Part shown: one piece after another, positions 1 through 64,000 of the stretch
Position numbering within the stretch: position 1 is the stretch's first letter
Layout of the letters: the number at the start of each line of letters is the position of its first letter
Assembly (NCBI GenBank): GCA_036725605.1
Contig: DAIMDW010000026.1
Coordinates: forward strand, 832-64,831
Length of the DNA: 64,000 bases
Source of the DNA: a bacterium
Lineage (GTDB): Bacteria > Lernaellota > Lernaellaia > Lernaellales > Lernaellaceae
Direction of reading: 5' to 3'
Notes under the pieces: generated by a model
The model's database searches: none
Seen by the model: the letters and a program-made list of their open reading frames with translations, nothing else
What the model was told of the DNA's origin: nothing
Position numbers and translations under genes: made by a program

Positions 1-1183
1 TCACCGACGCGGGCGTCTGGCCCGGCAGGCCGATCATAAAATAGATGTCGAACTTGCCCGCGCCGTTGCCCAGCGCGTGGCCGATCATCTCCACCACCTG
101 CGCCGACGCGTACTTCTTGCCGCCGCGTTTGCGCACGGCGTCGTCGTGCGTTTCCGGCGACATCTCGAAGTTGAAGTTGGGCACACTGTCGGCGATCTTG
201 CGGAAGTACTCGGCCGGCGCGGCGTCGAACAGTTCGAAGATTGTGTTGTTGCGGATGTCGTGACGGCGCAGACCGTCCAGGATCGTGTGCGCGTATTGCG
301 GTCCGGCCTGGTTGAGGTCGCCGATGAAAAACAGCGGCCCGTTGGTGTAGCGCGCCAGCCGCGCCGCGTCGCGCACGATCAGCTCCGGCGGACGAAACGC
401 GGTGCATTCGCGCCCGGCGTATTCCTTCACCGCCGGCCCGGCGCCGCCGCAAATCGCACAGCGCTCGTTGCAGCCCTTGTTGGTCATGATCGCGGTGATC
501 GGGTACGTCCACCAATCGTGGAACGGGATCTGCGACGTGATCGAGGCGAACTTCATGCTCATCTTGAACATGTTCAGGTAGTTGTTGCCCCAGCGGTCGA
601 GCACCACCGGCGCGTTGGTCAGCGCGTTGATGCGCGTCGCGCCGTGACGGTCCTTCCAGGTGAGGTTGGGAATCTCGCTCAGGCGCTGCTCGCCGATATC
701 GCGTTGCGCCAGCGCGCGCATGAGCATCCCCACCGGCACTTCGGTCGAATCGCCGCGAAACACGTAATCGAAGCAGTCCAGCTCGATCAGCTCTTCGTGA
801 AAATAGGTCGACGCCCACCCGCCGACGATCACCGGCAGGTGCGGATGATGCTTCTTGACCAGCCGCGCGATTTCCACCGCGCCGTGCGCATGCGGCAGCC
901 AGTGCAGATCGACGCCGAAGGCCAGCCGCGGCCGCAACCCGGCGATGAACTTTTCCGCGTCGAAGCGCGGCGAGGCGAGCATGCGGTAGGCGAGGTTGAC
1001 CACGCGCGTTTCCAGCCCGAGCGTCAGCAGGTATTCGGCGATGGTCGTGAAGCCGACCGGGTACATCTCATACACCGGCAGCGAGGGAATCACGTCGGCG
1101 ATCGGCCCGTAGAGAATCGTCTGCTGGCGAAAATCGTACACGCTCGGCGCGTGCAGCAATATCAGATCGGGACGAACGAACAT
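1..1183 (-). CDS. B12-binding-domain/radical SAM protein. C-terminus is cut off by the window start.
   Basis: Minus-strand translation begins MFVRPDLILLHAPSVYDF, which is Rossmann-like and cobalamin-binding-like, and contains CNERCAIC (CxxxCxxC radical-SAM cluster motif). A GGAG sits about 8 nt upstream of the ATG at 1183. The listed plus ORF 77..1204 is an Arg-rich antisense shadow. Confidence 0.6.
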   Translation of the reverse strand, partial: MFVRPDLILLHAPSVYDFRQQTILYGPIADVIPSLPVYEMYPVGFTTIAEYLLTLGLETRVVNLAYRMLASPRFDAEKFIAGLRPRLAFGVDLHWLPHAHGAVEIARLVKKHHPHLPVIVGGWASTYFHEELIELDCFDYVFRGDSTEVPVGMLMRALAQRDIGEQRLSEIPNLTWKDRHGATRINALTNAPVVLDRWGNNYLNMFKMSMKFASITSQIPFHDWWTYPITAIMTNKGCNERCAICGGAGPAVKEYAGRECTAFRPPELIVRDAARLARYTNGPLFFIGDLNQAGPQYAHTILDGLRRHDIRNNTIFELFDAAPAEYFRKIADSVPNFNFEMSPETHDDAVRKRGGKKYASAQVVEMIGHALGNGAGKFDIYFMIGLPGQTPASV

Positions 1184-1224
1184 GCCGGGCTCCAAAAGGT
1201 TTAACAACCTATCTTAAGGGTGCC

Positions 1225-1420
1225 ACGGTCTTGTTCCGCAGGAACATGGCCGTGCGTGGTCCAGAAAAATCATCGGTCCAGGGATGATCCCTGGCCGGCC
1301 CCTCTCCCACAGGAAGAGGGTCGGGCGCAGCCCGGGGTGAGGGACTTCCCCTTCACCAGGGGGTTGCCCTTCCCTGGTCATCCTCGGGCTTGACCCGGGG
1401 ATCCAGGATTCCAATTGCTT
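1225..1420. repeat. Intergenic dispersed-repeat cluster holding families A and B.
   Basis: Family A is the palindrome ggtccagggatgatccctgg, also seen near 19.1 and 26.3–26.5 kb. Family B is gagggtcgggcgcagcccggggtgaggga, which recurs at about 9994–10023. Confidence 0.7.
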
Positions 1421-1454
1421 CCTGACCTTTATAATGTCAGGAAAGGTATCTCAT

Positions 1455-1720
1455 TCCTGGATTCCCGCCTGCGCGGGAATGACAAAACCGGCACCCCGGG
1501 GAACGACAACTGTGTCATCTCGACCGGAGCGACCCTGTCCGCCGTAGCCTTGGCGAAGGCGGAAGCGAAGTGGAGAGATCCCTCTGTTTCATCAACGAAA
1601 AGGGATTCCTTCCGGGATAAACCGGGACACGCAACGAGTACATGTCCCTGGGTTTGTCCTAATCGTCGCGCTGCCGCGCGTCTCCGTCGGAATGACCAAA
1701 CCGGCACCCCGGAATATTCC
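1455..1720. repeat. About 150-bp dispersed element, with a second copy at about 18670–18850.
   Basis: cccgcctgcgcgggaatgac...tgtcatctcgaccggagc...gccgtagccttggcgaaggcggaag matches 18680–18850. A sub-motif ggaatgacMaaaccggcaccccgg occurs twice here. Confidence 0.65.
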
Positions 1721-1808
1721 CGTCTTGCCTCAAAGGTGCGCCATTATGCGGGTTGCGGCGATTTCAGGCAAGGCGGAAAGAGAATGCACGGAGTCGCAAT
1801 TTGTCGTT

Positions 1809-2039
1809 TCAAATAATTAAATTCGGCGCGAAGATCGCCAACACGATCTTCATCAACAGGCCGACAGCCACTGAAAAAGTTACGTTAACCATCGTTCCGG
1901 CTAAAAAGTACAGCGTGTTTCGCTTCATGTCCTCCTGACGCACAATCGCTTTAGCGGCGAAGATCAAGGCAAGTGCGGTGTAGGAACTCAAATACATAAA
2001 CGTCAGAATAAGAAGATTTTCGCACTTGCCGATCACCAT
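1809..2039 (-). CDS. Small hydrophobic membrane protein. It may be the 3' half of a frameshifted or split gene together with 2033..2224.
   Basis: 76-aa ORF with two predicted TM helices. It lies downstream of, and co-oriented with, the HTH gene. Confidence 0.3.
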   Translation of the reverse strand: MVIGKCENLLILTFMYLSSYTALALIFAAKAIVRQEDMKRNTLYFLAGTMVNVTFSVAVGLLMKIVLAIFAPNLII

Positions 2040-2224
2040 TCCGGTGTCGCGACTTTTTTGTCGACAACCAATTCGTCGGACGCGGAAATGCGACGAAGCA
2101 CCCCATTCACCAATCGTCCGCTACTGCATAACAACACGGCATAAGCAATAACGACAATGAGTAAATGAAAAACATTGATCGGCGGCATTGCGGCTCTCCA
2201 ATCACCGGGAATAAAGACTCTCAA
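2033..2224 (-). CDS. Small hydrophobic membrane protein.
   Basis: 63-aa ORF with a hydrophobic core (LLIVVIAYAVLLC). It is adjacent to the HTH gene on the same strand. Confidence 0.3.
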   Translation of the reverse strand: MRVFIPGDWRAAMPPINVFHLLIVVIAYAVLLCSSGRLVNGVLRRISASDELVVDKKVATPEW

Positions 2225-2837
2225 TTGCCTTATGCAATCGATCTTCCATTATTATTATCTCATAAGCTCCGATTGCCCTCAAGCTGGCGGACACTGCGGG
2301 TTGGCTGATGCCCAATCGCCCGGCCACCTCAACCTGATTCTCCATTTTTTGATACAAACGAAAAATCGCCATCTGTTTTTCTGTCCACTTCGCTTGTATC
2401 GACAAGAGAAGATTGATCTGGTTTTCCACCAGCCGATCCACCTGGCCCCGATCGCATTCGAGGCCGAACGGCAGCATCGAGTCCTTCAATTCCGCCATGA
2501 TATCGGCGGCACGATGAAATGCCGGCCCGTCCATCGCCGCCACATCCCGCGAGGCGACGCCGACGTCGATGATCCCTTCGACAACAACATAACGCGCCCT
2601 GAAGGGATGAAGCGTTTGCGCGATCTTGCCAACCAGCGAATACAAGAAGGTCGGCCGTATGGTCACCAAACCGAACTCGTCTTTCCCTTTGATCATTTTA
2701 AAGGGCGCTTTGAGGTCTTTGCGAAATTCCCTGTTTATCTCTTTTTTTATGGACGCCAATTTATCCAACAACGGATCGATTTCACCTGTTACTTTTCGCG
2801 AGGCAATCACATCGCCCAACAAAACCAATGCTTTCAT
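2202..2837 (-). CDS. HTH-domain transcriptional regulator, SatD-family-like.
   Basis: N-terminus MKALVLLGDVIASRK with a C-terminal helix-turn-helix (QVEVAGRLGISQPAVSASLR). The overlapping plus ORF 2175..2852 has no motifs. Local GC is lower than the flanks. Confidence 0.5.
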   Translation of the reverse strand: MKALVLLGDVIASRKVTGEIDPLLDKLASIKKEINREFRKDLKAPFKMIKGKDEFGLVTIRPTFLYSLVGKIAQTLHPFRARYVVVEGIIDVGVASRDVAAMDGPAFHRAADIMAELKDSMLPFGLECDRGQVDRLVENQINLLLSIQAKWTEKQMAIFRLYQKMENQVEVAGRLGISQPAVSASLRAIGAYEIIIMEDRLHKAIESLYSR

Positions 2838-2918
2838 CGAATCCTCGTATAAGCAATAATACTTATGTTTTTCATATATAACAATTATTGCTTATATGTC
2901 AAGCGCCGGCCGAAAAAC

Positions 2919-4370
2919 TCACCCCTCCCCCATCTCCTGTTTGACGATCTCGACGACCGGGTCGGCGGGGGGCAGGTTTTGCAGCAAGCGTTGGTAGAGC
3001 GCGTGGGCGCCGGCCGGGTCCTTCAGCCGCTTGGCGCGCAGGCGGGCGGCCTCGAGCAGCGCCTTGACGGCCTGCGGGCCCGCCTGACCGGCCGCGCGTT
3101 CGTACAGGGCCACCGCGCGTTCGTTGTTCCAGTTGTCCTTGTAAAACTGCGCCAGGCGCAACAGCGTCGTCGCGGGCGGCTGATAATCGGCCACCATCGC
3201 GTCGGTTTCCATCAGCACCTCGGCGGCCAGACGCGGATTGTCGACCTCGACCAGATAGCGCATGAAATCATCCGCCTCGGCCTTGGCCGCTACGTGCTCG
3301 CCGCGATCGAGCAGGCCGCGCAGCACCTCCAGCCGTTGCGCCGCGCTCAGCGGCCCGGTCGGCTCGCCGAAATCGGGCGGACGCGTCAACGGAATGTATT
3401 CGCCGCGTTTGAACTTCTCCAGGTCCTCCTCGTCCTCCTCGCGGATCGTCTTGTCGCCGAAGCCGACGATCCGCAGCGCGACCGCCGCCAGCAAGCCGAA
3501 GGCAAAACCGCCGATGTGCGCCCAGTAAGCGACGCGATGCACGTCTTCCGCGCCCAGCGCCACGTAGAAAATCTGGATGAACAGCCACAACGGCAGCACC
3601 ACGAGCGACGGTAGCATTTTCGTGCCCATGCGCACGTGCCAATAAAGCCAGATGAAATATGCGAAGTTGATTTTGATGCGATAGAAGCGGAACAAAAACG
3701 CGCCCATCAACCCGGCGACCGCCCCCGACGCGCCGATCACCGGCACGTTCATCCCGGGGTGCATCAGCACGTGCGTCAGGCCGCCGGCGATCCCCGCCAG
3801 CAGATAAACGCCGGTGAACATCGCCGGACCCCACACGCCTTCGAGCGCAAAGCCGACGAGGAACAGAAACAGGAGATTGAAAATCAGGTGCGACAGCGAA
3901 CCGTGCATAAACATCGAAGTGATCACCGCGACCGGCGTGGGCCGCGCGGGAATCAATCCGTAGCGCTGCAGGAGAAACCGCTCCTGCATTTCGACTTTCA
4001 GCCGCGCGAGTTCCTGAAATCGCGCGAAGAGCGGATCGTCGGCCGGCACGGCTTTTCCCGCCGCAAAGGCCTGCCAGTAATCCTCGATGTTCTTGCCGAG
4101 CTTTCTGTAAACCTCGTTCCAGTTGCCGGCGTCCTTGTCGATCAGCGCGGTGACCAGCCCGTCCTTCTTCTTTTCGTGGTATTGCAAATAGACCTGCACC
4201 TTGAGGTGCTCAAGCTGCTCGTCAAGCTGCCGCTCCTGCCGCACCTGCCGCACCATGATCGCCTGCGTACCGGCAAAAACCAACACGCACAGCACGATCA
4301 ACGCGATGGTCACATAAGGAAACCGGCGGACCGCGCTCTCTTCGTGACCAATGGGGAAAAAGAAAAACAT
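2919..4370 (-). CDS. Rhomboid-family intramembrane serine protease with a C-terminal TPR-like region.
   Basis: Multi-TM core with the catalytic GASGAVAGLMGA (GxSG) and the downstream AHIGGFAFG histidine motif. The C-terminal portion is helical and repeat-like. Confidence 0.85.
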   Translation of the reverse strand: MFFFFPIGHEESAVRRFPYVTIALIVLCVLVFAGTQAIMVRQVRQERQLDEQLEHLKVQVYLQYHEKKKDGLVTALIDKDAGNWNEVYRKLGKNIEDYWQAFAAGKAVPADDPLFARFQELARLKVEMQERFLLQRYGLIPARPTPVAVITSMFMHGSLSHLIFNLLFLFLVGFALEGVWGPAMFTGVYLLAGIAGGLTHVLMHPGMNVPVIGASGAVAGLMGAFLFRFYRIKINFAYFIWLYWHVRMGTKMLPSLVVLPLWLFIQIFYVALGAEDVHRVAYWAHIGGFAFGLLAAVALRIVGFGDKTIREEDEEDLEKFKRGEYIPLTRPPDFGEPTGPLSAAQRLEVLRGLLDRGEHVAAKAEADDFMRYLVEVDNPRLAAEVLMETDAMVADYQPPATTLLRLAQFYKDNWNNERAVALYERAAGQAGPQAVKALLEAARLRAKRLKDPAGAHALYQRLLQNLPPADPVVEIVKQEMGEG

Positions 4371-4382
4371 CGGCGTACTTCC

Positions 4383-6044
4383 CTAGTACTTCATCGCCCA
4401 GATCTCGCGACGGAAATCCATGTACATGACTTCAAAGGCCAGGACCTTGCCGTCCGGCGAAAACACGGGATTCTTTTTGAAGGGATGGCGGGCCGTATCC
4501 AACCGGTGCAAATCGCTGCCGTCGGCGTCGACGACAAAGATGTCGGAAACGTAATTTTTGTTGGCCGGCACGAACAGGCTCATGCCCGACGGCATGCCGG
4601 TCGCCGGTCCGTCGACCGATCCGGTCGGCGGCGGGAAAAAGCCCTCGAAGGCCAGCGTCTTGCCGTTGGGCGCCCAGCAATACGCGCCGAACATCTCGTA
4701 TTGGCTGCCCGGCGTCAGCAGCTTGACCTGATTGTCGCCGTCGCGGCTCATGACCACCAGCGTGTTGCCGCCCTCGCCGTCCTCGGTATAGGTCAGCGCG
4801 GTGATGCCCTGCCCGTCGGGCCTGTACATGGGCGTGCGGAAATCGCCGGTCTGACTCAGGCGAACCGTCGCGTCGGAAATGAAGTCGTAGCGGTAGATGT
4901 CCCCGGCGAACAAATAGCGCCGTTGGGCTTTCTCCGCGTTTTCGATGTAGTCGGCGTCGATATCGCCGCTGATCAAAAACCGGTACATCCACCGTTCCTT
5001 GGCCTGATACACCAATTCCTGTTCGGTGGGCGACCAACTCGGGTTCGAACAGTCCAGGTCGCTGATCCTGTTGTCGAGTTTCGAATCGACGTTGAGCAGA
5101 TACAGGCCGTTTTGCTCGGGCCGGCTCCAGTTGGTGCGCACATACGCCAGAAACGCGCCGTCGTGCGACCAGGCGAAATCGCGGCCGTCGACCAGCTTGC
5201 GGGGCTCGCCGCCGTTGATCGAAACCGAGTAAATGGTGTACGCACTCTTGCCGACGTCCTCGAACTGATAGGCGACATAGGTCAACTCGTCGTGTCGCGG
5301 CCGCCAGGCGAACTCCACGCCCTCGTTCCGGCCGGCGGCGATCTTCACCACGCGTTCGCCCTTGCCGCGCAACGTCTTGACCATCAGCCAGGTTTCGCCC
5401 TTGGGCTTTTGTCCGGTCAACTGATCGACCATGCCGAACAACGTAAAGCGCGGCTGATCGAGATAGGCGACCATCGATCCGTCGGAAGAAAATTTCGGGT
5501 TGATCGTCTCGCGGTCGCCCTCCACCGGAGCCAGGCAGAAGACGCCGGGCATAAACAAACTCTTGAGCAGCATCGCCGCCAGCACCACCGCCAACACCGC
5601 CGCCCCGATGCCCACGTAGCGCGTGTAACGCTTCGTTTGCGCCTGGCTCTTTTCGATCTGCATCGTGCGCGCCTTGTCGGGCGGACGACCGTCGACAAGC
5701 AACTGTAGCTTCTGTTTTAAAAACTTGTTGGCCGGATCCAGCGCGATCGCCTTTTCCAGGTACTCGACCGCGAACTCCTTTTGCTGCAGATCCTTATACA
5801 GATTGGCCAGTTGCAGGCAGACGCCCACCGCGTCCGGCCGTCGCTCGTGCTCGGCTTCCAGATCCTGCAACTGCTGCCGCACGGCCTCGGGCTGCGCTTC
5901 GATCATCTGCGCCTTGGCCCGCTTTTTGTCGCGCTCCTGACGCACGCCGGCCATCACCGCGCCGCATTGGGCGCACTCGGTCGCCGAGGGGGAATTGGGC
6001 GCACCGCAGGATTGGCATAGAACTGTTTCCTGGTCGTGGCTCAT
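4383..6044 (-). CDS. Zinc-ribbon / TPR / TolB-like (PD40) beta-propeller protein.
   Basis: N-terminal CxxC...CxxC (LCQSCGAP...CAQCGAV), TPR-like helices, one TM segment, then repeated WD/PD40-like blades (DG..LAY, SPDGK). It lies 13 bp downstream of the rhomboid gene on the same strand. Confidence 0.65.
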   Translation of the reverse strand: MSHDQETVLCQSCGAPNSPSATECAQCGAVMAGVRQERDKKRAKAQMIEAQPEAVRQQLQDLEAEHERRPDAVGVCLQLANLYKDLQQKEFAVEYLEKAIALDPANKFLKQKLQLLVDGRPPDKARTMQIEKSQAQTKRYTRYVGIGAAVLAVVLAAMLLKSLFMPGVFCLAPVEGDRETINPKFSSDGSMVAYLDQPRFTLFGMVDQLTGQKPKGETWLMVKTLRGKGERVVKIAAGRNEGVEFAWRPRHDELTYVAYQFEDVGKSAYTIYSVSINGGEPRKLVDGRDFAWSHDGAFLAYVRTNWSRPEQNGLYLLNVDSKLDNRISDLDCSNPSWSPTEQELVYQAKERWMYRFLISGDIDADYIENAEKAQRRYLFAGDIYRYDFISDATVRLSQTGDFRTPMYRPDGQGITALTYTEDGEGGNTLVVMSRDGDNQVKLLTPGSQYEMFGAYCWAPNGKTLAFEGFFPPPTGSVDGPATGMPSGMSLFVPANKNYVSDIFVVDADGSDLHRLDTARHPFKKNPVFSPDGKVLAFEVMYMDFRREIWAMKY

Positions 6045-6258
6045 CGATCCTCCCCTCGTAGATCAAAATATCTTAGCACAGCCCGTGGCGACAAGTCAAA
6101 CAAGAAGAGAATTCACCGTCCAACCGATTGATATCGAACCTCTTTTGCCGACGCAAGGCCCGGCGGGATTTTTCCCGGGTGTTTATGGATTTTCAGGAAT
6201 AATCGAGGATGCGCAAACGCGCGCGTACGCGCTATGGCGGCGATAAAATGGGGTCGAT

Positions 6259-6504
6259 CTACTTCTGGTCGTATACGGCGGCTTTCGTGCGTATCCGATA
6301 TAGATCCAAGTGATTTTCCGTGGTGCGAACGTCCATTCCTTCCAAACCGATCGTCGCGATGTCGAGTCGATTGGATTTCGCCTGATCGATCACTTGGCGA
6401 ATAGCATCGGCCCAGCCCAAGGGAGATTCCCCGACCAATTCGATGGTTCTGGTTTCGGCCATGGCGTGTTCCCTTTCAGCGGCGTTCGTCTGCCTTTTGG
6501 ACAC
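6259..6504 (-). CDS. Dodecin-family flavin-binding protein.
   Basis: IELVGESPLGWADAIRQVIDQA...IATIGLEGMDVRT...LDLYRIRTKAAV matches the dodecin fold signature. The true start is probably the internal Met (MAETRTIEL, about 6465). Confidence 0.75.
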   Translation of the reverse strand: MSKRQTNAAEREHAMAETRTIELVGESPLGWADAIRQVIDQAKSNRLDIATIGLEGMDVRTTENHLDLYRIRTKAAVYDQK

Positions 6505-6916
6505 GTTGTCGACGTTGCTTGTTCACCAGGCATTCGTTTTCGCTTCGTTTTGCAATAAAAGAACACTTTTTTTGCGAGATGTTCCGGCCGGTTTCCAATA
6601 TATTTTTCTAATTCGTCAACCTGACCTGACCTGTCGTCTCATCCGCGATATGCATATACATTTACATTGCTTATATTTTACTACTGCGACCATCCAATTA
6701 TATTTGTGTTCATTCGAGGCGTATTCGAATTATAATTCCACTCCTCGCCGGAAGCAAGAAATTTTTTCCACAGCCTCTTAATTTTTGATTATAAATCAGT
6801 AACTTTCGCCGCACCGCGGCATTAATCGCCTTATTTTTCCCCTGGATAAATTCCCGGGTTTCCATTAGGCTTAATCCCCCGCGAAAAGGCGGGAGGCACG
6901 AACAGGGGAAATCGTC

Positions 6917-9247
6917 ATGCGTAAGTTACGGCCGTTCCTGATTATATTGGTGTTGCTGGCCTCGGCCCAGGCGTTCGCCGCCGCGCCGCCGACCGGCCCC
7001 TGGCACGCGGACATCACCGAACATCCGCGCTTGTTGTTCTTCGCCGACGATCTGTCGACCATCGCCGGGCGGCTCGACCGCGAGCCCTACGTCACGCTGA
7101 TGACCCGCGTGCGCAGCCGGGCCAACGCTTCCTATAACGCGATCTTCGAGCCCTACGACGCCGGCCGCGAGTACTCCAACGCGAACATCGCCATCGCCGC
7201 CGCCTTCGTCGCCTGGATCGACGACGACGCCACGATGGCCGACAAGGCCGCGACGATCCTGGAACTGATGGGCTACGAGTTCCCCAACCCCATCTATATT
7301 TACAAACAGGACATTCACATCGCCGAAGCGCTGATGAATTACGCGGTCGCCTACGACATCATCGCCGGCACGGGGTTGATCGAGCCCACGCGCCTCACGG
7401 CGATCGCCACGCGCGTGACGACGATGGTCGAAAATCTGTACGCCGACTTTTTCGACACCCTGGCGATCTGGCAGCCGTTTTCGACCAACAACCATTCGAT
7501 CAAAATCTGCTCCGCGCTGGCCATCGCCGCGATGACCTTCAACCAGCACGACGACGCCAACAAGTGGTTCAACCTGGGCATGACCGAAACGGTCTACAAA
7601 CTCTTCGACGTGCAGATCGTCGAGGGCGCGATGGCCGAAGGGCCCTACTACGCCGCCTACAGCGCGGTGAACCATCTGCCGTTTTTCGTGATGTACAACC
7701 ACCTGGTCGGCGAGGACGCCACGCTGCTGCAGCGCGACTTCTGCCTGATCGGCCCCAACTGCACCTGGTCCGAGGTCGAGGTGGTCAATCCGGTGGACAA
7801 TCCCAAGCTCTACGACCAGAGCGAATGGATCGTGAAGATCCGCCTGCCCAACGGCGCCTCGCCGCCGATCGACGATTCCAACAGCGAAGGCTTCTTCAAC
7901 GGCCTGATGGCCCCGGTCTGGGGCGACGGCCTGCTCGCCTGGGAATGGCTGACCAGCCCGGCGTACCCCATGTTCACCCAGCACTGCGCCGATACGCTGG
8001 TGCACATCGTGGCCACCTATGACGACGAGGTGACCCTCACGCCGCCCGACGGTTGGTTCGGCCCGAACTTCCTGATGTATGACGCCGGTGAGGCGGTCTT
8101 CCGCAGCGGCTGGGGCGAAGACGATTCGTGGATGCTCTTCCTCGCCGAAAACGGCCAGGCGCGCACGGCCGGCGCGGGCCACGAACACGGCGACAACCTC
8201 TCGGTGTCGCTGTACGCGCGCGGCGAATCGCTCTTGCTCGACCCGGGTTACATCAAGTGGGAAGAGCACGCGGTCGTCATGCTCGGCAAGCACCACAACG
8301 TGCCGACCGTCGACGGCAACGCGCCGCCCGCGCCCAATCCCGTCATCCTAATCGGCGGCAACGACGCCTTCATCGTCGACGGCATGACCGACGCCGCCGC
8401 GCCCTTCGTCACCGGCCAGAGCGCCTGGAACGACGCGCAGTTCGAACGCACGGTGTTCTTCCCCGACAGCGACTACCTGATCGCCGTCGACGACATGTCC
8501 GCGGACGAAAACCACACCTACGGCGTGCTCTGGCACGGCAACGGCGGCGGCGACAGCGGCTATCCGTTCACCCTGCTGGCCGACGGCGGCTCGTGGCAGC
8601 CGGAAGACGCGGGCGTGGACGTGCACGTGAACTCCAGCATCGGCGACGTCGCGCTGGATACCTCGATCAACATTCACGCCTTCACCTACGGGCAGATGAT
8701 CGAGCACGTCAGCCTGTCCGCTCAGGTCGACACGCAAGCCAAGCGCGCGCGGATCGTCAGCGTCGCCACGCCCTATAATCTGACCAAAGAAACGCCACGC
8801 ACCGTCACCTGGGACGCCATGGACGCCGCCATCGCCGCGCGCATCGAAGGAACCGACACCGACTTCCTCTTCGCGCAGGACGTCCGCCGGGTGCGCAACC
8901 TGACCGCCGCGCAGACCGGCTCGGTCGACGTGTCCACCAGTGCGCGCACGCTGCTGCTGCGTACCGACGCGACCGCGAGCGCGGGCCACGCGTACGTCGA
9001 CGGCGGGCACTACCTCGCGCTGGGCGAACGGCAGGTGTGGCAGTTCGGTTACGACCGCCGCGTGTGGGTCGACTGGTCCGGCGACGCCTGGACCTTCTCG
9101 GTCGGCCCGGAAGGCGGCATGGTCGCGGCGTTCCTCTCCGCAATGCCCGACATCGACGCCGACCCCGGCGTGAAGTGGATCTATCAAAACAAAATGCTGC
9201 GCATCTGGGCTCCGGCCGACGCGAGCTTCACCGTCACCCTGGATTGA
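6917..9247 (+). CDS. Secreted polysaccharide lyase, heparinase II/III-like family.
   Basis: Signal peptide MRKLRPFLIILVLLASAQAFAA. Alpha-helical N-terminal half plus the GHEHGDNLSVSLYARGESLLLDPG motif typical of the heparinase-II/III-like C-domain. Confidence 0.7.
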   Translation: MRKLRPFLIILVLLASAQAFAAAPPTGPWHADITEHPRLLFFADDLSTIAGRLDREPYVTLMTRVRSRANASYNAIFEPYDAGREYSNANIAIAAAFVAWIDDDATMADKAATILELMGYEFPNPIYIYKQDIHIAEALMNYAVAYDIIAGTGLIEPTRLTAIATRVTTMVENLYADFFDTLAIWQPFSTNNHSIKICSALAIAAMTFNQHDDANKWFNLGMTETVYKLFDVQIVEGAMAEGPYYAAYSAVNHLPFFVMYNHLVGEDATLLQRDFCLIGPNCTWSEVEVVNPVDNPKLYDQSEWIVKIRLPNGASPPIDDSNSEGFFNGLMAPVWGDGLLAWEWLTSPAYPMFTQHCADTLVHIVATYDDEVTLTPPDGWFGPNFLMYDAGEAVFRSGWGEDDSWMLFLAENGQARTAGAGHEHGDNLSVSLYARGESLLLDPGYIKWEEHAVVMLGKHHNVPTVDGNAPPAPNPVILIGGNDAFIVDGMTDAAAPFVTGQSAWNDAQFERTVFFPDSDYLIAVDDMSADENHTYGVLWHGNGGGDSGYPFTLLADGGSWQPEDAGVDVHVNSSIGDVALDTSINIHAFTYGQMIEHVSLSAQVDTQAKRARIVSVATPYNLTKETPRTVTWDAMDAAIAARIEGTDTDFLFAQDVRRVRNLTAAQTGSVDVSTSARTLLLRTDATASAGHAYVDGGHYLALGERQVWQFGYDRRVWVDWSGDAWTFSVGPEGGMVAAFLSAMPDIDADPGVKWIYQNKMLRIWAPADASFTVTLD

Positions 9248-9249
9248 TC

Positions 9250-9708
9250 ATGGCCAAAGGCGAAAAGACGATCGCGGTCAACCGCAAAGCGGGATTCAAC
9301 TACGAGCTGCTCGACCGTTTCGAGGCCGGGCTGGCGCTGGTGGGCACCGAGGTCAAAGCGCTGCGCGAAGGGCGCTGCAACCTCTCGGACGGCTACGTGG
9401 ACATCCGCAACGACGAGGCCTGGCTGATCGACGTGAACATCAGCGAGTACTCGCACGGCAACCGCGAAAACCACGACCCCAAACGACCGCGCAAGCTGCT
9501 GCTGCACAAGCGGGAAATCATGCGGCTCGCCACCAAGATCCTCGAACGCGGCCTGACCTGCGTGCCGCTGCGCCTCTACTTCACCGAAGGCCGCGCGAAA
9601 ATCGAAGTCGCCCTCGCCCGCGGCAAACAAAAAGGCGACAAACGCGAAACCATCCGCCGCCGCCAGGAAGAACGCGAAATGGAACGCGACATCAAGGGCC
9701 GCCGATAA
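9250..9708 (+). CDS. smpB: SsrA-binding protein SmpB.
   Basis: MAKGEKTIAVNRKAGFNYELLDRFEAGLALVGTEVKALR... is a canonical SmpB sequence. It starts 3 nt after the upstream stop. Confidence 0.95.
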   Translation: MAKGEKTIAVNRKAGFNYELLDRFEAGLALVGTEVKALREGRCNLSDGYVDIRNDEAWLIDVNISEYSHGNRENHDPKRPRKLLLHKREIMRLATKILERGLTCVPLRLYFTEGRAKIEVALARGKQKGDKRETIRRRQEEREMERDIKGRR

Positions 9709-9740
9709 AGCAGGATCTGCCACCCCGACGGAGAAAAGCG

Positions 9741-10400
9741 TCAGCGCAACGATTGGCCTGTCCACCATAGTTTTAGCGGAGAAGGAAGGGATCCCTTTCC
9801 GACACCCACGAAATTTTTCCCGACTTCCAAATCGGGACACCCGGAGCCGACAAGCCCCGCAGGGGCGACTGGTATGCCGCCCTCATCCCCGACCCTTCTC
9901 CCACGGGGAGAAGGGAGACCGGGTTGCCTATTTTTAAAAATGCGGGGACACGAAGGAATCGAGTCCCCGATTTTTTCTACCCTCGCCCTCTGGGAGAGGG
10001 TCGGGCGCAGCCCGGGGTGAGGGATTGCCTTCCCGACTTTCGAATTGGAACACCCTGAGCCCCGGAGGGGCGACTGGTCAGTAGCGAAGGGCGGCAGCCC
10101 TGGAAACTGCGACCTACCCAGAACCAACAAGCCCCGGAGGGGCGCAGGAATCTTTGACAATTCGCATCAGATCGGCCACGGCGACTTGCGTATGCGTTGA
10201 AAACGATCGGCTGTTCCGCCGGAGGCGAACATCGCTTGCACCCCTGCGGGGTTTGCTTGAATTTGCCTCGTCTGATTCCAGGGCTAAAAGCCCTTCGCTA
10301 TTGACCTGCGCCCTGCGGGGTGGAAGATCCTGCGCGGAAGTTCATTTCAACGTCACCCGTTTTTTCTTCTCGGAACACCCTAAATCAAAATCGCCTTAGA
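9741..10400. repeat. Dense intergenic repeat cluster with several families, including a nested inverted-repeat element.
   Basis: Contains the hairpin gcggggacacgaaggaatcgagtccccg, a family-B copy and the unit gacttccaaatcgggacaccc...ccccgcaggggcg. The inverted pair 10079–10103 (cagtagcgaagggcggcagccctgg) and 10271–10296 (ccagggctaaaagcccttcgctattg) flanks an about-170-bp core. Listed ORFs here such as 9741..10160 are spurious. Confidence 0.75.
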
Positions 10401-10502
10401 CACTTACGTTAATGGTGTTGATGTCAAAAGCGCGACGATTGGAAGGATGCCTTTTCATCTGTTGGGGCAGAGATCATCATTTTCGATTGTTTTTTTAACA
10501 TA

Positions 10503-10551
10503 GAAAAACCCGCCACATTTGAGCTTGCTCCCGAAGGCGCAGAGGCTTGGC
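10503..10551 (-). terminator. Rho-independent terminator for the AT-rich gene, on the minus strand.
   Basis: Minus-strand reading is cccgccaag...tggcggg followed by tttttc, immediately 3' of the CDS end at 10592. Confidence 0.5.
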
Positions 10552-10591
10552 GGGTATGCTGGGTAAACGTTATAGAATTTTGATAATTCTG

Positions 10592-11317
10592 TCAATTATT
10601 ATCTCCATTATTCTGAATTAATTTTTTTAAATGGTAGTATAAAGGAGTTAACTGCCCTTCAGAGTCTAGCGGACCCATATATTTCCCAGCAAATATTTCA
10701 TAGCACCCTGTTCTTACGATACGAAAAAATAAGCTATCAATTTCATTTTCTGGTATATCAAGTTTAATCTTCAAATCATTTTTAAATTCACCCCAAATAA
10801 CATGTGATCGTTGAGCGTCATTTAGTAATTTATAATCTGTCAATCCATTATTTGGCTCTCTCGGATATTTTATTTTATAAACAGTTTCCGCCCTTGCTTG
10901 CCATTCATCAAGAAGAAAAAGTATGGTCAATTCACGATAGGATAAATCGTCAAGTATCGAAAGATAATCTTCAAACTCATTGACATCATTGATTAGATTT
11001 TCTACGACACTTGAAGAAAGAAGACGTGCAAAAAATCTGATTTTTTCACGTCTACGAGTATGAAGAACCGCTTGTATCGTTTTCATAAAACAGTGAAGAA
11101 AATCCTCTGACTCAATCAATTCTGGAGTTAAGTCAACGTTATTATTTATTAACTCGTCTAAAAACGCTTCAATCCGCTCTCTTGCTATTGTGTCTAATCG
11201 TGATGTTAACCATGCATCGATTGATGATGTGATTGGGAAAAAGGCCATAATTGCTTTTACCCAAGGGTTATCAGTGGGATATTTTTGAAGAAGTTTATCA
11301 AGAGCATCAATCATCAT
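10592..11317 (-). CDS. Hypothetical cytoplasmic protein encoded by an AT-rich island.
   Basis: 241-aa ORF in a roughly 1-kb stretch whose base composition is far more AT-rich than the flanks. No recognisable catalytic motif. It has its own terminator. Confidence 0.6.
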   Translation of the reverse strand: MMIDALDKLLQKYPTDNPWVKAIMAFFPITSSIDAWLTSRLDTIARERIEAFLDELINNNVDLTPELIESEDFLHCFMKTIQAVLHTRRREKIRFFARLLSSSVVENLINDVNEFEDYLSILDDLSYRELTILFLLDEWQARAETVYKIKYPREPNNGLTDYKLLNDAQRSHVIWGEFKNDLKIKLDIPENEIDSLFFRIVRTGCYEIFAGKYMGPLDSEGQLTPLYYHLKKLIQNNGDNN

Positions 11318-11420
11318 TTTTACCCTCCATAGCCCAGCTGACTATCTATGAATTATATTATTCTGGGTAGCATTTACTTTTATATAAAATTCCAGAAAGT
11401 TCTTAAAAAATCCAGCCCCC

Positions 11421-12560
11421 CTACGCCACGGTTTTCCTGAACCGGGCGGAGGCCAGCGCGAAGACGAGGGCGCCGACGGCGAACAGCAGGTAGAACTGCG
11501 GCGCGAGGGTGTAAAAGTCCATGCCCTTGAGGATCACGCCGCGCACGATCACCAGGTAGTAGCGCAGCGGGTTGAGGTAGGTCAGGTACTGCACCGCCAC
11601 GGGCATGTTGGCGATGGGAAACATCAGCCCCGACAGCAGCACGGCGGGCATGATGATCAAAAACGACACGAAAATCGCCTGCTGCTGCGTCTGCGAAATC
11701 GTCGAGATGAACAACCCCATGCCCAGCGTGGTGAACAAAAAGACCGCCGTGGCGAAGTACAGCAAGCCCACCGAGCCGCGCAGCGGCAGTTCGAAATGCC
11801 CGACGGCGACCACGAGGATGAACGTCACGTCGATCAGCCCCAGGATGGCGAAGGGCAGCATCTTGCCCGCCAGCAACTGCCACGGCTTGATCGGCGTGAC
11901 CACCAGTTGCTCCATCGTGCCCACCTCGCGCTCGCGCGTGACGGCCATCGAGGTCAGCATCATCGTGATCACCATCAAAATCATCGCCAGCACGCCGGGC
12001 ACGAAAAAGTTCACCGACTTGAGTTCGGGGTTGTAACGGAAGCGCGTTTCGGCCTCGACGACCGGCAGCGGCCGCGCCGCCCCGCCGAGTTTCGCGCTGA
12101 CCATCCGCATGCGTGCGGCGATTTGGTCCTGCGCGTACGAGAAGAAAATCTTGCTCAGATACCCCGCGCCGATCTGCGCCGAGTTGGATTCCGCGCCGTC
12201 GACCAGCACCTGCATCGTCGCCTGCCGTCCGCGCGCCATGTCGGTGGCGAAGCCGGCGGGAACCACCAACACGATGTCGGCCAGGCCGTGCACCAGCGCG
12301 CCCTGGATGTCCGCGTCGCTTTCGGCCGCGCCCGCGTCGATGAAATACCCCGAGTTGAAAATCGCCCGCTGCAACTCGCGACTTTCGGCGCTGCGGTCCA
12401 GATCCATCACCGCGAGATTGATATTGTTGACGTCGGTGGTCAGCGCGTAGCCGAACAGGAACAACTGCAAAATCGGCGCGATGAAGATGATCGCGAACAT
12501 GCGCGGGTCGCGGAACACCTGAATGAATTCCTTGCGCGTGATGTAAGCGATGCGTCCCAT
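11421..12560 (-). CDS. ABC-2 family transporter permease.
   Basis: MGRIAYITRKEFIQVFRDPRMFAIIFIAPILQLFLFGYAL... is the typical YhhJ/YbhR-type ABC-2 permease start. It has about 6 TM helices and is the last gene of the efflux operon. Confidence 0.85.
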   Translation of the reverse strand: MGRIAYITRKEFIQVFRDPRMFAIIFIAPILQLFLFGYALTTDVNNINLAVMDLDRSAESRELQRAIFNSGYFIDAGAAESDADIQGALVHGLADIVLVVPAGFATDMARGRQATMQVLVDGAESNSAQIGAGYLSKIFFSYAQDQIAARMRMVSAKLGGAARPLPVVEAETRFRYNPELKSVNFFVPGVLAMILMVITMMLTSMAVTREREVGTMEQLVVTPIKPWQLLAGKMLPFAILGLIDVTFILVVAVGHFELPLRGSVGLLYFATAVFLFTTLGMGLFISTISQTQQQAIFVSFLIIMPAVLLSGLMFPIANMPVAVQYLTYLNPLRYYLVIVRGVILKGMDFYTLAPQFYLLFAVGALVFALASARFRKTVA

Positions 12561-12569
12561 GAGAGGCTC

Positions 12570-13700
12570 CTACAGCTTCTTGCGAAAACGCGCGTTGGCC
12601 AGCGCCATGACCGCCACGGCGAACACGATCAAAAACGCCGTCGGCCGAATCAAATCCGTCGCCGGCTGCGCCTTGAGCATGATCCCCCGCGTGATGACGA
12701 TGAAGTACCGCGCCGGCACCGCGTAGGTGATCGCCTGCACCCACGCGGGCATCGACTTGATCGGGAACATGAATCCCGACAGCAACATGCTCGGCAGCAT
12801 CGTGGTCAGCACGACGATCTGGTTGGCCAGCAGTTGGTTGCCCGCGACCACGCTGGCCAGCAGGCCGATCGACAAACCGGCCGCGGCGAAGATCAACGCG
12901 GTGATCGCGAACAGCAGCACACTGCCGGCGAAGGGCACGCCGAACACGGCCACGCCCGTCACCGCGATCAGCACGCAGTCCAGCAGTGAGATCACCAGGT
13001 ACGGAATCATCTTGCCGATCAGAATTTCGTGGCGGCGCACCGGCGTGGCGATCAGCCCTTCCAGGCTGCCCATCTCGCGTTCGCGCACCACCGTCAGGCT
13101 GGTCAGCAGCGCGGCGATGACCATCATGATCACCGCGATCAGCCCGGGCACGATCGTCTTGGTGCTGTCCAGATCCTGGTTGAACCAGATGCGCATGCGC
13201 ACGTCAACCGGCGGAATGCCGTCGGTGGGCAGCCCGGCCGCGCCCAGCGCGTCGCTCACGCGATCCATGTTGAACGACGCCAGAATCGCGTCGACGTAAC
13301 CCGAGGCGATCGTCGCCGAATTCGATTCGCTGCCGTCGAACATCACCTGAATCTTGTCGCCCGCGTAGCGCTCCATGTTCTTGGCGAAGCCCTCCGGAAT
13401 CGCCAGGGCGATCTGCGCCTGCTCGCGGTCCAGCAGCTCGGGCAACTGCTGCGGATGATCGACCGTGCGCACGATTTTGAAATAGCCGCTGGAGGTGAAG
13501 CGGTCGATCAACGCGCGGCTGTAACTCGTTTGATCCTCGTCGGCCACGGCCAGCTTGAGGTCGCGAATGTCGAAGGTGATCGCGTAGCCGAACAACAGCA
13601 ACAAAATGATCGGCAGCACGAAAGCCAGCGCCAGCGTGCGCCAGTCACGCAGGATGTGCAGCGTTTCCTTGCGGGCGATGGCGGGAATGCGGCTGTTCAT
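12570..13700 (-). CDS. ABC-2 family transporter permease.
   Basis: MNSRIPAIARKETLHILRDWRTLALAFVLPIILLLLFGYAITFD... is a paralogue of the downstream permease. Its ATG overlaps the upstream ATPase stop (ATGA). Confidence 0.85.
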   Translation of the reverse strand: MNSRIPAIARKETLHILRDWRTLALAFVLPIILLLLFGYAITFDIRDLKLAVADEDQTSYSRALIDRFTSSGYFKIVRTVDHPQQLPELLDREQAQIALAIPEGFAKNMERYAGDKIQVMFDGSESNSATIASGYVDAILASFNMDRVSDALGAAGLPTDGIPPVDVRMRIWFNQDLDSTKTIVPGLIAVIMMVIAALLTSLTVVREREMGSLEGLIATPVRRHEILIGKMIPYLVISLLDCVLIAVTGVAVFGVPFAGSVLLFAITALIFAAAGLSIGLLASVVAGNQLLANQIVVLTTMLPSMLLSGFMFPIKSMPAWVQAITYAVPARYFIVITRGIMLKAQPATDLIRPTAFLIVFAVAVMALANARFRKKL

Positions 13701-14656
13701 CGCGCGCGCCCTCCCTCGGCGGCGATGCGCCGGTCTTCGCGTTCGATCAAGTGAATGAACGCGTCTTCCAAGCTGGCGCGGATCGTCCGTACGCGCGCGT
13801 CATGCCACCCGGCCTCGCGCACCAGCGCCCGCACACGCTCGGTCGCGTCGGCGCCGTTGTCGATCAGCACGTGGCTGACCAGGCCGAAAATCTGCGCCTG
13901 CTTGATCAGCGGCGCTTTTTCCACGCGGGCGACGACCTCGGCCGGCGGCGGGCCGCTGATTTCCAGCATCGTGCCGGCGATGATGTCGGTGACCAGTTCG
14001 CGCGGCGACGCCTCGGCGATCTTGCGCCCGCTGTAAATGAGAATCAGCCGGTCGCAGTGCTCGGCCTCGTCCATGTAGTGCGTGGTGACGAACACCGTCA
14101 CGCCCTGTCGCCGCAGCTCGGCGATCAGATCCCAGAAATCGCGGCGGCTGGCCGGATCGACGCCGGCGGTCGGCTCGTCCAGAAAGATCAACCGCGGTTC
14201 GTGCATGATCGCCGCGCCCAAGGCCAGGCGCTGTTTGACGCCGCCCGACAGATCGCCGGTCAGGCGATGCTCCGCGCCGGTCAGCCCGGCCATCTTCACC
14301 GCGAAGGCGATGCGCGCGGCCTTTTTCGCGCGCGGAATGCGGTAGATGCCCGCGTAAAATTCCAGGTTCTGGCGCACGGTCAGATCGGCGTAGAGCGAAA
14401 AACGCTGGCTCATGTAGCCGATGTTTTCCTTGATCTTGTCCACCTCGCGGCGCAGGTCGAAGCCGATCACCTCGGCCTCGCCCTCGGTCGGCGCGAGCAG
14501 GCCGCACAGCATGCGGATGGTCGTGGTCTTGCCCGCACCGTTGGGGCCCAGGAAGCCGAAGACCGACCCGGCCGGCACCTCGAACGACACGTTATCCACC
14601 GCGGTGAATTCGCCGAAGCGCCGCACCAGATTGCGCGCGGTAACCGCCGTGGTCAT
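13697..14656 (-). CDS. ABC transporter ATP-binding protein.
   Basis: Walker A GPNGAGKTTT, signature LSGGVKQRLALG and Walker B LIFLDEPTAGVD. The start MTTAVTARNL at 14656 overlaps the upstream ATPase stop. Confidence 0.9.
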   Translation of the reverse strand: MTTAVTARNLVRRFGEFTAVDNVSFEVPAGSVFGFLGPNGAGKTTTIRMLCGLLAPTEGEAEVIGFDLRREVDKIKENIGYMSQRFSLYADLTVRQNLEFYAGIYRIPRAKKAARIAFAVKMAGLTGAEHRLTGDLSGGVKQRLALGAAIMHEPRLIFLDEPTAGVDPASRRDFWDLIAELRRQGVTVFVTTHYMDEAEHCDRLILIYSGRKIAEASPRELVTDIIAGTMLEISGPPPAEVVARVEKAPLIKQAQIFGLVSHVLIDNGADATERVRALVREAGWHDARVRTIRASLEDAFIHLIEREDRRIAAEGGRAR

Positions 14657-15570
14657 GACGACCCCTCCACCCGTGACAGGAACACGTCCTCGAAATTCGG
14701 CCGCCCCGGCTCGATGCTGCGAAACGCCACGCCCGCTTCGCTCAACGTTTGGCCGATCGTCTCGGGCGCGGTGCCCGGGCGGCAGGCAACCTTGAGCGCA
14801 TCGCCGGCCGGGTAGCTGCGTAGCGCGCACTGCTGTTGCGCCAGCGCCGCGCGCGCGCCGTCGTAATCGTCGGTGAGCACCTCGAACAGCGCCTCGTCGA
14901 AACCGGCGAGAATCGCCTGCGGCCGGTCGGTCAGCAGAAAACGCCCGTTGTGAATCAAGCCGACGCGATGGCAGCGCTCGGCCTCGTCCATGTACGGCGT
15001 GCTGACCACGACCGCCACGCCCTCGGCGGCGAAGGCGTACAGGATCTCCCACAGCTCACGACGCGACAGCGGGTCCACGCCGGTGGTCGGCTCGTCCAGC
15101 AGCAACAATTTGGGCGTGTGAATCATGCAGCACGAAAGCGCCAGTTTCTTGTACATGCCGCCCGAGAGCTTGCCCGCCGGGCGTTTGGCGTAGGGCTCCA
15201 GCCGCGAAAAGGCGAACAGCCGCGCCAGCCTTTCCCGGCGGTCGGCGCGCGAAACGAAATGCATATCGGCGAAGAAACGCAGGTTCTCCTCGACGGTCAG
15301 GTCGCCGTAGAGGCTGTATTGTTGCGGCATGTAGCCCAGCAGTTCGCGCGCCTGGTCCGGCCGCTTGTGCACGTCCAGCCCGGCGATGCTCGCCTCGCCC
15401 TCGTCGGCGTCCAGCAGGCCGACCAGCAACCGCAGCGTCGTCGTTTTGCCCGCGCCGTCCGGCCCGATCAGGCCGAAGATCTCGCCCGGCTCGACCTGCA
15501 AATCGATGCCGGCCACGGCCTCGATGTCGCCGAAGCGTTTGTACAGGTTGGCGGCGGACAGCAGACTCAT
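14653..15570 (-). CDS. ABC transporter ATP-binding protein.
   Basis: Walker A GPDGAGKTTT, signature LSGGMYKKLALS and Walker B LLLLDEPTTGVD. The start is MSLLSAANLYKRFGD. Confidence 0.9.
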   Translation of the reverse strand: MSLLSAANLYKRFGDIEAVAGIDLQVEPGEIFGLIGPDGAGKTTTLRLLVGLLDADEGEASIAGLDVHKRPDQARELLGYMPQQYSLYGDLTVEENLRFFADMHFVSRADRRERLARLFAFSRLEPYAKRPAGKLSGGMYKKLALSCCMIHTPKLLLLDEPTTGVDPLSRRELWEILYAFAAEGVAVVVSTPYMDEAERCHRVGLIHNGRFLLTDRPQAILAGFDEALFEVLTDDYDGARAALAQQQCALRSYPAGDALKVACRPGTAPETIGQTLSEAGVAFRSIEPGRPNFEDVFLSRVEGSS

Positions 15571-15572
15571 GG

Positions 15573-16442
15573 TCACTCCGTCGCGAAGCGGGCGTCGACG
15601 GGCATGCCGATCTTGAGCACGCCGTCGGGATTGTCCACGCGCACTTTGACCGCGTACACCAGCCGCACGCGTTCCTCGCGGGTCTGCACGTTCTTGGGCG
15701 TGAACTCGGCCTGCTCGGCGATGGTCGCCACCGCGCCGGTGAACGGCTGGTTGGGGAAGCTGTCGGTGTACAACAGCACCTGTTGGCCGAGCCGGATCTT
15801 GCCGAGCATCGGGCCGGGCACGTAGATCTTCACTTCCATCACGCTCAGATCGGCGAGGGTCATCAGCGCCGAACCGGGGAAGACCGTTTCGCCGGGCTCG
15901 ACGTGCCGGCGCACCACCGTGCCCGCCAGCGGCGCGGCGATCGTCGCGTAGCTCAACTGCGTTTCGGCCAGTTGAATCGCCGCCTCGGCCTGCCCGACCT
16001 GCCGCGCAACCACGCCCTTTTGCGCCCGCAGCGAATCGCGCTGGGCGTCGAGGGTGTCGAACTGCATCTCGGTGGCCGAGCCGGTGGCCAGCAGTTTCTT
16101 CGTGCGATCCAGGTTGGAATCCACGCCCTTGAGCCCGGCGTTGAGCACCGCCTGCTGGCTGGCCGCCGCGCGCGAAGCGGCCTGGGCCTGCGCCAGTTGC
16201 GCCCGATAGACCTTGTCGTCGATGCGCGCCAGCAACTGCCCGGCCTCGACCGCGTCGCCCTCGTCGACGGTCAGTTCGACGAGCTGCCCGGCCAACTGCG
16301 CGCTGATCACCGTCTCGGTCGCCTCGATGGTGCCGTAGAAGGTGTCGTCCAGGCGCGCTTCCTGCCGCTGCTGCCACACGCGATAGCCGAAGTAGCCGAA
16401 CAACGAAAGCACCACCAACAACGGTACGATGCGACGAGCCAT
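15573..16442 (-). CDS. HlyD-family membrane-fusion (periplasmic adaptor) protein.
   Basis: N-terminal TM anchor, coiled-coil region (QLAQAQAASRAAASQQ) and a C-terminal beta-barrel typical of HlyD/YbhG. Confidence 0.9.
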   Translation of the reverse strand: MARRIVPLLVVLSLFGYFGYRVWQQRQEARLDDTFYGTIEATETVISAQLAGQLVELTVDEGDAVEAGQLLARIDDKVYRAQLAQAQAASRAAASQQAVLNAGLKGVDSNLDRTKKLLATGSATEMQFDTLDAQRDSLRAQKGVVARQVGQAEAAIQLAETQLSYATIAAPLAGTVVRRHVEPGETVFPGSALMTLADLSVMEVKIYVPGPMLGKIRLGQQVLLYTDSFPNQPFTGAVATIAEQAEFTPKNVQTREERVRLVYAVKVRVDNPDGVLKIGMPVDARFATE

Positions 16443-16446
16443 GATC

Positions 16447-17823
16447 CTACCTCCCGATGACCGACAGATCGCCGGTCGCCGCCGCCAGGTTCACCCGGGC
16501 GACACGATAGTCGTACAACGCCTTGAGATGCGCCACCTGCGCCGCCGTCGCGGCCAGTTGCGCGTCGATCACTTCCAGGCTGGTCACCGCGCCGGCCTTG
16601 TAGCTGTCCTCGGCGATAATCAGCATTTGCGCCGCGCGATCGAGGTTGTTTTTCGTCTCCACGATGCGCACGCGCGCCTCATCCTGATCCAGCAGCGCCT
16701 GCTCGACCTGCGTGCGCACGTCGGCCGCGACCTGCGAGCGCTGACGGTTGGCCGTTTCGGCCTGCGCCTGCGCGCGCTTCATCCCGCGATACCCCTGCAG
16801 GCCGTCGAACAGCGGAATCGACACGCCGACGCCCACCGTCCAGTTCGTTTCCCAATCGTCGTTCATGTAATACGGCTTCGAGTACCCGTAGGAGCCCATG
16901 AGCATCACCGCCGGCAACATCGAACCGCGCCGGGCCAGCGCCTGATCCTCGTTGGCGTCCGCGCTGAGCCGGTACGCGTCCAACTCCGGCCGCTGCGCCA
17001 GCGCCCGCGCGTGATAATCGGACTGTGCGTCGGCGGCGGTGGGTTCGACCAGCTTGTCGGTCAGCGTCAGCGACGCGTCGGCGGGCAGCCCCGTGGCGCG
17101 GCTGAGCATTGTGCGCGCCAGTTGCACGTTTTTATCGGCCTCGGTCGCCTGCGGTTCGAGATTGGACACCTCGACCTGCGCGCGCAGCAGCTCGAACTTG
17201 GTCGCCGCGCCGTACTGGTAGCGGTTCTCCACGTGCTTCAGATGCTCGCGCGCGTTGGCCAGCGCCTCGTGCTGCGCCGTCGCCACCTGTTGGGCGATCA
17301 ACACCCCCAGGTAAGCCTGCGCGGTCATCTGCGTGACCTTCAACCGCGCCGCCGCCAACTGGCTTTCGCCCGCCGCGACCGCCTTTTGCATCGCCCGATC
17401 CGCGTAATAGACCTGCCCCGACGCGAACAGAATCTGATTGAGCTTCAGTTGCGCCTGATAGTTGTCGTGGTAGCCCATATCGATTTTCTTGTTCACGGCG
17501 ATCGGCTCCATGCCCGGAATCGGCGTCTGCACCTTCATGTCGATTTCCATTTGCGGGATATTGTCGATGTACGTGTAGCCGCCTTCGAGCTTGAGATCGG
17601 GCAGGAAGTTCGCAAACACTTCGCCGCGCGCCTGCTCGAGTTCGTCGATCGACGAGGCGGCCACCTGCAGATCGGGGTTGTGGGCCAGCGCATAGTCGAG
17701 CGCATCGTTCATCGACCAGCTTACCGGTTCGGCCGCTTGAGCGGTCATGGTGATCAGCAAGAAGCCCAGCAGGCTCAACCAACCGACCAGTTCCGCATAA
17801 TGGCGGCGCACCCAGGTATTCAT
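16447..17823 (-). CDS. TolC-like outer membrane efflux protein.
   Basis: Signal peptide MNTWVRRHYAELVGWLSLLGFLLITMTAQA, then two OEP repeats (LDYALAHNPDLQ...; LEVIDAQLAATAAQ). The start was chosen at the in-frame Met that overlaps the TetR stop (ATGA). Confidence 0.85.
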   Translation of the reverse strand: MNTWVRRHYAELVGWLSLLGFLLITMTAQAAEPVSWSMNDALDYALAHNPDLQVAASSIDELEQARGEVFANFLPDLKLEGGYTYIDNIPQMEIDMKVQTPIPGMEPIAVNKKIDMGYHDNYQAQLKLNQILFASGQVYYADRAMQKAVAAGESQLAAARLKVTQMTAQAYLGVLIAQQVATAQHEALANAREHLKHVENRYQYGAATKFELLRAQVEVSNLEPQATEADKNVQLARTMLSRATGLPADASLTLTDKLVEPTAADAQSDYHARALAQRPELDAYRLSADANEDQALARRGSMLPAVMLMGSYGYSKPYYMNDDWETNWTVGVGVSIPLFDGLQGYRGMKRAQAQAETANRQRSQVAADVRTQVEQALLDQDEARVRIVETKNNLDRAAQMLIIAEDSYKAGAVTSLEVIDAQLAATAAQVAHLKALYDYRVARVNLAAATGDLSVIGR

Positions 17824-18431
17824 TTCTCTACTCCTTCGGATTCGGGCGACAACATGCCCGACCATAAGATTTTCATCAGGCTGGCGGCCATTTGATCCAT
17901 CGAGAGGCCCAGCTCGTTGGCGAAATCCGGACTGGCGATTCGGTTGAGGATGCCCTGGAGCAAGCGGGAGATGATTTCGGGATCCATATCGCGGCGCAAC
18001 GAACCGTCCGCCTGCCCGCGTCGGATCAGCCTGCCGATTTCTTCGAAAATCGACTGCCGGAAGGAAACGATGTTGTTCCATAGATCGGGCATCAGCGTCT
18101 GGATGTCGAACATCATCTGCGAGGACACCTGTTGGAAGACCTCGGTGGTGAGGATCTCGTAATGGTCTTTCAGGATCTGGCGCACCGGTTTGTCCGACTG
18201 CAGATTGCCCAGCAGCTTGGGGCCGGTGCCGCCCATGCGATCGATGACGATCGCCTCGACCAACGCGTCGCGGTTGGAGAAATACTTGTAGAAAGTTCGC
18301 TTACTTATGGCCACACCGGTGCAGATTTCCTCGACGGTGATGCGCCGAAAACCACGCTCGAAAAAGATGCGCATCGCGTAACTCATGATCCGTTGCCGGG
18401 TTTTTTCGCTGCGTGCCGTCTGCTGTGTCAT
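17820..18431 (-). CDS. TetR/AcrR-family transcriptional regulator.
   Basis: N-terminal HTH KTRQRIMSYAMRIFFERGFRRITVEEICTGVAISKRTFYKYFSNRDAL. It is the first gene of the efflux operon. Confidence 0.9.
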   Translation of the reverse strand: MTQQTARSEKTRQRIMSYAMRIFFERGFRRITVEEICTGVAISKRTFYKYFSNRDALVEAIVIDRMGGTGPKLLGNLQSDKPVRQILKDHYEILTTEVFQQVSSQMMFDIQTLMPDLWNNIVSFRQSIFEEIGRLIRRGQADGSLRRDMDPEIISRLLQGILNRIASPDFANELGLSMDQMAASLMKILWSGMLSPESEGVEK

Positions 18432-18446
18432 TTCCTTCTACCCTTT

Positions 18447-18476
18447 GTAAACGGTTTTCGCTTCATTCGTTTACAT
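18447..18476. promoter_or_regulatory. Candidate TetR operator, an inverted repeat.
   Basis: tgtaaacg-N14-cgtttaca is a perfect 8-bp inverted repeat lying 16 bp upstream of the tetR start codon. Confidence 0.35.
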
Positions 18477-18599
18477 TGTACACTTCGTTTCCGTCGTGTC
18501 AAGTATTTTTTTCGTTTTTCAAATCGGCATCCCTAAAACACCGGCCTCGCCGGGTTTTGCTCCTTGGTTCGCAGGAAAAAATGTCGGGAAAAGTCTCGG

Positions 18600-18990
18600 C
18601 TGGTCCTAAAAAATCGGGGACATGATTTCATCGTGTCCCCGTATTTTCTGGCCCGCCTGCGCTCAAGCTGCGGTGGGACAGGCCCGCCTGCGCGGGCATG
18701 ACGGCAATTCTGTCATCTCGACCGGAGCAAAGCGGAGTGGCAATGTCCGCCAAAGCTTTTTGCGACGGCGGACCTGTCCGCCATAGCCTTGGCGACGGCG
18801 GACCTGTCCGCCATAGCCTTGGCGACGGCGGAAGAGATCCCTTTGTCTGGTCATCCCGCGCCCCAAGAGACTGTCGATAAATGCGTCGACAGGCGACAAA
18901 CAGCCCCGTCAGGGGCGACAGAGGGTAGCCCGGTGCGTGAGCGCCGGGCAAAAACGCCCTAATTTCCCCCAAATCCCGCAGGAGCAACAG
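18600..18990. repeat. Intergenic repeat cluster: second copy of the about-150-bp element, with an internal 30-bp tandem duplication.
   Basis: Hairpin cggggacatgatttcatcgtgtccccg, the block tgtcatctcgaccggagc...ggcggaagagatccctttg matching 1455–1600, and gtccgccatagccttggcgacggcggacct repeated twice at about 18771–18838. Confidence 0.7.
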
Positions 18991-19104
18991 ACGCTTTCAT
19001 TTTCCAAACGAGAAAATCGACAGTCTCCCCCGACGCGGGATCTGGCCGCAATAAGCACCCGCTTCCGCGCGGCCCTAGCCGCTGGCCGAGGCTTCACACA
19101 ATGA

Positions 19105-19185
19105 ATGAAACATAGGTCCAGGAATTATTCCTGCCAGGGATTCTCTCCAGCGACCATGTTCCCACGGAACAAGACCGCAGCTTTT
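19105..19185. repeat. Family-A palindromic repeat copy.
   Basis: ataggtccaggaattattcctgccagggattctc...catgttcccacggaacaagaccg is the reverse-complement match of 1230–1290. Confidence 0.65.
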
Positions 19186-19230
19186 ATCCCGCATTAGCGA
19201 AATTCCGTATTCCGCATTCGCCGTTTCGCA

Positions 19231-20466
19231 TTAGAAACATCCGCAGCCGGGCTCGTCGTCGTCGTCGCCATCGGTGTAGTCGTACGAATAGCCGGCGATG
19301 TATATGTTGTCCTCATCGTCGAGCACGGCGTCGGAAGCGAAGGCGCTATAGCCTTCGAACGGTTGATACGTCTCGTGCCACAGCAGTTCGCCGTCCGGGT
19401 TGAGCTTTAAAGCAAAGTAGCTGGTGTCGATGGGAATGGAACCGCTCGTTCGTCCCTCGTAACCGACGACAATTACGTTGTCATCGCTGTCGACAAGCAA
19501 TCTTTTTAAATTGATGTAATCTCGTTCATACCATTTTTCCCACAACATGTTTCCATTAGGATCGAGCTTGAACACCGCAATTGCGGAGTCGCCTTGAGAG
19601 GGGCCGACAATACGTCCCACACCAAGAACATTATTCTCGCTGTCCACTGATATCGACATAACCTCGAGGGAATCGAATTCATAGCTCCATATCAACGTAC
19701 CATCCGCTGAATATTTTTTTATATCGTACCAGGCAAAAATGAGATCATCGTTGAGGTCAATGATTTGAAGGTCAAAATTGAAAAAATCAACCGTAACATA
19801 CGACAATCTTTCCCCTTCCAAACTATGGAAAGCAATAAACAACATATCCTTAGTAATGTCTTCTTCGACAGACTCGGTCACGCCGACAATAAGAACCTGA
19901 TCATTTTTTATCTGCATTGAATACGCCATGATCGGCATATCGTTTTCTTCGGTAAACGACTTTTTCCACTGCAAGTCTCCCGAATCTGAATATTTGTAAA
20001 TTGTGTAATTATAGATAAACTCTCTCTCGCTTCGTATGTGACCGATCAGATAAATATTGTCGTCCGAATCGACTTGCACATCATAAAGATAATATTTTTC
20101 ATATTTTTTCACCCATCGATGCCCGTTGTCTTCGCTTCGACTTTCGATGAATTGTATCTCATTATAATAATTTATATAATAATAGTTACCTTCCGCGTCT
20201 GTTTTTAAATTGAACGCCGTAAAATCATCATGCCAGCGTTCGTTTCCGGACAGGTCGTATTGAGTAAGCATTCCGCCTTCGACAAGATATAAGTGACCTA
20301 GTTTGTCGATAATCAAGCTTGAATCCAAGCTACCGGAATTGTGATCGATATCCGAATTTTCCCATAATATTTCGCCGAATTCTGAATATTTCAGAACTAC
20401 TTTGCTATAGGCAAGGGACACCGTCGGCACCAGCAAAAGACAAATGAAAATCAACCATTTTTTCAT
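19231..20466 (-). CDS. Secreted repeat protein with a PQQ/BamB-like beta-propeller, encoded in an AT-rich island.
   Basis: Signal peptide MKKWLIFICLLLVPTVSLA. At least 5 repeats of the D/N-G-x-L-W motif (YDLSGNERW, YSDSGDLQW, YSADGTLIW, LDPNGNMLW, LNPDGELLW). Acidic C-terminus ending DDDDEPGCGCF. Very AT-rich relative to the flanks. Confidence 0.7.
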   Translation of the reverse strand: MKKWLIFICLLLVPTVSLAYSKVVLKYSEFGEILWENSDIDHNSGSLDSSLIIDKLGHLYLVEGGMLTQYDLSGNERWHDDFTAFNLKTDAEGNYYYINYYNEIQFIESRSEDNGHRWVKKYEKYYLYDVQVDSDDNIYLIGHIRSEREFIYNYTIYKYSDSGDLQWKKSFTEENDMPIMAYSMQIKNDQVLIVGVTESVEEDITKDMLFIAFHSLEGERLSYVTVDFFNFDLQIIDLNDDLIFAWYDIKKYSADGTLIWSYEFDSLEVMSISVDSENNVLGVGRIVGPSQGDSAIAVFKLDPNGNMLWEKWYERDYINLKRLLVDSDDNVIVVGYEGRTSGSIPIDTSYFALKLNPDGELLWHETYQPFEGYSAFASDAVLDDEDNIYIAGYSYDYTDGDDDDEPGCGCF

Positions 20467-20699
20467 TTTGGTTTCCTACTTTTCATTGAAAATGAGGAAC
20501 AGTCTATTTCACAAACCAACAGAAAAAGTACGGCCAAGGCGCCGGTAACCGAAATGCGGATCATTTCATCCTCCAATGCGGGCGAAGCGGCGCGAGGCTT
20601 CAGCTTCGCGCGATTATTCTACGGGAATAAAATTGAAATGTACATGCTGAAAAACACTGACAAGCCGCACTGCGTTCGGCGTGCCAGCGCCACCCGGCA

Positions 20700-20945
20700 G
20701 GTTATTTGTAGGGGCAACTCCCCGTGGTTGCCCCGGCCTGGGTTGCCCTGGCCTGGGTAGGCACGGGGACCTACCCCTACGATGGTTGCCCTGCCGCTGG
20801 GTAGGCACGGGGACCTACCCCTACAATGGTTGCCCTGGCCAGGATTGCCCTGGCCTGGGTAGGCACGGGGACCTGCCCCTACAATGGTTGCCCCGGCCTG
20901 GATTGCCCTAGCCTGGGTAGGCACGGGGACCTACCCCTACGGCTG
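20700..20945. repeat. Tandem minisatellite, about 4.5 copies of a 44–58-bp unit.
   Basis: The unit gtaggcacggggacctacccctacaatggttgccc(t/c)ggcc(a/t)ggattgccct(g/a)gcctgg repeats head-to-tail with a 15-bp indel between copies. Confidence 0.8.
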
Positions 20946-20975
20946 GCAATGCACTCGAACGCCGGCACTATTGGC

Positions 20976-21160
20976 GTGGGACACTTTTCGCGAAGCGTCC
21001 CACCGTCGATTTTTGCAACATATTGATATCATTGATAAAACATAAAAAATAAGCGTGGGACAAAGTGTCCCATTTGTCCCACTTGGGGCTCCAAAACGTA
21101 CCTGAAAATGCGGGGACACGAAGGAATCACGTCCCCGATTTTCGGAGAAACCGGGACACG
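20976..21160. repeat. Hairpin repeats with a GGGACA core.
   Basis: gtgggacacttttcgcgaagcgtcccac, gtgggacaaagtgtcccatttgtcccac, and gcggggacacgaaggaatcacgtccccg, the last being the same family as 9945 and 26155. Confidence 0.6.
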
Positions 21161-21163
21161 CGT

Positions 21164-24100
21164 TTATTGTTTGCTTACGCCGGGCGCCATCGGCCCGGTC
21201 GCGCCGTCGAGGGTGCGACGGACCATCTTGGCCAGGTCGCCGGGCGAATAGGGCTTGCTGATGAACCGCACGCCTTCGTCGATTACCCCGTGGTGCACGA
21301 TGATGTTTTCCGTGTACCCCGAGGTGAACAGCACCTTGGCTTCCGGATGAATCGTGCTCAGGCGTTCGGCCAATTGCCGGCCGTTCATCACCGGCATGAC
21401 CACGTCGGTGAGCAACAGATGTATCGGTTCATTGTATTGCTCGGCGAGCAACAACGCGTCGCCGCCGCTGTCGGCGTGCAAAACCTTGTAGCCGAGGCGC
21501 TTGAGCACCTTGATCGCCAGGTTGCGCACGATCTCCTCATCCTCGACCAGCAGGATCGTCTCCTTGCCGCCCGGCATTTCGTTCGTCCGGCCGAACAACG
21601 CCGGTTTTTCGGCTTTCTCCTCGACGCGCGGCAGGTAGACCTTGAAGGTCGTGCCCTTGCCCTCTTCCGAATACACCTCGACGTTGCCGCCGGCCTGCTT
21701 GACCGCGCCGTAGATCGTCGCCAGGCCCAAACCGGTGCCCTTGCCCTTTTCCTTGGTGGTGAAGAACGGCTCGAACAGATGGGCTTTGACCTCTTCGCTC
21801 ATACCCGCGCCCGTGTCGCTGACCGCCAGCATCACGTATGCGCCCGGCGATGAATAAGAACGCAGACGGCAATACTCCTCATTCAACTCCACGTTGGCCG
21901 TTTCGACGATCAGTTTGCCGCCGTTGGGCATCGCGTCGCGCGCGTTGACCGCCAGGTTGACCAGAATCTGCTCGAACTGCCCCTGGTCGATTTTGACCAC
22001 GCCCAGGTCCTCGCCCGCCAGGGTCTGCAGCTGGATGTCCTCGCCGATCAGCCGCACCAGCATTTTGTGCATCGCTTCGATGAGTTCGTTCAGATCCAGC
22101 ACCTTGGGCTCGATGATCTGCTTGCGCGAAAAAGCCAGCAACTGGCGGGTCAACGCGGTCGCGCTATCGGCCGCTTTGCGGATTTCCTCCAGCGTTTCGG
22201 TCAGCGGGTCGCTCTTTTTCAGGTCCAGCAACGCCAGTTGCAGATTGCCGCTGATGCCCGTCAGCAGGTTGTTGAAGTCGTGCGCCACGCCGCCGGCCAA
22301 ACGCCCCACCGCTTCCATCTTCATCGCCTGCTGGAGTTGCTCCTGCAGTTTGCGCTGCTCCTGTTCGGCATGAACGCGATCGGTCATGTCGCGGATGTTC
22401 AGCACGATGCCCCGCACGGCCGGATCGTGCAGCAGGTTGCTGCCGACCGCCTCCAGGTGCACCCAATGCCCGTTTTTATGTCGATAACGATATTCGGCTT
22501 TGCGCAACACGCCCGGATGCTGCAATCCCTCGTTGAAGACCTCCATCACGTGGGGCAGATCGTCCGGATGGATGCCGTCAAAGGCCTGTAAATTTATCAG
22601 CTCTTCGACCTGATAGCCGAGGATGCGCGACACTTGGTCACTGAGATAGGACGGGGACCCGTTCTCGTCCACGATCTCGACGATGTCGTTGGAGTTTTGC
22701 ACCAGCAACTGGTAGCGCTTTTCTTTTTCGCGCAGCACCGCTTCGACCTGCTTGCGGTCGGATATGTTGCGGTCGAAGGCGATGGCGAAAAACTGATCGT
22801 CGAAGCTGAAATAGTTGGTGTTCACTTCGACGGGAAAGACGGTGCCGTCCTTTTTTACATGGCGCGACTCGAAGCTCAAGAAACCCTTTTCGCGCATCTG
22901 CCGTTTGTGTTCGTCCCACTGATCTTCATTGAAATCGGGATCGATATCGAAGACCTTCAATCTCAGCAATTCTTCACGCGTGTATCCCAGCGATCCGCAG
23001 GCCGAATCGTTCGCGTAGACGATATTGCCTTCGCTGTCGATCCACATAATGCTGTCTTTGGCGTGGTCCATGGCGAACTGCGTGCGCCGCATGGCTTCTT
23101 CCGCCCGCTGCCGTTCGGTAACGTCGCGGATCAATCCCAAGGTGCCGACGATCCGGTCGCCCTTGGTCACGATCGAGGCGGTCACTTCGCCCGGGAAAAA
23201 GGCGCCGTCCTTGCGTTTCATCGTGTACAGCGCGTTAAACACCCGCTCGCCGGAGCCGATGATTTGCGCGAACAACCGCATGGCGGACGGGACTTGATCG
23301 GCCGGTAGATAGTCGGTGAAGACCGTACCGACCATCTCGGACGGTTCATAACCAAAAACGGTTTTCGATGCGGGTGAGATGTAATCGATCGATCCTTCAT
23401 CGTTGGTGATGAACAGGACATCGAGCAGGCTTTCGGCCATGCCGCGAAATTTCTCTTCGCTCTCGCGCAGCTTTTCCTCGCCCAACAAACGCTTGGTTAC
23501 GTCGAGAAACTTTACCGTGACGCGCCCCGGCGACGCCTGGAAGGCATAGACGTCATACGCACCGTGAATTTTTTCGTACTTATAATTCACCTGCGAATTG
23601 ACCCAATAACCGCCGTTGCGGGCGATCTCCTTGTAGCGGTCGGGAACCTCGGTTTGCACCAACGGGGGAAACGCTTCCTCGATCGTCTTGCCGATGAACT
23701 GACCGTGATCGACGCCCAGAATCCGGTTTGCGGCCGGATTGGCGCCGGAGAAAATCAATCGGCCGTCCTCTTCCAACCGATACATGTGAATGCCCATCGG
23801 CGAGGATTCGATGATGCTGCGGTATTTTCGCTCGGACAATTCCAACTCGTGATGGATGGCCTTGGACTGGCTGATGTCGCGCGCGAAGGAAATCACCGCC
23901 TGCACCCGGCCCGCGGCGTCGAATTCCGGCGTCAGCAACCGGTCGATCCATCGGCCGTCGGGCAACAATATTTCCCGGCGATGATTTTGCCCCTCCCGGA
24001 AAACCTGCCGGATCGCCTGTTCCAATTCTTCGCTGATATCGGCATCCAGACCGGCTTCGGCGAACGTCTTGCCGATGAATTGACCGGGCGGAACGCCGGT

Positions 24101-25435
24101 CTGTTTTTCGATCACCTGGTTGATGAAAAGCACGCGGCAATCCGCGTCGAAACGGATGATGGTATCCACGCTGTTTTCGGCCAACGCGCGAAACGTCTCC
24201 TCCCGCTCGCGCAACGCGTCTTCCATCAGCTTACGATCGTGAATGTCCGTGTGCGTGCCGATCATCCGCACCGGCCGGCCGTTTTCGTCACGCTCGACGA
24301 TCCGGCCGCGGGCCAATATCCATTTCCAATCGCCCGCTTTGGTCCGCACACGAAAATCGACCATGTAATTGGGGCTTCGTTGTTCGAGGTAATCGTTCAA
24401 CGCCCGCTCGGCCCGCTCCCGATCCTCCGGATGCAGCAGGTTTCGCCATGCTTTATACGAAGGGGAAAATTCATCGGGCTCGTAGCCGATCATGGTGAAA
24501 TACAAGGGATTGAAGTACACGTCTTCGGTTACGAAATTCCAATCCCACACTGCATCGTTAACCGCCGACAACGCCAACGCCAGGCGTTCTTCGCTACGCC
24601 GGACGGCCTCTTGCGCCTGATGACGGTCGGTGACGTCGCGGATCACGCTGATGAAACCGCGCGGCGTACCGTCGGCGTAGCGCAACAACGAAGAATGCGC
24701 TTCGATCATCGCCGTGTCGCCGTTTTTCAAACGGACGCGATACTGCGTATTTTGCGAATGTCCCGTTTCCAACGTGAATTTAAAGTTGGCGAAGGCTTTC
24801 TCGCGATCTTCTTCCGACAGCAAATCGCCGATGTTTTTTACCTCGGCGTACAATTGTTCGAACGTTTCCACGCCGTAAAACTTCAACGCCTGCCGGCTCA
24901 GCGACAGAAAATTGCCCTGCAGGTCATACACGATGACCGGGTCGGGCAAGGTCTCGATCAACGTGCGGTACCATTCCTCGCTTTCCTGCAGCGATTTTTC
25001 CGCCTGCTTTTGTTCGGTAACGTCGCGGGCGAGGCCCAAATTGATCCCCTTGGCCGGAATCGGACGCACCATCCAGCTCAGAATGCGATAACCGCCCTGC
25101 TTCGTGCGAATACGGTTTTCGAATTGGACGATATTCTTGCCGCTATGAAGCTGCTCCTCGACGATCTTGCGGGTTCTGGGCAGATCGTCTGGATGTACCA
25201 ATTCCAAAATTGGCCGGTCGAGCATTTCCATTTCGGAAAAACCCAGAGCATTCTGAAATGCCGGATTCATGGTCAACAACTTGTCGGTTTTGAATTCGGT
25301 GATGCAAATCATATCCAGCGACATATTGAAAATCGTCGCCGTGTTCTGTTCGACCTGTTCCAGTCTGGCGATTCTTTTCTGCGCGTCCTGTAATTCCCGC
25401 TGCAGTAATTCTTCGGTCTTACTTTTTTTGGACAT
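21164..25435 (-). CDS. Multi-PAS hybrid sensor histidine kinase with a C-terminal receiver domain.
   Basis: Multiple PAS/PAC modules, an HisKA H-box ([20 protein letters not shown]), HATPase_c ([18 protein letters not shown]) and REC ([12 protein letters not shown]...LLLTDVVMP). The start was taken at MSKKSK. Confidence 0.9.
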
Positions 25436-25811
25436 GCCTCCCCCATACATGGCGAAAATGGGAAGGATACTGTATTTTCAATCAAACGTCGCTTATTTCA
25501 CGAATCTCAATTTCGTGGACCAAAAATCGCTTCTGAGGCCTATTCGTATCGATTGCGTTCTCCAACCGAAAAAATCCTCACATTTATTAGTATAATCAAC
25601 CGCATCCGCCGATACAAGCAGCGAACCATTTAACGCATAAGGATATTTCGCCCGCTTTTTAGATATTATTTAATTTGTAAATATTATTTATTTGTAACGC
25701 AGAACTCCGTCGCCCAACCAATTGTAATGACAACTTCTTCCAGTTGAAAATGGAAGTTTTCAAATAAAACGAAAAGGCGCTTTTCTGACGCCATGTTTTT
25801 ATCCCAAGGCA

Positions 25812-25945
25812 TTTCGGAGGCACGTTCCTGCAACGTGTCCCCGCAAATTCGGGTGGCGAGGGGCTATGGTGGGGTTGCTGCGAATTTCGGGGGCATGTTC
25901 TCGCAATGTGTCCCCGCAAATTCGGGGGTTGCCCTGAATTGGCGG
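25812..25945. repeat. Direct repeat of about 60 bp, two copies.
   Basis: gcacgttcctgcaacgtgtccccgcaaattcggg and gcatgttctcgcaatgtgtccccgcaaattcggggg. Each contains the small hairpin cccgcaaattcggg. Confidence 0.6.
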
Positions 25946-26149
25946 GGTGCCCGTCTCAAGCCAGGGCCGCCAACGCTTTCCCCCGCCAGCTATCATATTC
26001 GGTTATTTTCTGAAATAATAGTATATTATTGCCTCATATAAATACCGCAACCGATGACTGTCGCTCAACAATCGGCACGGCTCGCAAATTCGCCAATGAA
26101 ATGCCGTCGAAATAACATCCTGACCGTACCGTAACGCGAACAAAGGGAA

Positions 26150-26466
26150 AAATGCCGGGGCGCGAAGGAATCAACTCCCCGCTTTCTCCGCAAAAATCAC
26201 GAGACACGCAGCAAGTGCATGTCCCGGAGTTTTCGCGAACCGTATCGATCGAGTACATGCCCTCATGTGGCCCGGCCGCCGGCCGAGGGCACACATAATA
26301 AAGGCAAAACATCGGTCCTGGGATTATCCCCGGCACCTTTGGCGGATAGCCAAAGGTGTGGCACACGGAAGAATCCTCGCGCGCGCGGCTCAGCCGCCGG
26401 CCGAAGCTCCACAAAATGAGGGCAAATCATAGGTCCAGGGATTATCCCTGGCAGGAATTATTCCTG
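26150..26466. repeat. Repeat cluster: one hairpin-family copy and three family-A palindromes.
   Basis: gccggggcgcgaaggaatcaactccccgc, then catcggtcctgggattatccccgg, and cataggtccagggattatccctggcaggaattattcctgg. Confidence 0.7.
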
Positions 26467-26467
26467 G

Positions 26468-27013
26468 TTAGCGGCCCATGCCGCGGCCACCGCGACCGCC
26501 GACGCCGTGCCGCCGTTGGTGGATGTCGTTGATCATCCGCCCGACCTCGTCGCGGAAACGCTGGTCGAAGATCAAAAAGCGCGCGTACTGCTCGGGGGTG
26601 AGGATCTTCTTGAGCTCCTTGAATTGCTCGGTGCGGATGCGCATCGACTCGCGTTCGAGCGCCAGGGTGTCGTCGACCGCCTTGGTCAGCACTGCCTTAT
26701 CGGGCTCTTTCTTTTTCAGTTCGAGGAACATCGTCCGCTGCAGCTCTTCTTTTTTCTCGCTGATGGTGCGGTACTGATGGTCGTATCGCTGCAGGATGGG
26801 GAACAGGCGCGAAGCGGCCTCCTCGTCCAGTTGCAGCGCTTCGGTCAGCTTGAACAAACGGTACATTTCGATGCGTTTCCACGCGTCGGCTCGCCCGGCG
26901 GTCGTGCCGGGGTCCTGTTCATCTTGGGGCGTCGGCGTCTCCTGCGCCCAGCCGGCGACGGCCAGGGTCAGCAGCAGGATCAGGGTCAACGCAACCAGTT
27001 TATCGATCCGCAT
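26468..27013 (-). CDS. Periplasmic Spy/CpxP-family (LTxxQ) protein.
   Basis: Signal peptide MRIDKLVALTLILLLTLAVAGWA, LTxxQ-type motifs (LTEALQLDEE; LTPEQYARF) and a Gly/Arg-rich tail. Third gene of the ECF module. Confidence 0.7.
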   Translation of the reverse strand: MRIDKLVALTLILLLTLAVAGWAQETPTPQDEQDPGTTAGRADAWKRIEMYRLFKLTEALQLDEEAASRLFPILQRYDHQYRTISEKKEELQRTMFLELKKKEPDKAVLTKAVDDTLALERESMRIRTEQFKELKKILTPEQYARFLIFDQRFRDEVGRMINDIHQRRHGVGGRGGRGMGR

Positions 27014-27035
27014 GGGTCATACCTCCCGGGCGCGG

Positions 27036-27698
27036 TTAGATCGGCATTTCGATGTTGACTTGCGCCAGACGATCGGCCAGTTCGGTCATTTCCGTTGCCG
27101 ACAGCGAGGCGAAGGACGGTTCGACCGTCAGCGGCCCCAGGCCGGCCATGGCCGAGTCGACGTCCTCGGGCATCATCGCCTCGGTGATCTGCGTTTCGAA
27201 TTCGGCAACCTGTTCGTCGTCCAGCAACGCCACGGCCTCTTTCAACTGCGGATTCACCGTCACCGCCAGCGTCGGCGCCAGCGGCTTTTTGACCATCGAG
27301 ACGCCCGCGATGTCCATCTGCGGCGCGCGATCGGTGTTCAGATCCAACACCCCGCCACCGACCAGCGCCACCGCGGCGATCAACAACGCCGTGGCCGTCA
27401 CCGCCGCCGGCCGCAGCCACGCGCCGTTGAGGGCCTGCCACAGGCGCACCGTCCAGGGCACGTACTGGCGCTCGGCGACGATCTGCTTATGGATGCGTGA
27501 ATACAGCGTTTCGAAGTAGGCTTCGCCCGGATCGCGCGCCGGCCGCTTCACCGCGTCGAGCGCCTGGCGGATGCTTTCGGCCTCCGCCGCGCACTGGACG
27601 CAGGATTCCACGTGCTCGCGCACCTGCCGGGCTTCGTCGGCGTCCAGTTCGCCTTCAAGCCAATCGATAATCTTATCGGTCCATTCCTGGCAACTCAT
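27036..27698 (-). CDS. Anti-sigma factor, zinc-finger (zf-HC2) type with one TM helix.
   Basis: N-terminal C..H..C..C pattern (MSCQEW...HVESCVQC), a single TM segment (AAVTATALLIAAVALVGGGV) and a periplasmic tail. It overlaps the sigma gene stop. Confidence 0.75.
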   Translation of the reverse strand: MSCQEWTDKIIDWLEGELDADEARQVREHVESCVQCAAEAESIRQALDAVKRPARDPGEAYFETLYSRIHKQIVAERQYVPWTVRLWQALNGAWLRPAAVTATALLIAAVALVGGGVLDLNTDRAPQMDIAGVSMVKKPLAPTLAVTVNPQLKEAVALLDDEQVAEFETQITEAMMPEDVDSAMAGLGPLTVEPSFASLSATEMTELADRLAQVNIEMPI

Positions 27699-28285
27699 GC
27701 GTGGCTCTCCCCAAAGTCGGCCAGCAGCCCTTTAAGGGCTTTGACTGCGTAATGGTAATTCACTTTCGCCGCCGAAGTCGAAATGCCCACGTCCTGGGCG
27801 ATTTCGGCGAAGCTCATGTCGCCGAAGGCGCGCATCTGCAGCACCTCGCGCTGGCGCGGCGGCAGTTGCTCCATCGCCTCTTCGACGATCCGCCGCCGTT
27901 GATCGGCTTCGATATCGGCCTCCACCGAACTTTCGACGGTGGCGTTCCAATCGGCCAGTTCCTCGCCCGCGTGCCGCGCACGGTCGCGGATGAGGTTCTT
28001 CGAGTAGTTCATGGCGATGCGAAAGATCCAGGTTTTCAAGCTCGACCGCCCTTCGAAGCGGCCCAGGTTTTTATAGACGCTGATGAAGGTTTTCTGAACG
28101 ATTTCATCGGCGTCCTCGTGCCCGCCCACGACCTTGAGGGCCAGAAAATAGACCATTCGTTGGTATTTTTTGACCAGCACCTCGTAGGCGAACTCGTCCT
28201 TTTCTTCCACGAAACGCTTGACGAGCGTCTTATCGTCATCTTGCAGCGGCATTGTTTCGTTCAATTCCACTCCGTTGTCCGACAT
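27695..28285 (-). CDS. ECF-type RNA polymerase sigma factor (sigma-70 family, group 4).
   Basis: Region 2 (YEVLVKKYQRMVYFLALKVVG...VQKTFISVYKNLGRFEGRSSLKTWIFRIAMN) and region 4 HTH (REVLQMRAFGDMSFAEIAQDVGISTSAAKVNYHYAVKAL). Confidence 0.9.
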   Translation of the reverse strand: MSDNGVELNETMPLQDDDKTLVKRFVEEKDEFAYEVLVKKYQRMVYFLALKVVGGHEDADEIVQKTFISVYKNLGRFEGRSSLKTWIFRIAMNYSKNLIRDRARHAGEELADWNATVESSVEADIEADQRRRIVEEAMEQLPPRQREVLQMRAFGDMSFAEIAQDVGISTSAAKVNYHYAVKALKGLLADFGESHA

Positions 28286-28354
28286 CTAAGACACTCGGTT
28301 TTAAAAGGTGGTTCAAAGGGAAAGGATAGCAAAAAAGGACGACCGCGCAACGAC

Positions 28355-29599
28355 TTAATACATGAAGCAGCGCTGTCCGGTGAAGACCATGGCCATGTTG
28401 TGCTCGTTGGCGGCGCGAATGATCGCGTAATCGCCCGGATCGCCGCCGGGCTGCACGACGCCCACCACGCCCTCGGTGGCCGCTTCGTCGACCGCGTCGC
28501 GGTGCGGCAGCGCGCCGTCGGAGGCCATGACCGCGCCGATCAGCCCGCCCCGCAGCTCGGAGGCGTCCAGCCAGATCGACTCGCGCATGCCCGGATCGAC
28601 CATGTAATGGAACGGCGTTTTGAACCGCTCCCAGGCCAGGCGATCGGCCAGCTTGCGGTAGGCCTTGTCGCGCGTGGTTTCCACGGCGCTCAGGCGGTCC
28701 TGTCCGCCGATGCCGATGCCCACGGTCACGCCCGCCTTGACGAACAATACCGTGTTGCTGGTCACGCCGGTGGCGATTTTCCAGGCCAGCAGCATGTCGT
28801 TCCACTCTTCGGCGTTGGGTTGGCGGCGGCTGCTGATTTCCTTGCCCTGGGCGATGGCCGTGGCCGTGCGGCAGGCCTCGCGGGTGAGCGTCGCGGGCAC
28901 GAAGGACCACTGCGCGATCAGTCCGCCGTCGATTAACGAGGTGAAGTCGATCACCCGCCGACCGGCCCACAGCGAAAGCTTGTCCATGTTGCCGATGCGC
29001 AGCACGATCAGGTTCTTGTTTTCCGCCAGCAGGCCGGTCACGCCGGTTTCGTACTCGGGGGCGACGACCACCGCGGCGCCGCTTTCCAGAATCGCCTCGG
29101 CCGTGGTCGCGTCGACCGCGCGGTTGAGCGCGACGCAGCCGCCGACGGCCGCCAGGCGATCGGCCAGATAAGCGCGCGTGTAAGCGGTCGGCAGGTCGTC
29201 GCCGACGGCCACCGCCGACGGATTGGCGTGCTTGGTGATCGCGCAGGTCGGCTCGTCCATCAGATAACGCAGGATGTTCAACGCCGCGTCGGCGTCGACG
29301 ATCGAACCTTTGCTCGGATGCCGGCCCTGCTGCAGCAGTTCGGGCAGGCTGGCCAGATAATTGCCCGGCGCGATGGAACTCACCTCGCCGATGGCCAGGT
29401 TGCCGTTGATCAGGCGATACAGCGCCGCGTCCTGCCCCGGATTGTCGCCGTGGCGCAGCGTGCGTTCGTCGGGGCCGACGTCCCAGCCGACCAGCTCGTA
29501 CACCAGTTCGCGCTTGAGCCCGCCTTCATGGAAGGAAAGGGTCATCTGCCGCGGGAAGCGCTTCAACGGCTGCCGATTCGTGCTTTGTGAATCGCTCAT
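28355..29599 (-). CDS. purH: AICAR transformylase (AICARFT) domain protein. This is the PurH C-terminal domain without the MGS-like IMP cyclohydrolase domain.
   Basis: LRHGDNPGQDAALY, VTKHANPSAVAVG and SDGALPHRDAVDEAATEGVVGVVQPGGDPGD...MVFTGQRCFMY align with the PurH formyltransferase domain. There is no N-terminal IMPCH domain, and 414 aa is domain-sized. Confidence 0.75.
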   Translation of the reverse strand: MSDSQSTNRQPLKRFPRQMTLSFHEGGLKRELVYELVGWDVGPDERTLRHGDNPGQDAALYRLINGNLAIGEVSSIAPGNYLASLPELLQQGRHPSKGSIVDADAALNILRYLMDEPTCAITKHANPSAVAVGDDLPTAYTRAYLADRLAAVGGCVALNRAVDATTAEAILESGAAVVVAPEYETGVTGLLAENKNLIVLRIGNMDKLSLWAGRRVIDFTSLIDGGLIAQWSFVPATLTREACRTATAIAQGKEISSRRQPNAEEWNDMLLAWKIATGVTSNTVLFVKAGVTVGIGIGGQDRLSAVETTRDKAYRKLADRLAWERFKTPFHYMVDPGMRESIWLDASELRGGLIGAVMASDGALPHRDAVDEAATEGVVGVVQPGGDPGDYAIIRAANEHNMAMVFTGQRCFMY

Positions 29600-29617
29600 A
29601 AAAACCCCAATGCCCCG

Positions 29618-30265
29618 TCACGCATCGACGGCCACGCGGCCGTTGCGCATATGCACCTTGCCGTGGGCGATGGCGTCGAGCACCTTGCTGTACAATTCCC
29701 ACTCGATCGCCAGACCCCGCGCCTTGAGCGCCTCCAGATCGTCGTCGGGCAGCACCGGCACGGTCCGTTGCGCGATCACCGGCCCGGTGTCCATGCCCGC
29801 GTCAATGAAATGCACCGTAACCTTCGTCTCGCTCAACCGCGGCCCTTTTTTGGTCAGGCCCATGGCGAATTCATAACCGTGCACGCCCTGGTACGCCGCC
29901 GTGTCGGCCGGATGAATGTTCACGATGCCCGGCAGGTCCAGGCGATCGCAACGGTGCCGCGCGATGAACTCGGCGGTCATCAACCGCATGTAGCCGGCCA
30001 GGGCGATCATCTCGTAATCGTACGGGGCCAGCAGTTCCGTCAGCGCGGCTTCGTGCTCGGCCCGCGAGGCGAAATGCCGATCGTCCAGCGCCACGGTGGG
30101 CAAACCGAGCTTTTTCGCCCGCGCCAGTCCGTAAGCGTTCAGCCGATTGGCGACGACCACGACGATCTCGCAGTGGATTTTTCCTTCAAGGCAACTTTTC
30201 GCGATCGCTTCGAAATTCGACCCGCCGCCGGATAAAAAAACGGCCAGCCGCAACTTGTCGGACAT
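29618..30265 (-). CDS. purN: Phosphoribosylglycinamide formyltransferase PurN.
   Basis: KLRLAVFLSGGGSNFEAI and the conserved HPADTAAYQGVHGYE region. The start is at MSDKLR, preceded by GGAGGGA. The listed ORF extends 11 codons further upstream. Confidence 0.85.
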   Translation of the reverse strand: MSDKLRLAVFLSGGGSNFEAIAKSCLEGKIHCEIVVVVANRLNAYGLARAKKLGLPTVALDDRHFASRAEHEAALTELLAPYDYEMIALAGYMRLMTAEFIARHRCDRLDLPGIVNIHPADTAAYQGVHGYEFAMGLTKKGPRLSETKVTVHFIDAGMDTGPVIAQRTVPVLPDDDLEALKARGLAIEWELYSKVLDAIAHGKVHMRNGRVAVDA

Positions 30266-30381
30266 TCTCCCTCCAGCGGGGATCACCTGTTGATTCAACG
30301 TCAGCCGTCGCTGTGCCGCGGGCGACTTGTGGCGGCACTATAACAGCGGTTGCGCCGCAGCGACAAGAGCAAAGCGGCGTT

Positions 30382-30786
30382 TCAGGAGGCCGGGAACGGC
30401 GAAAACTGATCGGCGACCACCTGCCAGCGATCGTCCTCGCGCACGAGGAACATCATGTCGCGCCCGGCCATGGTCAACGTCTGGGAGCCCAGGCGGCACG
30501 ACAACGTATAATTGTAGGTGACCACCGCCGTCTGCCCGCCGGCGTAGAGCTGGATTTTCTCGTCGCGCTCCTCCCAGCTATGCACGGTCACGCTGTCGGC
30601 GAAGCTCTGCCAGCCCTCGACGCACGCGTCGCGCCCCTCGCGCCGGAAGCGGTCGGTGGGGGTGATCGCCACCATGTCGCGGTGGAAGTAGTCGCGCAGC
30701 TTCAGCGGATCGCCCTCGGTGGTCCAGGCGCGGTTGAGCGTCTGCACCGTGCGCCAGACCTCGGCGCGCAGGATGTCATCGTTCAT
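30382..30786 (-). CDS. SnoaL-like / DUF4440 NTF2-fold protein.
   Basis: 134-aa ORF with the typical NTF2-like pattern (W..V..L..AW...D...L...F..D). Confidence 0.6.
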   Translation of the reverse strand: MNDDILRAEVWRTVQTLNRAWTTEGDPLKLRDYFHRDMVAITPTDRFRREGRDACVEGWQSFADSVTVHSWEERDEKIQLYAGGQTAVVTYNYTLSCRLGSQTLTMAGRDMMFLVREDDRWQVVADQFSPFPAS

Positions 30787-30804
30787 CGGTTCGCCTTTCC
30801 GCGA

Positions 30805-31389
30805 TTACTCGCCCTTGTGTTTTTTGCCCACCTGCCATGCGGGCGCGATGTACTCGCCCAGGCGCCAGTACGACGGTTTGGGGAAGGTGAACAGCATCGG
30901 GTTGATTTTCAGCCAGTCGACCTTGTCGTCGGCCAGCACATCCTCTTCGGCGTACACCGCGACGATCTCGCCGAAGTAGGCCGTGTCGCCGGCCATCGCC
31001 ACCGAGTTGATCAGCTTGCACTCGGCGGTGAGCGGACAATCACGGATCATCGGCGCGGCGGTTTCCCGGCCGGTGAAGGTCGGAAACGTGCAGCTTTTAT
31101 CGACCTTCGCGCCCGAGACGAGGCCGCAGTGGTCGGTAACCTCGACCATCGACGGCGTCGGAATGTTGATGCTGAATTCGCCGGTTTGCTCGATGATCCG
31201 ACTGGTGCGGTGCTCGGGATTGAGACCGCACACGATCGTCGGCGGTTTGAAGTTGACGATGCCCACGAACGCGGCCGGCATGTAATTCGCCTTGCCCTCG
31301 ATCGCCGCGCCAACCAGCACCAGCGGCATCGGCACGATGAACGGACCGGGCTCGATTTGTTTTTTGGCCATGATGGAAAAACCCCTCAT
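30805..31389 (-). CDS. Flavin-reductase-like FMN-binding domain protein.
   Basis: PMPLVLVGAAIEGKANYMPAAFVGIV matches the flavin reductase-like split-barrel. Size 194 aa. Confidence 0.7.
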   Translation of the reverse strand: MRGFSIMAKKQIEPGPFIVPMPLVLVGAAIEGKANYMPAAFVGIVNFKPPTIVCGLNPEHRTSRIIEQTGEFSINIPTPSMVEVTDHCGLVSGAKVDKSCTFPTFTGRETAAPMIRDCPLTAECKLINSVAMAGDTAYFGEIVAVYAEEDVLADDKVDWLKINPMLFTFPKPSYWRLGEYIAPAWQVGKKHKGE

Positions 31390-31454
31390 TCAATTCGGTG
31401 TGCGGCCAATGTAGACCGGCAAGGAAGGGCGGTCAATCGGCGGGCCCGTCGTTT

Positions 31455-32141
31455 TCACTTAAAGAAGTAGCCGGCCACGCCGCCGACGGCGAACCACAAA
31501 ACGATCTGCCCGACGATCAGCGCGATGCCGCGGCCGTCGTCCGGAAAGACCTCGCGGATCGTCATCCGGCCGGTGCGGATCGCGGAGATCGCGCGCCAGT
31601 AGTTGCTCAGCGCGACGACGAACGCGGCGGCGATCATCGTGACCGACAGCCAATCCGGACGCGTCGCGACCAGGTTGACCTCCCACCAGGCCCGTGCGAA
31701 ATCCCACATCCCCAGGCCCAGCAGGCCGCCGACCAGCAGCGGGGTGATGCCCAGGTCTTCCCAGGCCGTGGCGCCCTCGCGGTTGCGCGTGAACAGCAGT
31801 TGCGCGACGAAGACGAGCACCAGCGCGACGGCCTCCAGCAGCATCTCTTCGAGGAAGAAGTTCCAGAGCGTCCCCTGTCCGGCGAACTGCCGCGCGCCGA
31901 CGATCACGGGCGGCACGACGAACAACCAGCGCGCCTTCGCCCGCGCCGGCTCGGTCCGCGCCGCGAACAGGCCGAGGAAGAGAATCTGATACACCAGCAG
32001 CACCACCCACCCCAGCAGCATCGCCAGCCCGCCGCGCCCGCCGACCGCAAACACCGCCACGTACCCCAGGTACGGCAGCACGGCGTAGTAGCCCGCCTGG
32101 ATGGTGCGAATCAGCGAAAATGGATGGGAAGTCTCTTCCAT
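31455..32141 (-). CDS. Integral membrane protein with about 6 TM helices, function unknown.
   Basis: Strongly hydrophobic 228-aa ORF with GC-rich codon usage matching the host background. Confidence 0.55.
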   Translation of the reverse strand: MEETSHPFSLIRTIQAGYYAVLPYLGYVAVFAVGGRGGLAMLLGWVVLLVYQILFLGLFAARTEPARAKARWLFVVPPVIVGARQFAGQGTLWNFFLEEMLLEAVALVLVFVAQLLFTRNREGATAWEDLGITPLLVGGLLGLGMWDFARAWWEVNLVATRPDWLSVTMIAAAFVVALSNYWRAISAIRTGRMTIREVFPDDGRGIALIVGQIVLWFAVGGVAGYFFK

Positions 32142-32551
32142 GGACCGGTTATAACGGGAAGCCGCAACGGAGACAATCGCGGTGGGCCGGGCGTGGCTTC
32201 AACCGCCGTAGTGCGTCACGCAGAGATCTTCGATTTTCTCGGAAAAGTTGCCGACCGAATCGGCGATCTCGATGTCGAGTTTCATTTTTCATCATTCTTA
32301 ATCCGCTTTGCGGATACTGCAAAATGGGCCGATGGTCGATCGAGAACATCGATCTGCTCTGACAAACCGAAAAGGAGTTTCCAAACACAGGTCTCTAATA
32401 ACCATTAATATTAGAAGACGAACTGTAAGACAAGGGATTGACTTTTACATATGATCCAATATTTTAGTGAAATTTATTGGGTTGATTATAAATTGATTTA
32501 TATATATCATATTCTCATATCTAGACACATTCAGATGGGAAGGAATGAAAC

Positions 32552-34066
32552 ATGTTTAAAAGGCGTTTATTTTTACGCATATTAGGCGGACTATTTATCA
32601 TAATTGGAGCTTATCTTTGGTTTACAGATGACCGATCATTTTCGTTGAATATTTTTTCTTTTACAATTGAAATCCCAATTTACTTCTTTGTAGCAACTTT
32701 AGGATTATTTCTAGTCTGGGAGCCAAGTTTGATATTTGATTTTCTGGGAAATACTTTTAATTCCGAAAAGATTCTTTCATTTGCGCAGAGGATAGGAGTA
32801 TTTGGTTTAACTGAAGAAAATCCTACACCAGTACAACTCGCAAAATCATTGAAAAGGCAGGTATCAATAGATAACTCTAAAACAGTTTTTTTTGTGCTTA
32901 TTTTGGTTTTTGGAATGTTTTCATTTGTTCCAAAGATTGTCTCAGATAAAATTTCCGATGACGATTTTAAGGACAACTCAAAACAACTAGTAACATTAAT
33001 TCAAGAATCTAGGGTCGACTTCGATTCGGCAGACATGTTCAGACGCTTCATTTTGAACAACAAAAATATATTGTCATCAGAAAAATATTCAAGTTCGGAT
33101 ACGGGAAAGTTATTTTCTTATTTAGAGCGACTTTTTTCACCAGAAATTAGCGACCAAAGAAAATTTGATGAAATTCTAGCAAGAGAAATCTATGGGGAGA
33201 TAAAGGAAAAAGTAAATGCCGACACTCAATTAATCGAATCAGGCCTTTTCGAGATCCCAAAATGTTTAAATGATCCTGTAGAGATGCGATCTACACTTCT
33301 TACTTTTTTTGCTATTGTATGTCAAAAACAAGGGGGGCATGGAAAGCACCTAGATCCATACATATATGCACGACAACTTTTAAATATTGCTTTCAAGGAA
33401 CTTCCTCAAAATGCCAAAGCGCCAGCAACTTATAATGCAATGGGAGTTAATTACGCATCCACATTTAAAAGCTATGGACAATATTTAGAAAGATTTTCTC
33501 GTAATGAGCCAATGAGAACAAAATTTTGCGATGCTATCGGCGAAAAAAAGGCGCTCACACGATTACAACTAGTAAGAAAATCACTTATGTATTTTGAACA
33601 AGCCTTTAAACAGAGCACTAACAACATGATGGAAGCGCGTTATAGAAATAACCACACAGATATGATGATCGAGATTCTTTCATCAGCGCACCTTGATAAT
33701 ATAAACTATTTTAAGGAGATAACCGATCGTGAAGATGAAATTTTTTTAGAAAAACATGTGGCACGACATGGTAACAAAGAAACTCTTTCACGTATTCTTG
33801 AAGAATTAACTACTGAAGTGAATATTGCATTGAAGCTATCGAAAGAACCAGAGATATTTTATACAAGAGCCCAATTATATTCTGTTGGATACAAGATAAA
33901 TGTATCACAATCCTTAAAAATTCAACCTTGGGCCAATGAAACATGGGTGCTAAATAAAATTCATGATGATTTGCAGATCGCAAAATCACTTGGATTGCAA
34001 GAAGAACTTTTTAATATTGACGCATTGAAACGCCTACATGTGGTATCGGATCGACCACTTTTATAA
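32552..34066 (+). CDS. AT-rich-island gene 1: membrane-anchored protein with 2–3 N-terminal TM helices and an about 380-aa helical cytoplasmic domain of unknown function.
   Basis: Hydrophobic segments LFLRILGGLFIIIGAYLWF, IPIYFFVATLGLFLVW and TVFFVLILVFGMFSFV. The rest is charged and helical with no known motif. AT-rich codon usage. Confidence 0.65.
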   Translation: MFKRRLFLRILGGLFIIIGAYLWFTDDRSFSLNIFSFTIEIPIYFFVATLGLFLVWEPSLIFDFLGNTFNSEKILSFAQRIGVFGLTEENPTPVQLAKSLKRQVSIDNSKTVFFVLILVFGMFSFVPKIVSDKISDDDFKDNSKQLVTLIQESRVDFDSADMFRRFILNNKNILSSEKYSSSDTGKLFSYLERLFSPEISDQRKFDEILAREIYGEIKEKVNADTQLIESGLFEIPKCLNDPVEMRSTLLTFFAIVCQKQGGHGKHLDPYIYARQLLNIAFKELPQNAKAPATYNAMGVNYASTFKSYGQYLERFSRNEPMRTKFCDAIGEKKALTRLQLVRKSLMYFEQAFKQSTNNMMEARYRNNHTDMMIEILSSAHLDNINYFKEITDREDEIFLEKHVARHGNKETLSRILEELTTEVNIALKLSKEPEIFYTRAQLYSVGYKINVSQSLKIQPWANETWVLNKIHDDLQIAKSLGLQEELFNIDALKRLHVVSDRPLL

Positions 34067-34075
34067 GGAGATACT

Positions 34076-34909
34076 ATGAATAAAAATCAGGTTTTTAACG
34101 ATACTGTTGAACAAATCCAGCATGATGCCACCAGGCAAATGTTGGCATTAATTCATGGGATATTTATTGTAGCTGACGGGAAAAAAGTGAATAATCCGAA
34201 TGTATTAACAGAGCAGATAAATGAAGATTCGATACATCGTAATTTTGAGAAAATAAAAAATAAATTCATCCACAATTATGAAGTCTTTCCCATATTTGAT
34301 TTTATTTTCAATGGTATTGAAAGATTAAATTTATTATTTATGAACGCTCAAGGATTTTTTCGCCACAAAGAAGAGTATGTTCTTGAAATAAAGAAAATAA
34401 GTGTAACAGATTTGTTATTAGACGTGATTGATTTTTATTCTGGCATTTCGGCGGTTCAAAATATTGATATTTATACTGAGTTTTCAGATACACCTCATAT
34501 TTTAGCTGATTACGGTTTACTTTTTAGAGCATTTTGTAACATTATAGATAATGCTATAAAATATAGTTACTCCAAAGATTCAGCAGATCGTAAGAGGTAT
34601 ATTTATGTTACATGTAGACGACACTCCCAAATGGGACACATAATTATTGAAGTGTCATCATATGGTGTGAAACTTGAAGATGACGAATTGCTGAATTATA
34701 AAATGTTCCAATATGGCGTAAGAGGAGTATATGCGTCTGATCGAGATCGCCACGGGAGCGGGATTGGACTAGCTGAAGTAAAAAGAATTATTAATAGTCA
34801 TGGTGGAAATGTGGATATATTTTTTTCAAAAAAAGAAGGAGAGCCAGGCGGTGTTACTGTATTGAAAGTCGTGCTACCACCTGAAAGTGGAATTAGAAAG
34901 AAGGAATAA
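34076..34909 (+). CDS. AT-rich-island gene 2: soluble histidine-kinase-like ATPase (HisKA_3-like H-box plus HATPase_c) with no sensor domain.
   Basis: Candidate H-box QIQHDATRQMLALIHGI, N-box FCNIIDNAIKYS, G-box DRHGSGIGLAEVKRIINSHGGNV. No TM segments. It starts 10 bp after gene 1. Confidence 0.65.
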   Translation: MNKNQVFNDTVEQIQHDATRQMLALIHGIFIVADGKKVNNPNVLTEQINEDSIHRNFEKIKNKFIHNYEVFPIFDFIFNGIERLNLLFMNAQGFFRHKEEYVLEIKKISVTDLLLDVIDFYSGISAVQNIDIYTEFSDTPHILADYGLLFRAFCNIIDNAIKYSYSKDSADRKRYIYVTCRRHSQMGHIIIEVSSYGVKLEDDELLNYKMFQYGVRGVYASDRDRHGSGIGLAEVKRIINSHGGNVDIFFSKKEGEPGGVTVLKVVLPPESGIRKKE

Positions 34910-35340
34910 TGAGTGAAGACTTTATCACAAACATCAAATTCGCTGCAGATAAAAACGATTTATCACTTACTATATTATGGCTCGACGATGACACCATAGG
35001 AGATACGTTCTTTTTAGATAATGTGCAGGTAGTTACAGCAAAAAGTTGTAAAAGAGCTGATGAAAAATTACATAAAGATGTTGTTTTTTCAGGAGCAGTT
35101 ATTGATATTATTGTACCTCAAGAAGGATGGGGGGAACATTATTACAAATATGCAGGATTGGAATTCGTCAGGTATTTAAGAAAAACATTCGATGATGAAC
35201 TTAAAGTATTTGTTTTGACAAATCAAATTCCATGGGCTTTAAATAAGGCTGATATTATAAACGCAGGAGCAAAAAATGTGCTATTAAAAAAAGATTGTGG
35301 ATTGCGCAACTTATTACCATGTTTTTTCAGTAATGATTGA
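34909..35340 (+). CDS. AT-rich-island gene 3: receiver-like (REC) single-domain protein, possibly degenerate.
   Basis: ILWLDDD (acidic pocket), AVIDIIVPQ (phospho-Asp position), KVFVLTNQ (Thr) and NVLLKKD (Lys) sit in REC-like spacing. Its start overlaps gene 2's stop (ATGA). Confidence 0.5.
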   Translation: MSEDFITNIKFAADKNDLSLTILWLDDDTIGDTFFLDNVQVVTAKSCKRADEKLHKDVVFSGAVIDIIVPQEGWGEHYYKYAGLEFVRYLRKTFDDELKVFVLTNQIPWALNKADIINAGAKNVLLKKDCGLRNLLPCFFSND

Positions 35341-35359
35341 TTGAAAGGATTAAAACATA

Positions 35360-35707
35360 ATGTGTAGAATTTTCATAAGACTTATTAACAAATTTCGTCC
35401 ACGTAAGGGATATTTAAAACGAATTGAGAATTATGAAGAGAAATTTTCCCATCATGGTGAACGCGTGTCGTTAGAGGAAACTGCAAGTGTTCATGTAGCC
35501 AAGCTTGTTCTTTTTCGCAATCCAGAATTCAGGTTGGCCAGTTTACAAACATTGGCTGAACAGGGCTGTCAAGAATGCTTCGCCCCAGCGTTAAAAGATG
35601 CAATCTCAAGTGCAAAAAAATGGCCTCACGAACCTATAGAACACCATGCCTGCCATGTTTTTAATGTTTTAAGCACATACAACAAAGCACATGATAAAGA
35701 ACTTTAG
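35360..35707 (+). CDS. AT-rich-island gene 4: small helical protein of 115 aa, function unknown.
   Basis: It lies 20 bp after gene 3 and has a Cys/His-rich C-terminus (CQECF...HEPIEHHACH). Hpt-like or HEAT-like roles are both speculative. Confidence 0.4.
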   Translation: MCRIFIRLINKFRPRKGYLKRIENYEEKFSHHGERVSLEETASVHVAKLVLFRNPEFRLASLQTLAEQGCQECFAPALKDAISSAKKWPHEPIEHHACHVFNVLSTYNKAHDKEL

Positions 35708-36263
35708 AAATAATGTTTTGTAAAGTCTACGTAATTCATTTGATACGTAAAAGATAACATCTCTCCATACAGTTCACTTTTTCAGGCGATAATTATTTGA
35801 CTCTTCGCTTTTGTTTGTTTCGCCAGTTCGATGGTTTTAATCGGTTATCGGCCCTGATTACGACAATTACGGTAGGGGGAGTTAATAATTGTTGTGATTC
35901 AACTCGGCACCCAACCCCTCTTGCAGCACCTCGACCGATTGATTCATCAAATGTCTTGCGCGGCACAATGTGAATAACTCACTGAGGATTGTACAACTGA
36001 AGAATTCGACAAAACCATGGGAACACAGACAATCGATCAAAAACACCACCGATAATTAATCGGCAAGATGGCAACTAACTCACTTACCTCCTATCTCAAA
36101 TAATCATTTCCATTTCCCGCCCGCCTCCGTTACCCTTTTCACAGCGCCCGGCCTTTCACAAAACTGCGCGGAATCGTTTAAGAATTGGACAGTGCGAAAT
36201 GGAAATGTGGAATAACTCTGTGTTGTTGCGTCGGTTTTTTGCCGCGGTGCGGCGATTTTCTCA

Positions 36264-36291
36264 TTGACTAACTCGTGAATAGTTATAGAAT
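36264..36291 (+). promoter_or_regulatory. Sigma-70-like promoter upstream of rnfA.
   Basis: TTGACT, 16 nt, TAGAAT, lying about 50 bp upstream of the rnfA start. Confidence 0.4.
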
Positions 36292-36342
36292 CGCAAACCC
36301 CCGATCCCCGTCGGGAGAGCAGAGGGGTTAGGAGTTCAAACG

Positions 36343-36921
36343 ATGACTGGGTTGTTGCTGCTCGCTATCTCTGCCGTGCTGGTGAACAACTTTGTTCTCG
36401 CCCGCTTTTTGGGGATCTGCCCCTTCTTGGGCGTGTCGCGCAAGGTTGAAACCGCAATCGGCATGGGAATGGCGGTAATTTTCGTCATGACCGTCGCCGG
36501 CGTCGTGACCTGGCTGCTGCAGCGGCTGGTGCTGGTGCCCTCCGACGTGACCTACCTGCAGACGATCGTCTTCATCTTGGTGATCGCCGCGCTGGTGCAG
36601 TTCGTCGAAATGGTTATCCAGAAGGTCAGTCCGGTGCTGTACCAGGCCCTGGGCATCTACCTGCCGCTGATCACCACCAACTGCGCCGTGCTGGGCGTGG
36701 CGGTGCTCAACGTGCAGGAAGAGTTCAGCTTCGCCGAGATGCTGGTCTTCTCGTTTTCGGCGGCCGTCGGCTTCACGCTGGCGCTGGTGCTGTTCGCCGG
36801 CATCCGCGAGCGGATCGAATACGCCGACGTTCCCGCTTCCCTCAAAGGCACGGGCATCGCGCTGGTGACGGCGGGCTTGCTCGCGCTGGCCTTCATGGGC
36901 TTTGCCGGATTGGTGAAATAA
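36343..36921 (+). CDS. rnfA: Rnf electron-transport complex subunit A.
   Basis: [32 protein letters not shown] is canonical RnfA/NqrE-like. Preceded by aggag. Confidence 0.95.
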
Positions 36922-36924
36922 ATC

Positions 36925-37971
36925 ATGCTGACTGCGATAATCATCCTGACGAGTATCGGTCTGGTCGCCGCCGTCGGCCTGGGCGTGGCCAGCCGCGTGT
37001 TCGCCGTGCAGGTCGATCCGCTGGTCGAGCAGGTGGCCGCGCTGGTGCCCGGCGTGAACTGCGGGGCCTGCGGCAACGCCAGTTGCAACCAGTTGGCCGA
37101 ACTGCTGGTGGCCGGCAAGGCGGGCATCGACGCCTGCCCGGTGATGAGCGACGCGACGCGCAATCAAATCGCCGCGTTGCTGGGCGTGGAATTCAAGCAG
37201 ACCGCCAAGCCCGTCGCCGTGCTGTTTTGCCAGGGCTCGAACGCGCACATCAAAGCCAAGTACGAGTACGACGGCGTGCCGACCTGCGCCGCGGCGAACA
37301 TGATCGCCGGCGGGTGGGCCGGCTGCTCGTTCGGCTGCCTGGGCTTCGCCGACTGCCAAAACGCCTGCCCCTTCGGCGCGATCGAGCTGGTCGACGGCCT
37401 GCCGGCGATCAACGAAGCCAAATGCACCGCCTGCGGCAAATGCGTCAAGGCCTGCCCGCGCGGGTTGTTCAAGCTGATGCCCTCGGACAAGCGCGTGCAC
37501 GTGCGCTGCTCGTCGCACGACAAAGGCAAGTTCGTGCGGCTGGGCTGCGACATCGGCTGCATCGCCTGCGCCAAGTGCGTGAAGACCTGCCCGGTCGAGG
37601 CGATCGCGCTGGTCAACGACCTGGCGGTGATCGACGAGACCAAGTGCATCGGCTGCGGCAAATGCGCAGCGGTCTGCCCGACCAAATCGATCGTCGATCA
37701 GGCCGGGCCGCATTACACCGCGCGCATCAACGCCAACTGCACCGGCTGCACCCTGTGCGCCCGCAAGTGCCCGGTCGGCGCGATCGGCGGCGAAAAGAAA
37801 CAGCTTCACTCCGTGGACGCCGCCAAGTGCGTGCAGTGCCACTTGTGCCACGACAGTTGCAATTTCGAAGCGATCGAACTGGTCGATGAAAGCGGAACGA
37901 TCATGATTCCCCCGAAACCGCGTAAGGCCAAGAAAGCGGCGGCGGCGCAGCAGCAGGAGGCGGCGCAATGA
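36925..37971 (+). CDS. rnfB: Rnf subunit B, a polyferredoxin-extended form.
   Basis: N-terminal anchor plus CGACGNASC, then at least four CxxCxxCxxxCP 4Fe-4S motifs. At 348 aa it is longer than the minimal RnfB. Confidence 0.9.
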   Translation: MLTAIIILTSIGLVAAVGLGVASRVFAVQVDPLVEQVAALVPGVNCGACGNASCNQLAELLVAGKAGIDACPVMSDATRNQIAALLGVEFKQTAKPVAVLFCQGSNAHIKAKYEYDGVPTCAAANMIAGGWAGCSFGCLGFADCQNACPFGAIELVDGLPAINEAKCTACGKCVKACPRGLFKLMPSDKRVHVRCSSHDKGKFVRLGCDIGCIACAKCVKTCPVEAIALVNDLAVIDETKCIGCGKCAAVCPTKSIVDQAGPHYTARINANCTGCTLCARKCPVGAIGGEKKQLHSVDAAKCVQCHLCHDSCNFEAIELVDESGTIMIPPKPRKAKKAAAAQQQEAAQ

Positions 37972-39284
37972 GCAAGCGCATGTTCCGCGGCGGCGTCCAT
38001 CCGCCGGAGCGTAAACTATCGGCCGGCATGGCCATCGAGGTGCTGCCCGCGCCCGACGAAATCGTCCTGCCGCTCTCGATGCACATCGGCGCCCCGGCCA
38101 AGCCGGTGGTGCAGGGCGGCGACGAAGTCAAAATGGGCCAGATGCTCGCCGAGGCCGGCGGGTTCGTCAGCGCGCCGATCCACAGTCCGGTGTCGGGCAA
38201 GGTGCGGCGCATCGAGGACCGCGACCATCCGTTGGGCCGCAAGCTGCCGTGCATCATCATCGACAACGACCACCGCGACGAGGCGGTCGATTTCACGCCC
38301 CCGGGCGACTGGCGCGCGATGGAGCCCAAGGCGATCATCGACGCGATCCACGACGCGGGCATCGTGGGCATGGGCGGCGCGACCTTCCCCACGCACGTCA
38401 AGCTCAGCCCGCCGCCGAAAACGGTCATCGACACGGTGATCGCCAACGGCGTCGAGTGCGAGCCGTACCTGACCAGCGACCACCGCATGATGCTGGAACG
38501 GCCGGAGAAGATCCTCACCGGTCTGCAGATCGTCATGCGCGTGTTCGGTCTGAAAAAAAGCTACCTGGGCATCGAGGTCAACAAGCCCGATGCGATCGAG
38601 CTGATGCGCAAGAAGGCGGCCGACTTTCCGGGCATCGAGGTGCTCGCGCTGCCGGTGCGCTACCCGCAGGGCGCGGAAAAGCAGCTCATTTACGCGGCAA
38701 CCAAACGCGAGATTCCCTCGGGCGGGCTGCCCATGGCGGTCAACTGCCTGGTGCAGAACGTCTCGACCCTCGCGGCGATCCGCGATGCGCTGGTCGAAGG
38801 CAAACCGTTGATCGAGCGCGTGGCGACGATCACCGGCGAGGCGATCAAACAATCCAAGAACCTGCAGGTCCGCTTCGGCACGCCCCTGCGGCACCTGATC
38901 GACGCCGCCGGCGGCTTCAGCGAACCGGCGGCCAAGCTGATCAACGGCGGCCCGATGATGGGCCTGGCGCAATACACGCCGGCGACCCCGGCGATCAAGG
39001 GGACCAGCGGCGTGTTGGCGCTGCCCGCGCGGCTGGTCGAGGTCGTCGAGGCCGGGCCGTGCCTGCGTTGCGGCCTGTGCGTGCGCGGCTGCCCGATGGG
39101 CTTGCTGCCCGCCGAACTGGCCAAGGCCGTGAAGAACGGGCTGGTCGACGAGGCCGAGGCGCTGGGTGTGCTGGATTGCATCGAGTGCGGTTCGTGCGGC
39201 TACGGCTGCCCGGCGCACATCAAGCTCGTGCATTGGCTCCGCCTGGGCAAAGCGCAAGTGATGGCGAAAAGGAGGAAGTCATGA
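37968..39284 (+). CDS. rnfC: Rnf subunit C.
   Basis: MSKRMFRGGVHPPERKLS...IVGMGGATFPTHVKL, C-terminal CLRCGLCVRGCP and CIECGSCGYGCP. Its start overlaps the rnfB stop. Confidence 0.9.
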   Translation: MSKRMFRGGVHPPERKLSAGMAIEVLPAPDEIVLPLSMHIGAPAKPVVQGGDEVKMGQMLAEAGGFVSAPIHSPVSGKVRRIEDRDHPLGRKLPCIIIDNDHRDEAVDFTPPGDWRAMEPKAIIDAIHDAGIVGMGGATFPTHVKLSPPPKTVIDTVIANGVECEPYLTSDHRMMLERPEKILTGLQIVMRVFGLKKSYLGIEVNKPDAIELMRKKAADFPGIEVLALPVRYPQGAEKQLIYAATKREIPSGGLPMAVNCLVQNVSTLAAIRDALVEGKPLIERVATITGEAIKQSKNLQVRFGTPLRHLIDAAGGFSEPAAKLINGGPMMGLAQYTPATPAIKGTSGVLALPARLVEVVEAGPCLRCGLCVRGCPMGLLPAELAKAVKNGLVDEAEALGVLDCIECGSCGYGCPAHIKLVHWLRLGKAQVMAKRRKS

Positions 39285-40303
39285 GCGAACACGACAAGCT
39301 GATCGTCTCCTCCAGCCCGCACCTGCACAGCGCCGATTCCATCCCGCGCGTGATGTGGTCGGTGGTCGGCGCGCTGGTTCCGGCGAGTCTGGTGTCGATC
39401 TACTTCTTCGGCCTGCAGTCGGCGCTGGTGATCGCGCTGTGCGTCGCGGGGTGTCTCGCCGCCGAGGCGCTGTTGGCCAAGATGTTCGGCAAGCCGCTGA
39501 GCCTCAAGGACGGATCGGGCGCGGTGACCGGCCTGCTGCTGGCGCTGAACCTGCCCGCCGGCGCGCCGTGGTGGATGGTGCTCATCGGCTGCCTGGTGGC
39601 CATCGGCCTGGGCAAGATGGTCTACGGCGGTCTGGGACACAATATCTTCAACCCGGCGCTGGTCGCGCGCGTGTTTCTGCTGATCAGCTTCCCGGTGCAG
39701 ATGACCCGCTGGCCGTTGCCCAAGCCGCTGTTCGGCGCGGCGGCGAGCGACGCGGTGACCGGCGCGACGCCCCTGGGGATGGTCAAGGAAGCGGCGATGC
39801 TCGGCAAGCCGATTTCCTCGCTGGATCTGCCGTCCTGGTCGCAGATGGCCGCCGGCCACATGGGCGGCAGCCTGGGCGAAATCAGCGCGATCGCGTTGCT
39901 GCTGGGCGCGTTGTATCTGCTGTACAAAGGCTACATCACCTGGCACACGCCGATCAGCTTCATCGGCACGGCGGTGGTGCTGGGGCACATCTTCCATCTG
40001 GTCAAACCCGAGGCGTACCCGAGCGGGATGTTCCACCTGGTCAGCGGCGGGCTGATGCTCGGCGCGCTGTTCATGGCCACGGACATGGTCACCTCGCCGA
40101 TGACCGGCAAGGGGCAGCTTATCTTCGGCGCCGGCTGCGGGTTGATCACGGTGATCATTCGCCTGTTCGGCGGCTACCCGGAAGGCGTGAGCTTCGCCAT
40201 TTTGTTGATGAACGCGACCGTGCCGCTCATCGACCGGTACACGACGCCCAAGAAGTTCGGCTTCGTACCGCCGGAAAAGAAGACGGGAGGTGAGCCCGCA
40301 TGA
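39281..40303 (+). CDS. rnfD: Rnf subunit D.
   Basis: MSEHDKLIVSSSPHLHS with about 8 TM helices. AGGAGG sits upstream and the start overlaps the rnfC stop. The listed ORF 38249..40303 is an over-extended frame. Confidence 0.9.
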   Translation: MSEHDKLIVSSSPHLHSADSIPRVMWSVVGALVPASLVSIYFFGLQSALVIALCVAGCLAAEALLAKMFGKPLSLKDGSGAVTGLLLALNLPAGAPWWMVLIGCLVAIGLGKMVYGGLGHNIFNPALVARVFLLISFPVQMTRWPLPKPLFGAAASDAVTGATPLGMVKEAAMLGKPISSLDLPSWSQMAAGHMGGSLGEISAIALLLGALYLLYKGYITWHTPISFIGTAVVLGHIFHLVKPEAYPSGMFHLVSGGLMLGALFMATDMVTSPMTGKGQLIFGAGCGLITVIIRLFGGYPEGVSFAILLMNATVPLIDRYTTPKKFGFVPPEKKTGGEPA

Positions 40304-41061
40304 AAGACCTGTTGCGCATGGCGGTGGTGCTCGGGGTGATCTGCGTGGTCGCCGCGCTGGCGCTGTCGCAGGTGTACAAGGTGACCAAGGACCCGATCGC
40401 GCAGGCCAAGGAAGCCGAAGCGAAGGAAGCCGCGGCGGCGGTGCTTTCGGCGGTGGTCGGCGACGGCGTCGAGATGGTCAAGCGCGAGAACGTCGCGGGC
40501 AAGGATGCGGTCTACGTGGCGCAGGCCGGCGACGCGGCCAAGGGCTTCGCCTTCAAGGTCGACACCAACAGCGGCTATTCGGGCAAGATCGTGGGCATGA
40601 TCGGCCTGGACGCCGACGGCAACATCCTGGGCTTCAAGGTCGTCGAGCATTCCGAAACGCCGGGCCTGGGCGCGAACATCGCGGTCAACGAACCGTGGCA
40701 GAAGCAGCTCATCGCCAAAGACGGCCAACCGCGCAATCTGGACAACACCGACTGGCGCGTGAAAAAGGACGGCGGCGAGATCGACGCCCTCACCGGCGCG
40801 ACGATCAGCCCGCGCGCGATCTGCGGCGCGATCAAGGCCGGGCTCGAATGGTTCCGCGACAATCGCGTGGAGCTGACCGGCAACGCGGCGCCCGCCGAGG
40901 CGGTCGAGCCCACGCCCGATCCGAATGCGCCGCTCGTCCCCACGCCGGACGCGACGCTGGAAGAGGGCGGCACCGTCGACAAGAATCTGCCCGCCGCCAA
41001 ACCGCTGCCGACAACGACCAAGACGCCTTTGCCGATCCAGGGCAAGGATCTGACGGAGTAA
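40300..41061 (+). CDS. rnfG: Rnf subunit G, FMN-binding.
   Basis: N-terminal TM then an FMN_bind region (SGYSGKIVGMIGLDADGNILGFKVVEHSETPGLG...TGATIS). Confidence 0.9.
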   Translation: MKDLLRMAVVLGVICVVAALALSQVYKVTKDPIAQAKEAEAKEAAAAVLSAVVGDGVEMVKRENVAGKDAVYVAQAGDAAKGFAFKVDTNSGYSGKIVGMIGLDADGNILGFKVVEHSETPGLGANIAVNEPWQKQLIAKDGQPRNLDNTDWRVKKDGGEIDALTGATISPRAICGAIKAGLEWFRDNRVELTGNAAPAEAVEPTPDPNAPLVPTPDATLEEGGTVDKNLPAAKPLPTTTKTPLPIQGKDLTE

Positions 41062-41064
41062 ACG

Positions 41065-41679
41065 ATGGGCTACGCGGCCGAATTCACCAAAGGGATCATC
41101 AAGGAAAACCCGGTGTTCAAGCTGGTGCTGGGCATGTGCCCGACGCTGGCGGTGACCACCTCGGCGGAAAACGGCATCGGCATGGGCCTGGCGGCCATGT
41201 TCGTGCTGGTGTGCTCGAACGCCATCGTCTCGCTGATCCGCAACATCGTGCCGGGCAAGGTGCGCATTCCGGTGTTCATCGTGGTCATCGCCTCGTTCGT
41301 GACCATCGTCGACCTGACGATGAACGCGTTTTTCCACCCGCTGCACAAGGCGCTGGGCCTGTTCATTCCGCTGATCGTGGTCAACTGCATCATCCTGGGC
41401 CGCGCCGAAGCCTTCGCCAACCGCAATCCCGTGCTCGCCTCGATCGTCGACGGTCTGGGCATGGGCATCGGCTTCACGCTGGCGCTGTTCATCCTCGGTT
41501 CGGTCCGCGAGCTGCTGGGCAACGGGACGATCCTGGGCGTGAACATCCTGGGCGCGGCGCTCTCGGCGGCCGGCATGACCTTCTCCCCGGTGATCGTGAT
41601 GATCCTCCCCCCGGGCGCGTTCATCGCCCTCGGGCTGATCCTGGGCGTGATCAACCGGATGCGCCGGGCGGAAGCGTAA
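41065..41679 (+). CDS. rnfE: Rnf subunit E.
   Basis: NPVFKLVLGMCPTLAVTTSAENGIGMGLAAMFVLV is canonical RnfE/NqrD-like. Confidence 0.9.
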   Translation: MGYAAEFTKGIIKENPVFKLVLGMCPTLAVTTSAENGIGMGLAAMFVLVCSNAIVSLIRNIVPGKVRIPVFIVVIASFVTIVDLTMNAFFHPLHKALGLFIPLIVVNCIILGRAEAFANRNPVLASIVDGLGMGIGFTLALFILGSVRELLGNGTILGVNILGAALSAAGMTFSPVIVMILPPGAFIALGLILGVINRMRRAEA

Positions 41680-41763
41680 GCCACACTTTTATCGCTTCGA
41701 CAACTCCTCTCACATGACGCCTCCCACGCGACAAGCGCGGCGAATTCGGGTATAACTGCGCGC

Positions 41764-42294
41764 ATGGAAAAAAGCAAAAAAGGAAGAAAACCGATGCTGG
41801 TACCGACGCTCATCATGGCCGGGCTGGCGCTGATTCTGCTCGGCGTGGGCTACGCCAACGGGCAGGGGCAGCACATCGCCGGCCTGAAAAACGGCGCGAA
41901 AATGACGCTCGAAGTGCTGCCGTTGCTGGTCTTCGCCTTCGTGCTGGCGGGGATGGTGCAGGTGCTGATTCCGCAGGAATTGATCGCCAAATGGGTCGGC
42001 GCGGAATCAGGCTGGCGCGGCATCGTTCTGGGCACGGTCGCGGGTGGACTTTCGCCGGGCGGGCCTTACGTTTCGTTGCCGATCGCCGCGGGCTTTTTGC
42101 GCGCCGGCGCGGGCGTGGGCACGATGGTCGCCTATCTGACCGGCTGGTCGCTGTGGGCCGTCGCGCGCATCCCGATGGACGTGGGCGTGCTGGGCTGGAA
42201 ATTCGCGGGCATCCGCATCGCCTGCACGTTCTTCTTCCCGCCGATCGCGGGCCTGCTGGCGAACCTGCTGTTCAGAAACGTTTCGCTGGTGTGA
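41764..42294 (+). CDS. Small integral membrane protein of the putative permease family.
   Basis: Five hydrophobic helices and a Gly-rich pattern (GGLSPGGPYVSLPIAAGFLRAGAGVG). The start is more likely the second ATG at 41794, which is preceded by AGGAAG. Confidence 0.55.
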   Translation: MEKSKKGRKPMLVPTLIMAGLALILLGVGYANGQGQHIAGLKNGAKMTLEVLPLLVFAFVLAGMVQVLIPQELIAKWVGAESGWRGIVLGTVAGGLSPGGPYVSLPIAAGFLRAGAGVGTMVAYLTGWSLWAVARIPMDVGVLGWKFAGIRIACTFFFPPIAGLLANLLFRNVSLV

Positions 42295-42301
42295 GGCGAC
42301 G

Positions 42302-42907
42302 ATGACCGAAGATAAAAAAATGAACCCCGCGCGGGCGCATCGTCTGGACGATCCGGCGCGCAAGAAGGAACTTCCGCCGGCGGCGATTGTCGAACTGGTG
42401 CAACCGTTCGCGGGGATGGCCTTCGCCGATCTGGGCGCGGGCACCGGCTATTGCACGTTGGCGGTGGCCGAGGCGTTGGGCGGCGCGGGGCGCATTTACG
42501 CGCTGGATGCGCAGGAGGAAGTGCTGGCGTTGTTGCGCGGCAAACTGGCGACGCATCCGCACGGGGCGACGATCGAGCCGATCCTCACGCCCGACGATGC
42601 GTTGACCCTGCCCGCCGCGACGGTCGACGCGCTGCTGTGCTGCAACGCGTATCACGAGTTGCCCGACCCGGAGCGCTACGTGCACGAGTTGTGGCGGGTG
42701 CTCAAACCGGGCGGACGGCTGGTGCTCATCGACTGGCAGCCGCTGCCGCCGGGCGCCGAACGCCTCAAGGGTCCGCCGGCGCATCACCGGGTGGCGGTGG
42801 ATACGGCGGCGGCGCAATTGCGCGCGGCCGGTTTCATCGAGATCGAACGGCACGACATCTTCGCGCTGCACTGGGCGCTGACGGCGAAAAAAGCGGCCGC
42901 CTCTTGA
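42302..42907 (+). CDS. Class I SAM-dependent methyltransferase.
   Basis: Motif I FADLGAGTGYCTLAVA and motif post-I RIYALD. The region around LKPGGRLVLID is typical. Confidence 0.8.
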   Translation: MTEDKKMNPARAHRLDDPARKKELPPAAIVELVQPFAGMAFADLGAGTGYCTLAVAEALGGAGRIYALDAQEEVLALLRGKLATHPHGATIEPILTPDDALTLPAATVDALLCCNAYHELPDPERYVHELWRVLKPGGRLVLIDWQPLPPGAERLKGPPAHHRVAVDTAAAQLRAAGFIEIERHDIFALHWALTAKKAAAS

Positions 42908-42943
42908 GCGTGCCGACGCGGGGAGTATGATAGTCACGCAACA

Positions 42944-43897
42944 ATGGGAAGGATCGCGATGCGCACGACGATTTTGCTGACGGCCTTGCTGCTGGCGCTG
43001 ACCGGCGCCGCGTGGGCGGCCGACACGGCCGGCACGGTGATCGTGCAAAACGGCGCCGCGACCATCGATCGTCCGGGCCAAAGCGAAGCGCTGCCGGTCA
43101 TTCACGGCGCGGACGTGCAGGCCGGCGACACGCTGACCACCACGGCGGACGGCAGCGCGAAGGTGCTGCTGGTCGGCGAATTGGTGATATACATCGGCGC
43201 CCAAACGAGCGTCACCTTCGAGACGGCGAGCTTCGATCCGCGTCTGCACTACCACCGCGGGCAATTCCGCCTCAACGAGGGCATCGTGCGTTTGATGGCC
43301 CGCCACGAACCGAAAACGACCAACGAGGTCGGCCTGAAAACGCCGCAGGCCGCGATCCACGTGCCCGGCGGGTATTTCATCGCCGAGCATCGGGGCGATA
43401 AAACCACGGTGGTCACCCTCGCCGGGCAGATCAACGTGCGCGCCGAACGCGATAAGAACGCGATGCAGATGTGGGTCAAACCCGATCAGATCGTCACCGT
43501 CGTCGCCGGACAAACGCCGAGCGTGCCCGAGACGGTCGACGAACAAACCCTCGCCCGGCTGCTGACCGACAGCGAAGTGCCCAGCGCCTACGCCGCCGAA
43601 ACACGGTTGGGCAAGCGCGGACAGATCGTCGATCACGCCCTGGGCATCAGCCCGGTGCGCGGACTGCTCGACGACCAAGGCATGGCCGTGGCGATGGAAG
43701 GCGAGATGGGCACGGAGTTCGACGCCTTCCGCGTGGATTTCTCCGACGATCCGTTCCGCGAAGAGGACCTGCCCGGCCGCCTGCGCAACAAAGATCCGGA
43801 CACCATCTATCCGCCCGGCGTGTCCGACGAGTGGCCGGTGTACGAAATGCGCATGCCCCAAACCATCAGGCCGCGCCGCTTGCCGGCCAGGAAGTAG
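42944..43897 (+). CDS. Secreted FecR-domain protein.
   Basis: Signal peptide MRTTILLTALLLALTGAAWA, with the start probably at 42959. FecR-like beta-rich region (GTVIVQNGAATIDRPG...GDTLTT...VLLVGE). Confidence 0.65.
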   Translation: MGRIAMRTTILLTALLLALTGAAWAADTAGTVIVQNGAATIDRPGQSEALPVIHGADVQAGDTLTTTADGSAKVLLVGELVIYIGAQTSVTFETASFDPRLHYHRGQFRLNEGIVRLMARHEPKTTNEVGLKTPQAAIHVPGGYFIAEHRGDKTTVVTLAGQINVRAERDKNAMQMWVKPDQIVTVVAGQTPSVPETVDEQTLARLLTDSEVPSAYAAETRLGKRGQIVDHALGISPVRGLLDDQGMAVAMEGEMGTEFDAFRVDFSDDPFREEDLPGRLRNKDPDTIYPPGVSDEWPVYEMRMPQTIRPRRLPARK

Positions 43898-43903
43898 GCG
43901 GCG

Positions 43904-44176
43904 ATGCATTCGCGCGCGTTGTTGTGTCTGCTGCTTGCCGCCGCGTTGCTGCTGCCGGCCTGCGGGCTCAAGGGCAAGTTGATCCCCCGCGACAAGCTGG
44001 AGAACGAAGAGACCGGCATGCCCGACGAACTGCGTCTGTATCCGCCCAAGCAAACGCCGGCCGACGCCCTGGGCGTGGGCGACGCCATGCAGGGGCTGGA
44101 CGACATCAATTCCATTCGCGAGCGCGAGTTGACCCCCACGCCGCCGCCGGCCGACGAAAGCGAGGACGAATCGTGA
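43904..44176 (+). CDS. Small lipoprotein, YifL/LppL-like, immediately upstream of dapF.
   Basis: Lipobox LLLPAC|G, 90 aa, acidic tail. It has the conserved synteny of a small lipoprotein preceding dapF. Confidence 0.55.
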   Translation: MHSRALLCLLLAAALLLPACGLKGKLIPRDKLENEETGMPDELRLYPPKQTPADALGVGDAMQGLDDINSIRERELTPTPPPADESEDES

Positions 44177-45012
44177 GCGAGCGCGCCATTCCCTTCGTCA
44201 AAATGAGCGGCAGCGGCAACGACTTCATCATGGTCGACAACCGCGCCGGAATTTTGGACCCCGACAACCTCGGTGACTGGATCCGCGCCGTGTGCCGGCG
44301 TCGCGTCGCCGTGGGCGCCGACGGCGTGATTTTGCTGCAGGACGATCCGCTGCGCGAAGTCGATTTCGCCTGGCGCTTTTTCAACAACGACGGCGGCGAA
44401 GCCGAAATGTGCGGCAACGGCGGACGCTGCGCGGTGCGTTGGGCGCACGACCTGGGCCTGGCCGGCGCGCAAACGGCCTTCCGCACGCAGGCGGGCGTCA
44501 TTCGCGGCTGGGTGCTGGGCGGGCGCGAGGTGCGCGTGCAACTGACCGAAGCGCACGATTATCGTCCGGCGGTGACGCTCGCGTTGCCGACCGGCTCACT
44601 CGTCGCGGCTTTCCTGAACACCGGCGTACCGCACGCGGTGCTGACCGTGGACGACGCGCAGGTCGTCGACGTCGAGGCGCTGGGGCGCGCCATTCGCCGG
44701 CACGAGGCTTTCGCGCCGCAGGGAACCAACGTCAATTTCGTGCAGGTGACCGGCGAACACGACGTGCTCATTCGCACCTACGAGCGCGGCGTCGAGGGCG
44801 AAACGCTCGCCTGCGGCACCGGTTGCGCGGCGGCGGCGGCGACGCTGGCGCTGGCCGGCAAGGTGCAAAAGCCGGTGCGTCTGACCACCCGCTCAGGCGA
44901 GGTGCTCACCGTCGATTATCAACCGGGGGGCGAGGTCGTTACCGGCCTGACGCTGCAGGGGCCGGTGCGTTACGTGGCGCGCGGCGAAATTCCGCCCGAG
45001 GCGTGGGAGTAG
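44173..45012 (+). CDS. dapF: Diaminopimelate epimerase.
   Basis: FVKMSGSGNDFIMVDN, the first catalytic Cys in EAEMCGNGGRC and the second in TLACGTGCAAAA. Taken with a GTG start that overlaps the lipoprotein stop. Confidence 0.9.
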   Translation: MSERAIPFVKMSGSGNDFIMVDNRAGILDPDNLGDWIRAVCRRRVAVGADGVILLQDDPLREVDFAWRFFNNDGGEAEMCGNGGRCAVRWAHDLGLAGAQTAFRTQAGVIRGWVLGGREVRVQLTEAHDYRPAVTLALPTGSLVAAFLNTGVPHAVLTVDDAQVVDVEALGRAIRRHEAFAPQGTNVNFVQVTGEHDVLIRTYERGVEGETLACGTGCAAAAATLALAGKVQKPVRLTTRSGEVLTVDYQPGGEVVTGLTLQGPVRYVARGEIPPEAWE

Positions 45013-45013
45013 T

Positions 45014-46678
45014 TTAGCCCGGTTCGTCGCCGGTCACGCGGCGATACAGATACACCGGCTCGGTGTCTTCCGGATACGCGTAGCTGTCGATCAACTCGAA
45101 TTTATCCTTCACCGAATAAAACACGGAGATCGCCCGCCGCACCAACTCCTCTTCGGTGTTGAGCGCATAGACGACGATCTTGTGGTCGCGCTCGTAGCCG
45201 GTTTTGAACACGATGTAATCGGCGCTGAGCATGGACTCGCGCAGGCCCGCTTCCGAGCGCCAGGCTTCGTCGGTGGTCTGGCCGACCGAAATGCGCTCGA
45301 TGAGGTTGAGCACGTCGACCTTGGGATTTTGCATGATGATCCGGCTTTTGATGACCGCGGCGTACGGCGTGTCGAACAAAAGCAGCACGCGCTTGTTGGG
45401 CCATTGCTTGTCGATCATCCGGTTGATCATCGGGTCGACGCTCCAGCCCAGACGCCGCGGCCGCGCGATGCCCTCCAGTTGCAACCGGCGGTGAAAATCG
45501 GCGAAGGAAAAGGCCGTGCGATCGACGCGCAGATGGTCGTAGGCCATGAAGCCGACCGCCATGACCACGATCAGCGCGCCGGCGACGAGCTTGACCTTGC
45601 GTTGTCGATAGGCGACCTGAAACTGCACCAACGCCCAGGCGATCAGCAAGGCCGCGGCCGGCAGCACCGGCAGCAGGTAGCGCGTGGTGGCGTAGCCGAA
45701 CAACGCGGGCATGAAGATCAGCGGCGCGAGAAACCACAGGGTGAGAAAACGATACCGCGTGTCGCCCTTGGGCAGCACCGCCAGCGCCGCGACGACCAGC
45801 ACGGCCAGCACCGGACCCAGGCCGTATCGCATGACGAGACGGAAAAAGTCGAGGCTGCCCACCTCCACCTTCTGCGCGGTGAAGGAGAGAATCGCCATGC
45901 GGCTTTCCAGCGACTCCAACAGGTGCGGCAGGTAGAAGACGACACCCACGACCGTAACGATCACTGCCGCCATCAATCCGTTGAGCAAGCGCTGACGACG
46001 CTTGGCGGGACCTTCCTTGAGCAGCCCGCGCACGAACACGTACGTCAGCGGCAAGATCACATAGAACGGAAACGACTGCTTGACCATCAACCCCAGGCCG
46101 CAGCCGAGGCCGAAGAGAATCGACCAGCGCCGCACGGCCAGGCCGCCGCTGTAGAGCATCGCCAGCATCACGGCGGCGACGATGAGCGCAAGCGGAATGT
46201 CGAGCATCTCCATCCGGCTGAAGCGATAGATGCCCGGCGTCACGGCCAGCAGCAACGCGGCCAGCAAGCCGACCCGCTCGTCGACCAGAAAACGTCCGAG
46301 CCAGAAAACGACCAGCAACAAGAGGGTCGACAGCGCCGCGACGGTCACCGCGCCGGCACGCACGCGATCGCCGGCGACCAGGCGCACCGGCAGGGTGATG
46401 AAATGGAACACCAGCGGGTAGTCGATGTCGATCGTGTATTGCAGCGAGCGGTCGAGCGCTTCGCGATCGCCGAGCAGACCGTAGGTCAACAGCTTGCCGC
46501 GCACCTCCATGTTGAGGGTGTCGTAGATGTCGGGCACTTCATCATGGGCAATGACGAGCACATTGATGAAAAACGAGGCGAGCAATATCCCCGCCAACAA
46601 AGGCCAGATCCAGCGATGGGAGTTGGTTTCCTGCATGGGTTTCGTCGGTGCTTGCCGCCGGCGCCGCTCCGTCGTCAC
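45014..46678 (-). CDS. GT-C fold glycosyltransferase, ArnT/PMT-like family (GT39/GT83).
   Basis: About 12 TM helices. A DE motif sits in the first periplasmic loop (AHDEVPDIYD). It has a large C-terminal soluble domain. Confidence 0.7.
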   Translation of the reverse strand: MTTERRRRQAPTKPMQETNSHRWIWPLLAGILLASFFINVLVIAHDEVPDIYDTLNMEVRGKLLTYGLLGDREALDRSLQYTIDIDYPLVFHFITLPVRLVAGDRVRAGAVTVAALSTLLLLVVFWLGRFLVDERVGLLAALLLAVTPGIYRFSRMEMLDIPLALIVAAVMLAMLYSGGLAVRRWSILFGLGCGLGLMVKQSFPFYVILPLTYVFVRGLLKEGPAKRRQRLLNGLMAAVIVTVVGVVFYLPHLLESLESRMAILSFTAQKVEVGSLDFFRLVMRYGLGPVLAVLVVAALAVLPKGDTRYRFLTLWFLAPLIFMPALFGYATTRYLLPVLPAAALLIAWALVQFQVAYRQRKVKLVAGALIVVMAVGFMAYDHLRVDRTAFSFADFHRRLQLEGIARPRRLGWSVDPMINRMIDKQWPNKRVLLLFDTPYAAVIKSRIIMQNPKVDVLNLIERISVGQTTDEAWRSEAGLRESMLSADYIVFKTGYERDHKIVVYALNTEEELVRRAISVFYSVKDKFELIDSYAYPEDTEPVYLYRRVTGDEPG

Positions 46679-46710
46679 GGCCGGGAGCGGCCGGAAAAGA
46701 ATGGACCGGG

Positions 46711-47112
46711 TCAGCCGAGGACGGCTACCGCTTCGATTTCAAGTTTGCATCCCACCGGTCCGGGCAGCGCGGCCACCTGAATGGCGCTGCGGGCCGGATA
46801 CGGCAGGGCTTCGTCGTCGTCGAAAAATTCCTTATAGACTTCGTTGACCTCGCCAAAGTCCTTGATGTTCAGAAGAAATACAGTGACTTTGACCACATTG
46901 CGCAACGAGGCGCCGGCGGCTTCGAGCACGTTGGCGACGTTGCTCAAGGCCACCTGGGCCTGGTCTTTCACTTCCTCGGGCACCTTTTTGGATTCCGGAT
47001 CGATAGGCAATTGACCGGAGGTGAACACCATATCGCCGGCCTTGATCCCTTGCGAATACGGTCCGATTGCACTGGGAGCTTTGGTTGTGGAAATCGCTTC
47101 TTTAGGCGGCAT
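46711..47112 (-). CDS. ridA: RidA/YjgF-family reactive-intermediate deaminase.
   Basis: APSAIGPYSQGIKAGDMVFTSGQLPIDP...VKVTVFL...PARSAIQVAALP. The start is at MPPKEA, preceded by GGAGGG. The listed ORF extends 46 codons further upstream. Confidence 0.9.
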   Translation of the reverse strand: MPPKEAISTTKAPSAIGPYSQGIKAGDMVFTSGQLPIDPESKKVPEEVKDQAQVALSNVANVLEAAGASLRNVVKVTVFLLNIKDFGEVNEVYKEFFDDDEALPYPARSAIQVAALPGPVGCKLEIEAVAVLG

Positions 47113-47347
47113 GACACCCTCCATTCCAGTAATCCATCTTCGGGGATCGAATAAATAATACCGGAAATAATAGGAAACGCAAGCAAAACCGGTCCTTAAA
47201 GGGAATCGTTCCGCAAGGACAAAACAGGTCGAAATGGTCGAGGAACGCAATTGAGATCAGGATGCCGTTCCCGAAATAAATCGTTCGGAATAAGGAGTAT
47301 TTACTATTTTTTTCTACGTTACCTTTGGTCAAAAGAGCATTTTTTTC

Positions 47348-47377
47348 TTGACTTTGCATATTTTTTTGCGATAGAAA
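47348..47377 (+). promoter_or_regulatory. Candidate sigma-70 promoter with an about-420-nt leader upstream of the porin gene.
   Basis: TTGACT, 18 nt, TAGAAA. The long AT-rich untranslated region runs to 47795. Confidence 0.3.
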
Positions 47378-47795
47378 AGCTAATATAAATAAGTGGTTAG
47401 ATATGCCTGCTCATAGATTGCACGATCTTTGGCAGCCTAAGTTAGCGAAAAACATGGTGTTTTTCTCGTGTTAGCGTTCCACTAGCAAAGTGTTAGTAAT
47501 CCCTTGACTTCCGGGTTCAGGGGCGCTATAGGATGCAGTAGCTTTTTACCATCGAGGGAAAATACCATCCGTGCAGGGGCGATAGCTCTATGCGACGGAT
47601 ATTTCTAAACTGTCGGCTCTTTGAAAAAACAAATCGAAAGGAGGCTTTCGAGCAGAACGTTTTCTGAAGAAGTCGCAATACTCCTTCATGAAAAATCATC
47701 TGAGAGTCGAACAGGTTGGAAGGAGAACCGCTTTACCGGGTTTGTAAACAAACAAACGAAGATCAGAAATCAGATAACATTAAGGAGGATTTCAC

Positions 47796-49025
47796 ATGAA
47801 ACGTAACTTAATGATCCTCGCGCTCGTTGTGGCGATGCTGGCGATTTCGGCTCCGCTGTTCGCCGCCGACGAAGCGGTGAAGGTCGGCGTCGGCTCGTTG
47901 AAGATCGGCGGTATTTTCCAGGCCGGCTTCAATTACTACGTCGGCGACGAGACCCTGGACACGGCGAACTATCAGGCCGTGGACCGTCCGGAAGACATGG
48001 AATTCATCGTGAAACGCGCCCGGTTGCTGCTGATGGGCGACGTGATTGAAGACCGCATCACCTACATGGCTCAGATGGAATTCGCGCAGGACAGCTCGGC
48101 GTACATCGGCGACATCCTGCTCGACATGAAGATGGGCTTCCACTACATTCCTTACACCGGCATTTACGTCGGTCGCTTCCTGCCCAACTTCACGATCTTC
48201 GGACCCAAGAGCACCGCGAAGCTGATGCTCATTGACTATCCGTTGGTCAACGCGATCGCCCCGGCCGCCCGCCAGACCGGTATCGATTTTGGCGTGGTGA
48301 CTCCGTACTTGGATGCCGACCTGGGCGTGTTCAACGGCCGCGCGTTCTTCCCGCCGATCGTTGCTCCCAACGGCAATGCGCCGGTGGGCAACCAGACCTG
48401 GCAGGATGAGAACACCGCGAAAGACATCTATTTCAACCTGATCGGCAAGCCGCCGGTTGAAGGCCTGACCATCCACGCCGGTCTGTGGTATGGCATGCCG
48501 CTGGACAACTTCGAAAACGACGAAGGCGAACTGATCGCCCACAACGCGTCCGTGATGATGATCGACGCGGGCGTGCAGTACCTGGCTCCGTTCGGCCTGA
48601 CGTTCATCGGTGAGTTGATGTACGCCACCTACGATTGGGACAGCACCGATCCGGCCACCAACTTCGAAGACGATCGTGACGACGACAGCTACTCGGTGAC
48701 CTCGATGGCTTATTACGTCATGGCCGGCTACAACTTCGGCCCGATGTTCGAAGTGCCGGTTGAACTGTTGGTTCGCTATGACGCGCTGAATCCGGACACC
48801 GAAGACGACGAGACCACCCCGTATCACGCCGCCAGCGAGCAGGACGGCCTGACCAACATCACCGTCGGTGTGAACTACTACATCAAAAAGCACTATGCGA
48901 TGCTGAGCCTCAACTACATCAACCACGGCGAAGAGCTGGAAGATGTGTTGAACAAAGCCGGCGACGACACGCAGGACGGCTACAGCAACGACGAGATCAA
49001 ACTGCAGGCGCAGATCGCCTTCTAA
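47796..49025 (+). CDS. Outer membrane porin, phosphate-selective porin O/P-like.
   Basis: Signal peptide MKRNLMILALVVAMLAISAPLFA, alternating amphipathic beta-strands, C-terminal ...LQAQIAF ending in Phe. Confidence 0.7.
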   Translation: MKRNLMILALVVAMLAISAPLFAADEAVKVGVGSLKIGGIFQAGFNYYVGDETLDTANYQAVDRPEDMEFIVKRARLLLMGDVIEDRITYMAQMEFAQDSSAYIGDILLDMKMGFHYIPYTGIYVGRFLPNFTIFGPKSTAKLMLIDYPLVNAIAPAARQTGIDFGVVTPYLDADLGVFNGRAFFPPIVAPNGNAPVGNQTWQDENTAKDIYFNLIGKPPVEGLTIHAGLWYGMPLDNFENDEGELIAHNASVMMIDAGVQYLAPFGLTFIGELMYATYDWDSTDPATNFEDDRDDDSYSVTSMAYYVMAGYNFGPMFEVPVELLVRYDALNPDTEDDETTPYHAASEQDGLTNITVGVNYYIKKHYAMLSLNYINHGEELEDVLNKAGDDTQDGYSNDEIKLQAQIAF

Positions 49026-49046
49026 GATCTCTCGCGGATAAGAAAC

Positions 49047-49085
49047 AAAACCCCGTGGGGCTTAGGCTCCGCGGGGTTTTTCTTT
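49047..49085 (+). terminator. Rho-independent terminator after the porin gene.
   Basis: aaaaccccgtggggcttaggctccgcggggttttt is a GC stem followed by a U-run, 22 bp after the stop. Confidence 0.7.
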
Positions 49086-49104
49086 ATCTGCAACCAAAAA
49101 GGAT

Positions 49105-49640
49105 GACCTCATCAGAGGCAATTACGCCAAGTCTTCTGATTTCCGAATTGGAACACCCGGCGCCGACAAGCCCCGCAGGGGCGGAAGGTCAGTAGCGAAG
49201 GGCGAAGCCCTGGAAATGGCGGCTCGCCCAGATCAGGCAACCCCTGACAAGGGGTGTAGGATTTTTTGAAAATTCGTATCAACGAGATTACCAGCACCCC
49301 TTTCAGGGGTTTGTTTTAATTTGGTTCTTTTTATACCAGGGCTGAAGCCCTTCGCTATTGACCTGCGCCCTCCGGGCTTGAAGAACCTTCACATAGATCC
49401 ATTTTTCGTTGGTTGGAGCCCTTCGCTATTGACATGCGCCCCGCAGGCTGGACAATCCAGCGCAGAAATTACTTCGACCTTGTTCGACGTTGCCCGTTTT
49501 TTTCTCGGGACACCCAAAATCAAAATTGCCATCCAGAAAGTTCAGGTACTTTCCAAAGAGAAAACAGGCTGCGCGGAAGTCAGGAAAAGATAACCCCATC
49601 AGGGGCAATAACGCCAAGTCTGATGGGGGGCAAATGAATA
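49105..49640. repeat. Intergenic repeat cluster with nested inverted-repeat architecture.
   Basis: The forward unit at 49139–49215 is ttccgaattggaacaccc...ccccgcaggggcggaaggtcagtagcgaagggcgaagccctgg. Two inverted copies follow at 49338–49385 and 49407–49452 (ccagggctgaagcccttcgctattgacctgcgccc). There is also gcaattacgccaagtct at 49117 and gcaataacgccaagtct at 49605. Confidence 0.75.
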
Positions 49641-49809
49641 CTTAATGAACATCTTCCTTACCGCATACGATTGTCAATCGATTCAAAAAACCATCCTTTC
49701 GGCATGAACGGCGACGTGGGATAAATCGCGGGACTACTTGACACAATTTTTTCCAAGGGCTAGGAATAACCCCTTGAAATTCCGCTTGCTGGAGACAGGA
49801 GACATCGCG

Positions 49810-52419
49810 ATGACCGGCAATGAAATCCGCCAGGCGTTTCTCGATTACTTTGCGAAAAACGGGCACAAGGTGCTGCCCAGTTCGCCGCTGGTGCCGCAGA
49901 AGGATCCCACGCTGTTGTTCACCAACGCCGGGATGGTGCAGTTCAAGAGCGTCTTTTTGGGCGAGCAGGACATCGGCGCCCGCCGCGCCACCACCAGCCA
50001 GAAATGCCTGCGCGTATCGGGCAAGCACAACGACTTCGAGAACGTCGGGCGCACCGCGCGCCATCACACGTTCTTCGAAATGCTGGGCAACTTCAGCTTC
50101 GGCGACTACTTCAAGCGCGACGCCATCCGCTTCGGCTGGGAGTTGCTGACCGAAGTCTACAAGCTCGATACCGCCAAACTGTGGGTCACCGTGTTTCGCG
50201 ACGACGACGAAGCCGCCGACCTGTGGCGCTCGGAAGTGGGTGTGGCGGCCGACCGGATCGTCCGTCTCGGCGAAAAGGACAACTTCTGGTCGATGGGCGA
50301 CACCGGCCCCTGCGGCCCGTGCAGCGAAATCCTGTACGACCAGGGTCCGCAGTTCGAGGGGACGATCGACGACGGCGACCGCTACCTGGAATTGTGGAAC
50401 CTCGTGTTCATGCAGTTCAACCGCGACGCGGCCGGCGTGATGACCCCGCTGCCGCGGCCGTCGATCGACACCGGCGCCGGGCTCGAACGGCTCACGGCGG
50501 TCATGCAGGGCAAGGACACCAACTTCGATTCGGACCTGTTTGCGGCCATTCACCGCGAAACCGAACGCCTGTCGGGCCTGGTCTACGGCAAGGACCCGGA
50601 GACGACCGTGAGCATGCGGGTCGTCGCCGACCACATCCGCGCGATCACCTTCCTCATCGGCGACGGCGTGCTGCCTTCCAACGAGGGCCGCGGCTACGTC
50701 CTGCGGCGCATCATGCGGCGCGCGGCGCGTCACGGCGTGTTGATCGGCATGAAGGAGCCCTTCCTGTATCAGGTCAGCGGCGCGGTGATCGAAACGATGA
50801 AACACGCCTACCCCGAGCTGGTCGATCGCGCGGCGTACATCGCCAAGATCGTCAAGAACGAGGAAGCGCGTTTCCTGCGCACGCTGGAAAACGGCCTGAA
50901 GATGCTCAACGCCGAGCTGGCCCGCAGCGCCGGCACGCTCGACGGCGAAGTGGCCTTCAAGCTCTACGACACCTACGGCTTCCCGCTGGATCTGACCGAG
51001 GACATCTGCCGTGATCGCGACGTGACGGTCGATCAGGACGGCTTCAAAAAAGCGATGGAGCGACAGCGGTCGCAAAGCCGCGCCGCCTGGGACGGCTCGG
51101 GCGCCGAGGAACTGAGCGCCGGTCATCGCGAGCTGCTGACCAAGGGCCTGACCACCGAATTCGTCGGTTACGATCAGGGCAAGGTCGAAGCGGAGATCGT
51201 CGGCCTGCTCAAGGACGGCGCGCTGGTCGACAAGCTGACCGCCGGCGAAACCGGCGAATTGGTCGTCGACGTCACGCCCTTCTACGCCGAAATGGGCGGC
51301 CAGTTGGGCGACCGGGGCAAGGTACTGGCCGGCGACGCGCTGGTCGAGGTCACCGACGCCAAGTACATCGGCGACGTGCTGGTCGGTCATCAGGTGAAGG
51401 TCGCCAAGGGCGCGCTGGTCGTCGGCCAACGCGTGACCATGGCGGTCGATCCGATTCGCCGCCGGCGCATCGAGCGCAACCACACCGCCACGCACCTGCT
51501 GCACAAGGCGCTGCGCGAGGTGCTGGGCGCCGACGCCAAGCAGGCCGGTTCGCTGGTCGCGCCCGAGCGGCTGCGCTTCGACTTCACGCACTACGCGGCG
51601 GTCACGCCCGACGAACTGACCGCGATCGAAACGCGCGTCAACGAGCTGGTCATGGCCGACGAGCCGGTCGGCGCGAACCAGATGGCTTACGACGAGGCCA
51701 TCGCCGCCGGCGCGATCGCGTTGTTCGGCGAAAAATACGAAGCCGACGTGCGCATGATCGCCATCGGCGAGGACACCAGCAAAGAGCTGTGCGGCGGCAC
51801 GCACCTGACGCGCACCGGGCAGATCGGCCCGTTCGTCATCGTTTCGGAAGGCTCGGTCGCCGCCGGCGTGCGGCGCATCGAGGCGCTGACCGGCGACGGC
51901 GCGGTGGCGCATCTGCAGACCGAACGCGAGCGGCTGCTCTCGACCGCCGAGTTGCTCAAGACGGCGCCGGCCGACATCGTCGAGCGCGCCGAAAAACTGC
52001 TGGGCCAGCTCAAGCACGCGGAAAAGGAAATCGAGAAACTCAAAGACAAGCTGGCCGGGCAGGCGGGCGATTCGATCCTCGACCAGGTCGTCGAGATCGA
52101 CGGCGCCAAGGTGCTCGCGGCGCAGGTGACGCTGGAAAATCCGAAGGAACTGCGCTCGATGGCGGTCACCATGCGCGACAAGCTCGGTTCGGGCGTGGTC
52201 GTGCTGGGCACGGCGGCGGGCGGCAAGGCGATGCTGATCGTGCTGGTCAGCGACGACCTGACCAAGCGCTACCACGCGGGCAAGATCGTCGGTCCGGCGG
52301 CGCAGGCGGTCGGCGGGGGCGGCGGCGGCAAGCCCGACATGGCGCAGGCCGGCGGCTCCGATCCGAGCAAGCTCGATCAGGCGTTGGCGGCGGCCCTGGA
52401 GACGATCAAGCGGATGTAG
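49810..52419 (+). CDS. alaS: Alanine--tRNA ligase.
   Basis: MTGNEIRQAFLDYFAKNGHKVLPSSPLVP...FTNAGM...WSMGDTGPCGPCSEI are canonical class-II AlaRS motifs. The editing domain has HTATHLLH and the C-terminus is DHHA1-like. Confidence 0.95.
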   Translation: MTGNEIRQAFLDYFAKNGHKVLPSSPLVPQKDPTLLFTNAGMVQFKSVFLGEQDIGARRATTSQKCLRVSGKHNDFENVGRTARHHTFFEMLGNFSFGDYFKRDAIRFGWELLTEVYKLDTAKLWVTVFRDDDEAADLWRSEVGVAADRIVRLGEKDNFWSMGDTGPCGPCSEILYDQGPQFEGTIDDGDRYLELWNLVFMQFNRDAAGVMTPLPRPSIDTGAGLERLTAVMQGKDTNFDSDLFAAIHRETERLSGLVYGKDPETTVSMRVVADHIRAITFLIGDGVLPSNEGRGYVLRRIMRRAARHGVLIGMKEPFLYQVSGAVIETMKHAYPELVDRAAYIAKIVKNEEARFLRTLENGLKMLNAELARSAGTLDGEVAFKLYDTYGFPLDLTEDICRDRDVTVDQDGFKKAMERQRSQSRAAWDGSGAEELSAGHRELLTKGLTTEFVGYDQGKVEAEIVGLLKDGALVDKLTAGETGELVVDVTPFYAEMGGQLGDRGKVLAGDALVEVTDAKYIGDVLVGHQVKVAKGALVVGQRVTMAVDPIRRRRIERNHTATHLLHKALREVLGADAKQAGSLVAPERLRFDFTHYAAVTPDELTAIETRVNELVMADEPVGANQMAYDEAIAAGAIALFGEKYEADVRMIAIGEDTSKELCGGTHLTRTGQIGPFVIVSEGSVAAGVRRIEALTGDGAVAHLQTERERLLSTAELLKTAPADIVERAEKLLGQLKHAEKEIEKLKDKLAGQAGDSILDQVVEIDGAKVLAAQVTLENPKELRSMAVTMRDKLGSGVVVLGTAAGGKAMLIVLVSDDLTKRYHAGKIVGPAAQAVGGGGGGKPDMAQAGGSDPSKLDQALAAALETIKRM

Positions 52420-53314
52420 AGTCGCTGTCGCCGGCGCTCTGGTGAATGGCCTCGGCCAGGCGCTCCTCGTCGGCGCGCAACTCGTCGAGCTTGGCGGATA
52501 GCACTTCGCGCGGCAGCAGAATGCCCTTTTCGTCCAACCACGCGACGTCCTCGGAGGCGTAGAACGAATCGATCGTCACCGGCGGTTCTTCCTTCATCGA
52601 TCCGTAACCGAGCATGAAGGCCAGTTGGTTGGCGTAGTACAGCGCCGTCGCCAGCTTGCTGTCGGCGTTCCACGGCGTGTGGTGCTCGCGCACGGCGGTC
52701 ACCTGATCGGCCGGCAGCTTCCAACGTTCCAACAGCAACCCACCGACGTCGGCGTGGGTCATCGAGAGCAGATCGCGCTCGGCCACGCAGGCGCTGACGT
52801 TGCGCTCGCGGATCGCGTCGACGATCATGAAAAATTCGCGCATGAAATACTGGTCGAGCACCACCTTGCCGATGTCGTGCAGCAAGCCGCACGTAAAATA
52901 ACTCGCCTGCGACCGCGGCTCGGGGAACTGCTTGTACAAGTCGCGCGTGATGTAGCCGACCAGGTAGGAGTGCGACCAGAACATCTGGCGGTCGAAGGTG
53001 CCGCGTCGCCCGGCCACTTCCAGCGTCGAAAACACGCTCGCCGACAGCGCGATGTTGCGCACTTCCTGAAAGCCCAGCAAGACCACCGCCTGGCGGATCG
53101 ATTCGATGCGCTTGGACACGCCGTACACCGGGCTGTTGGCCACCTTGAGCAGGTTGGCCGTCAGCGACTGGTCGGCGCTCATCTCGTCGATGACATCCTG
53201 CGCGCTGGCGTCGTTGCCCGAGGTCATTTCGATGATTTTCTGCAACACCGTCGGCAGGGTCGGAAGATTGTCGATCCGTTTCAGCTTATTTTTAAACGAT
53301 TCGGCGAGATTCAA
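52406..53314 (-). CDS. HDOD-domain (HD-related output domain) signalling protein.
   Basis: LPTLPTVLQKIIEMTSGNDASAQDVIDEMSADQSLTANLLKVANSPVYG...GLLHDIGKVVL matches HDOD. It converges on alaS with a 14-bp overlap. Confidence 0.8.
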   Translation of the reverse strand: MNLAESFKNKLKRIDNLPTLPTVLQKIIEMTSGNDASAQDVIDEMSADQSLTANLLKVANSPVYGVSKRIESIRQAVVLLGFQEVRNIALSASVFSTLEVAGRRGTFDRQMFWSHSYLVGYITRDLYKQFPEPRSQASYFTCGLLHDIGKVVLDQYFMREFFMIVDAIRERNVSACVAERDLLSMTHADVGGLLLERWKLPADQVTAVREHHTPWNADSKLATALYYANQLAFMLGYGSMKEEPPVTIDSFYASEDVAWLDEKGILLPREVLSAKLDELRADEERLAEAIHQSAGDSDSTSA

Positions 53315-53457
53315 CAGGTGCCCCCTTCCTCGCTAATAGCAATCGTCGTGCGTTCCCGTCAACAGAGGCTCGACGTCATCGGGAAGTACAGGATATACTC
53401 TCAGCGAATTTTGCCAATCCTTTTCTGTAAATTTTTTCGTCAAAGGCGGCTTGATCG

Positions 53458-55626
53458 ATGAGCGAAAAATTGACCGGTCAGATACGCCGCATCGTTTTCC
53501 GCAACGAGAACAACGGCTACGTGATCGCTTCGCTCAAACCGGAAAAGAGCGGTCAACCGGTGACGATCGTGGGCCGCCTGCCCGGCGTGGCCGTCGGCGA
53601 AACGATCGAGTGCGCCGGCCGCTGGGAAACCGACTTTCGCCACGGCCGTCAGTTCCGCGTCGACACGTTCACCGCCCGCCCGCCGACCGACGCCGACACC
53701 ATCCGCCGCTACCTGGGTTCGGGATTGATCAAGGGCATCGGCCCCAAGCTCGCCGGCGAACTGGTCGACCGCTTCGGCGTCAAGACGCTCGAGGTGATCG
53801 AGCGTCAGCCCAAGCGCCTGCGCGAAGTGCCGGGCATCGGCCAGGCGCGCGCCCAGCAGATCACCGACGCCTGGCGTGAAAGCCGGGACATCCGCGAGAT
53901 CGGCCTGCTGCTGGAAAAGGCCGGCGCGCCGCGCCACCTCGTACTGCGCGTGCGCCAGCGCTTCGGCGAACAGGCCGCCGACGTCGTGCGGCACGATCCG
54001 TACCGGCTGGTCGCCGAGGTGCGCGGCATCGGCTTTCTCACCGCCGACCGCATCGCCCGCGGACTGGGCGTCGCCGAGGACGATCCGGCGCGGCTGCGCG
54101 CGGGGTTGCTGCACACGTTGAACCTGGCCGCCGAGGACGGGCACACGGCGTTGGCGCTGGATACGCTGATCGCCGAAGCCGCGCGGTTGCTGCAAGCGCC
54201 GCCGGAAAAGCTGGACCCCGAGGTCGAACGGCTCATCGCCGCCGGGCACGCGCGCCGCGAGATGCTTGACGGGCAGATCGTGTTGTCGCCGACCGGCCTG
54301 GCGCTGGCCGAACGGCGGCTGGCCGCGGCGATCGTCGGCATTCAACGCGCCGCCGATCGCTTCCGATCGATCAACCGCGACAAGGCCGTCGCCTGGGTGC
54401 AAAAGCGCTTGAACATCGAACTGACCGAGCGTCAGCGCGAGGCCGCCGTCGACTCCATCGAGCAACCGCTGCTGGTCGTCACCGGCGGGCCGGGCACCGG
54501 CAAGACGACCATCGTGCGCTCCATCTGCGAAATGGTCGAGGCGATGAAGCGCACCGTCGCGCTGTGCGCGCCCACCGGCCGCGCCGCCAAGCGTCTGGCC
54601 GAAACCACCGGCCGCGAGGCCAAGACGGTGCACCGGTTGCTGGAGATCAACCCGGCGAAACACGAGTTCACCTACAACGCCGACAACCCGCTGGCGCATG
54701 ATCTGGTCGTCTGCGACGAGGCCAGCATGCTCGACGCCCCGCTGGCCGCGCACCTGGCCGAGGCTATCCCGCCCGGCGCGCACCTGGTGCTGGTCGGCGA
54801 CGTCGACCAGTTGCCCAGCATCGGCCCGGGCAACGTGCTGGCCGATCTGATCAACTCGGAGCGCGTGCACGTCGTGCGGCTGGACAAGATCTTCCGCCAG
54901 GCCGCGCAAAGCCGTATCGTGCTCAGCGCGCACGATATCCGCCAGGGTCGTCTACCCGAACTGGCTCCGACCAAGGACGGCGATTTCTTTTTCATCGAGC
55001 AGGACGATCCGGTCGCGTTGCGCGAGCTGGTGGTCGATCTGGCCGCGCGGCGGCTGCCGCAAACCTACAACCTCGATCCGCTCGGCGAGATCATGGTGCT
55101 CGCGCCGATGCACAAGGGCGAGGCCGGCGTGGCCGCGCTCAACGAGGCTCTGCGCGCGCGGTTGAATCCGGCGGGCGCGGAGTTGATTTTCGGCGAGCGC
55201 TCGTATCGCCTGGGCGACAAGGTGATGCAGACGGCCAACGATTACGACCGCGAAATCTACAACGGCGACATCGGGCGCGTCGCGCGCGTCGACGAGGCGC
55301 ACAAGGAGATCGTCGTGGATTTCGACGGCCGGATGGTGGGCGCGCGCGAGGGCGAACTGGCCGACCTGGTACACGCCTACGCGGTGTCCATTCACAAGTC
55401 GCAGGGCAGCGAATACCCGTGCGTGATCGTGCCGCTGCACACGCAGCACTTCATTTTGCTGGCGCGCAACCTGCTGTATACGGCGGTTACCCGCGGCAAA
55501 AAGCTGGTCGTGGTGTGCGGTTCGCGCCGGGCGCTGGCGCGGGCGGTGGAGAACGACGCCGCGCGGCATCGCACGACCTTGCTGATCAATTACCTCGAAT
55601 CGGCCAAACCCGGCCGCTTGTTGTAA
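53458..55626 (+). CDS. recD2: RecD2-type ATP-dependent DNA helicase (SF1B).
   Basis: N-terminal OB/HhH region, Walker A VVTGGPGTGKTT, and VLVGDVDQLPSIGPGNVL. The C-terminal SH3-like and helicase motifs (VSIHKSQGSEYP; LLYTAVTRGKK) are present. Confidence 0.9.
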   Translation: MSEKLTGQIRRIVFRNENNGYVIASLKPEKSGQPVTIVGRLPGVAVGETIECAGRWETDFRHGRQFRVDTFTARPPTDADTIRRYLGSGLIKGIGPKLAGELVDRFGVKTLEVIERQPKRLREVPGIGQARAQQITDAWRESRDIREIGLLLEKAGAPRHLVLRVRQRFGEQAADVVRHDPYRLVAEVRGIGFLTADRIARGLGVAEDDPARLRAGLLHTLNLAAEDGHTALALDTLIAEAARLLQAPPEKLDPEVERLIAAGHARREMLDGQIVLSPTGLALAERRLAAAIVGIQRAADRFRSINRDKAVAWVQKRLNIELTERQREAAVDSIEQPLLVVTGGPGTGKTTIVRSICEMVEAMKRTVALCAPTGRAAKRLAETTGREAKTVHRLLEINPAKHEFTYNADNPLAHDLVVCDEASMLDAPLAAHLAEAIPPGAHLVLVGDVDQLPSIGPGNVLADLINSERVHVVRLDKIFRQAAQSRIVLSAHDIRQGRLPELAPTKDGDFFFIEQDDPVALRELVVDLAARRLPQTYNLDPLGEIMVLAPMHKGEAGVAALNEALRARLNPAGAELIFGERSYRLGDKVMQTANDYDREIYNGDIGRVARVDEAHKEIVVDFDGRMVGAREGELADLVHAYAVSIHKSQGSEYPCVIVPLHTQHFILLARNLLYTAVTRGKKLVVVCGSRRALARAVENDAARHRTTLLINYLESAKPGRLL

Positions 55627-55649
55627 AGATTTTCGACGCCAATTTCGGT

Positions 55650-56262
55650 TAAAATCATTTCTTTCCTGACTTCCGCACGCCCTGTTTTTTATTTTGTAGG
55701 TGCTCGAAATCACAAGACGGCGAGTTCGGTTTAGGGTGTCCTGAGAAGAAAATCGGGCGAAGACGAACAATGTTGAAATGATTTTCTGCACAGGATCCTC
55801 AAGCCCGCAGGGCGTAGGTCCGTAGCGAAGGGCTTTTAGCCCTGGAATCAGAAGAGGCAAATTCAAGCAAACCCCGCAGGGGTGCCGGTGATGCCAAACC
55901 ATCTGTCCCTGCAATAACACCTCGGTGGCACTGATACGCCGAACGAAGTGAGGGGTATCAGTGTTTTATTTTAACACTGACAAACTCGCTCACGATGTTC
56001 ACTCGTGTATCAGTGCCACCGCTTATGAAAGATTCCTTCACCCCTTGTCAGGGGTTGGACGGTCTGGGTGGGCCGTGGTTTCCAGGGCTTCGCCCTTCGC
56101 TACTGACCTTCCGCCCCTCCGGGGCGTATCGGCTCCAGGTGTCCCAATTCGGAAGTCAGGCGCACGACCTTGCTGATCAATTACCTCGAATCGGCCAAAC
56201 CCGGCCGCTTGTTGTAGAAATTTTCGACAGCTTTTTCGCTTAAAAATCATTTATTTAGCAAA
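55650..56262. repeat. Composite repeat insert flanked by an about-100-bp direct duplication of the recD2 3' end.
   Basis: 55566–55665 and 56157–56262 are near-identical (cgcacgaccttgctgatcaattacctcgaatcggccaaacccggccgcttgttgta...attttcgac...ttaaaa.tcattt). The insert has a forward family unit at 55800–55850 and an inverted unit at 56082–56150. The outer ends are cctgacttccg and cggaagtcagg. Confidence 0.75.
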
Positions 56263-56349
56263 AACCTTTTAAAAATCTTGACAATCCGTCCCCGGTTTTA
56301 TAGAAGGAAATGTCTACATATAGTGGTCGTTATTTCCTTGAGTATCAAC

Positions 56350-57030
56350 ATGTGGAACAAAGTTACAATAATTATAGCCATTAGCTGTATCGCGATACTC
56401 GGCACGAGTGTTTCGGCGTTTGCTCTGGGCGTGGGCGGTCTTTCCTATAATATCGGGCCGTCGTTTTCGTTGAGCGCCGGCGTGAGCTTCACCCAACGCG
56501 ACGTGTACACGATCGAAAACGACGACCTCGACGATGAAATGATTTCCAGTCGTTTTCTGGTCAAGGGCGACGTCGCGCCGATCCGCTACCTGGATATCTA
56601 CGGCTTCATCGGCATGGGCGATCTGCAGCAGGACGACGGCGAGTTCGAAGGCACCCTGGGCACGATGTATGGTGCGGGCATCAAGCCGCAATTGTTCCCC
56701 CTGACCTGGTCGAGCCCGTTGAACATCACGCTGGACGCCCAATACGCCGAGTTGCTCACGCGCGACGACGACATCGACGCCAAAATGCAGGAAGTGCAGG
56801 TGGCCCTGGTCTTCGCCTACGTCATGCGCAGCCTGACCCCCTACGGCGGCGTGAAGTACGATCACCTGCTGGTCCACTTCGACGGCGCGGACAACGACAT
56901 GGTTACCGACATGGACTGGGGCGCGTTCATCGGCTGCGACTATTACGTGACACCCAATGTGTTTTTCAACCTGGAGCTGTCGATCTTCGCCGAAACCGCC
57001 TTCTTCATTTCCACCGGGTACAAATACTAG
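56350..57030 (+). CDS. Outer-membrane beta-barrel protein, OmpW/OmpA-like, small.
   Basis: Signal peptide [25 protein letters not shown]. Alternating beta-strand pattern and an aromatic-rich C-terminus (FISTGYKY). Confidence 0.5.
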
Positions 57031-57040
57031 GAGCGAAAGA

Positions 57041-57688
<648 letters not shown>

Positions 57689-57717
57689 CGGGTACGCCTG
57701 ACCATCATCCTTTTTGC

Positions 57718-57765
57718 GGGCCGTGATCCTTCCCCCCCAAAACCCCATCACGGCCCCTTTTTTTA
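57718..57765 (+). terminator. Rho-independent terminator after tal.
   Basis: gggccgtgat, a 19-nt loop, then atcacggccc, followed by cttttttt. Confidence 0.7.
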
Positions 57766-57864
57766 CCCTTTTTCCGACTTTTCCCCGGCGCTGGATTTTA
57801 CCGCCGGCCGGCCTTATAATAAGGATCATCGAAAAATAACCGCCAAAACAATGGGAGACCGTGG

Positions 57865-58221
57865 ATGTCCGATGCCGAGCGGGAAGACCGCCGACCCTGG
57901 GGCGGCTATTGCGTGCTGGCCGATGAAACCGACCACAAGGTCAAGCGGATTACCGTGCTGCCCGGCGCGCGTTTGAGCTTGCAATACCACCGGCGCCGCC
58001 TCGAGCATTGGTACATCGTGCGCGGTACGGGGGTGGTCACGCGCGGCGAAGAGCAAATTTCCGTCGGGCCCGGCGACGCGGTGGACATTCCCACCGGCGC
58101 GGCGCACCGCATCCACAACACCGGCGCCGAACCGCTGGTCTTCATCGAAGTGCAGCGCGGCGACTATTTCGGCGAGGACGATATCGTCCGGCTCGAAGAC
58201 GACTACGGGCGCGACCGCTAG
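57865..58221 (+). CDS. Cupin-domain protein, mannose-6-phosphate isomerase-like cupin_2.
   Basis: PWGGYCVLADETDHKVKRITVLPGARLSLQYHRRRLEHWYIVRGTG...GAAHRIHNTG contains the two cupin His motifs. Confidence 0.7.
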   Translation: MSDAEREDRRPWGGYCVLADETDHKVKRITVLPGARLSLQYHRRRLEHWYIVRGTGVVTRGEEQISVGPGDAVDIPTGAAHRIHNTGAEPLVFIEVQRGDYFGEDDIVRLEDDYGRDR

Positions 58222-58261
58222 CCCTTGACACAAGCCTTATATTGCCGATGGAGGAACCGTC

Positions 58262-58609
58262 ATGAAAGCTGCGCTTTTTGCATTCAACGGAGAACCGATG
58301 TGCTTCGTACACGTGCTGCTCAACGCCTTCGACCTGCGCGACAAGGGTTGGGAAGCCACGATCGTCATCGAAGGTTCGGCGACCAAACTGGTCAGGGAAT
58401 TCCACGAGAATCCGGACGCGCCCTTCGCCCCGCTGTATCGCAAGGCGAAGGAGGCAAACCTGATCGGCGCGGTCTGCCAGGCCTGCGCGACCAAGATGGG
58501 TTCGCTGGACAGCGCCAAACAGCAGGGCCTGCCGCTGGGCAACGACATGGCGGGCCACCCGAGCATGAGCGCGTACCTTGACGACGGCTGGCAAGTGTTT
58601 ACTTTTTAG
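58262..58609 (+). CDS. DsrE/DsrF-like family small protein.
   Basis: MKAALFAFNGEPMCFVHVLLNAF...ATIVIEGSATKLV...CQACATK. The size and Cys pattern fit DsrE/YchN-like proteins. Confidence 0.45.
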   Translation: MKAALFAFNGEPMCFVHVLLNAFDLRDKGWEATIVIEGSATKLVREFHENPDAPFAPLYRKAKEANLIGAVCQACATKMGSLDSAKQQGLPLGNDMAGHPSMSAYLDDGWQVFTF

Positions 58610-58651
58610 CTAATAAGCAACATCGCCGACGGCGCAAACAGGAGACGCCCC

Positions 58652-59647
58652 ATGGATCTGCCGGGATTTTCGTTCGACTTGTCCACGACCTTGTCGCAGG
58701 CGACGCCGCCCGACCCGGGCACGGTGTACGACCTGTTGATCGTCGGCGGCGGTCCGGCGGCGATGACCGCCGTGGTCTACGCCGCGCGCAAAACCATGCG
58801 CCTGGCCATGCTGGCCAAGGACGTCGGCGGCCAGATGGGCTGGACCTCGGAAATCGAAAACTACATGGGCTTCCAGACGATCAGCGGCAAGGAACTGACG
58901 CAGAAATTCCGCGAGCAGGTCGAACAGTTCGACGTGCCCATCGCGCTGGACCAAAACGTGACGACGATCGAAAAACACGACGAGTTGTTCGTCGCCACGC
59001 TCGAAAACGGCCAACGCTTTCGCGGCCGCACGCTGATCATCGCCACCGGCAAGCGCGACCGCCCGTTGAACGTGCCCGGCGAAAAACAGTTCGTCGGCAA
59101 GGGCGTGGCCTACTGCGCCACCTGCGACGCGCCGTTCTACAAAGAGAAAACGGTGGTCGTCGCCGGCGGCGGCAACAGCGCCTTCACCGCCGCGCTGGAC
59201 TTGCTCAAGGTCGGCGCCGCGGTGACGCTGGTCAACTTCGCGCCCGGCTGGCAGGCCGACGAGGTGATGCGCAAGTCGCTGGACCGCTTCGGCGACCAGG
59301 TGACCTATCTCGACGAGCACCAGGTCGTCGCCGTCGAAGGCGAAGCGCGCGTGAACGCCGTGCGCGTCAAGGATCGCCGGACCGGCGAGGAGAAGCGCCT
59401 GGCGGTCGACGGCATCTTCGTCGAGATCGGCTTGCTGCCCAACAGCGAGCCGCTGGGTGAACTGGCCGAACTAAACGCGCACAACGAACTGATCGTCGAT
59501 TGCCACTGCCGCACCAGCGTGCCCGGCCTGTTCGGGGCCGGCGACGTGACCACGGTGCCGTTCAAACAGATCGTCATTTCGGCGGGCGAGGGCGCCAAGG
59601 CGGCGCTGTCGGCCTACGATTACCTGACCCAACATGGACATTTGTAA
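58652..59647 (+). CDS. trxB: Thioredoxin-disulfide reductase (pyridine nucleotide-disulfide oxidoreductase).
   Basis: FAD motif LLIVGGGPAAMTAVVYAA, redox-active CATC (GVAYCATCDAPFY), NAD(P) motif VVVAGGGNSAFTAA, and C-terminal GLFGAGDV. Confidence 0.85.
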   Translation: MDLPGFSFDLSTTLSQATPPDPGTVYDLLIVGGGPAAMTAVVYAARKTMRLAMLAKDVGGQMGWTSEIENYMGFQTISGKELTQKFREQVEQFDVPIALDQNVTTIEKHDELFVATLENGQRFRGRTLIIATGKRDRPLNVPGEKQFVGKGVAYCATCDAPFYKEKTVVVAGGGNSAFTAALDLLKVGAAVTLVNFAPGWQADEVMRKSLDRFGDQVTYLDEHQVVAVEGEARVNAVRVKDRRTGEEKRLAVDGIFVEIGLLPNSEPLGELAELNAHNELIVDCHCRTSVPGLFGAGDVTTVPFKQIVISAGEGAKAALSAYDYLTQHGHL

Positions 59648-59659
59648 GGAGGACCGGTT

Positions 59660-60304
59660 ATGGGACTGCTCAAAGAAAAAGACGCCAAACAACTACAGGA
59701 CGCGTTCGCGCAACTGCCGCACGAGGTGAAGCTGCTGTTTTTCACCCAGGAGCACGAGTGCGAGTATTGCCAGATCACCCGCGAGCTGGTCACCGAGCTG
59801 GCCGGCCTGTCGGAGAAGATCACCCTCGAAACCTATGACTTCGTTGCCGACAAGCAGGTCGCCGAGCAATACAACATCGACAAGATTCCGGCGATCGTGG
59901 TGATGGGCGAGCGCGACTACGGCATCCGCCTGTACGGCGTGCCGGCCGGGTACGAGTTCGCCACGCTGGTCGAGGACGTCATCGACGTGGGCCGCCGCGA
60001 TCCGGGCCTGCCCGCCGAGATCGTCGCCGCGTTGCAAAAGATCGACCAACCGGTGCGCCTGCAGGTGATGGTTTCGCCGACCTGCCCCTACTGCCCGCGC
60101 GCCGTACGCACCGCGCACAAGTTCGCCATGATCAACGAACACATCGTCGGCGACATGGTCGAAATCAGCGAGTTCCCGTTCCTCGCGCAAAAGTACGATG
60201 TGCAGGGCGTGCCCAAAACCGTGATCAACGACAAGTGGGACGTGGTCGGCGCGGCGCCCGAACAGCAGTTCCTGGCGAAGATTCAGGAAGCGCTCGCCGG
60301 CTGA
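59660..60304 (+). CDS. Glutaredoxin-like protein disulfide oxidoreductase with two thioredoxin-fold units.
   Basis: Two CxxC motifs (CEYC; CPYCP), each in thioredoxin-like spacing. It lies immediately downstream of trxB. Confidence 0.7.
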   Translation: MGLLKEKDAKQLQDAFAQLPHEVKLLFFTQEHECEYCQITRELVTELAGLSEKITLETYDFVADKQVAEQYNIDKIPAIVVMGERDYGIRLYGVPAGYEFATLVEDVIDVGRRDPGLPAEIVAALQKIDQPVRLQVMVSPTCPYCPRAVRTAHKFAMINEHIVGDMVEISEFPFLAQKYDVQGVPKTVINDKWDVVGAAPEQQFLAKIQEALAG

Positions 60305-60372
60305 TTCGCTCTTTCAATCGCGCGGACGCGGATGGTAAAACATTCGCGTCCGTTTCATTTAAGGAGGCCGCG

Positions 60373-60861
60373 ATGGATTCGATCACCCTGACGCCGATCG
60401 GCATCGTTCATTCGCCGCACAAACAGCCGCAGGGCACGCCGATTCAGCCGTGCTTCGCCCGGGGCGTCGAGGGCGAGATCGAAATTTTCCCCGCGTACGC
60501 CGCCGGCCTTAAAGACGTGGACGGCTTTTCGCACCTGCACGTCATTTACTATTTTCACCTGGCCAAGGGCTACGAACTGACCGCCACGCCTTACGCGGAC
60601 ACCGTGCCGCGCGGCCTGTTTGCCATTCGTTCGCCGCGCCGCCCCAACCCGCTGGGGCTGTCGGTCGTGCGCGTGCGCGGCGTCGAGGGCAATCGCTTGC
60701 TGGTCGCGGAAATCGACATGCTCGACGGCACGCCGGTGCTCGACCTCAAGCCGTTCAACCCGGCGATGGACCATCGCGACGACTGCCGCATCGGTTGGAT
60801 GGAAAATCGCTGGCGCGCCGATCGACCGTTGGCCGACGACGGACGTTTCGCAAAAAAATAG
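60373..60861 (+). CDS. trmO: tRNA (t6A37) methyltransferase TrmO/TsaA (YaeB family).
   Basis: IGIVHSPH...GEIEIFPAYAAGLKDVDGFSHLHVIYYFH...RSPRRPNPLGLSVVRV...LDGTPVLDLKPF is the canonical YaeB pattern. The start is preceded by AAGGAGG. Confidence 0.8.
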   Translation: MDSITLTPIGIVHSPHKQPQGTPIQPCFARGVEGEIEIFPAYAAGLKDVDGFSHLHVIYYFHLAKGYELTATPYADTVPRGLFAIRSPRRPNPLGLSVVRVRGVEGNRLLVAEIDMLDGTPVLDLKPFNPAMDHRDDCRIGWMENRWRADRPLADDGRFAKK

Positions 60862-60931
60862 GCGCGGCCTACCGTGGCGCGCGGCTCTGTGGTAAAAATC
60901 GCCTTCCAAGCAGCGATCAACGGAGAAGATC

Positions 60932-62653
60932 ATGCGCATTCGCCACGAACTGGACGCTCGAATTTCCGCCGCTTTCACCGCCCTGCTCGGCCGCGACGCT
61001 CCGGCGCTGGTGCGCAACGCCGACCCGCGCTTCGGCGACTACCAGGCCAACGGCGTGATGGGCCAGGCCAAACGCGACAAAACCAACCCGCGCGAACTGG
61101 CCGCGAAGCTGATCGCCGCGCTGGACATCGCCGACCTGTGCGCGCCGCCGGAAATCGCCGGCCCGGGGTTCATCAACCTGAAGCTGAGCGACGATTTCCT
61201 CGCCCATCGTCTGGCCGCGATGGCCGCCGACCAAGAGCGTCTGGACGTCGACAAAGTCGAAGCGCCGCAAACGATCATCGTGGATCTGTCCAGCCCGAAC
61301 GTGGCCAAGCCGCTGCACGTGGGCCATTTGCGCAGCACGATCCTGGGCGACGCGATCGTGCGCATTCTGCGTTTCCTCGGCCACCGCGTGATCGCCGACA
61401 ACCACGTGGGCGACTGGGGCACACAGTTCGGCATGCTGATCGTGGGCTTTCGCCGCTGGGGCGACGAGGACAAGCTGGCGCACAACCCGACCGACGAACT
61501 CGAGCGCGTGTACCGCCTGGCCAACGACGCGGGCAAGCAGGACGCGGCGGTCGCCGAAGAGGCGCGCGCGGAATTGGTCAAATTGCAGGCGGGCGACGCG
61601 GACAATCTGGCGCTGTGGAAGCGCTTCATCGCCGCGACGCGCGCCGAGCTGGACGTCATCTACGATCGCCTCGACGTGCACTTCGACGAGTGGCGCGGGG
61701 AAAGCGCTTACCACGACGCGCTCGCGCCGCTGGTGGAAAAGCTGCTCGCCGACGGCGTGGCGGTGATCGACGACGGCGCGACGGTGATGTTCTTCAGCGC
61801 CGAGGACAATCCGGAGTTGGTCGACAAGCCGTTTTTGATTCGCAAATCCGACGGCGCGTTTTTGTACGCGACGACCGACCTGGCCACGCTGCAATACCGC
61901 CTGGCCGCGCACGACGCCGACGAGATCGTCTACGTCGTCGACAAGCGCCAGGCGCTGCACTTCAAGCAGTTGTTCGCCGCCGCGCACAAACTCGGCTGGC
62001 GCGTGCGGCTGGCGCACGTCGACTTCGGCGCGATTCTCGGACCCGACGGGCGGCCGATCAAAACGCGCGAGGGTGGTTCGGTGCGCCTGGCTGATCTGCT
62101 GAGCGAAGCGGCCGCGCGCGCCGCGACGATCATCGAGGAGAAGAATCCCGAACTCGCCGCCGACGAACGCGCCCGCGTGGCCGAGGCGGTGGGCATCGGC
62201 GCAGTCAAGTACGCCGACCTGTCGCAGAACCGCTCCAGCGACTACCGCTTCGACTGGGACAAGCTGCTGGCCTTCGACGGCAACACCGCGCCGTACCTGC
62301 AATACGTGCACGCGCGCATCCGGTCGATCTTCCGCAAGCTCGGTGACGAGCAATGGCGGCCGGCCGCCGGGTTCACGCCGGAACTGACCCACGCCAGCGA
62401 ACGCGCGCTCACCTGCGCCCTGCTGCGTTTCGCCGACGTGGCGCACGATCTGCCGCAGGATTATCTGCTGCATCAACTGTCCGACCATCTGTTCGCGCTG
62501 GCCCAGGCCTTCAACGCGTTCTACCGCGATTGTCCGGTGCTCAGCTCGACCGGCGCGACGCTCGACACGCGCCTGACGCTGTGCCTGGTCACCGCGCGCC
62601 AGATCGCCCTGGGGCTGAATCTACTGGGCATCGCCGCGCCCGAGCGCATGTAA
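60932..62653 (+). CDS. argS: Arginine--tRNA ligase.
   Basis: HIGH-type motif PNVAKPLHVGHLRSTILGD, KMSK-region analogue, and the anticodon-binding DALR C-terminus. Confidence 0.95.
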   Translation: MRIRHELDARISAAFTALLGRDAPALVRNADPRFGDYQANGVMGQAKRDKTNPRELAAKLIAALDIADLCAPPEIAGPGFINLKLSDDFLAHRLAAMAADQERLDVDKVEAPQTIIVDLSSPNVAKPLHVGHLRSTILGDAIVRILRFLGHRVIADNHVGDWGTQFGMLIVGFRRWGDEDKLAHNPTDELERVYRLANDAGKQDAAVAEEARAELVKLQAGDADNLALWKRFIAATRAELDVIYDRLDVHFDEWRGESAYHDALAPLVEKLLADGVAVIDDGATVMFFSAEDNPELVDKPFLIRKSDGAFLYATTDLATLQYRLAAHDADEIVYVVDKRQALHFKQLFAAAHKLGWRVRLAHVDFGAILGPDGRPIKTREGGSVRLADLLSEAAARAATIIEEKNPELAADERARVAEAVGIGAVKYADLSQNRSSDYRFDWDKLLAFDGNTAPYLQYVHARIRSIFRKLGDEQWRPAAGFTPELTHASERALTCALLRFADVAHDLPQDYLLHQLSDHLFALAQAFNAFYRDCPVLSSTGATLDTRLTLCLVTARQIALGLNLLGIAAPERM

Positions 62654-62695
62654 AACCGCTGGCCGGAACGCGCGGTTGTGCTATGATGCCCCGCG

Positions 62696-63493
62696 ATGAA
62701 GAGTTCCCTGTTCAAACCGATCTACGCGCAGCGCCGGCTCCTGTGGAGCCTGGTGCAGCTCGATTTGCGCAAGCGCTACGGCGGCAGCTTCGGCGGTTTT
62801 TTCTGGTCGATCGTCAACCCGCTGCTGCAGATCGTGATCTACACGGTCGTCTTCGGGTACATCCTGTCGATCAACGTGGGCGGCAACGCCGGGCCGACGA
62901 ACTACGGCGTGTTCCTGTTCGCGGGCATGCTGCCGTGGATCGCCTTTAGCGAAGCGGTGCAGAAATCCAGCACGGTGATTCTGGAGAACAAGGAACTGGT
63001 CAAGCAGGTGCACTTCCCCTCGGTGCTGCTGCCGTTGCACGTGCTGATTTCCAGCTTCCTGCACGAGATGATCGCATTGGTTATTTTTGTGGTCATTCTG
63101 ATCGGCATCGATCAGGCGCCGCCGCTGCTGGCGATCGGCTTGGTGGCGCTGTTTCCGCTGCAACTGTTTTTTACGCTCGGGCTGTCGCTGATCGTTTCGG
63201 CGTTTCACGTGATGTACAAGGACGTGGGGCAGCTCGTCAGCGCCGTGCTGTTGCTGTGGTTTTTCTGCACGCCGATCATTTACCCGCTGTCGGTGGTGCC
63301 CGACTGGATGCAGAAGTTTTTCTACGCCAATCCGATCACCCCGCTCATCAGCGCCTATCGCGCGGCGCTGCTGCACAACGAAGTACCCAACCTGTGGTCG
63401 TTTCTGTACCTGTGCGGGCTGTCGATGGTGCTGCTGCTGATCGGTATCGGGCTGTTCCGCCGCCTGTCGCGCGACTTTGCCGACCTGCTCTGA
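62696..63493 (+). CDS. ABC-2 type polysaccharide/polyol-phosphate export permease (Wzm/KpsM/TagG-like).
   Basis: LWSLVQLDLRKRYGGSFGGFFWSIVNPLLQIVIYTVVFGYIL is the hallmark Wzm N-terminal motif. It has 6 TM helices. Confidence 0.75.
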   Translation: MKSSLFKPIYAQRRLLWSLVQLDLRKRYGGSFGGFFWSIVNPLLQIVIYTVVFGYILSINVGGNAGPTNYGVFLFAGMLPWIAFSEAVQKSSTVILENKELVKQVHFPSVLLPLHVLISSFLHEMIALVIFVVILIGIDQAPPLLAIGLVALFPLQLFFTLGLSLIVSAFHVMYKDVGQLVSAVLLLWFFCTPIIYPLSVVPDWMQKFFYANPITPLISAYRAALLHNEVPNLWSFLYLCGLSMVLLLIGIGLFRRLSRDFADLL

Positions 63494-63523
63494 TTTTTCC
63501 CCGTTTTCCACTATAATGTGGCG

Positions 63524-64000
63524 ATGTTTGACCTCGCACGCGCCCTGAGTCGGGCCGAAGAGTTGACCGCGCCGCGCTACCCGGATCATCCGGGCGTCGC
63601 CGCGTTATTGGCGCGCGCGCAAGATGAGGGCCTTCTCCACACGCAGCGCACCGCCGCGTTGCGCCTGCTGGGCGCGCTGGTCGGCGAGCCGCTGGCCGGT
63701 CCGCAGATCGTGCACCTCGATATAATCGGCACCTGCAACGCCAACTGCGTCTACTGCCGCGATCATTCGCCCTACGTCAACAACCGCGAGCCCTGGCGCA
63801 ACCGCGAGATGCCCTACGAGCTGGCCGCGCGGCTGATCGACGAGGCCGTCGCGTTGGGCGCGGAGAAGATCCCCGTGGTCGGCGCGGGCGAAAATTTGTT
63901 GCACTCGCGCTTCGCCGATCTGGTCGATCTGCTGAAACGGCAGCCCGTCGATTGGGAGGTTTACACCAACGGCCTGTTGTGGGACGACGCGATGATCCAT
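63524..64000 (+). CDS. Radical SAM protein. C-terminus is cut off by the window end.
   Basis: LDIIGTCNANCVYCRDHS contains the CxxxCxxC motif, and a later GAGENLL glycine-rich SAM motif is present. It follows the Wzm-like gene by 30 bp. The listed minus ORF 63605..64000 is an antisense shadow. Confidence 0.65.
   Translation, partial: MFDLARALSRAEELTAPRYPDHPGVAALLARAQDEGLLHTQRTAALRLLGALVGEPLAGPQIVHLDIIGTCNANCVYCRDHSPYVNNREPWRNREMPYELAARLIDEAVALGAEKIPVVGAGENLLHSRFADLVDLLKRQPVDWEVYTNGLLWDDAMIH

Follow-up and report, generated by a model that had tools for sequence, protein, structure and literature searches.

Three low-GC blocks in a GC-rich genome

The window analysed here, a contiguous stretch of 64,000 nt, belongs to a GC-rich (about 65%) uncultured bacterium that is seen in several public metagenome assemblies. 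Across this window the median GC is 0.622 with a robust standard deviation of 0.065 (500-nt windows), and three blocks, referred to as islands 1 to 3 (Table 1), have a GC of 0.31-0.42, their 500-nt windows lying 3.2 to 4.9 robust standard deviations below the window median. Besides them, a deviation of -3 is reached only in two short stretches (25.25-25.75 kb and 47.0-47.75 kb). The windowed GC therefore bears out the three strong low-GC blocks of a preliminary description made from the sequence alone, and their outlying composition is consistent with the horizontal acquisition proposed there. All three islands are spanned by independent JGI, ENA and Logan assemblies (most contigs at 100% identity, two at 99.5-99.9%), and since the island junctions are identical in these assemblies they are not assembly artefacts. 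No tRNA gene, tmRNA gene or integrase that would link or mobilise the islands was found in the window, and the shared short direct repeats expected at their ends were looked for without any exceeding chance. The readings proposed below build on direct observation of composition, junctions, island 3 cargo variability, cassette conservation, family relationships and repeat distribution. The islands themselves are ordinary, and the most interesting part is the uncharacterised cassette of island 3.

Table 1. Positions of the islands, their genes and the neighbouring repeats in the window
Feature	Coordinates	Strand	Remarks
Low-GC block, island 1	10.25-11.5 kb		GC 0.34-0.41 (500-nt windows)
Low-GC block, island 2	19.5-20.5 kb		GC 0.37-0.40 (500-nt windows)
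Low-GC block, island 3	32.25-36.0 kb		GC 0.30-0.40 (500-nt windows)
REP-like dispersed repeat cluster	9752-10391		Left of island 1; host repeats
Island 1, AT-rich islet of about 1 kb	10395..11415		From 100-nt GC profile
abiF-type RNA hairpin (Rfam RF03085)	10508..10554	-	37.2 bits vs gathering score 37
Solitary 241-aa gene	10592..11317	-	Distant Abi-alpha (PF14337/DUF4393) relative; GC3 0.24
REP-like repeats	18608-18837 and 19108-19142		Left of island 2
Acido-Lenti-1 RNA (RF01687) match	18902-18948	-	Left of island 2; one copy reaches Rfam gathering score
Island 2, 411-aa secreted beta-propeller (SBBP / delta-60 repeat) protein	19231..20466	-	Signal peptide
58-nt unit, four tandem copies	20725-20951		Right of island 2
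Palindromic REP-like unit, one	21101-21142		Right of island 2
Island 3, strain-variable hotspot	32220..36124		From divergence of related contigs at junctions
Cassette gene 1, 504 aa	32552..34066	+	Three predicted transmembrane segments, TPR-like alpha-solenoid
Cassette gene 2, 277-aa soluble minimal histidine kinase	34076..34909	+	Conserved His16 region, then HATPase_c
Cassette gene 3, 143-aa single-domain receiver (REC)-like	34909..35340	+	Putative D26/D27, D66, T104, K127
Cassette gene 4, 115 aa	35360..35707	+	Conserved His (H45), SLQTLA motif

Single-gene islands 1 and 2

Island 1 is bounded by a REP-like cluster downstream of smpB and by an ABC-2 permease gene with its stop codon at 11421, the 100-nt GC being 0.28-0.40 over 10350-11400 and then 0.62 at 11400. 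Wherever an assembly includes the flanking permease, island 1 is there too. Its protein is all-helical with a possible C-terminal winged helix (AF2 pLDDT 84), and the model has no fold match in the PDB. It has 190 homologues (about 225 aa, 36-45% identity), and Pfam Abi_alpha is matched by 27 of the 38 aligned family members (best E 7e-7), while the window protein stays under every Pfam threshold, so that the relationship to Abi-alpha is remote.

Abi-alpha (EF2833 of Enterococcus faecalis prophage 6; PF14337/DUF4393) is an abortive-infection gene shown as such by experiment (PMC6356687). The island 1 family shares with it the format of a module made up of one gene (about 220-270 aa), along with the weak Abi_alpha matches and a solitary, mobile and AT-shifted gene, but differs both in the subthreshold window protein and in being nearly missing from viral contigs (1 locus) and absent from phage genomes. 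Its members are scattered over unrelated taxa and plasmids, one standing alone inside a moa operon (Moraxella plasmid) and others adjoining group II introns or tRNAs. Island 1 is best read as a lone, independently mobile gene whose family is a distant relative of this abortive-infection protein.

An abiF-type hairpin (E 0.002-0.004) lies 38 nt downstream of the stop codon of the 241-aa ORF, on the same strand and in the same islet, and shows a near-perfect consensus (CCCGCCAAGCCUCU...GCUCAAAU.GGCGGGU). The sequence folds into a hairpin followed by a U-tract (UUUUU). With a score at the gathering threshold, it also resembles an ordinary intrinsic terminator.

In AbiF systems, the abiF motif serves as RNA antitoxin and is located upstream of the toxin gene (PMC12373285). 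The island 1 hairpin agrees nearly base for base with the Rfam consensus of this motif, as known from the type III-like toxin-antitoxin system RCd22-AbiF of C. difficile phi027 (PMC12373285), but it is present in one copy instead of two, and downstream of an unrelated gene rather than upstream of an Abi_2 toxin gene. Neither after the hairpin nor anywhere else in the window is there an AbiF/Abi_2 gene. The transcript of the 241-aa gene would end in this hairpin, and their proximity, common strand and common AT-rich islet could speak for a functional coupling, i.e., a novel toxin-antitoxin pair of RNA and protein in which the RNA gene lies downstream. However, the motif occurs in 0 of 81 loci with homologues of the ORF (pattern search; Rfam model on 40) and the protein lacks an Abi_2/HEPN signature, which makes such a pair very improbable. 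Most likely, the hairpin is left over from an adjacent AbiF module, since lost, and now serves as a terminator.

The island 2 protein matches the NCBIfam models Lepto_SBBP_lipo (3e-16) and delta_60_rpt (1e-10) and, weakly, Pfam SBBP, and neither plasmid nor viral collections contain relatives of it. Its GC is intermediate and climbs toward the 3' end (GC3 of 0.40-0.54 along the gene, reaching 0.74 over the final 60 codons). All strain contigs that include the neighbouring TetR gene also have island 2; in the sister species, it is absent beside the PAS gene, where synteny breaks (contig L013; the relatives available for comparison amount to one genome fragment). No empty site for island 1 or 2 was observed among the strain contigs found, and since both are present in every one of them, their status as insertions rests on composition and, for island 2, also on the synteny break. 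Island 2 would be a secreted SBBP beta-propeller gene with an origin of its own, and would be either older or ameliorated in part.

A four-gene cassette in a variable hotspot

Island 3 is flanked on one side by a divergent 228-aa gene (start 32141, minus strand) and on the other by rnfA (start 36343, plus strand). In the sister-species contig L013 (93% nucleotide identity) homology ends at about 32219 and is followed by different DNA with a GC of 0.30, and in contigs L011 and L012 (a strain at 99% identity) the sequence upstream of 36125 is replaced by a different AT-rich one. Defining boundaries from relatives, as had been proposed for all islands, thus places island 3 in a demonstrable variable hotspot.

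Core-genome hotspots for defence and integration, with variable cargo between conserved flanking genes, are known from the pangenomes of Pseudomonas aeruginosa and E. coli. Island 3 resembles them in its conserved flanks, its alternative AT-rich cargo in close relatives and the dispensability of an integrase, but comprises three alleles only, two of them seen as contig ends, and the defence role of its cargo is putative. Because integrase, tRNA and direct repeats are absent, the cargo was probably exchanged through homologous recombination across the conserved flanking DNA.

The cassette inserted here combines a protein without match in Pfam, PADLOC or NCBIfam with elements of a two-component system. 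The former, encoded by gene 1, has 48 cluster representatives (full HMMER search), a confident model (AF2 pLDDT 90) with weak Foldseek matches to TPR and IFIT proteins, and hydrophobic segments (about residues 6-24, 43-61 and 112-130) that are kept in orthologues. Gene 2 matches Pfam HATPase_c (3e-13), NCBIfam histidine-kinase models (1e-13 and weaker) and, over the ATPase region only, the generic PADLOC model PDC-M43B (7.5e-14), and its orthologues keep the N-terminal His, the N box and the G2 box. The gene 3 protein alone has no Pfam match; its orthologue L182_131 hits Response_reg below the gathering score (3e-5), and an alignment of three sequences shows conservation of the acidic pocket, the acceptor Asp, the Thr/Ser and the Lys. 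Gene 4 has no family match, but orthologues of 101 and 112 aa occupy the same position in loci L182 and L187 (blastp 3e-8).

Among the five independent contexts inspected, L182-184 have homologues of the complete cassette in collinear order (E 1.6e-65, 1e-41, 4e-18 and 3e-8), L187/188 has the same four-gene order, L180 and L181 also have a kinase-like gene downstream, and L186 has gene 1 alone. Island 3 can accordingly be described as a rare but conserved four-gene operon, which we read as a putative phosphorelay: the membrane-anchored TPR-like protein would act as sensor and control the sensor-less cytoplasmic histidine kinase, which would phosphorylate the single-domain receiver, with the small fourth protein as a possible downstream partner.

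This organisation recalls Detocs, a defensive two-component system composed of the TPR-kinase DtcA, the stand-alone receiver DtcB and the receiver-effector DtcC (bioRxiv 10.1101/2023.01.24.525353). Both combine a TPR-type (here putative) sensor, a histidine kinase and a stand-alone receiver in a small patchy operon, and both would use phosphorelay logic in an accessory, possibly defensive, module. In contrast to Detocs, the cassette encodes sensor and kinase separately, with the sensor anchored in the membrane; it has a single receiver protein and lacks a receiver-effector fusion (neither PNP nor any other killing domain), an additional small protein without family match is present, and no PADLOC model matches beyond the generic ATPase level of PDC-M43B.

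The cassette could also be an ordinary accessory two-component system, responding for example to an envelope or environmental cue and without any role in phage defence. Intact kinase and receiver motifs, a membrane sensor-like partner, the lack of a recognisable effector domain or a PADLOC system match, and the uninformative neighbours in L182 all agree with this possibility, which we nevertheless regard as rather unlikely: the receiver lacks an output domain, the operon encodes no DNA-binding regulator, the family is AT-shifted and occurs rarely and patchily, and the cassette occupies a variable hotspot. Moreover, relatives of it adjoin toxin-antitoxin genes (AbiEii-like and BrnA/DUF4160/DUF2442), and in one gene 1 relative a fusion to an nSTAND1 NTPase is found beside a TIR gene. 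From this context, a conflict or anti-phage module is more likely than a housekeeping regulator, and islands 1 and 3 may both carry conflict or defence cargo.

Repeats, composition and the origin of the islands

The preliminary description had each island adjoining REP/MITE-like repeat clusters and suggested these as recombination or integration hotspots. Adjacency holds to the left of island 1 and on both sides of island 2, but not to the right of island 1 or on either side of island 3, where dispersed repeats are absent; the sequence taken for a repeat near 32.3 kb occurs just once in the window. The likeness to REP/MITE elements lies in short palindromic units found in many intergenic regions here, and copies of the 9752-10391 cluster, which includes a weak Acido-Lenti-1 match (10058-10102), recur at 1315-1344, 18608-18647, 21105-21142, 49153-49526 and 55772-56125. 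Repeats are present in 7 of 14 long intergenic regions, i.e., in 3 of 6 that flank islands and 4 of 8 elsewhere, which is no more than chance, and the one proven hotspot (island 3) has none. This does not support a role as integration hotspots, and there is no evidence that the repeats mediate island insertion. Such repeats are general to the long intergenic regions of the host genome, and their coincidence with islands 1 and 2 reflects only that intergenic DNA is where repeats and islands alike accumulate.

The AT-biased codon usage ascribed to all islands applies to islands 1 (GC3 0.24) and 3 (0.23-0.30), whose RSCU values correlate with r = 0.68-0.76 (0.76 within island 3), but not to island 2 (GC3 0.51; r of -0.02 to -0.06 with the others); host genes have a GC3 of 0.75-0.94. 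The tetranucleotide signature of island 2 correlates better with the host (r = 0.57) than with island 1 (0.17) or island 3 (0.23).

This partly host-like signature, together with the fixation of island 2, and likewise of island 1, in all strains seen, might suggest native genes whose low GC results from selection or protein composition, e.g., in repeat-rich proteins rich in Asn, Asp, Tyr and Ile. Such an origin is improbable, as amino-acid composition cannot yield a GC3 of 0.23-0.30 against a genomic GC3 of 0.85-0.9, close relatives carry different cargo and no syntenic orthologues at the island 3 locus, the homologues of islands 1 and 3 are scattered across unrelated taxa and plasmids, and the sister species lacks island 2 beside its PAS gene.

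Equally doubtful is the origin put forward initially, i.e., a single low-GC donor lineage whose DNA integrated at repeat hotspots as one functionally linked mobile repertoire. The codon bias common to islands 1 and 3, their conflict-type affinities and the repeats abutting islands 1 and 2 would fit it. However, island 2 departs in codon usage and signature, repeats are neither enriched at islands nor present at the hotspot, and the composition-normalised tetranucleotide signatures of islands 1 and 3 correlate at 0.44 (0.36 inside island 3), far below the same-genome level of 0.70-0.74 between host regions. The cargos are unrelated, with neither mobility genes nor tRNA genes nor direct repeats at the ends to link them, and the Abi-alpha-like and cassette families never occur together in about 90 other loci. 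We therefore favour, with reasonable though not full confidence, three independent, horizontally acquired accessory islets in intergenic gaps, from neither one donor nor one repertoire, a reading that includes the phosphorelay, the hairpin remnant and the recombinational exchange proposed above.

The low GC of the cargo itself recurs elsewhere: homologues of the island 1 gene lie on average 9 GC points under their flanks in 49 unrelated loci, and relatives of the island 3 cassette 3-17 points under their own. As both families are AT-shifted in unrelated hosts, AT-richness appears as a general property of such cargo and not as the signature of a donor.

Composition and origin of the three islands

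The three AT-rich blocks of the window are real compositional outliers, as the preliminary description had stated: against a window median GC of 0.622 (500-nt windows) and a GC3 of 0.75-0.94 in host genes, they lie 3.2 to 4.9 robust sd under the median (see Table), a level of -3 sd otherwise reached only at 25.25-25.75 and 47.0-47.75 kb, both short and either non-coding or at a gene edge. All three islands are spanned by independent JGI, ENA and Logan contigs (100% identity in most, 99.5-99.9% in two). Because these independent assemblies show the same junctions, an assembly or binning chimera is ruled out as their source. In GC and in codon usage, with a GC3 of 0.23-0.51 as compared with 0.85-0.9, the islands are far from the host, the compositional mark of horizontal acquisition.

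The strongly AT-biased codon usage claimed for all three islands is found in islands 1 and 3, where GC3 is extremely low (0.24 and 0.23-0.30, respectively), and not in island 2, where it is 0.51 and climbs to 0.74 in the final 60 codons. Accordingly, the RSCU correlation between islands 1 and 3 (0.68-0.76) equals that between the two halves of island 3, while island 2 has a correlation of about 0 with both and of +0.2 to +0.35 with host genes. Tetranucleotide signatures, compared after removal of base composition, give r = 0.70-0.74 (sd 0.05) between same-size pieces of the host, as opposed to 0.44 for island 1 with island 3 and 0.36 within island 3, half against half. Island 2 has r = 0.17 with island 1, 0.23 with island 3 and 0.57 with the host. 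Island 2 clearly differs in composition from the other two, and codon usage and tetranucleotide signatures therefore provide no positive evidence for a single donor.

Moreover, in 49 loci of unrelated organisms the GC of island 1 gene homologues is lower than that of their flanks by 9 points on average (by more than 5 in 32 of them, by 24 at most), and relatives of the island 3 cassette lie 3 to 17 points below theirs. Since these families show such an AT shift in many hosts, shared AT-richness does not imply a shared donor; it is a property of such mobile cargo and no donor fingerprint. The common low-GC donor put forward in the preliminary description is thus not supported, nor is a functional relationship among the three cargos, as no functional link of island 2 to island 1 or 3 was found. 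What remains of the original interpretation is one island, the third, in a true hotspot, without the common donor or the association with repeats. The islands are independent AT-rich accessory islets, and AT-rich accessory genes in a GC-rich genome are an ordinary, already known phenomenon; the items worth keeping are the putative four-gene phosphorelay cassette of island 3 and a toxin-less abiF hairpin in island 1.

Two further stretches deserve mention. The one at 47000-47800 (GC 0.41-0.42) is non-coding, has neither ORF nor repeats and is bordered by a RidA-like gene on one side and, on the other, by a 409-aa gene resembling an outer-membrane protein. The other, at 1800-2900 (GC 49-50%), is a fourth, milder compositional outlier that the preliminary description did not list.

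Table. Coordinates of the features discussed (window positions unless a contig is named; window proteins are deposited as HPQ71025.1 to HPQ71044.1, uncultured bacterium)
Feature	Position	Strand	Remarks
Island 1	10395-11415		
Island 1 low-GC block	10.25-11.5 kb		GC 0.34-0.41 (500-nt windows)
Island 1 sole ORF, 241 aa	10592-11317	-	
abiF RNA hairpin	10508-10554	-	RF03085, 37.2 bits (gathering score 37); 38 bases past the 241-aa stop codon, same strand
Island 2 ORF, 411 aa	19231-20466	-	signal peptide, SBBP / delta-60 beta-propeller repeats
Island 2 low-GC block	19.5-20.5 kb		GC 0.37-0.40 (500-nt windows)
Island 3	32220-36124		
Island 3 low-GC block	32.25-36.0 kb		GC 0.30-0.40 (500-nt windows)
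SatD-family gene	2202-2837	-	Pfam 4.7e-14; small membrane ORFs alongside
smpB	9037-9708	+	
ABC ATPase-like repeats	13697-15570	-	
58-nt tandem unit	20725-20951		
Acido-Lenti-1 RNA (RF01687)	18902-18948	-	38.5 bits (gathering score 37)
Acido-Lenti-1 RNA (RF01687), weak	10058-10102	-	21.7 bits
Repeat-bearing stretches (7 of 14)	1-2918, 9709-10591, 18432-19230, 20467-21163, 25451-26467, 49026-49737, 55627-56277		
Left-junction ORF, 28 aa	32199-32285	-	
Left-junction ORF, 43 aa	L013 406-537	+	sister species
Intron-, tRNA- or moa-associated homologues of the 241-aa gene	L097/L098 1392-3579; L099 3540-3759; L140/L141/L143; L189 4959-5618		

Dispersed repeats and island borders

Several families of short, partly palindromic REP-like repeats occur in the window, and the preliminary description had proposed that they border each island and act as integration hotspots. 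The mapping covered 14 long non-genic stretches, of which 13 are intergenic regions and one is the first 2.9 kb, mostly without annotation. Repeats are found in three of the six island-flanking regions (left of island 1 and on both sides of island 2) and in four of the eight other long regions, i.e., without border enrichment in this one 64-kb window. No repeat common to the rest of the window is found on either side of island 3 or to the right of island 1. The adjacency therefore exists for islands 1 and 2, is absent for island 3 and is overall no more than chance, and closeness to REP-like repeats does not mark the repeats as integration sites.

The islands also lack the features of classical genomic islands or integrative elements (integrase or transposase, insertion at a tRNA or tmRNA gene, flanking direct repeats). 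ARAGORN and Rfam identify no tRNA or tmRNA gene in the 64 kb, no recombinase domain is present in the island ORFs, and no att-like direct or inverted repeats above chance occur at the island ends: the search for shared short direct repeats gave end-to-end matches of 8-9 nt at most, within chance (shuffled mean 6.8-8.3). Insertion at a tmRNA gene beside smpB was considered and ruled out, since neither program finds one. The smpB gene itself is without ssrA (tmRNA) in the whole window, and the 0.9 kb downstream of it are full of REP-like repeats.

Both matches to the Acido-Lenti-1 RNA sit in intergenic regions dense in dispersed REP-like repeats, the weak one overlapping a repeat unit that recurs near 49169-49216 and 56078-56125. 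What Rfam models as an 'sRNA' may thus, in this lineage, be a unit of the REP-like repeats and no separate gene. Immediately to the right of island 2, a 58-nt unit that contains a GGGTAGG...CCTACCC hairpin stands in four tandem copies.

Variable cargo among relatives is seen for island 3 only, islands 1 and 2 being fixed in the strains at hand. The island 2 ORF is present in every strain contig that has the neighbouring TetR gene, no empty site was seen, and searches of plasmids and of viral contigs brought up no relatives. Synteny with the sister species breaks off precisely where the PAS kinase gene ends (3' end, window 21182); there an alpha-amylase-family gene comes next, and the region is for this reason taken as a rearrangement point. 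The ABC-2 / HlyD / OEP efflux operon that separates islands 1 and 2 contains two ABC ATPase-like repeats, spaced by 917 nt and 73-76% identical over blocks of 82-88 nt, which suggest a duplicated or fused ATPase.

A four-gene cassette at a variable locus

The genome-collection scan with the purH-like gene retrieved a single close relative, the sister species (L013), which is 93% identical over 5.8 kb of flanking genes and loses homology at window position ~32219. Beyond this point it carries 516 nt of different DNA (GC 0.30), which codes for the C-terminal end of a protein weakly resembling DUF1829/CoiA-nuclease. On the other side, two independently assembled contigs from a strain with 99% identity part from the window upstream of 36125 and continue with a further, different AT-rich sequence. 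Because these relatives carry different DNA, the locus between the 228-aa gene and rnfA (~32220-36124) is a cargo-variable hotspot, and the absence of integrase, tRNA and end repeats makes recombination in the conserved flanks the probable route of exchange. At the left junction, small ORFs of the window and of the sister species both end in VTH[YH]GG-stop, and the homology between the two starts inside these last few codons; the shared ending could be due to chance or represent a short conserved peptide or 5' leader of the 228-aa gene. The tail of ERZ795057 NODE_10393 (L004, 4539-4760) departs from the window inside rnfA (window 36531), which probably reflects a chimera at the end of this contig and no true variation.

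In the window, this locus holds four tightly packed co-directional genes (genes 2 and 3 overlap by one base; the remaining gaps are 9 and 19 nt). Gene 1 (504 aa) has three conserved hydrophobic segments followed by a TPR-like solenoid, and its AF2 model (pLDDT 90) gives weak Foldseek matches to TPR and IFIT proteins. Gene 2 (277 aa) is a soluble minimal histidine kinase: an N-terminal His precedes HATPase_c (3e-13), so that its sequence combines the phospho-His region and ATPase domain expected of such a kinase; His16 is invariant across five orthologues, and conservation extends to the N box (DNAxKYS) and the GxGxGL box, while the G1 Asp is not evident in the orthologue alignment. Gene 3 (143 aa) is a receiver-like single domain with a conserved acidic pocket, Asp66, Thr104 and Lys127. 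These five receiver residues (acidic pocket, acceptor Asp, Thr/Ser and Lys) align in three orthologues, of which one alone matches Response_reg (3e-5, 24.6 bits, under the 30.2 cut-off), and the window protein has no Pfam match. Gene 4 (115 aa) encodes a small protein with a conserved His45 and no recognisable domain.

The gene 1 family is rare: word-indexed homologue searches with the 504-aa and 277-aa proteins returned only self-matches, and it took a full HMMER scan, run on 1.84 billion cluster representatives, to recover 48 relatives of gene 1 at 24-35% identity. The complete four-gene order is nonetheless found in two unrelated lineages, one (L182-184) with proteins of 521, 278, 131 and 101 aa (E of 1.6e-65, 1e-41, 4e-18 and 3e-8 against the window) and the other (L187/188) with proteins of 544, 280, 132 and 112 aa. 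On two short contigs a kinase-like gene lies downstream of a gene 1 relative, and one relative (L186) is solitary. In yet another case (L185, 1318-5694), the transmembrane TPR-like module of gene 1 is fused behind a ParA-like/nSTAND1 NTPase in a protein of 1005 aa, whose gene comes after that of a 432-aa TIR-domain protein. This pair resembles a conflict system of the NLR type whose sensor is embedded in the membrane.

Neighbours of the cassette relatives include AbiEii-like and BrnA/DUF4160/DUF2442 toxin-antitoxin genes. PADLOC matched no system model on the window cassette, save the ATPase region of candidate PDC-M43B, and on the orthologues and their neighbours it returned only AbiEii, TIR and generic ATPase-level matches. 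We regard a conflict or defence system as a serious, if doubtful, possibility, and its main rival, an ordinary accessory regulatory system, as about equally likely.

We infer the following order of phosphorelay steps and output: the membrane TPR-like protein would sense a cue and control the sensor-less kinase, which would autophosphorylate at His16 and pass the phosphate to Asp66 of the receiver, and the phosphorylated receiver would then act on or via the fourth protein. The closest known analogue is Detocs, composed of a TPR-kinase (DtcA), a buffer receiver (DtcB) and a receiver-effector (DtcC), whose effector is a PNP in 80% of systems (bioRxiv 10.1101/2023.01.24.525353). The putative stand-alone receiver of the cassette corresponds to DtcB, a likeness in architecture only. 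In contrast with DtcA, where a TPR sensor is fused to the histidine kinase, the 504-aa and 277-aa proteins are encoded by separate genes in all cassettes seen; and as opposed to DtcC, which joins a receiver to a cell-killing effector, the sole receiver is a single domain of 131-143 aa in which no effector domain is recognised. The cassette may work like Detocs, although, lacking the fused sensor-kinase and receiver-effector that define Detocs, it is not a member.

Tentative, and on the whole rather unlikely, is the fuller reading of the operon as an undescribed phosphorelay conflict or anti-phage family, in which a membrane TPR-like sensor would signal through kinase and receiver to a His-containing, possibly Hpt-like, fourth protein, and would share its sensor module with the C-terminus of the TIR-associated STAND NTPase. 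The sensor solenoid may face outwards, given the three transmembrane segments. If true, this would represent Detocs-like logic with another sensor and another topology. Rare, conserved, hotspot-borne and with conflict-type relatives, the cassette is a concrete candidate for defence screening.

The abiF hairpin and the island 1 gene

Nearly every base of the abiF hairpin fits the Rfam consensus, the conserved loop and stem bases all match, and a U-tract directly follows. Where such systems have been characterised, the motif precedes the gene of the AbiF (Abi_2) toxin, for which it is the RNA antitoxin (PMC12373285). Here, no Abi_2/AbiF (HEPN) toxin gene occurs downstream of the RNA and no island ORF matches Abi_2; past 10508, the minus strand has only an AT-rich stretch of about 110 nt, in which an ORF of 18 codons lies, and then host repeats. 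A conserved partnership between the RNA and the 241-aa family was ruled out, as the motif is present in none of 81 homologue loci by pattern search, nor in 40 of those by the Rfam model, and the juxtaposition is therefore specific to the present genome. Most likely, the hairpin is the remnant of a lost AbiF module that now serves as terminator of the 241-aa gene, and such an antitoxin-type RNA without its toxin bears on the persistence or reuse of these RNAs.

The 241-aa protein itself has no match in Pfam (E<=0.1), PADLOC, NCBIfam, PHROGs or PDB sequences. It belongs to a well conserved family of ~225 aa (190 matches at 36-45% identity), in which Pfam Abi_alpha (PF14337) is weakly matched by 27 of 38 aligned homologues at E<=1 (best 7e-7); a precomputed PF14337 match exists for 4 of 120 homologues among the matches listed. 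Abi-alpha, a DUF4393 protein encoded by an E. faecalis prophage, confers abortive infection in which cells lyse prematurely, a phenotype demonstrated only for E. faecalis EF2833 (PMC6356687). In the AF2 model (pLDDT 84), the 241-aa protein consists of helices throughout and ends in a small winged-helix-like unit at the C-terminus; a fold search with this model against the PDB gave no significant match. Our best guess, held with low confidence, is a function of the single-gene abortive-infection type.

The family is nearly missing from viral collections, with no relatives in phage genomes, and its gene seems to move as a solitary unit. One homologue stands alone within a moa (molybdenum-cofactor) operon on Moraxella osloensis plasmid p3, and others adjoin group II introns and tRNA gene pairs.

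Follow-up and report, generated by a model that had tools for sequence, protein, structure and literature searches.

Copies of one composite repeat lie at three intergenic loci of the window (the whole 64-kb stretch of DNA analysed here): copy A follows smpB, copy B is located between a porin gene and alaS, and copy C, in inverted orientation, between a recD2-like helicase gene and a gene for an outer-membrane beta-barrel protein (OMP). Blastn and a repeat search linked the three (10032-10395, 49136-49587 and 56160-55662) at 74–89% identity. Seven occurrences of the 16-mer GTCMRTAGCGAAGGGC were counted in the window, always within these loci, compared to 0.18 expected, and three of the 22-mer of the left end, compared to none expected. 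These counts, far above chance, confirm the proposal of the first-pass annotation that a single composite repeat recurs at three loci. The common ends of the copies were set by a three-way alignment (Table 1): the elements terminate in an 11-bp terminal inverted repeat (TIR), CCTGACTTCCG / CGGAAGTCAGG, and the ends of copies B and C read CCTGAyTTCCG ... CGGAAGTCAGG. The first-pass annotation had therefore placed the loci correctly but had drawn their extents too short, as the real units are longer and close in the TIR. Its description of a forward arm facing an inverted arm was matched at each locus, the arms being mapped in A, B and C, and the small hairpin that it had seen in the cores is present in copies A and C. 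It had also called for the termini and any target duplications to be defined: these are the 11-bp TIR and long, locus-specific direct repeats around copies B and C, which it had not seen.

Upstream of copy A, partial copies had been annotated at 9820-9930. This holds for a fragment at 9817-9873 (blastn identity of 89% to 49138-49183 and of 86% to 56160-56112) but not beyond it: the fragment is interrupted by an unrelated repeat (9874-10030), and 9800-10030 as a whole is built as a mosaic from several families of repeats. No transposase ORF was found in the copies or anywhere in the window, the ORFs inside the elements being attributable to chance only. Specifically, no IS1634-family transposase gene is present within the 64 kb, and tblastn returned no DDE match in the window, the sole Y1 remnant being a stretch of 16 codons in copy A. 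REP units, described below, number seven in the window.

Table 1. Coordinates of the composite elements, their parts and their flanking duplications in the window
Feature	Position	Strand	Remarks
Partial copy	9817-9873	+	IS-type left end CCCGACTTCCA; box GGGACACCC at 9834-9842; first small hairpin
Copy A, whole element	10032-10449	+	Left end clear; right end decayed (~10449)
Copy A, IS1634-type left end	10032-10060	+	TIR homologue CCCGACTTTCG at 10032-10042; box GGAACACCC at 10047-10055
Copy A, left REP-like arm	10059-10103	+	Hairpin a GCCCCGGAGGGGC, linker, GTAG head at 10081-10084, hairpin b AGGGC-ggca-GCCCT
Copy A, Y1 transposase remnant	10148-10236	-	Internally deleted; start codon (CAT on +) at 10230-10232; 16 codons recognisable
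Copy A, small hairpin	10240-10252	+	ACCCCTGCGGGGT; directly precedes the tnpA start codon in intact units
Copy A, right REP-like arm	10278-10322	-	Opposite orientation to the left arm
Copy A, IS1634-type right-end segment	10372-10449	+	Box GGAACACCC, then decayed terminus
Copy B, target duplication, left	49098-49134		32/37 identical to 49585-49621; abuts the element end
Copy B, whole element (450 bp)	49135-49584	+	TIR TCTGATTTCCG ... CGGAAGTCAGG
Copy B, boxes	49150-49158, 49507-49515
Copy B, left REP arm	49170-49213
Copy B, right REP arm	49337-49379		Partial tandem second arm at 49417-49450
Copy B, IS right end	49507-49584
Copy B, target duplication, right	49585-49621
Copy C, target duplication, first	55570-55664		87/96 identical to 56161-56256
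Copy C, whole element (496 bp)	55665-56160	-	Inverted
Copy C, IS right end	55665-55742
Copy C, REP arms	55803-55845, 56082-56125
Copy C, pre-tnpA hairpin	55870-55885
Copy C, decayed tnpA 5' end	from 55890		~33 nt from the ATG at 55890
Copy C, nested small inverted-repeat element	55924-56020		Unrelated
Copy C, post-tnpA hairpin	56040-56055
Copy C, IS left end	56133-56160
Copy C, target duplication, second	56161-56256		Near the ancestral sequence of the empty sites

Outer ends and target duplications

When metagenome contigs were scanned for exact matches to the left end, 35 loci were obtained, nine of which are complete elements of 1640–1684 bp with the same termini and, on the opposite strand, an ORF of 506–520 aa. 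This ORF scored 367 bits (cut-off 100; E 1.5e-109) against the NCBIfam model transpos_IS1634 (NF033559) and also matched PF01609; an independent annotation as IS1634 family exists for distant homologues on plasmids, and members borne on plasmids share at most 47% identity with the present transposases. Copies B and C and two copies from other genomes (L083 and L130) were aligned with these insertion sequences (ISs). The left 24–29 nt of the window elements (CCTGACTTCCGAATTGGGACACCCGGAG) and their right ~80 nt, which run from the GGGACACCC box to ...CGGAAGTCAGG, align with the nine complete ~1.64-kb ISs, and each aligned segment has one GGGACACCC box. The ISs closest to the window ends are those of the L119/L138/L145 subgroup. 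In copy A, the left end matches positions 4-26 of the full-length ISs L131 and L145 at 91%, whereas the right end is predicted from the GGAACACCC box (10372-10380) plus 77 nt and reads GGAAGGATG instead of GGAAGTCAGG: the box and the next ~25 nt align with copies B and C, the box region matches L119 (1565-1581), and the tail beyond was placed by the box-plus-77-nt spacing.

The terminal consensus of the IS1634 family is C-----YT (PMC2266710), and the termini of both the window elements and the ISs fit it. Transposition of the Y1 type (IS200/IS605) creates no terminal inverted repeats and no duplication of the target (Nunvar 2010), and the ends of elements with a Y1-related interior (see below) therefore needed another source. 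The ends of the mobile unit and its duplications are shown to belong to an IS1634-family DDE element.

The flanking repeats of copies B and C, of 37 nt and 95/96 nt respectively, each abut the element ends. For copy C, the unoccupied site was found: in four related contigs (92–93% nucleotide identity), a single contiguous copy of the 96-nt sequence is present between recD2 and the OMP gene, the distance between these genes being only ~130 nt, and blastn matched positions 5113-5208 of contig L151 to both window copies that flank the 496-bp element. This empty site with its single 96-nt copy proves that copy C is an insertion with a long target duplication, and the insertion is younger than the split from the ~93% identical strains. 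The occupied locus is 99.6% identical in the metagenome contig L122. The first 57 nt of the left duplication (55570-55664) are the 3' end of the recD2-like gene (53458-55626), including its stop codon, and the recD2 protein (HPQ71063.1) falls in a cluster with close variants. The two duplications differ at ~8 positions, all of them in the left copy, within its 38-nt non-coding tail. A diversity-generating retroelement, with its template and variable repeats, was rejected as the source of these repeats: they are 100% identical over their coding part, adenines are not specifically affected by the mismatches, and a reverse transcriptase is lacking. Integration of the site-specific type, into an att site, was rejected as well, because the flanking repeat differs at each locus. 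No empty site for copy B was found in relatives, whose porin-alaS spacer has diverged and is devoid of the target sequence. Copy A shows no clear target duplication, and its left flank is occupied by another repeat; a 99.3% identical strain (L162) has an extra tandem copy of this flank.

Long duplications are also found outside the window. Copies in two other genomes are flanked by duplications of ~48 nt (L083) and 55 nt (L130; 54/55 identical). Full-length ISs on long contigs have perfect duplications of 26 bp (L163) and 80 bp (L165), and a related IS, annotated as IS1634 family, has perfect duplications of 33 and 406 bp around its two copies in finished Persicobacter psychrovividus plasmids. 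No duplication was detected around eight full-length ISs on metagenome contigs; seven of these have flanks well below 1.2 kb on at least one side, and L131, with 1.2-kb flanks on both sides, is among the eight. The lengths observed (26, 33, 37, 48, 55, 80, 96 and 406) showed no pattern of helical periodicity. One hint is that all duplications seen start with an A or an A-rich run beside the ...CAGG end. Direct repeats of 8–514 bp have been described for IS1634 and IS1549 (Vilei 1999; Plikaytis 1998), compared to a family norm of 5–6 bp, and no mechanistic model of these long duplications has appeared since 1998-99 (PMC2266710). As the full-length relatives duplicate 26–406 bp, the 37–96-nt repeats of the window are the expected signature of the clade. 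The transposase clade is large and abundant in the environment, with at least 8000 homologues (E below 1e-50) from several phyla; the long-duplication habit is now seen in this part of the IS1634 family, finished plasmids included.

The Y1 transposase and REP-like interior

Between the outer ends, each copy retains two inverted REP-like arms and, at most, traces of a gene. In a contig of a related MAG (L098), an ORF fills the space between the inverted arms, and the intact homologue found in L098 and L109 matches Pfam Y1_Tnp (E 1.2e-24). The Y1 protein, whose full-length homologues are of 148 aa, passes the NCBIfam model transpos_IS200 (78.6 bits, cut-off 55) but fails the RAYT model NF047646 REP_Tyr_transpos (22 bits, cut-off 80), and a sequence search of the PDB returned ISDra2, IS608 and the Sulfolobus TnpA but not E. 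coli TnpA-REP. Once the loci of the full-length homologues were read, the Y1 gene was found between inverted REP units in L109, L110, L114 and L115, whereas the window keeps the arms only. The remnant of copy A was compared with the intact genes of L098 and L109 at the DNA level and, by tblastn, residues 61-76 of the Y1 protein matched 10200-10153 on the minus strand (81% identity, E 7e-4). Moreover, a hairpin of the copy A type precedes the ATG in L109 (2979-2995) and in L110. On the strength of this homology, the interior is shown to derive from an IS200-like Y1 TnpA unit. The first-pass annotation had named the IS200/IS605 TnpB type as an example of a cognate transposase to look for: the interior is indeed IS200-like, but it is related to the Y1 TnpA rather than to TnpB, and the ends are those of an IS1634-family DDE element.

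The REP unit, of one design at all of these loci, consists of a 4–6-bp hairpin (hairpin a), the linker GGTCAGTAG with a GTAG head, CGA, and a second hairpin, AGGGC-loop-GCCCT (hairpin b). A GTAG head is typical of REPs (Nunvar 2010). The units form tandem arrays, often upstream of tnpA, with six units in L110, four in L098 and two in copy B. Both hairpins show compensatory change: the stems of hairpin a are GCCCC/GGGGC, GCCC/GGGC, ATCCC/GGGAT and ACCCCC/GGGGGT, and those of hairpin b AGGGC/GCCCT and AGGAT/ATCCT. These changes were counted by a direct tally of stems, MAFFT having displaced hairpin a by 1–2 columns between sub-classes. A scan of the genome collection with the 16-mer returned 108 loci, ~95 of which were chance matches, the pattern being too short; real copies were found in only three MAGs (DAIPLW01, DAINPV01 and CAXXWT01).

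The Y1 gene was lost from the window copies through three different internal deletions. In copy B, tnpA is almost wholly deleted, with a junction near 49283-49292 that is shared by copies at other loci in L083, L125 and L139; a deletion of the A type is found again in L051, also at a different locus with different flanks. As the deletion variants recur at other loci and flanks, the gene-less forms spread after the deletions had occurred. The Y1 gene itself is present as two diverged copies on one 569-kb contig of a relative. In L110, which has an intact Y1 gene, an IS left end adjoins the downstream REP, whereas the Y1/REP unit is without IS ends in a more distant relative (L114 and L115). The layers can thus occur apart, and their fusion is specific to the present lineage. 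The searches returned no element in which an intact Y1 gene is enclosed by the two IS ends, and for this reason the progenitor of the chimera is one that we infer.

Origin and dispersal of the elements

The data make it very probable that the three loci are chimeric non-autonomous elements, that is, MITEs or decayed mobile insertion cassettes, moved in trans by an IS1634-family transposase. The outer frame corresponds to the two ends of a ~1.64-kb IS1634-family IS, and the cargo to an IS200-like Y1 (HUH) transposase gene between inverted REP-like units. An IS1634-family DDE transposase encoded elsewhere would bind the terminal repeats and the subterminal boxes and insert the element into intergenic DNA; the target strands would be cut tens of bases apart, and repair of the gaps would yield long direct repeats of variable length. 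The cognate enzyme presumably existed in this genome. The REP hairpins may be single-strand DNA substrates of the Y1 enzyme, which would act on them and build the arrays; such a role would explain the tandem REP arrays upstream of tnpA. With copies 74–86% alike and duplications 86–91% identical, the elements are old relics. That they are MITE-like and non-autonomous had been proposed at first pass, and this is supported by the TIRs, by the target duplications and by the unoccupied site of related strains.

As a type, the element is an IS1634-family MITE with a REP/Y1 interior, both kinds being known already. Like IS1634 and IS1549, it has long and variable direct repeats (26–406 bp with its full-length relatives, 8–514 bp in the literature; PMC2266710), and its TIR and subterminal sequence match ISs whose transposase is an IS1634-family equivalog. 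Unlike them, the window copies are without a transposase and have an interior that is unrelated to the IS and derived from a Y1/REP unit; in addition, the hosts of IS1634 and IS1549 are Mycoplasma and Mycobacterium, and the host of the window is neither. MITEs and mobile insertion cassettes, in which IS ends enclose passenger genes or DNA other than a transposase gene, likewise have IS-type TIRs, no cognate transposase, target duplications, dispersed copies and deletion sub-families; however, the passenger is here another transposase unit, not related to the IS, that has repeats of its own, and the duplications in the window are of 37–96 nt compared to the few bases that are usual for MITEs. 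A literature search for IS1634-derived MITEs returned no relevant paper. PATEs, the MITEs derived from IS200/IS605, are also gene-less derivatives that keep the hairpins of a Y1 element, but they are devoid of TIRs and target duplications and have their hairpins in one orientation, whereas the window arms are inverted and the dispersal has the marks of a DDE enzyme. The inverted arms, the TIR and the long duplications thus set the elements apart from PATEs and from canonical IS200/IS605 elements.

An improbable alternative is that inverted REP doublets were moved as single-stranded hairpins by the Y1 enzyme alone, the IS-like termini being incidental. As in the REP/REPIN-RAYT systems (Nunvar 2010; Bertels and Rainey 2011; Ton-Hoang 2012), the Y1 gene is flanked by inverted units with a GTAG head and a palindrome, the units form BIME-like tandem arrays (six in L110, four in L098, two in copy B), and the hairpins are retained by compensatory change. 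However, a Y1 enzyme makes neither TIRs nor duplications (Nunvar 2010), whereas the unit ends exactly at the 11-bp TIR of a DDE IS and is bordered by duplications of 37–96 nt. The protein also differs from RAYTs in scoring as IS200-type (22 bits against the 80 of the RAYT cut-off). A RAYT gene is single-copy and vertically inherited, with hundreds of REPs per genome, and the present gene, of which a relative has two or more copies on the same contig, may differ in this respect too. The present REP unit has an extra upstream hairpin and sits between DDE-IS ends, and its presence without IS ends in L114 and L115 indicates that the layers are separable. As an account of the dispersal of the whole unit, movement by Y1 alone is largely refuted.

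It is more improbable still that the loci are structured small RNA genes or cis-acting RNA hairpins (terminators or stabilisers), repeated because the RNA is useful. The elements do contain several conserved GC-rich hairpins with compensatory changes, they lie between genes and often just past terminators, and their REP arms give weak matches of 16.8–21.7 bits to the Rfam family Acido-Lenti-1 (RF01687). These scores are, however, below the gathering threshold of 37 bits, no Rfam family reaches threshold within the loci, and Acido-Lenti-1 itself occurs as tandem repeats around a Y1 transposase gene. In addition, the elements are found in both orientations relative to the neighbouring genes, and their cores vary by deletions and by a nested insertion. 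Close relatives lack the inserted element and therefore manage without it. The hairpin directly upstream of tnpA in intact units, which we take to resemble the stem-loops of IS200, was also counted against a role as RNA. The first-pass suggestion of a structured sRNA hence finds no support, the only Rfam matches being sub-threshold and to a family that itself resembles a DNA repeat. Finally, segmental duplication or recombination debris without transposition can practically be dismissed: although strains differ at locus A by a tandem duplication of the repeats next to it and the region 9800-10030 is a mosaic, the copies share sharp common termini, have a locus-specific flanking duplication at each site and occur in unrelated gene contexts in several genomes, and for copies B and C this origin is refuted by the comparison of filled sites with a clean empty site and by the duplications that abut the ends.

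The reading as chimeric elements moved by an IS1634-family transposase has several consequences. The elements are a clear example of a repeat system that belongs to one transposon family and is carried by a different one. The gene-less derivatives keep the long-duplication habit, and they offer many natural insertion junctions to mine. For annotation, duplicated 3' ends of genes or duplicated terminators around small repeats can be scars of transposition and need not be recombination sites or diversity-generating repeats.

The Acido-Lenti-1 family

Apart from matches to Acido-Lenti-1, Rfam searches at permissive thresholds returned nothing relevant. The left arm of copy A is among the sub-threshold matches (10058-10102, minus strand, 21.7 bits). 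Read on the opposite strand, Acido-Lenti-1 resembles the window REP in having a 5-bp hairpin, a linker, a (G)TAG motif and a palindrome; in contrast to the window REP, its second hairpin is different and longer (8 bp), and it is filed in Rfam as an sRNA and not as a DNA repeat (Weinberg 2010). The seeds of the family include copies located 200 nt apart on one contig (Weinberg 2010). In a Lentisphaeria contig (L159), a Y1 gene is preceded by a tandem array of five 71-nt units and followed by a single unit, each of which scores 35 bits on the Acido-Lenti-1 model. Given this REP-like design and the units around the L159 gene, Acido-Lenti-1 is possibly not an sRNA but a DNA repeat associated with Y1 transposases, and at least one "sRNA" family of Rfam may thus call for a database correction.

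A wider scheme can be put forward only tentatively, and we regard it as rather doubtful. In it, the two systems would not have been paired by accident. The RAYT-like Y1/REP module, once captured between IS1634 ends, would have become cargo: the DDE transposase would seed REPs at new sites, with long duplications, and the Y1 enzyme would amplify them locally at a later time. Linked to this scheme, RF01687 would be the REP-type DNA hairpin unit of a Y1 clade and not an RNA gene. Outside the three loci, the window contains one true Acido-Lenti-1 match, at 18902-18948 on the minus strand (38.5 bits).

Target duplications of the IS1634-type elements

The two copies of the target duplication that flank copy C, the inverted copy of the chimeric element, differ at about eight positions (55627-55664 compared with 56218-56256). 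All of these fall in the left copy, which covers the 3' end of a recD2-like gene, and within its 38-nt non-coding tail; one of them converts the stop codon TAG into TAA. The right copy keeps its 57-nt pseudo-coding part without any change. This pattern is at odds with what neutral decay would predict. In the finished genome of Persicobacter psychrovividus, two copies of one IS1634-family element, carried by plasmids pPP1 and pPP7, have perfect target duplications. Their lengths, 406 bp and 33 bp for a single element, provide a striking example of variable stagger in this family. The start of every target duplication observed, beside the ...CAGG end, is either an A or a run rich in A.

Positions of the repeats, motifs and gene described in this part (in the window unless an L number names another contig or locus)
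Feature	Position	Strand	Details
Target duplication, Persicobacter	L166 680-1085 and 2737-3142		406 bp, perfect
Target duplication, Persicobacter	L167 1053-1085 and 2737-2769		33 bp, perfect
Acido-Lenti-1 (Rfam "sRNA")	18902-18948	-	38.5 bits
Acido-Lenti-1 units	L159 1608-1938 and 2553-2598
Acido-Lenti-1-type unit	L104 about 5400-5450
Module P, second small repeat	9874-10030		imperfect inverted ends CCCTCAYCCCCG...CCCTYCTCCCA
Module P, partial copy	1300-1344
Module P, other loci	L014 5865-5720; L001; L051; L162
Hairpin repeat AAAATGCGGGGACACGAAGGAATC..GTCCCCGATTTT	9937-9976, 18608-18651, 21101-21142, 26148-26186	both
Further short repeats, tandem and dispersed	20706-20951, 18768-18837, 19108-19142, 26307-26459		intergenic, 18.5-26.5 kb
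Small nested element	55924-56020		14-bp perfect inverted ends GGTGGCACTGATAC / GTATCAGTGCCACC
abiF RNA motif (Rfam)	10508-10554	-	37.2 bits, barely at threshold (37)
Unannotated 240-aa gene	10592-11317	-

Acido-Lenti-1 motifs and REP-type units

Read on the opposite strand, the Acido-Lenti-1 motif presents, in order, a hairpin, a linker, GTAG and an 8-bp palindrome, an arrangement that identifies it as a putative REP-type unit. In a Lentisphaeria contig (L159), a Y1 transposase gene is flanked by such units, five in tandem and one more, each scoring 35 bits. The Acido-Lenti-1 family may thus be a DNA repeat instead of an RNA gene.

Small repeats in and around the main element

At five places module P lies directly against the main element's left end. 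In the window, a duplicate of this end flanks it on both sides (9817-9873 and 10030-10078; 57 nt, 75% identity), and the closely related strain L162 carries an extra tandem copy of the module. One of the four hairpin repeats in the window lies within module P. The intergenic short repeats comprise 58-nt tandem units (20725-20951), GCGGACCTGTCCGCCATAGCCTTGGCGACGGCGGA, present as two repeats, and AAwCATAGGTCCAGGrATTATyCCTG. Small repeats are unusually abundant in this genome. The core of copy C, at the former position of tnpA (the Y1 transposase gene), now holds the nested element, relatives of which are found at 20651-20694 and on another contig (L102 883-983 and 1101-1201).

The abiF motif and a low-GC island

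The abiF motif lies downstream of the 240-aa gene, for which Pfam and PADLOC searches returned no match. A low-GC island at about 32400-36000 (33-41% GC versus about 63% elsewhere), which looks horizontally acquired, contains three ORFs of 504, 277 and 143 aa on one strand. The 504-aa and 143-aa ORFs had no match; the 277-aa ORF encodes a GHKL ATPase and matches the PADLOC candidate-defence model PDC-M43B (7.5e-14).

Follow-up and report, generated by a model that had tools for sequence, protein, structure and literature searches.

An AT-rich four-gene signalling cassette as a candidate phosphorelay-type conflict system

Several described signalling and defence systems provide a frame for the locus reported here. 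In three-component systems such as LiaFSR, a kinase without a sensing domain, a membrane protein and a receiver are encoded in one operon. Single-domain receivers such as CheY and Spo0F commonly act via protein-protein contact. RRNPP proteins are cytoplasmic and have no TM helices. STAND proteins carry their sensor repeats at the C-terminus and seldom have TM helices separating these from the ATPase. Detocs (DtcA/DtcB/DtcC) is a defensive two-component system in which TPRs and kinase lie within one protein and for which TM-effector variants have been reported (Rousset et al., bioRxiv 10.1101/2023.01.24.525353).

Within the window, by which we mean the whole 64-kb stretch of DNA analysed, four coupled ORFs occupy 3.5 kb at about 33% GC, surrounded by host genes of about 65% GC. 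Measured over 400-nt segments, GC lies between 0.28 and 0.39 from about 32,400 to 35,900 and between 0.60 and 0.69 on either side, which makes this island the lowest GC trough of the entire window. GC3 is 0.23-0.30 in the four ORFs versus 0.87-0.91 in rnfA, rnfB and the upstream host gene. The island is foreign in composition, confirming an earlier note on this sequence that had described an AT-rich island in GC-rich DNA, and was probably acquired horizontally. Its parts are as follows.

32390..32551, + strand: left edge of the island and gene 1 leader, GC dropping from 0.57 to 0.30
32438-32465 and 32482-32510, + strand: candidate sigma-70-like hexamers in the gene 1 leader, from a promoter-like site scan
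32552-34066, + strand: gene 1, 504 aa
34076-34909, + strand: gene 2, 277 aa
34909-35340, + strand: gene 3, 143 aa
35360-35707, + strand: gene 4, 115 aa
35708..36100, no strand: AT-moderate island tail, GC climbing gradually from 0.39 to 0.47 ahead of the rnfA leader

All four ORFs are co-directional and agree exactly with the first description. Their junctions needed small corrections: genes 1 and 2 are 9 nt apart (not 10 bp), genes 2 and 3 share a 1-nt TAATG overlap (not ATGA), and 19 nt (not 20 bp) separate genes 3 and 4. Shine-Dalgarno-like sequences precede three of the four ORFs (AAGGAG, GAAGGA and, in the gene 1 leader, GGAAGGA); gene 4 has merely AAAGGA. Because homologues with 25-34% identity and conserved motifs occur in the same order elsewhere, we regard the four ORFs as real genes and not chance. 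Host-trained gene callers fail to predict genes 3 and 4 on certain contigs. The promoter-like sites are candidates only, since their frequency is no higher than shuffled expectation. A search for direct or inverted repeats bounding the island found none, no terminator-like site was found immediately 3' of gene 4, and the tail matched no Rfam family and holds only short ORFs without support. The neighbours in the window are the housekeeping genes purH, purN and rnf, at odds with the typical defence-island context that had been claimed.

Within the genes, the following domains and conserved positions were located.

32555..32947, + strand: gene 1 membrane module, from family hydrophobicity and AF2 secondary structure
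33008..34033, + strand: gene 1 all-alpha TPR-type solenoid, aa 153-494
34121..34123, + strand: gene 2 His16 codon, candidate autophosphorylation site, invariant in the family alignment
34511..34882, + strand: gene 2 catalytic ATP-binding domain, Pfam coordinates
34984..34992, + strand: invariant Asp26-Asp27-Asp28 of gene 3, acidic pocket where strand beta-1 ends
35104..35106, + strand: invariant Asp66 of gene 3 (motif V[IV]D[LI]xVPQ), the predicted phospho-acceptor
35287-35289, + strand: gene 3 Lys127, invariant
35492-35494, + strand: gene 4 His45, conserved in 6 of 7 sequences
35525-35557, + strand: gene 4 core motif E56-x-R58-x4-Q63-T-L65

When the four proteins were searched singly against Pfam and PADLOC, as the earlier note had proposed, gene 2 found HATPase_c and PDC-M43B, and genes 1, 3 and 4 remained unmatched. 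Gene 1 also lacks any NCBIfam or PDB sequence match. Word-indexed searches returned matches in the same organism only; a full HMMER search recovered about 47 distant relatives, with E down to 1.7e-67. Of the two or three N-terminal TM helices originally claimed, the upper figure holds: the family average displays three hydrophobic segments (9-21, 42-66 and 115-129), conserved across the family. The AF2 model, computed as had been suggested and based on a 42-sequence alignment, is confident (pLDDT 91.8, pTM 0.83). It places TM1 at aa 2-25, a beta-hairpin at aa 29-42, a kinked TM2 at aa 43-69, a loop of about 40 aa, and TM3 (aa 108-132) within a 60-residue helix (aa 93-152). The large helical domain said to have no recognisable motif is modelled as the solenoid, and its fold matches are TPR-type, RRNPP peptide receptors among them. 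Conservation peaks in this solenoid (PY[LI]QARQLL, ARYLNNxVDL, FTRAQLYS) and not in the TM region; Pro42, Gly51 and Pro58 are invariant in a 30-sequence alignment. The solenoid is predicted, with uncertainty, to lie outside the cytoplasm, and K/R density is not lower after TM3 than before it. As modelled, gene 1 is a membrane-anchored TPR-like protein of an unnamed family, with the window's copy as founding member.

Judged by its sequence, gene 2 is a soluble, minimal histidine-kinase-like ATPase without TM or sensor domain. The boxes of a HisKA_3/HATPase_c kinase had been claimed for it, and the second half of that assignment stands: Pfam reports HATPase_c (3.1e-13, aa 146-269) and HATPase_c_5 (2.8e-8), and the PDB structures matched best are CA domains of histidine kinases, e.g. 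MprB and HK853. Neither HisKA nor HisKA_3 was found in any family member, and neither HAMP nor HisKA is detectable in gene 2, contrary to its NCBI label (HPQ71044.1, 'HAMP domain-containing sensor histidine kinase'). We aligned the protein residue by residue to MprB and 7zp0. In the family alignment the N box reads NxxDNA[IV]KYS and the G2 box GxGIGLAE; the G1 box, [S/N]-[Y/F]-G-V-[G/K/E], is atypical, the usual Asp being missing. The region ahead of this genuine HATPase_c appears to be new: within the first 100 aa no His other than His16 is invariant, His16 being present in 9 of 9 available family sequences, and neither HisKA-type profiles nor PDB sequences matched the region around it. Kinase activity is not assured, given the lack of a HisKA-type match and of the G1 Asp.

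For gene 3, the receiver (REC) assignment failed with the single sequence, which matched nothing in Pfam or the PDB, REC included, and emerged from the family. Response_reg matched three of five members (best 2.9e-5, 24.6 bits, under the Pfam cut-off of 30.2 bits), and receiver domains made up 17 of 17 PDB matches of a three-sequence profile and 17 of the 18 best matches of a five-sequence profile (E 0.012-1.7). Asp26-Asp27-Asp28 is invariant across five cassettes and the fusion protein of locus L048, and in HMMER alignments Asp66 pairs with the phospho-Asp of receiver domains and is followed by a conserved insertion of 9 residues (VPQxGW...). These features point to a divergent stand-alone receiver.

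Gene 4 looks to be a small helical protein representing a new adaptor-like domain; Pfam, NCBIfam, PADLOC and the PDB gave no match. Homologues occupy the corresponding position in four other cassettes. In L048 the domain sits between REC and TIR (hhalign E 1.5e-4; colinear tblastn), and in L049 a 314-aa protein adjoining a gene-1 homologue begins with it (hhalign 95.6%, E 1.1e-8). The suggestion of an Hpt-like role is weakened, because Tyr replaces its His in the TIR-fused variant.

Approximately 10 independent loci were examined. Homologues of genes 1, 2, 3 and 4 are ordered alike in L009, L010, L015/L016 and L018/L019 (identity 25-34%, motifs invariant), so that the four genes co-occur in unrelated metagenomic genomes; their order is constant in all five loci with enough sequence, and in 10 of the 13 independent loci that carry gene 1, the very next gene encodes a gene-2-type kinase. 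No host homologue in a conserved core operon was found. Most loci with visible host flanks have cassettes 10-30 GC points under those flanks, clearly so in L010, L015, L018/L019, L014 and L048 and marginally in L009. The cassettes of L018 and L019 are the same (99.8% identical), but the genes preceding them differ. The L049 scaffold carries Rep3 and ParA and resembles a plasmid. As a link to immunity, family members in L014, L015 and L049 have toxin-antitoxin or AbiEii genes next to them. The 185,579 representative genomes yielded a single locus, a variant without gene 1, and the viral contigs scanned contained none. No model in Pfam, NCBIfam or PADLOC covers the cassette, and we found no published description of it. 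By these comparisons the family is rare, horizontally moving and apparently undescribed.

Variants connect its parts to other modules. In L048 a gene-2-type kinase is followed by a REC-gene4-TIR_2 fusion (TIR 5.7e-21; REC hhalign E 1.6e-31), gene 1 is absent, and the TIR resembles those of PADLOC defence systems. In L011 the entire gene-1 module, TM segments included, forms the C-terminus of a KGGVGR/nSTAND1 ATPase (P0015) with an FxsC TIR-like gene adjacent. In L049 gene 1 is paired with a gene-4 protein that continues into an unknown domain, kinase and receiver being absent, and L014 has gene 1 alone, without regulators.

The explanation we favour, with moderate confidence, is that the four genes are one acquired signalling cassette, most likely a conflict system of the phosphorelay type, directed against phages or mobile elements. 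The predicted extracytoplasmic solenoid of gene 1 would bind a signal and, through the TM bundle and the short cytoplasmic loop, control the sensor-less kinase gene 2, which would autophosphorylate, presumably on His16, and pass the phosphoryl group to Asp66 of gene 3. Gene 4 would then link the receiver to an output, which in relatives may be the TIR fused behind genes 3 and 4 or the unknown domain behind gene 4. Profile searches revealed no recognisable effector and no enzymatic one in the four-gene form, so its output would be the gene 1 membrane module or a host target. The missing effector weighs against this reading, as do the housekeeping surroundings, the lack of PADLOC matches beyond PDC-M43B and the rarity of the family among representative genomes and scanned viral contigs. 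The core reading of the earlier note, an undescribed, horizontally acquired two-component-like accessory or defence cassette, is supported; we infer the defence part from domain associations. The ties of its relatives to TIR and STAND-type immune modules make the cassette a promising candidate for a novel defence system of the phosphorelay type.

It is possible, if somewhat unlikely, that the cassette is instead an accessory environmental or envelope-sensing system with no immune role and no cell-killing effector. Gene 1 would sense an extracytoplasmic ligand such as a peptide or envelope cue, gene 2 would phosphorylate gene 3, and gene 3 with gene 4 would modulate a host protein by binding, like CheY, DivK or Spo0F, as single-domain receivers often do. 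The missing effector domain and the housekeeping neighbourhood are in keeping with such a role, as is the likeness of the gene 1 fold to RRNPP peptide receptors, which include the Spo0F-binding Rap proteins. Sigma-54 activators adjoin the cassette in L010 and L048, but a sigma-54 promoter consensus was found in no locus examined. The fusions to TIR and KGGVGR/nSTAND ATPase modules in variants speak against this role. Moreover, the genes around the cassette vary between hosts, and most loci with visible flanks give the impression of transfer; such mobility is unusual for a regulator needing host-specific targets.

Gene 1 could be the effector instead of the sensor, with gene 2 or its N-terminal domain sensing inside the cell; we consider this reversal of roles distinctly unlikely. 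Phosphorylated gene 3 would act via gene 4 on gene 1, whose TM hairpin would collapse the membrane potential, as in abortive infection. L048 exchanges gene 1 for TIR as if the two were interchangeable outputs, L049 couples gene 1 to the gene-4 domain protein, and Pro and Gly are conserved in the TM1-TM2 hairpin. One family member matches a SAVED-fused 2TM effector domain, but weakly and not significantly (E 0.02). TM-effector variants have a precedent in Detocs (bioRxiv 10.1101/2023.01.24.525353). Nevertheless, the STAND-type ATPase of L011, already partnered by a TIR, carries its gene-1 module where the sensor would be, the solenoid is better conserved than the TM region, and the solo gene 1 of L014 persists without regulators.

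That the cassette is a rearranged Detocs member is very improbable, and we rejected membership. Both are accessory phosphotransfer cassettes with TPR-type repeats, a histidine kinase and a stand-alone receiver, cf. DtcA and DtcB (bioRxiv 10.1101/2023.01.24.525353), and both families have modular effectors, the L048 relative carrying a REC-effector fusion. However, the TPR-like protein here is separate from the kinase, with three TM helices and a predicted extracytoplasmic placement; the kinase is minimal, its HisKA domain not recognisable; the four-gene form has a single receiver and no second, effector-fused one, whereas L048 has the fusion and no stand-alone receiver; and gene 4 has no Detocs counterpart. 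PADLOC models gave no sequence-profile link to Detocs, the sole match being PDC-M43B. The earlier note had described a partial Detocs likeness matching no known system. Least credible is that the insert is silenced or decaying, its ORFs functionless in the present host: the composition, extremely unlike the host and favouring xenogeneic silencing, and the oversight of genes 3 and 4 by gene callers would suit it, but the four ORFs are intact and tightly coupled, keep every family-invariant residue, and belong to an island identical in six assemblies from different samples save for one 3-nt difference in L004, while the adjacent host gene varies.

Among other known systems, the PADLOC candidate PDC-M43 is touched through gene 2 and its homologues, which match PDC-M43B models (7.5e-14 for the window protein); the match is confined to the C-terminal generic ATP-binding domain (profile positions ~180-320 of 347), no cassette component matched the other PDC-M43 models, and we found no published mention of PDC-M43. 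The resemblance of gene 1 to RRNPP receptors (Rap, NprR, PlcR, AimR) is that of a generic TPR fold at 9-15% identity, with no sequence-profile relation found, and gene 1 differs from them in its TM helices. Like LiaFSR-type systems, the cassette pairs a sensor-less kinase with a membrane protein and a receiver in one operon; unlike them, its receiver has no DNA-binding output, its DHp region is not recognisable, genes 1 and 4 fall outside any described family, and it is mobile and rare, with variants linked to TIR and STAND modules. With STAND/NLR-like systems (FxsC-type TIR plus KGGVGR-motif ATPase/nSTAND1), it shares the complete gene-1 module that ends the L011 ATPase beside an FxsC gene, and the TPR-type solenoid recalls their C-terminal TPR sensors. 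The window's cassette differs in having neither NTPase nor TIR, and its signal would be transmitted by phosphotransfer, not by NTP-driven oligomerisation.

Between about 32,400 and 35,900 of the window, GC content falls to 0.28-0.39, compared with 0.60-0.69 in both flanks. This island is the deepest GC dip of the 64-kb window and is filled by four co-directional ORFs:

32552-34066, plus strand: gene 1, 504 aa
34076-34909, plus strand: gene 2, 277 aa
34909-35340, plus strand: gene 3, 143 aa
35360-35707, plus strand: gene 4, 115 aa

The AT-rich four-gene block recognized in the earlier note is thus real. GC at third codon positions (GC3) is 0.23-0.30 in the four genes versus 0.87-0.91 in rnfA, rnfB and the upstream host gene. 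A 9-nt gap separates genes 1 and 2, with the Shine-Dalgarno sequence AAGGAG preceding gene 2, and a 19-nt gap separates genes 3 and 4. Genes 2 and 3 overlap by a single nucleotide within TAATG, and not by the ATGA previously described. Neither direct repeats nor (terminal) inverted repeats were found to bound the island, no Rfam RNA family matches it and no tRNA is present in the 64-kb window. The neighbours are purH, purN, an ECF sigma/anti-sigma pair and rnfABCDGE. Because these are housekeeping genes, the local context is not a defence island, and we reject the typical defence-island setting that had been proposed for it.

Elsewhere in the window, a second orphan AT-rich gene (10592-11317, minus strand; 241 aa, GC 0.33, GC3 0.24) has no Pfam match and sits in another GC dip. 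Its composition is like that of the cassette, which could make it another small insertion derived from a similar donor. A 211-aa SatD-family protein (2202-2837, minus strand; PF16264, 4.6e-14) lies in a patch of GC 0.50, and a 411-aa protein (19231-20466, minus strand; GC 0.42), whose N-terminus resembles a signal peptide and which matches beta-propeller repeats weakly, lies in another lower-GC patch.

Word-indexed searches of 5.8 billion proteins with genes 1, 2 and 3 returned nothing beyond the same organism. In an NCBI metagenome-assembled genome (MAG) of that organism, gene 2 is annotated as a 'HAMP domain-containing sensor histidine kinase' (HPQ71044.1) and gene 3 as hypothetical (HPQ71045.1). 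The exact gene 2 sequence occurs on six contigs, all of one genomic locus, which therefore provide no independent context. An apparent gene 2 homologue at 89% (P0003 on contig L007) proved to be false, the contig being chimeric and identical over 518 nt. Two metagenome contigs, L004 (4539-4760) and L007 (519-742), match the window exactly and then diverge abruptly; their divergent ends are probably chimeric assembly ends. In a strain variant (L005), the adjacent host gene differs by 21 substitutions and the island by none. Together with two indels, these substitutions cluster within 150 nt (31876-32027) of this multi-TM gene (31455-32141, minus strand), next to 4.4 kb of unchanged island, and could reflect recombination in this tract or a segment that is hypervariable. 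With zero sequence diversity among the island copies, a dN/dS test is impossible there.

A full HMMER search of 1.84 billion representatives identified 47 relatives of gene 1 at 25-34% identity, mostly full length (500-545 aa; best E 1.7e-67). On contigs encoding gene 1 homologues, we found the complete order of genes 1 to 4 in five independent cassettes: the window, L009, L010, L015/L016 and L018/L019. All four proteins are 25-34% identical across relatives and share invariant residues. A gene 2-type gene directly follows gene 1 on five further contigs (L012, L013, L020 and those encoding P0039 and P0022), which are too short to show a whole cassette, and gene 2 adjoins gene 1 in 10 of 13 independent gene 1 loci. 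The four genes suspected from the window to form one unit do recur together; they only seem to be orphans and are members of a conserved cassette. Searches by word index, even over billions of proteins, can therefore label as 'orphan' the genes of conserved, mobile systems. A motif scan for gene 1 over representative genome contigs gave no match, and among 185,579 representative genomes the only family locus found was L048, in an Acidobacteriota MAG. Viral contigs yielded no family member, only generic kinases matched through their catalytic ATP-binding (CA) domain.

The cassette behaves as transferred DNA in related loci as well, its GC lying below that of the host flanks in most relatives for which flanks are visible.

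GC content of the cassette and its flanks in related loci
L010: cassette 0.50-0.51, flanks 0.59-0.67
L015: cassette 0.52-0.56, flanks 0.66-0.73
L018/L019: cassette 0.49-0.53, flanks 0.65-0.72
L048: cassette 0.49-0.51, flanks 0.66-0.74
L014 (gene 1 alone): cassette 0.33-0.40, flanks 0.41-0.51
L009: cassette about 0.50, flanks 0.52-0.59

L018 and L019 have cassettes that are 99.8% identical and differ in their upstream genes. L049 is a plasmid-like scaffold that encodes ParA/CbiA and Rep3 together with a toxin-antitoxin pair of the Phd/PIN type. In L014 and L015, the family members have toxin-antitoxin or AbiEii genes as neighbours. The genes upstream of the cassette are radical SAM/TetR in L018 versus MarR/DinB in L019, and the sequence shared by these two contigs starts about 1.1 kb 5' of the gene 1 homologue (L018 4845-5250, L019 4951-5290), where the mobile unit may have its left boundary. 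In two unrelated loci, sigma-54-type activators directly flank the cassette (L010 4139-5743, minus strand; L048 5536-7083, plus strand), and the L048 island has an NtrC-like regulator on one side and a PAS-HAMP kinase on the other. A search for the sigma-54 consensus (TGGCAC-N5-TTGCW) gave no match at any of the loci.

Gene 1 yields a confident AlphaFold model from a 42-sequence alignment (pLDDT 91.8, pTM 0.83), with the following predicted features:

residues 2-25: TM1, followed by a beta-hairpin
residues 43-69: TM2, kinked, followed by a loop of about 40 residues
residues 108-132: TM3, inside a 60-residue helix
up to residue 494: all-alpha repeat domain

The C-terminal domain has a fold similar to solved TPR proteins, that is, a TPR-type alpha-solenoid. 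When the relatives are aligned, Pro and Gly of the TM region are conserved and strong motifs lie in the C-terminal part. No family member has a meaningful Pfam match, a PDB profile search gave none, and Foldseek against PDB and BFVD found nothing significant. The N-terminus is rich in Lys and Arg and, in the fusion protein P0015, is joined to a cytoplasmic ATPase; together with the three membrane crossings, these features should place the solenoid on the extracytoplasmic side. Counts of charged residues near TM3 give no confirmation, and the topology is therefore one that we infer.

Gene 2 contains a GHKL-type CA domain (HATPase_c, 3.1e-13, over the gathering score), and its best PDB matches are the CA domains of kinases. 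Family members retain the N and G2 boxes; the G1 box is atypical, reading [S/N]-[Y/F]-G-V where D/N-x-G-x-G is usual. Its match to the PADLOC model PDC-M43B is limited to the CA domain, and gene 2 has no TPR. HisKA, HisKA_2 and HisKA_3 match none of the eight family members at E<=5, and a family profile of the N-terminal 100 residues finds nothing in PDB, including no kinase. Where a dimerisation/phospho-acceptor (DHp) domain with its H box would be sought, only a His16 invariant in 9 of 9 sequences is found. Of the earlier HisKA_3/HATPase_c assignment, the ATPase part holds and the HisKA_3 part is rejected.

Taken as a single sequence, gene 3 has no Pfam or PDB match. At the family level, three of five members match Response_reg at E<=1, the best (2.9e-5) scoring 24.6 bits and falling short of the Pfam cut-off of 30.2 bits, and the PDB entries matched by the family profile are nearly all receivers (E 0.012-1.7). 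An hhalign comparison with a single E. coli CheY sequence was not significant, and an AF2 model built without alignment was unusable (pLDDT 39.7). Receiver (REC) domains carry a catalytic quintet consisting of an acidic pair after beta-1, a phospho-accepting Asp after beta-3, Thr or Ser after beta-4 and Lys after beta-5. The gene 3 family has receiver-type residues at the quintet positions: the canonical sites are invariably occupied by D26/D27/D28, D66 and K127, and the beta-4 position is Thr or Ser in four sequences and Gly in two. A conserved 9-residue insertion, VPQxGW, follows the acceptor Asp. We accept gene 3 as a putative divergent receiver domain, in agreement with the receiver-only protein with an Asp pocket and Lys first suggested.

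Gene 4 has no match in any library searched (Pfam, NCBIfam, PADLOC and PDB). It comprises a domain about 75 residues long, in which the core E-x-R-x4-Q-T-L is invariant. The Hpt-like role once considered for it is rejected: neither Pfam nor PDB gives an Hpt match, and in the L048 fusion Tyr takes the place of His45.

Variant architectures tie parts of the cassette to immune modules. L048 lacks gene 1 and encodes a gene 2-type kinase (307 aa) followed by a 380-aa protein combining gene 3 (hhalign E 1.6e-31), gene 4 (hhalign E 1.5e-4) and TIR_2 (5.7e-21). This fusion is colinear with genes 3 and 4 of L009 by tblastn, and its TIR part matches PADLOC defence TIR models and a retron-TIR NCBIfam model. 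In L011, a 1005-aa protein has the whole gene 1 module, with its TM helices, as its C-terminal half, and a KGGVGR-motif AAA ATPase (9.7e-34) with an nSTAND1 segment at its N-terminus; an FxsC TIR-like gene (1.2e-41) is directly upstream. The gene 1 module occupies the place that sensors have in STAND proteins. L049 has neither kinase nor receiver: gene 1 is followed by a 314-aa protein (6867-7811, plus strand) whose first 80 residues are a gene 4 domain (hhalign 95.6%, E 1.1e-8). Its C-terminal 220 aa (residues ~90-314), with no Pfam, NCBIfam or PDB match, could represent an effector or sensor domain not described before. In L014, gene 1 stands alone beside toxin-antitoxin genes. Because of these variant architectures, we read gene 4 as an adaptor travelling either with gene 1 or between receiver and effector.

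The best-supported reading of the four genes is a phosphorelay cassette. Gene 1 would sense a signal, gene 2 would autophosphorylate, presumably on His16, the phosphate would pass to Asp66 of gene 3, and gene 4 would couple the phosphorylated receiver to an output. The four-gene form encodes no recognisable enzyme, and its output is perhaps the gene 1 membrane module or a host target. We have high confidence that this is a dedicated kinase-receiver signalling system; we infer the direction of signalling, the phosphorylation sites, the gene 1 topology and a role in defence. The main rival to immunity is a non-immune accessory sensing system, to be weighed between the housekeeping surroundings in the window and the immune partners of the variants; we judge defence to be about an even call. 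Alternatively, the roles may be reversed, gene 1 being a membrane effector triggered through gene 4, which agrees with L048 and L049 but is harder to match to L011 and L014. The core proposal of the earlier note, an undescribed two-component-like accessory or defence cassette, is supported with several details corrected.

If the phosphorelay cassette does act in defence, it would represent a new architecture in which the sensor spans the membrane and probably faces outward, and would add two new protein families, the gene 1 TM/TPR-like receptor and the gene 4 adaptor domain. Its variants (kinase with REC-adaptor-TIR, STAND-type ATPase-receptor beside FxsC-TIR, and receptor with adaptor-unknown domain) yield testable predictions on which part senses and which kills. 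We consider it tentative, and rather doubtful, that they form one undescribed immune family, in which an outward-sensing TPR-like membrane receptor would act through a His-Asp relay and adaptor domain on interchangeable outputs (TIR, unknown domain or membrane module), or alternatively be plugged into a STAND-type ATPase.

To our knowledge, few phosphotransfer-based defence systems have been described, Detocs and Ambrosia among them. We found no paper describing the present cassette. Ambrosia, in which a kinase-regulator pair controls restriction-modification-like genes (bioRxiv 10.1101/2025.09.30.679545), has unrelated gene content. The closest described system is Detocs, in which DtcA is a TPR-kinase, DtcB a stand-alone receiver and DtcC a receiver-effector (bioRxiv 10.1101/2023.01.24.525353). 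No profile link to Detocs was found, and none of the matches to PADLOC v2.0.0 was to a model bearing the Detocs name, in a library that may not contain Detocs models. DtcB has a counterpart in gene 3, a receiver only. DtcA, however, unites N-terminal TPRs and a C-terminal histidine kinase in one protein, whereas here the TPR-like module resides in the separate membrane-anchored gene 1 and the kinase is minimal. DtcC, with its PNP or other cell-killing domain, has no equivalent in the window, which holds no second receiver; a REC-gene 4-TIR fusion is seen in the L048 relative only. Since these two defining features, DtcA and DtcC, are absent, the cassette is not a member of Detocs, and unlike Detocs it has an extra adaptor, gene 4. 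It may nevertheless work in a similar manner. Built of two undescribed protein families together with a kinase and a receiver that are both divergent, the cassette is a new variant among phosphotransfer-based accessory or conflict systems.

Follow-up and report, generated by a model that had tools for sequence, protein, structure and literature searches.

How did the 3' end of recD2 come to stand twice in one bacterial contig, with a noncoding segment between the two copies and an OMP gene just behind the second? Our answer, to which we give a probability of about 90%, is that a 496-bp noncoding MITE of the IS1634 family was inserted past recD2 and duplicated a 96-bp target. The window, by which we mean the whole 64,000-nucleotide stretch of DNA that was analyzed, holds the following features at this locus.

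53458..55626, forward strand: recD2 (722 amino acids; Pfam HHH_RecD2, OB_YrrC, SH3_13, AAA_19/30, and UvrD_C_2)
55570..55664, forward strand: left copy of the putative target-site duplication, contiguous with recD2 (54 nt coding, TAA, and 38 nt downstream)
55665..56160, forward strand: 496-bp putative MITE derived from an IS1634-family insertion sequence (IS), with ends matching full-length ISs
55923..56021, no strand assigned: nested palindromic hairpin of 99 nt with 15-nt perfect outer arms
56161..56256, forward strand: right copy of the putative target-site duplication, contiguous with the ancestral intergenic region
56257..57030, forward strand: upstream region and OMP beta-barrel gene (Pfam OMP_b-brl; the gene itself is 56350-57030)

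The repeat pair and the empty site

The direct repeat pairs 95 nt (55570-55664) with 96 nt (56161-56256) over 96 aligned positions, with 8 mismatches and a 1-nt indel, giving an identity of 90.6%. The local alignment of the pair scored 72, compared with 12.5 for the best among 100 shuffles. A preliminary description of this DNA, made from the sequence alone, had reported a duplication with about 8 mismatches, and the alignment recovered it. The pair is therefore real, but the limits given at that time, 55566-55665 and 56157-56262, were 4 to 6 nt too wide, and the left copy contains the final 18 recD2 codons and the stop codon TAA, not the last 20 codons. The right copy reads TAG at the stop position and has no function as coding sequence. 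The RecD2 protein is 93% identical in amino acid sequence to P0001, and the contigs are syntenic.

A collapsed or expanded repeat can give rise to a false duplication during assembly, and a matching block of about 57 nt could confuse short-read assemblers. However, a second contig, L094, which comes from an independent metagenome assembly of another JGI sample, matches the window letter for letter through the element and the right repeat, and likewise over the 80 nt that it reaches in the left repeat. It terminates within the left copy, but its agreement with the window argues against a one-off assembly artifact. The two copies differ at 9 positions and so are not a collapsed identical repeat, and the same architecture was found at 5 other loci and around full-length ISs. 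An origin of the duplication in assembly is thus extremely improbable.

Syntenic relatives lack the insert. In L001 to L003 and in L004 and L005, recD2 is followed directly by the OMP gene, with a single copy of the 96 bp and a distance between the genes of 132 bp in the former and 118 bp in the latter. L001 to L003 are the closest relatives, and their recD2 genes diverge from that of the window by 7.7% at the nucleotide level. The preliminary description had proposed a comparison with recD2 loci lacking the insert and had viewed the locus as a likely scar of element insertion or recombination that regenerated the gene terminus. Both the single 96-bp copy in the relatives and the intact recD2 3' end bear out the insertion. 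The empty site is thereby demonstrated; the timing of the insertion we infer.

It had further been proposed that the second copy might rewire the promoter context of the OMP gene. Yet the 132-bp intergenic region of L002 has these 96 bp directly upstream of that gene without any insert, and the 93 nt from the right copy to the OMP start codon show 3 differences from L002. The right copy therefore keeps the ancestral upstream context, and the proposed rewiring is not supported. The post-stop part of the right copy matches the single L002 copy at 36 of 39 positions, and promoter-like hexamers lie between 56278 and 56324, upstream of the OMP gene. The sole change at the OMP gene is that recD2 is 591 bp farther off, behind a strongly self-pairing element. 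With recD2 intact and the OMP upstream region unchanged, a special regulatory story is unnecessary.

The element and its partner insertion sequence

The insert had been described as about 490 bp built of family repeats; its membership in a repeat family stood, and its measured length is 496 bp. The 11-bp inverted repeat noticed previously at its outer ends was found at both termini, as CCTGACTTCCG (55665-55675) and CGGAAGTCAGG (56150-56160). The part derived from an IS left end runs from 55665 to about 55760 and includes a GGGTGTCC box, the right end occupies 56138-56160, and the hairpin modules in between are particular to this MITE family. Both strands of the element fold far better than shuffled sequences (z = -9.8 and -8.5). 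The open reading frames (ORFs) listed inside or overlapping the MITE are only 70 to 82 amino acids long, excepting a long antisense ORF that lies mostly over recD2, and the element therefore cannot encode a 506-amino-acid transposase of the kind described below. A Pfam scan of 19 ORFs of the window revealed no transposase and no reverse transcriptase.

The 99-nt hairpin is unique to the recD2 copy of the MITE and is absent from three other copies (B and C of the window, and L067). Related sequence occurs at 20651-20694 of the window and also stands alone in L028, and the hairpin is probably a secondary insertion by another small repeat. Rfam was searched with the whole window at the gathering score and with the locus at E ≤ 10, without a relevant match; the matches within 55400-56500 were at chance level only, with E of 1.5 or more. 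One of the candidates discarded was an Acido-Lenti-1 match in the 3' module of the MITE, at a chance-level 13.6 bits. A group II intron (class C, terminator-targeting) or another known structured RNA was likewise rejected, there being no Rfam match at the gathering score. No tRNA or tmRNA that might have served as a target was detected in the window.

The ends of the element identify its relatives. Its final 23 nt, GGTGTCCCAATTCGGAAGTCAGG, exactly match the right end of full-length ISs of 1,640 to 1,645 bp (about 1.64 kb) that begin with CCTGACTTCCGAG, and in many metagenome contigs GGTGTCCCAATTCGGAAGTCAGG was found a few nucleotides past the stop codon of a conserved ORF of 506 amino acids. 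The first 95 nt or so of the MITE align with the IS left end, including its GGGTGTCCCGAG box, as do the last 24 nt with the IS right end. The 506-amino-acid ORF is an IS1634-family transposase, matching NCBIfam NF033559 with 367 and 352 bits (E = 1.5e-109) against a cutoff of 100 bits, and it also matches Pfam DDE_Tnp_1. This branch of the IS1634 family is widespread: among database proteins scored against it, 7,985 of 8,000 matched at E ≤ 1e-80. The CCTGACTT sequence conforms to the end consensus of the IS1634 family, C-----YT (PMC2266710).

Full-length copies of the partner IS on well-assembled contigs (n = 5) are abutted at both ends by perfect repeats of 26, 105, 67, 108, and 104 bp, which sum to 410 bp with zero mismatches. 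The 105-bp duplication covers the 3' end of a GH127 gene together with its stop codon, and contigs with long repeats surrounding full-length ISs include ones of 4.6 Mb and 268 kb. In light of these perfect 26- to 108-bp duplications, we no longer share the initial view that the repeat at recD2 is far too long for a target-site duplication. A duplication of 5 to 6 bp was seen at none of the 5 cleanly assembled full-length insertions and at none of the 6 complete MITEs. Short-read contigs with a full IS mostly showed no duplication; several of them combine one right flank with different left flanks and are thus chimeric assemblies, and this set was put aside as uninformative. In the literature, the duplication typical of the family is 5 to 6 bp, and long duplications are a trait of particular members, with variable direct repeats of 8 to 514 bp for IS1634 and IS1549 (PMC2266710); ISGka5 makes a 6-bp duplication (PMC8024623). 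By the time of a 2008 review, no model for the mechanism of the long duplications had been put forward.

Other members of the MITE family lie elsewhere in the window.

49135..49584, reverse strand: copy B, the second complete MITE, in the spacer separating a porin gene from alaS
10032..10395, reverse strand: third MITE copy (C), 5'-truncated, within a composite at 9819..10395
9868..10031: distinct 164-bp MITE nested beside copy C in the same composite
9819..9867: duplicated 3' MITE module, partial

The window contains 7 occurrences of the family motif GCCCTTCGCTAYTGACC, where 0.02 would be expected; in a 17-mer scan of genomes, the matches listed included many chance ones in unrelated genomes. 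Flanking repeats were present around all six complete MITE copies, which occupy independent loci. These repeats measure 96, 37, at least 128, 40, 35, and 32 nt, with 83 to 95% identity. No two loci have the same repeat sequence or length, each repeat being taken from the local target. They abut the left end of the element and lie 0 to 10 nt from its right end where this is measurable, with 8 to 10 extra nucleotides separating the right end from the right repeat in two copies. Microhomology at the right junction followed no consistent pattern. Copy B has its own imperfect 37-nt duplication (49585-49621 and 49098-49134) and is missing from L002, where the spacer between the porin gene and alaS is 165 bp. 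A MAFFT alignment of that site with L002 was uninformative, as L002 is without the whole hairpin segment that hosts the insertion of copy B.

These copies bear on two other origins for the locus. The repeats could be att sites, the insert being a decayed, integrase-less remnant of an element that carried a replacement recD2 3' end; the position at a gene 3' end, the regenerated gene, and a repeat length within the range of some att duplications would suit such a remnant. However, the other copies, both in this genome and in related MAGs, are flanked by wholly different, locally derived repeats, and no fixed attachment sequence common to all element copies was seen when it was looked for. No integrase is present, and the ends match an IS with a DDE transposase, all of which makes an att-site origin highly implausible. 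Retroposition or template switching, in which RNA of the element would be reverse transcribed and integrated in a SINE-like manner, would accommodate several features: the variable repeat lengths, the A-rich composition of the 8- to 10-nt filler past the 3' end in two copies, a 41-nt A/T-rich filler in a noncanonical copy, the existence of several copies with a 3' end but without a 5' end, and a left junction that is commonly preceded by a T-run or a terminator of matching orientation. Against this, the ends belong to a DDE-transposase IS whose full-length copies give equally long duplications, the 5'-truncated copy C has no convincing duplication, no reverse transcriptase was seen, including among the neighboring genes tested with Pfam, and Rfam found no intron or retron RNA. 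Retroposition was dropped because the IS partner was found, and we give it next to no weight. A diversity-generating retroelement was also rejected, the mismatches involving all four bases and lying past the stop codon, and the other element copies being intergenic.

Under the preferred reading of a MITE insertion, the element would be a cut-down form of the 1.64-kb IS and would presumably need the DDE transposase of that partner in trans. The two ends of the element would be joined to opposite target strands at points tens to more than 100 bp apart, and repair synthesis would then fill the two single-stranded gaps to leave a long direct target duplication. At recD2, the stagger would have been 96 bp, starting 18 codons before the gene end, with the element inserted 38 nt past the stop codon. 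Because such a stagger starts within the recD2 3' end, the left copy leaves recD2 intact, and the right copy retains the ancestral sequence in front of the OMP gene. A tblastn search with the transposase gave no match in the 64-kb window, about 45 MAG and metagenome loci of the lineage likewise yielded no transposase gene of the partner IS, and none of the motif matches from the same metagenome samples was a full IS. Since the partner was not found in these loci and the MITE copies are mutually 74 to 88% identical, the MITEs may be relics.

Uneven divergence between the repeat copies

Along their length, the two copies at recD2 diverge unevenly, with 1 difference in the 57 nt through the stop codon, where the repeats of this copy (A) read TAA and TAG, versus 8 in the 39 nt after it (Fisher p = 0.003). 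Seven to eight of the post-stop changes are unique to the left copy, being absent from both the right copy and L002, and the left post-stop tail contains more changes than the divergence at 4-fold sites allows (P = 0.007). Simple neutral decay does not predict such clustered left-copy changes. In old repeat pairs, the noncoding parts differ by 11 to 20% and the coding-derived parts are identical or have mostly synonymous differences; at L067, read by eye, the coding-part changes are GTA/GTG, GCT/GCC, and TTG/CTG, plus one AAA/CAA. L025 and L122 share an orthologous filled site at which the changes in one repeat copy postdate the split of the lineages. Error-prone synthesis at insertion was rejected as the source of the left-tail changes; the young IS repeats are perfect over their 410 bp, and the L025 and L122 changes arose after the split.

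The pattern looks allele-like, both in the contrast between coding and noncoding parts and in the excess of left-tail changes, and it might be explained if the duplication had arisen elsewhere: in a related strain, recombination between the flanking repeats would have released a circle or fragment with the element and one 96-bp copy, which then entered this site through homologous (Campbell-type) recombination. One copy would thus be the allele of the donor and the other that of the recipient. A comparable life cycle has been put forward for restriction-modification units that have long target duplications (PMC2853133). However, an initial event making the repeat-element-repeat arrangement would still be required, and the partner IS makes it with perfect repeats. 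L025 and L122 indicate that ordinary divergence after insertion does occur. Moreover, one would hardly expect a donor with 20% divergence in the tail to be identical over the 54 coding nucleotides, given that those same 54 nt diverge by 7% between the window and L002. Campbell-type integration is therefore an unlikely origin of the locus, although, superimposed on an initial transposition, it could help filled sites to spread. Returning to transposition of the MITE, we suggest tentatively, and with somewhat more doubt than conviction, that long duplications are the rule in this IS1634 branch and that the uneven divergence may come from gene conversion or recombination still going on between the copies.

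Comparison with known systems

The nearest counterparts are IS1634 of Mycoplasma mycoides and IS1549 of Mycobacterium smegmatis, which are likewise members of the IS1634 family. The partner IS shares their transposase family and end consensus, and its repeats are likewise long and variable, measuring 26 to 108 bp around the IS, with a range of 32 to at least 128 bp around the MITE. It differs in coming from a separate branch of uncultured lineages, in which one close homolog is labeled Phycisphaerae, and the element in the window is not an IS but a 496-bp noncoding derivative with added hairpin modules. To our knowledge, long duplications around IS1634-family MITEs have not been reported. Like other IS-derived MITEs of bacteria, the element is short and noncoding, keeps both IS ends with subterminal sequence, and is multicopy, intergenic, and polymorphic among close relatives. 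However, most bacterial MITEs make duplications of 2 to 10 bp, whereas those observed here span tens to more than 100 bp, and the interior is not merely a deleted IS but is made up of GC-rich hairpin modules particular to the family, among which other small repeats are nested.

An "insertion with long target duplication" has been described for restriction-modification genes (Nobusato 2000; Furuta et al. 2010 [PMC2853133]). There, too, direct repeats of more than 30 bp have just one counterpart in the genome where the site is empty, and they often overlap a gene 3' end. Those units are kilobase gene units without transposon ends or a known enzyme, in contrast to the IS ends and transposase family found here. 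IS1630, an IS30-family element of Mycoplasma fermentans, has variable target duplications of 19 to 26 bp, according to its citation in PMC2853133. Its duplications are also long and variable, but the transposase family is different and the range much narrower and shorter. Integrative elements that regenerate the 3' ends of tRNA or protein genes similarly leave a gene 3' end present twice and the gene intact. They carry a recombinase and a fixed att sequence, whereas the repeat here is copied from whichever target is hit.

Annotators who expect target duplications of 2 to 14 bp will overlook such insertions or take them for recombination scars, gene-end duplications, or assembly errors. The natural insertions collected here, with perfect repeats at the IS copies and older ones at the MITEs, could help explain the long variable duplications of the IS1634 family, and if such duplications are the rule in this branch, many natural insertions would be at hand for studying how DDE ends are joined far apart. 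Set beside these known systems, the locus is an ordinary, neatly documented transposon scar and not a new kind of system.

The insertion at recD2 and the empty site in relatives

Alignment of the region around the recD2 stop codon recovered a direct repeat with 8 mismatches and one 1-nt indel over 96 aligned positions, and its local alignment score of 72 compares with at most 12.5 for shuffled flanks. The left copy takes in the final 18 codons of recD2 with the TAA stop and a further 38 nt 3' of it.

53458-55626, recD2, with Pfam RecD2 domains
55570-55664, left copy of the direct repeat
55665-56160, insert of 496 bp between the two repeat copies
56161-56256, right copy of the direct repeat
56350-57030, outer-membrane-protein beta-barrel (OMP) gene

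The insert terminates in an 11-nt inverted repeat, CCTGACTTCCG and CGGAAGTCAGG. The preliminary description of a recD2 3'-end duplication flanking an insert with inverted ends was borne out in its structure by the alignment, but its boundaries were a few nucleotides too wide and the codons that it counted as 20 are actually 18. That an assembly artefact made the duplication, a possibility raised at the same time, is unlikely, because an independent contig from another sample (L094) corresponds to positions 55585-59931 at 99.6% identity, with the element and the covered parts of the repeat identical, and because the same architecture recurs at other loci. All 17 differences from that contig fall within a 440-bp stretch, 58712-59152, the other 3.9 kb being identical, so this stretch may be a variable segment or a local tract of strain-level recombination.

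The closest relatives found (contigs L001 to L003) have a RecD2 with 93% protein identity, and recD2 differs from theirs by 7.7% in nucleotide sequence and by 12.8% at 4-fold sites. Synteny extends over the porin gene, alaS, an HDOD gene, recD2, the OMP gene, and beyond. The OMP gene of these relatives begins 132 bp after recD2, the 96 bp are present as a single copy, and the insert is absent. The recD2 site is likewise empty in two more distant contigs (L004 and L005; 66% protein identity). This comparison of orthologous loci upholds the proposed insertion scar, which is real, well defined, and within known transposon biology.

The insert, its parent IS, and its family

A degenerate form of the 23-nt right end, GGTGTCCCAATTCGGAAGTCAGG, matched about 30 metagenome contigs, most of which do not otherwise resemble the insert. 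In over half of these 30 or so, the right end lies a few nucleotides 3' of the stop codon of a conserved 506-amino-acid open reading frame, which scores 367 and 352 bits (cut-off, 100) against NCBIfam NF033559, "IS1634 family transposase," and also matches Pfam DDE_Tnp_1. Complete IS elements are 1,640 to 1,645 bp long and begin with CCTGACTTCCGAG. The 5' ∼95 nt of the insert align with the left end of the IS as far as the GGGTGTCCCGAG box that immediately precedes the transposase start codon, the 3' 24 nt align with the right end of the IS, and the interior consists of family-specific GC-rich hairpin modules. The insert has both IS ends without the transposase gene and is therefore a MITE, derived from an IS1634-family element and flanked by a 96-bp target duplication. 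Retroposition might have been invoked for the T-run junctions, filler nucleotides, and 5'-truncated copies, but finding the IS parent makes that model unnecessary. Repeats that differ from locus to locus contradict an att duplication made by a site-specific recombinase, and the mismatch pattern contradicts a DGR; Rfam gave no support at the insert to a group II intron or a structured-RNA gene.

A 17-mer conserved in the family is found 7 times in the window (0.02 expected). The family is present in at least three uncultured MAGs among the matches listed in a scan of genome collections, and in JGI samples Ga0116163 and Ga0116164 in a metagenome scan. Besides the recD2 insert (copy A), the window contains the following.

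49135-49584, - strand, complete MITE copy (copy B), also missing from L001 to L003
10032-10395, - strand, MITE copy without its first ∼53 nt (copy C)
9819-9867, extra 3' module of the family

A direct repeat abuts the left end of all complete copies for which both ends and sufficient flanking sequence are available, and the gap to the repeat at the right end is 0 to 10 nt where measurable. Repeat identity ranges from 83% to 95%. The repeat sequence is different at each locus and is therefore derived from the target, not from the element. The long flanking repeat is characteristic of the family.

Direct repeats flanking MITE copies (L numbers are loci on other contigs)
Copy A (recD2): 96 nt
Copy B: 37 nt, 86% identity, from its own target
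L067: at least 128 nt, cut by the contig end; contains a gene 3' end and stop codon
L025: 40 nt, an intrinsic terminator
L082: 35 nt, covering the spacer of two convergent genes
L108: 32 nt

The target of copy B is a hairpin-plus-T-run segment (CCCCCCATCAG...CTGATGGGGTTATCTTTT; 49588-49630) that is entirely absent from L002, and the surrounding porin-alaS spacer (49086-49737) measures 712 bp in the window versus 165 bp in L002.

Intergenic regions of this genome are dense with small nested repeats. A 99-nt palindromic hairpin (55923-56021) with 15-nt perfect outer arms is nested in the recD2 MITE copy only; it or its relatives also stand alone at 20651-20694, at 883-983 and 1101-1201 of contig L028, and in L080, and it is therefore probably another small mobile repeat. 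A second, unrelated MITE of 164 bp (ends CCCTCACCCCGG... and ...GGGGATGAGGG) sits inside the 3' module of copy C (9819-10080, - strand), where an imperfect duplication of ∼49 to 56 nt from this module flanks it (10032-10080 and 9819-9867). The same composite is found at other loci and in other genomes (L006, L010, L052, L070, L090, and L122), so it spread as a unit. Further tandem or dispersed short repeats lie at 20725-20941, at 19066-19142 and 26382-26459, and at 9937-9976, 18608-18647, and 21105-21142; a terminator-like hairpin among them (GGGGACTCGATTCCTTCGTGTCCCC) is the core of the 164-bp MITE. Rfam gathering-score matches were obtained for an Acido-Lenti-1 RNA (18902-18948, - strand, 38.5 bits) and an abiF motif (10508-10554, - strand, 37.2 bits), the latter followed on the same strand by copy C and not by an abiF-like gene.

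Divergence of the repeat copies and the neighbouring genes

With L002 as the outgroup, 5 differences are common to both repeat copies at recD2, the left copy has 7 to 8 changes of its own, none of them before the stop codon, and the right copy has 1 to 2. The copies differ at 1 of 57 nt through the stop codon versus 8 of 39 after it (Fisher P = 0.003). Changes in the left tail exceed the prediction from per-lineage 4-fold-site divergence (P = 0.007), and the 54 formerly coding, now functionless nucleotides of the right copy have none. The simplest readings are that the left tail was freed from the constraint under which the OMP upstream region stays so conserved and that the identical block is maintained by gene conversion templated by the left copy, which is under selection; a diverged allele may also have contributed through recombination. 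Young IS copies have perfect repeats, which excludes mutagenesis at insertion as the source of the left-tail changes. At an orthologous filled site in two other contigs (L025, 5560-6040; L122, 5315-6070; flanking protein 95% identical), one of the repeat copies changed once the two lineages had separated. In L122, the nested second MITE and a pair of 3' modules remain, and 40 of 41 positions agree between the flanking repeats; in L025, a deletion between similar hairpins has removed ∼290 nt, and the right repeat carries 5 to 6 extra changes.

RecD2 retains a full-length C terminus (...ESAKPGRLL versus ...ESARPNRLL in L002). The 93 nt from the right copy to the OMP start codon contain promoter-like hexamers and differ from L002 at 3 positions, and the 96 bp already lie directly upstream of the OMP gene in L002. 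The proximal upstream context of that gene is therefore ancestral, contrary to the suggestion that its promoter may have been rewired. A promoter scan found no consensus promoter on the + strand inside the MITE. Any effect on neighbouring genes would be due to the added 591 bp and the strong self-pairing of the MITE (z = -9.8).

Length of the target duplication

The duplication had been considered far too long for a classical target-site duplication, a view that does not hold for the partner IS. Five independent full-length copies, read from well-assembled contigs only (including contigs of 4.6 Mb and 268 kb), have perfect direct repeats of 26, 105, 67, 108, and 104 bp abutting both ends; the 105-bp repeat takes in the 3' end of a glycoside-hydrolase gene with its stop codon, which parallels the MITE at recD2. 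The duplication at recD2 is therefore a target-site duplication such as this IS lineage produces. Short-read IS contigs that lack repeats are visible chimeras, in which one right flank is joined to several different left flanks, and are uninformative either way. Such joins, with the same right flank and different left flanks or vice versa, were seen in L133, L136, and L137 versus L129 and L131, in L130 and L138, and in L132. Chimeric assemblies across a multicopy IS call for caution in reading target duplications from such contigs.

The evidence shows the element and the IS from which it derives, the family of the transposase, the empty site, and long duplications around both IS and MITE copies; the steps of insertion may be drawn from general DDE-transposase chemistry. 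Transposase supplied in trans would bind the inverted ends and probably also the subterminal GGGTGTCC boxes. The two 3' ends would be joined at positions 96 bp apart, one on each target strand, after which host repair would fill both gaps. The left copy would complete recD2 because the stagger began 18 codons before its stop codon, and the right copy would stay joined to the downstream region.

For specialists, the value lies in the MITE derivative and the consistent long duplications in this IS branch; wider interest is modest. Laboratory transposition of another IS1634-family member gave 6 bp (PMC8024623). In a review of IS4-related families, the usual duplication of IS1634-family elements is 5 to 6 bp and AT-rich, and IS1634 and IS1549, for whose long repeats no model had been proposed, are exceptions with variable repeats of 8 to 514 bp (PMC2266710).
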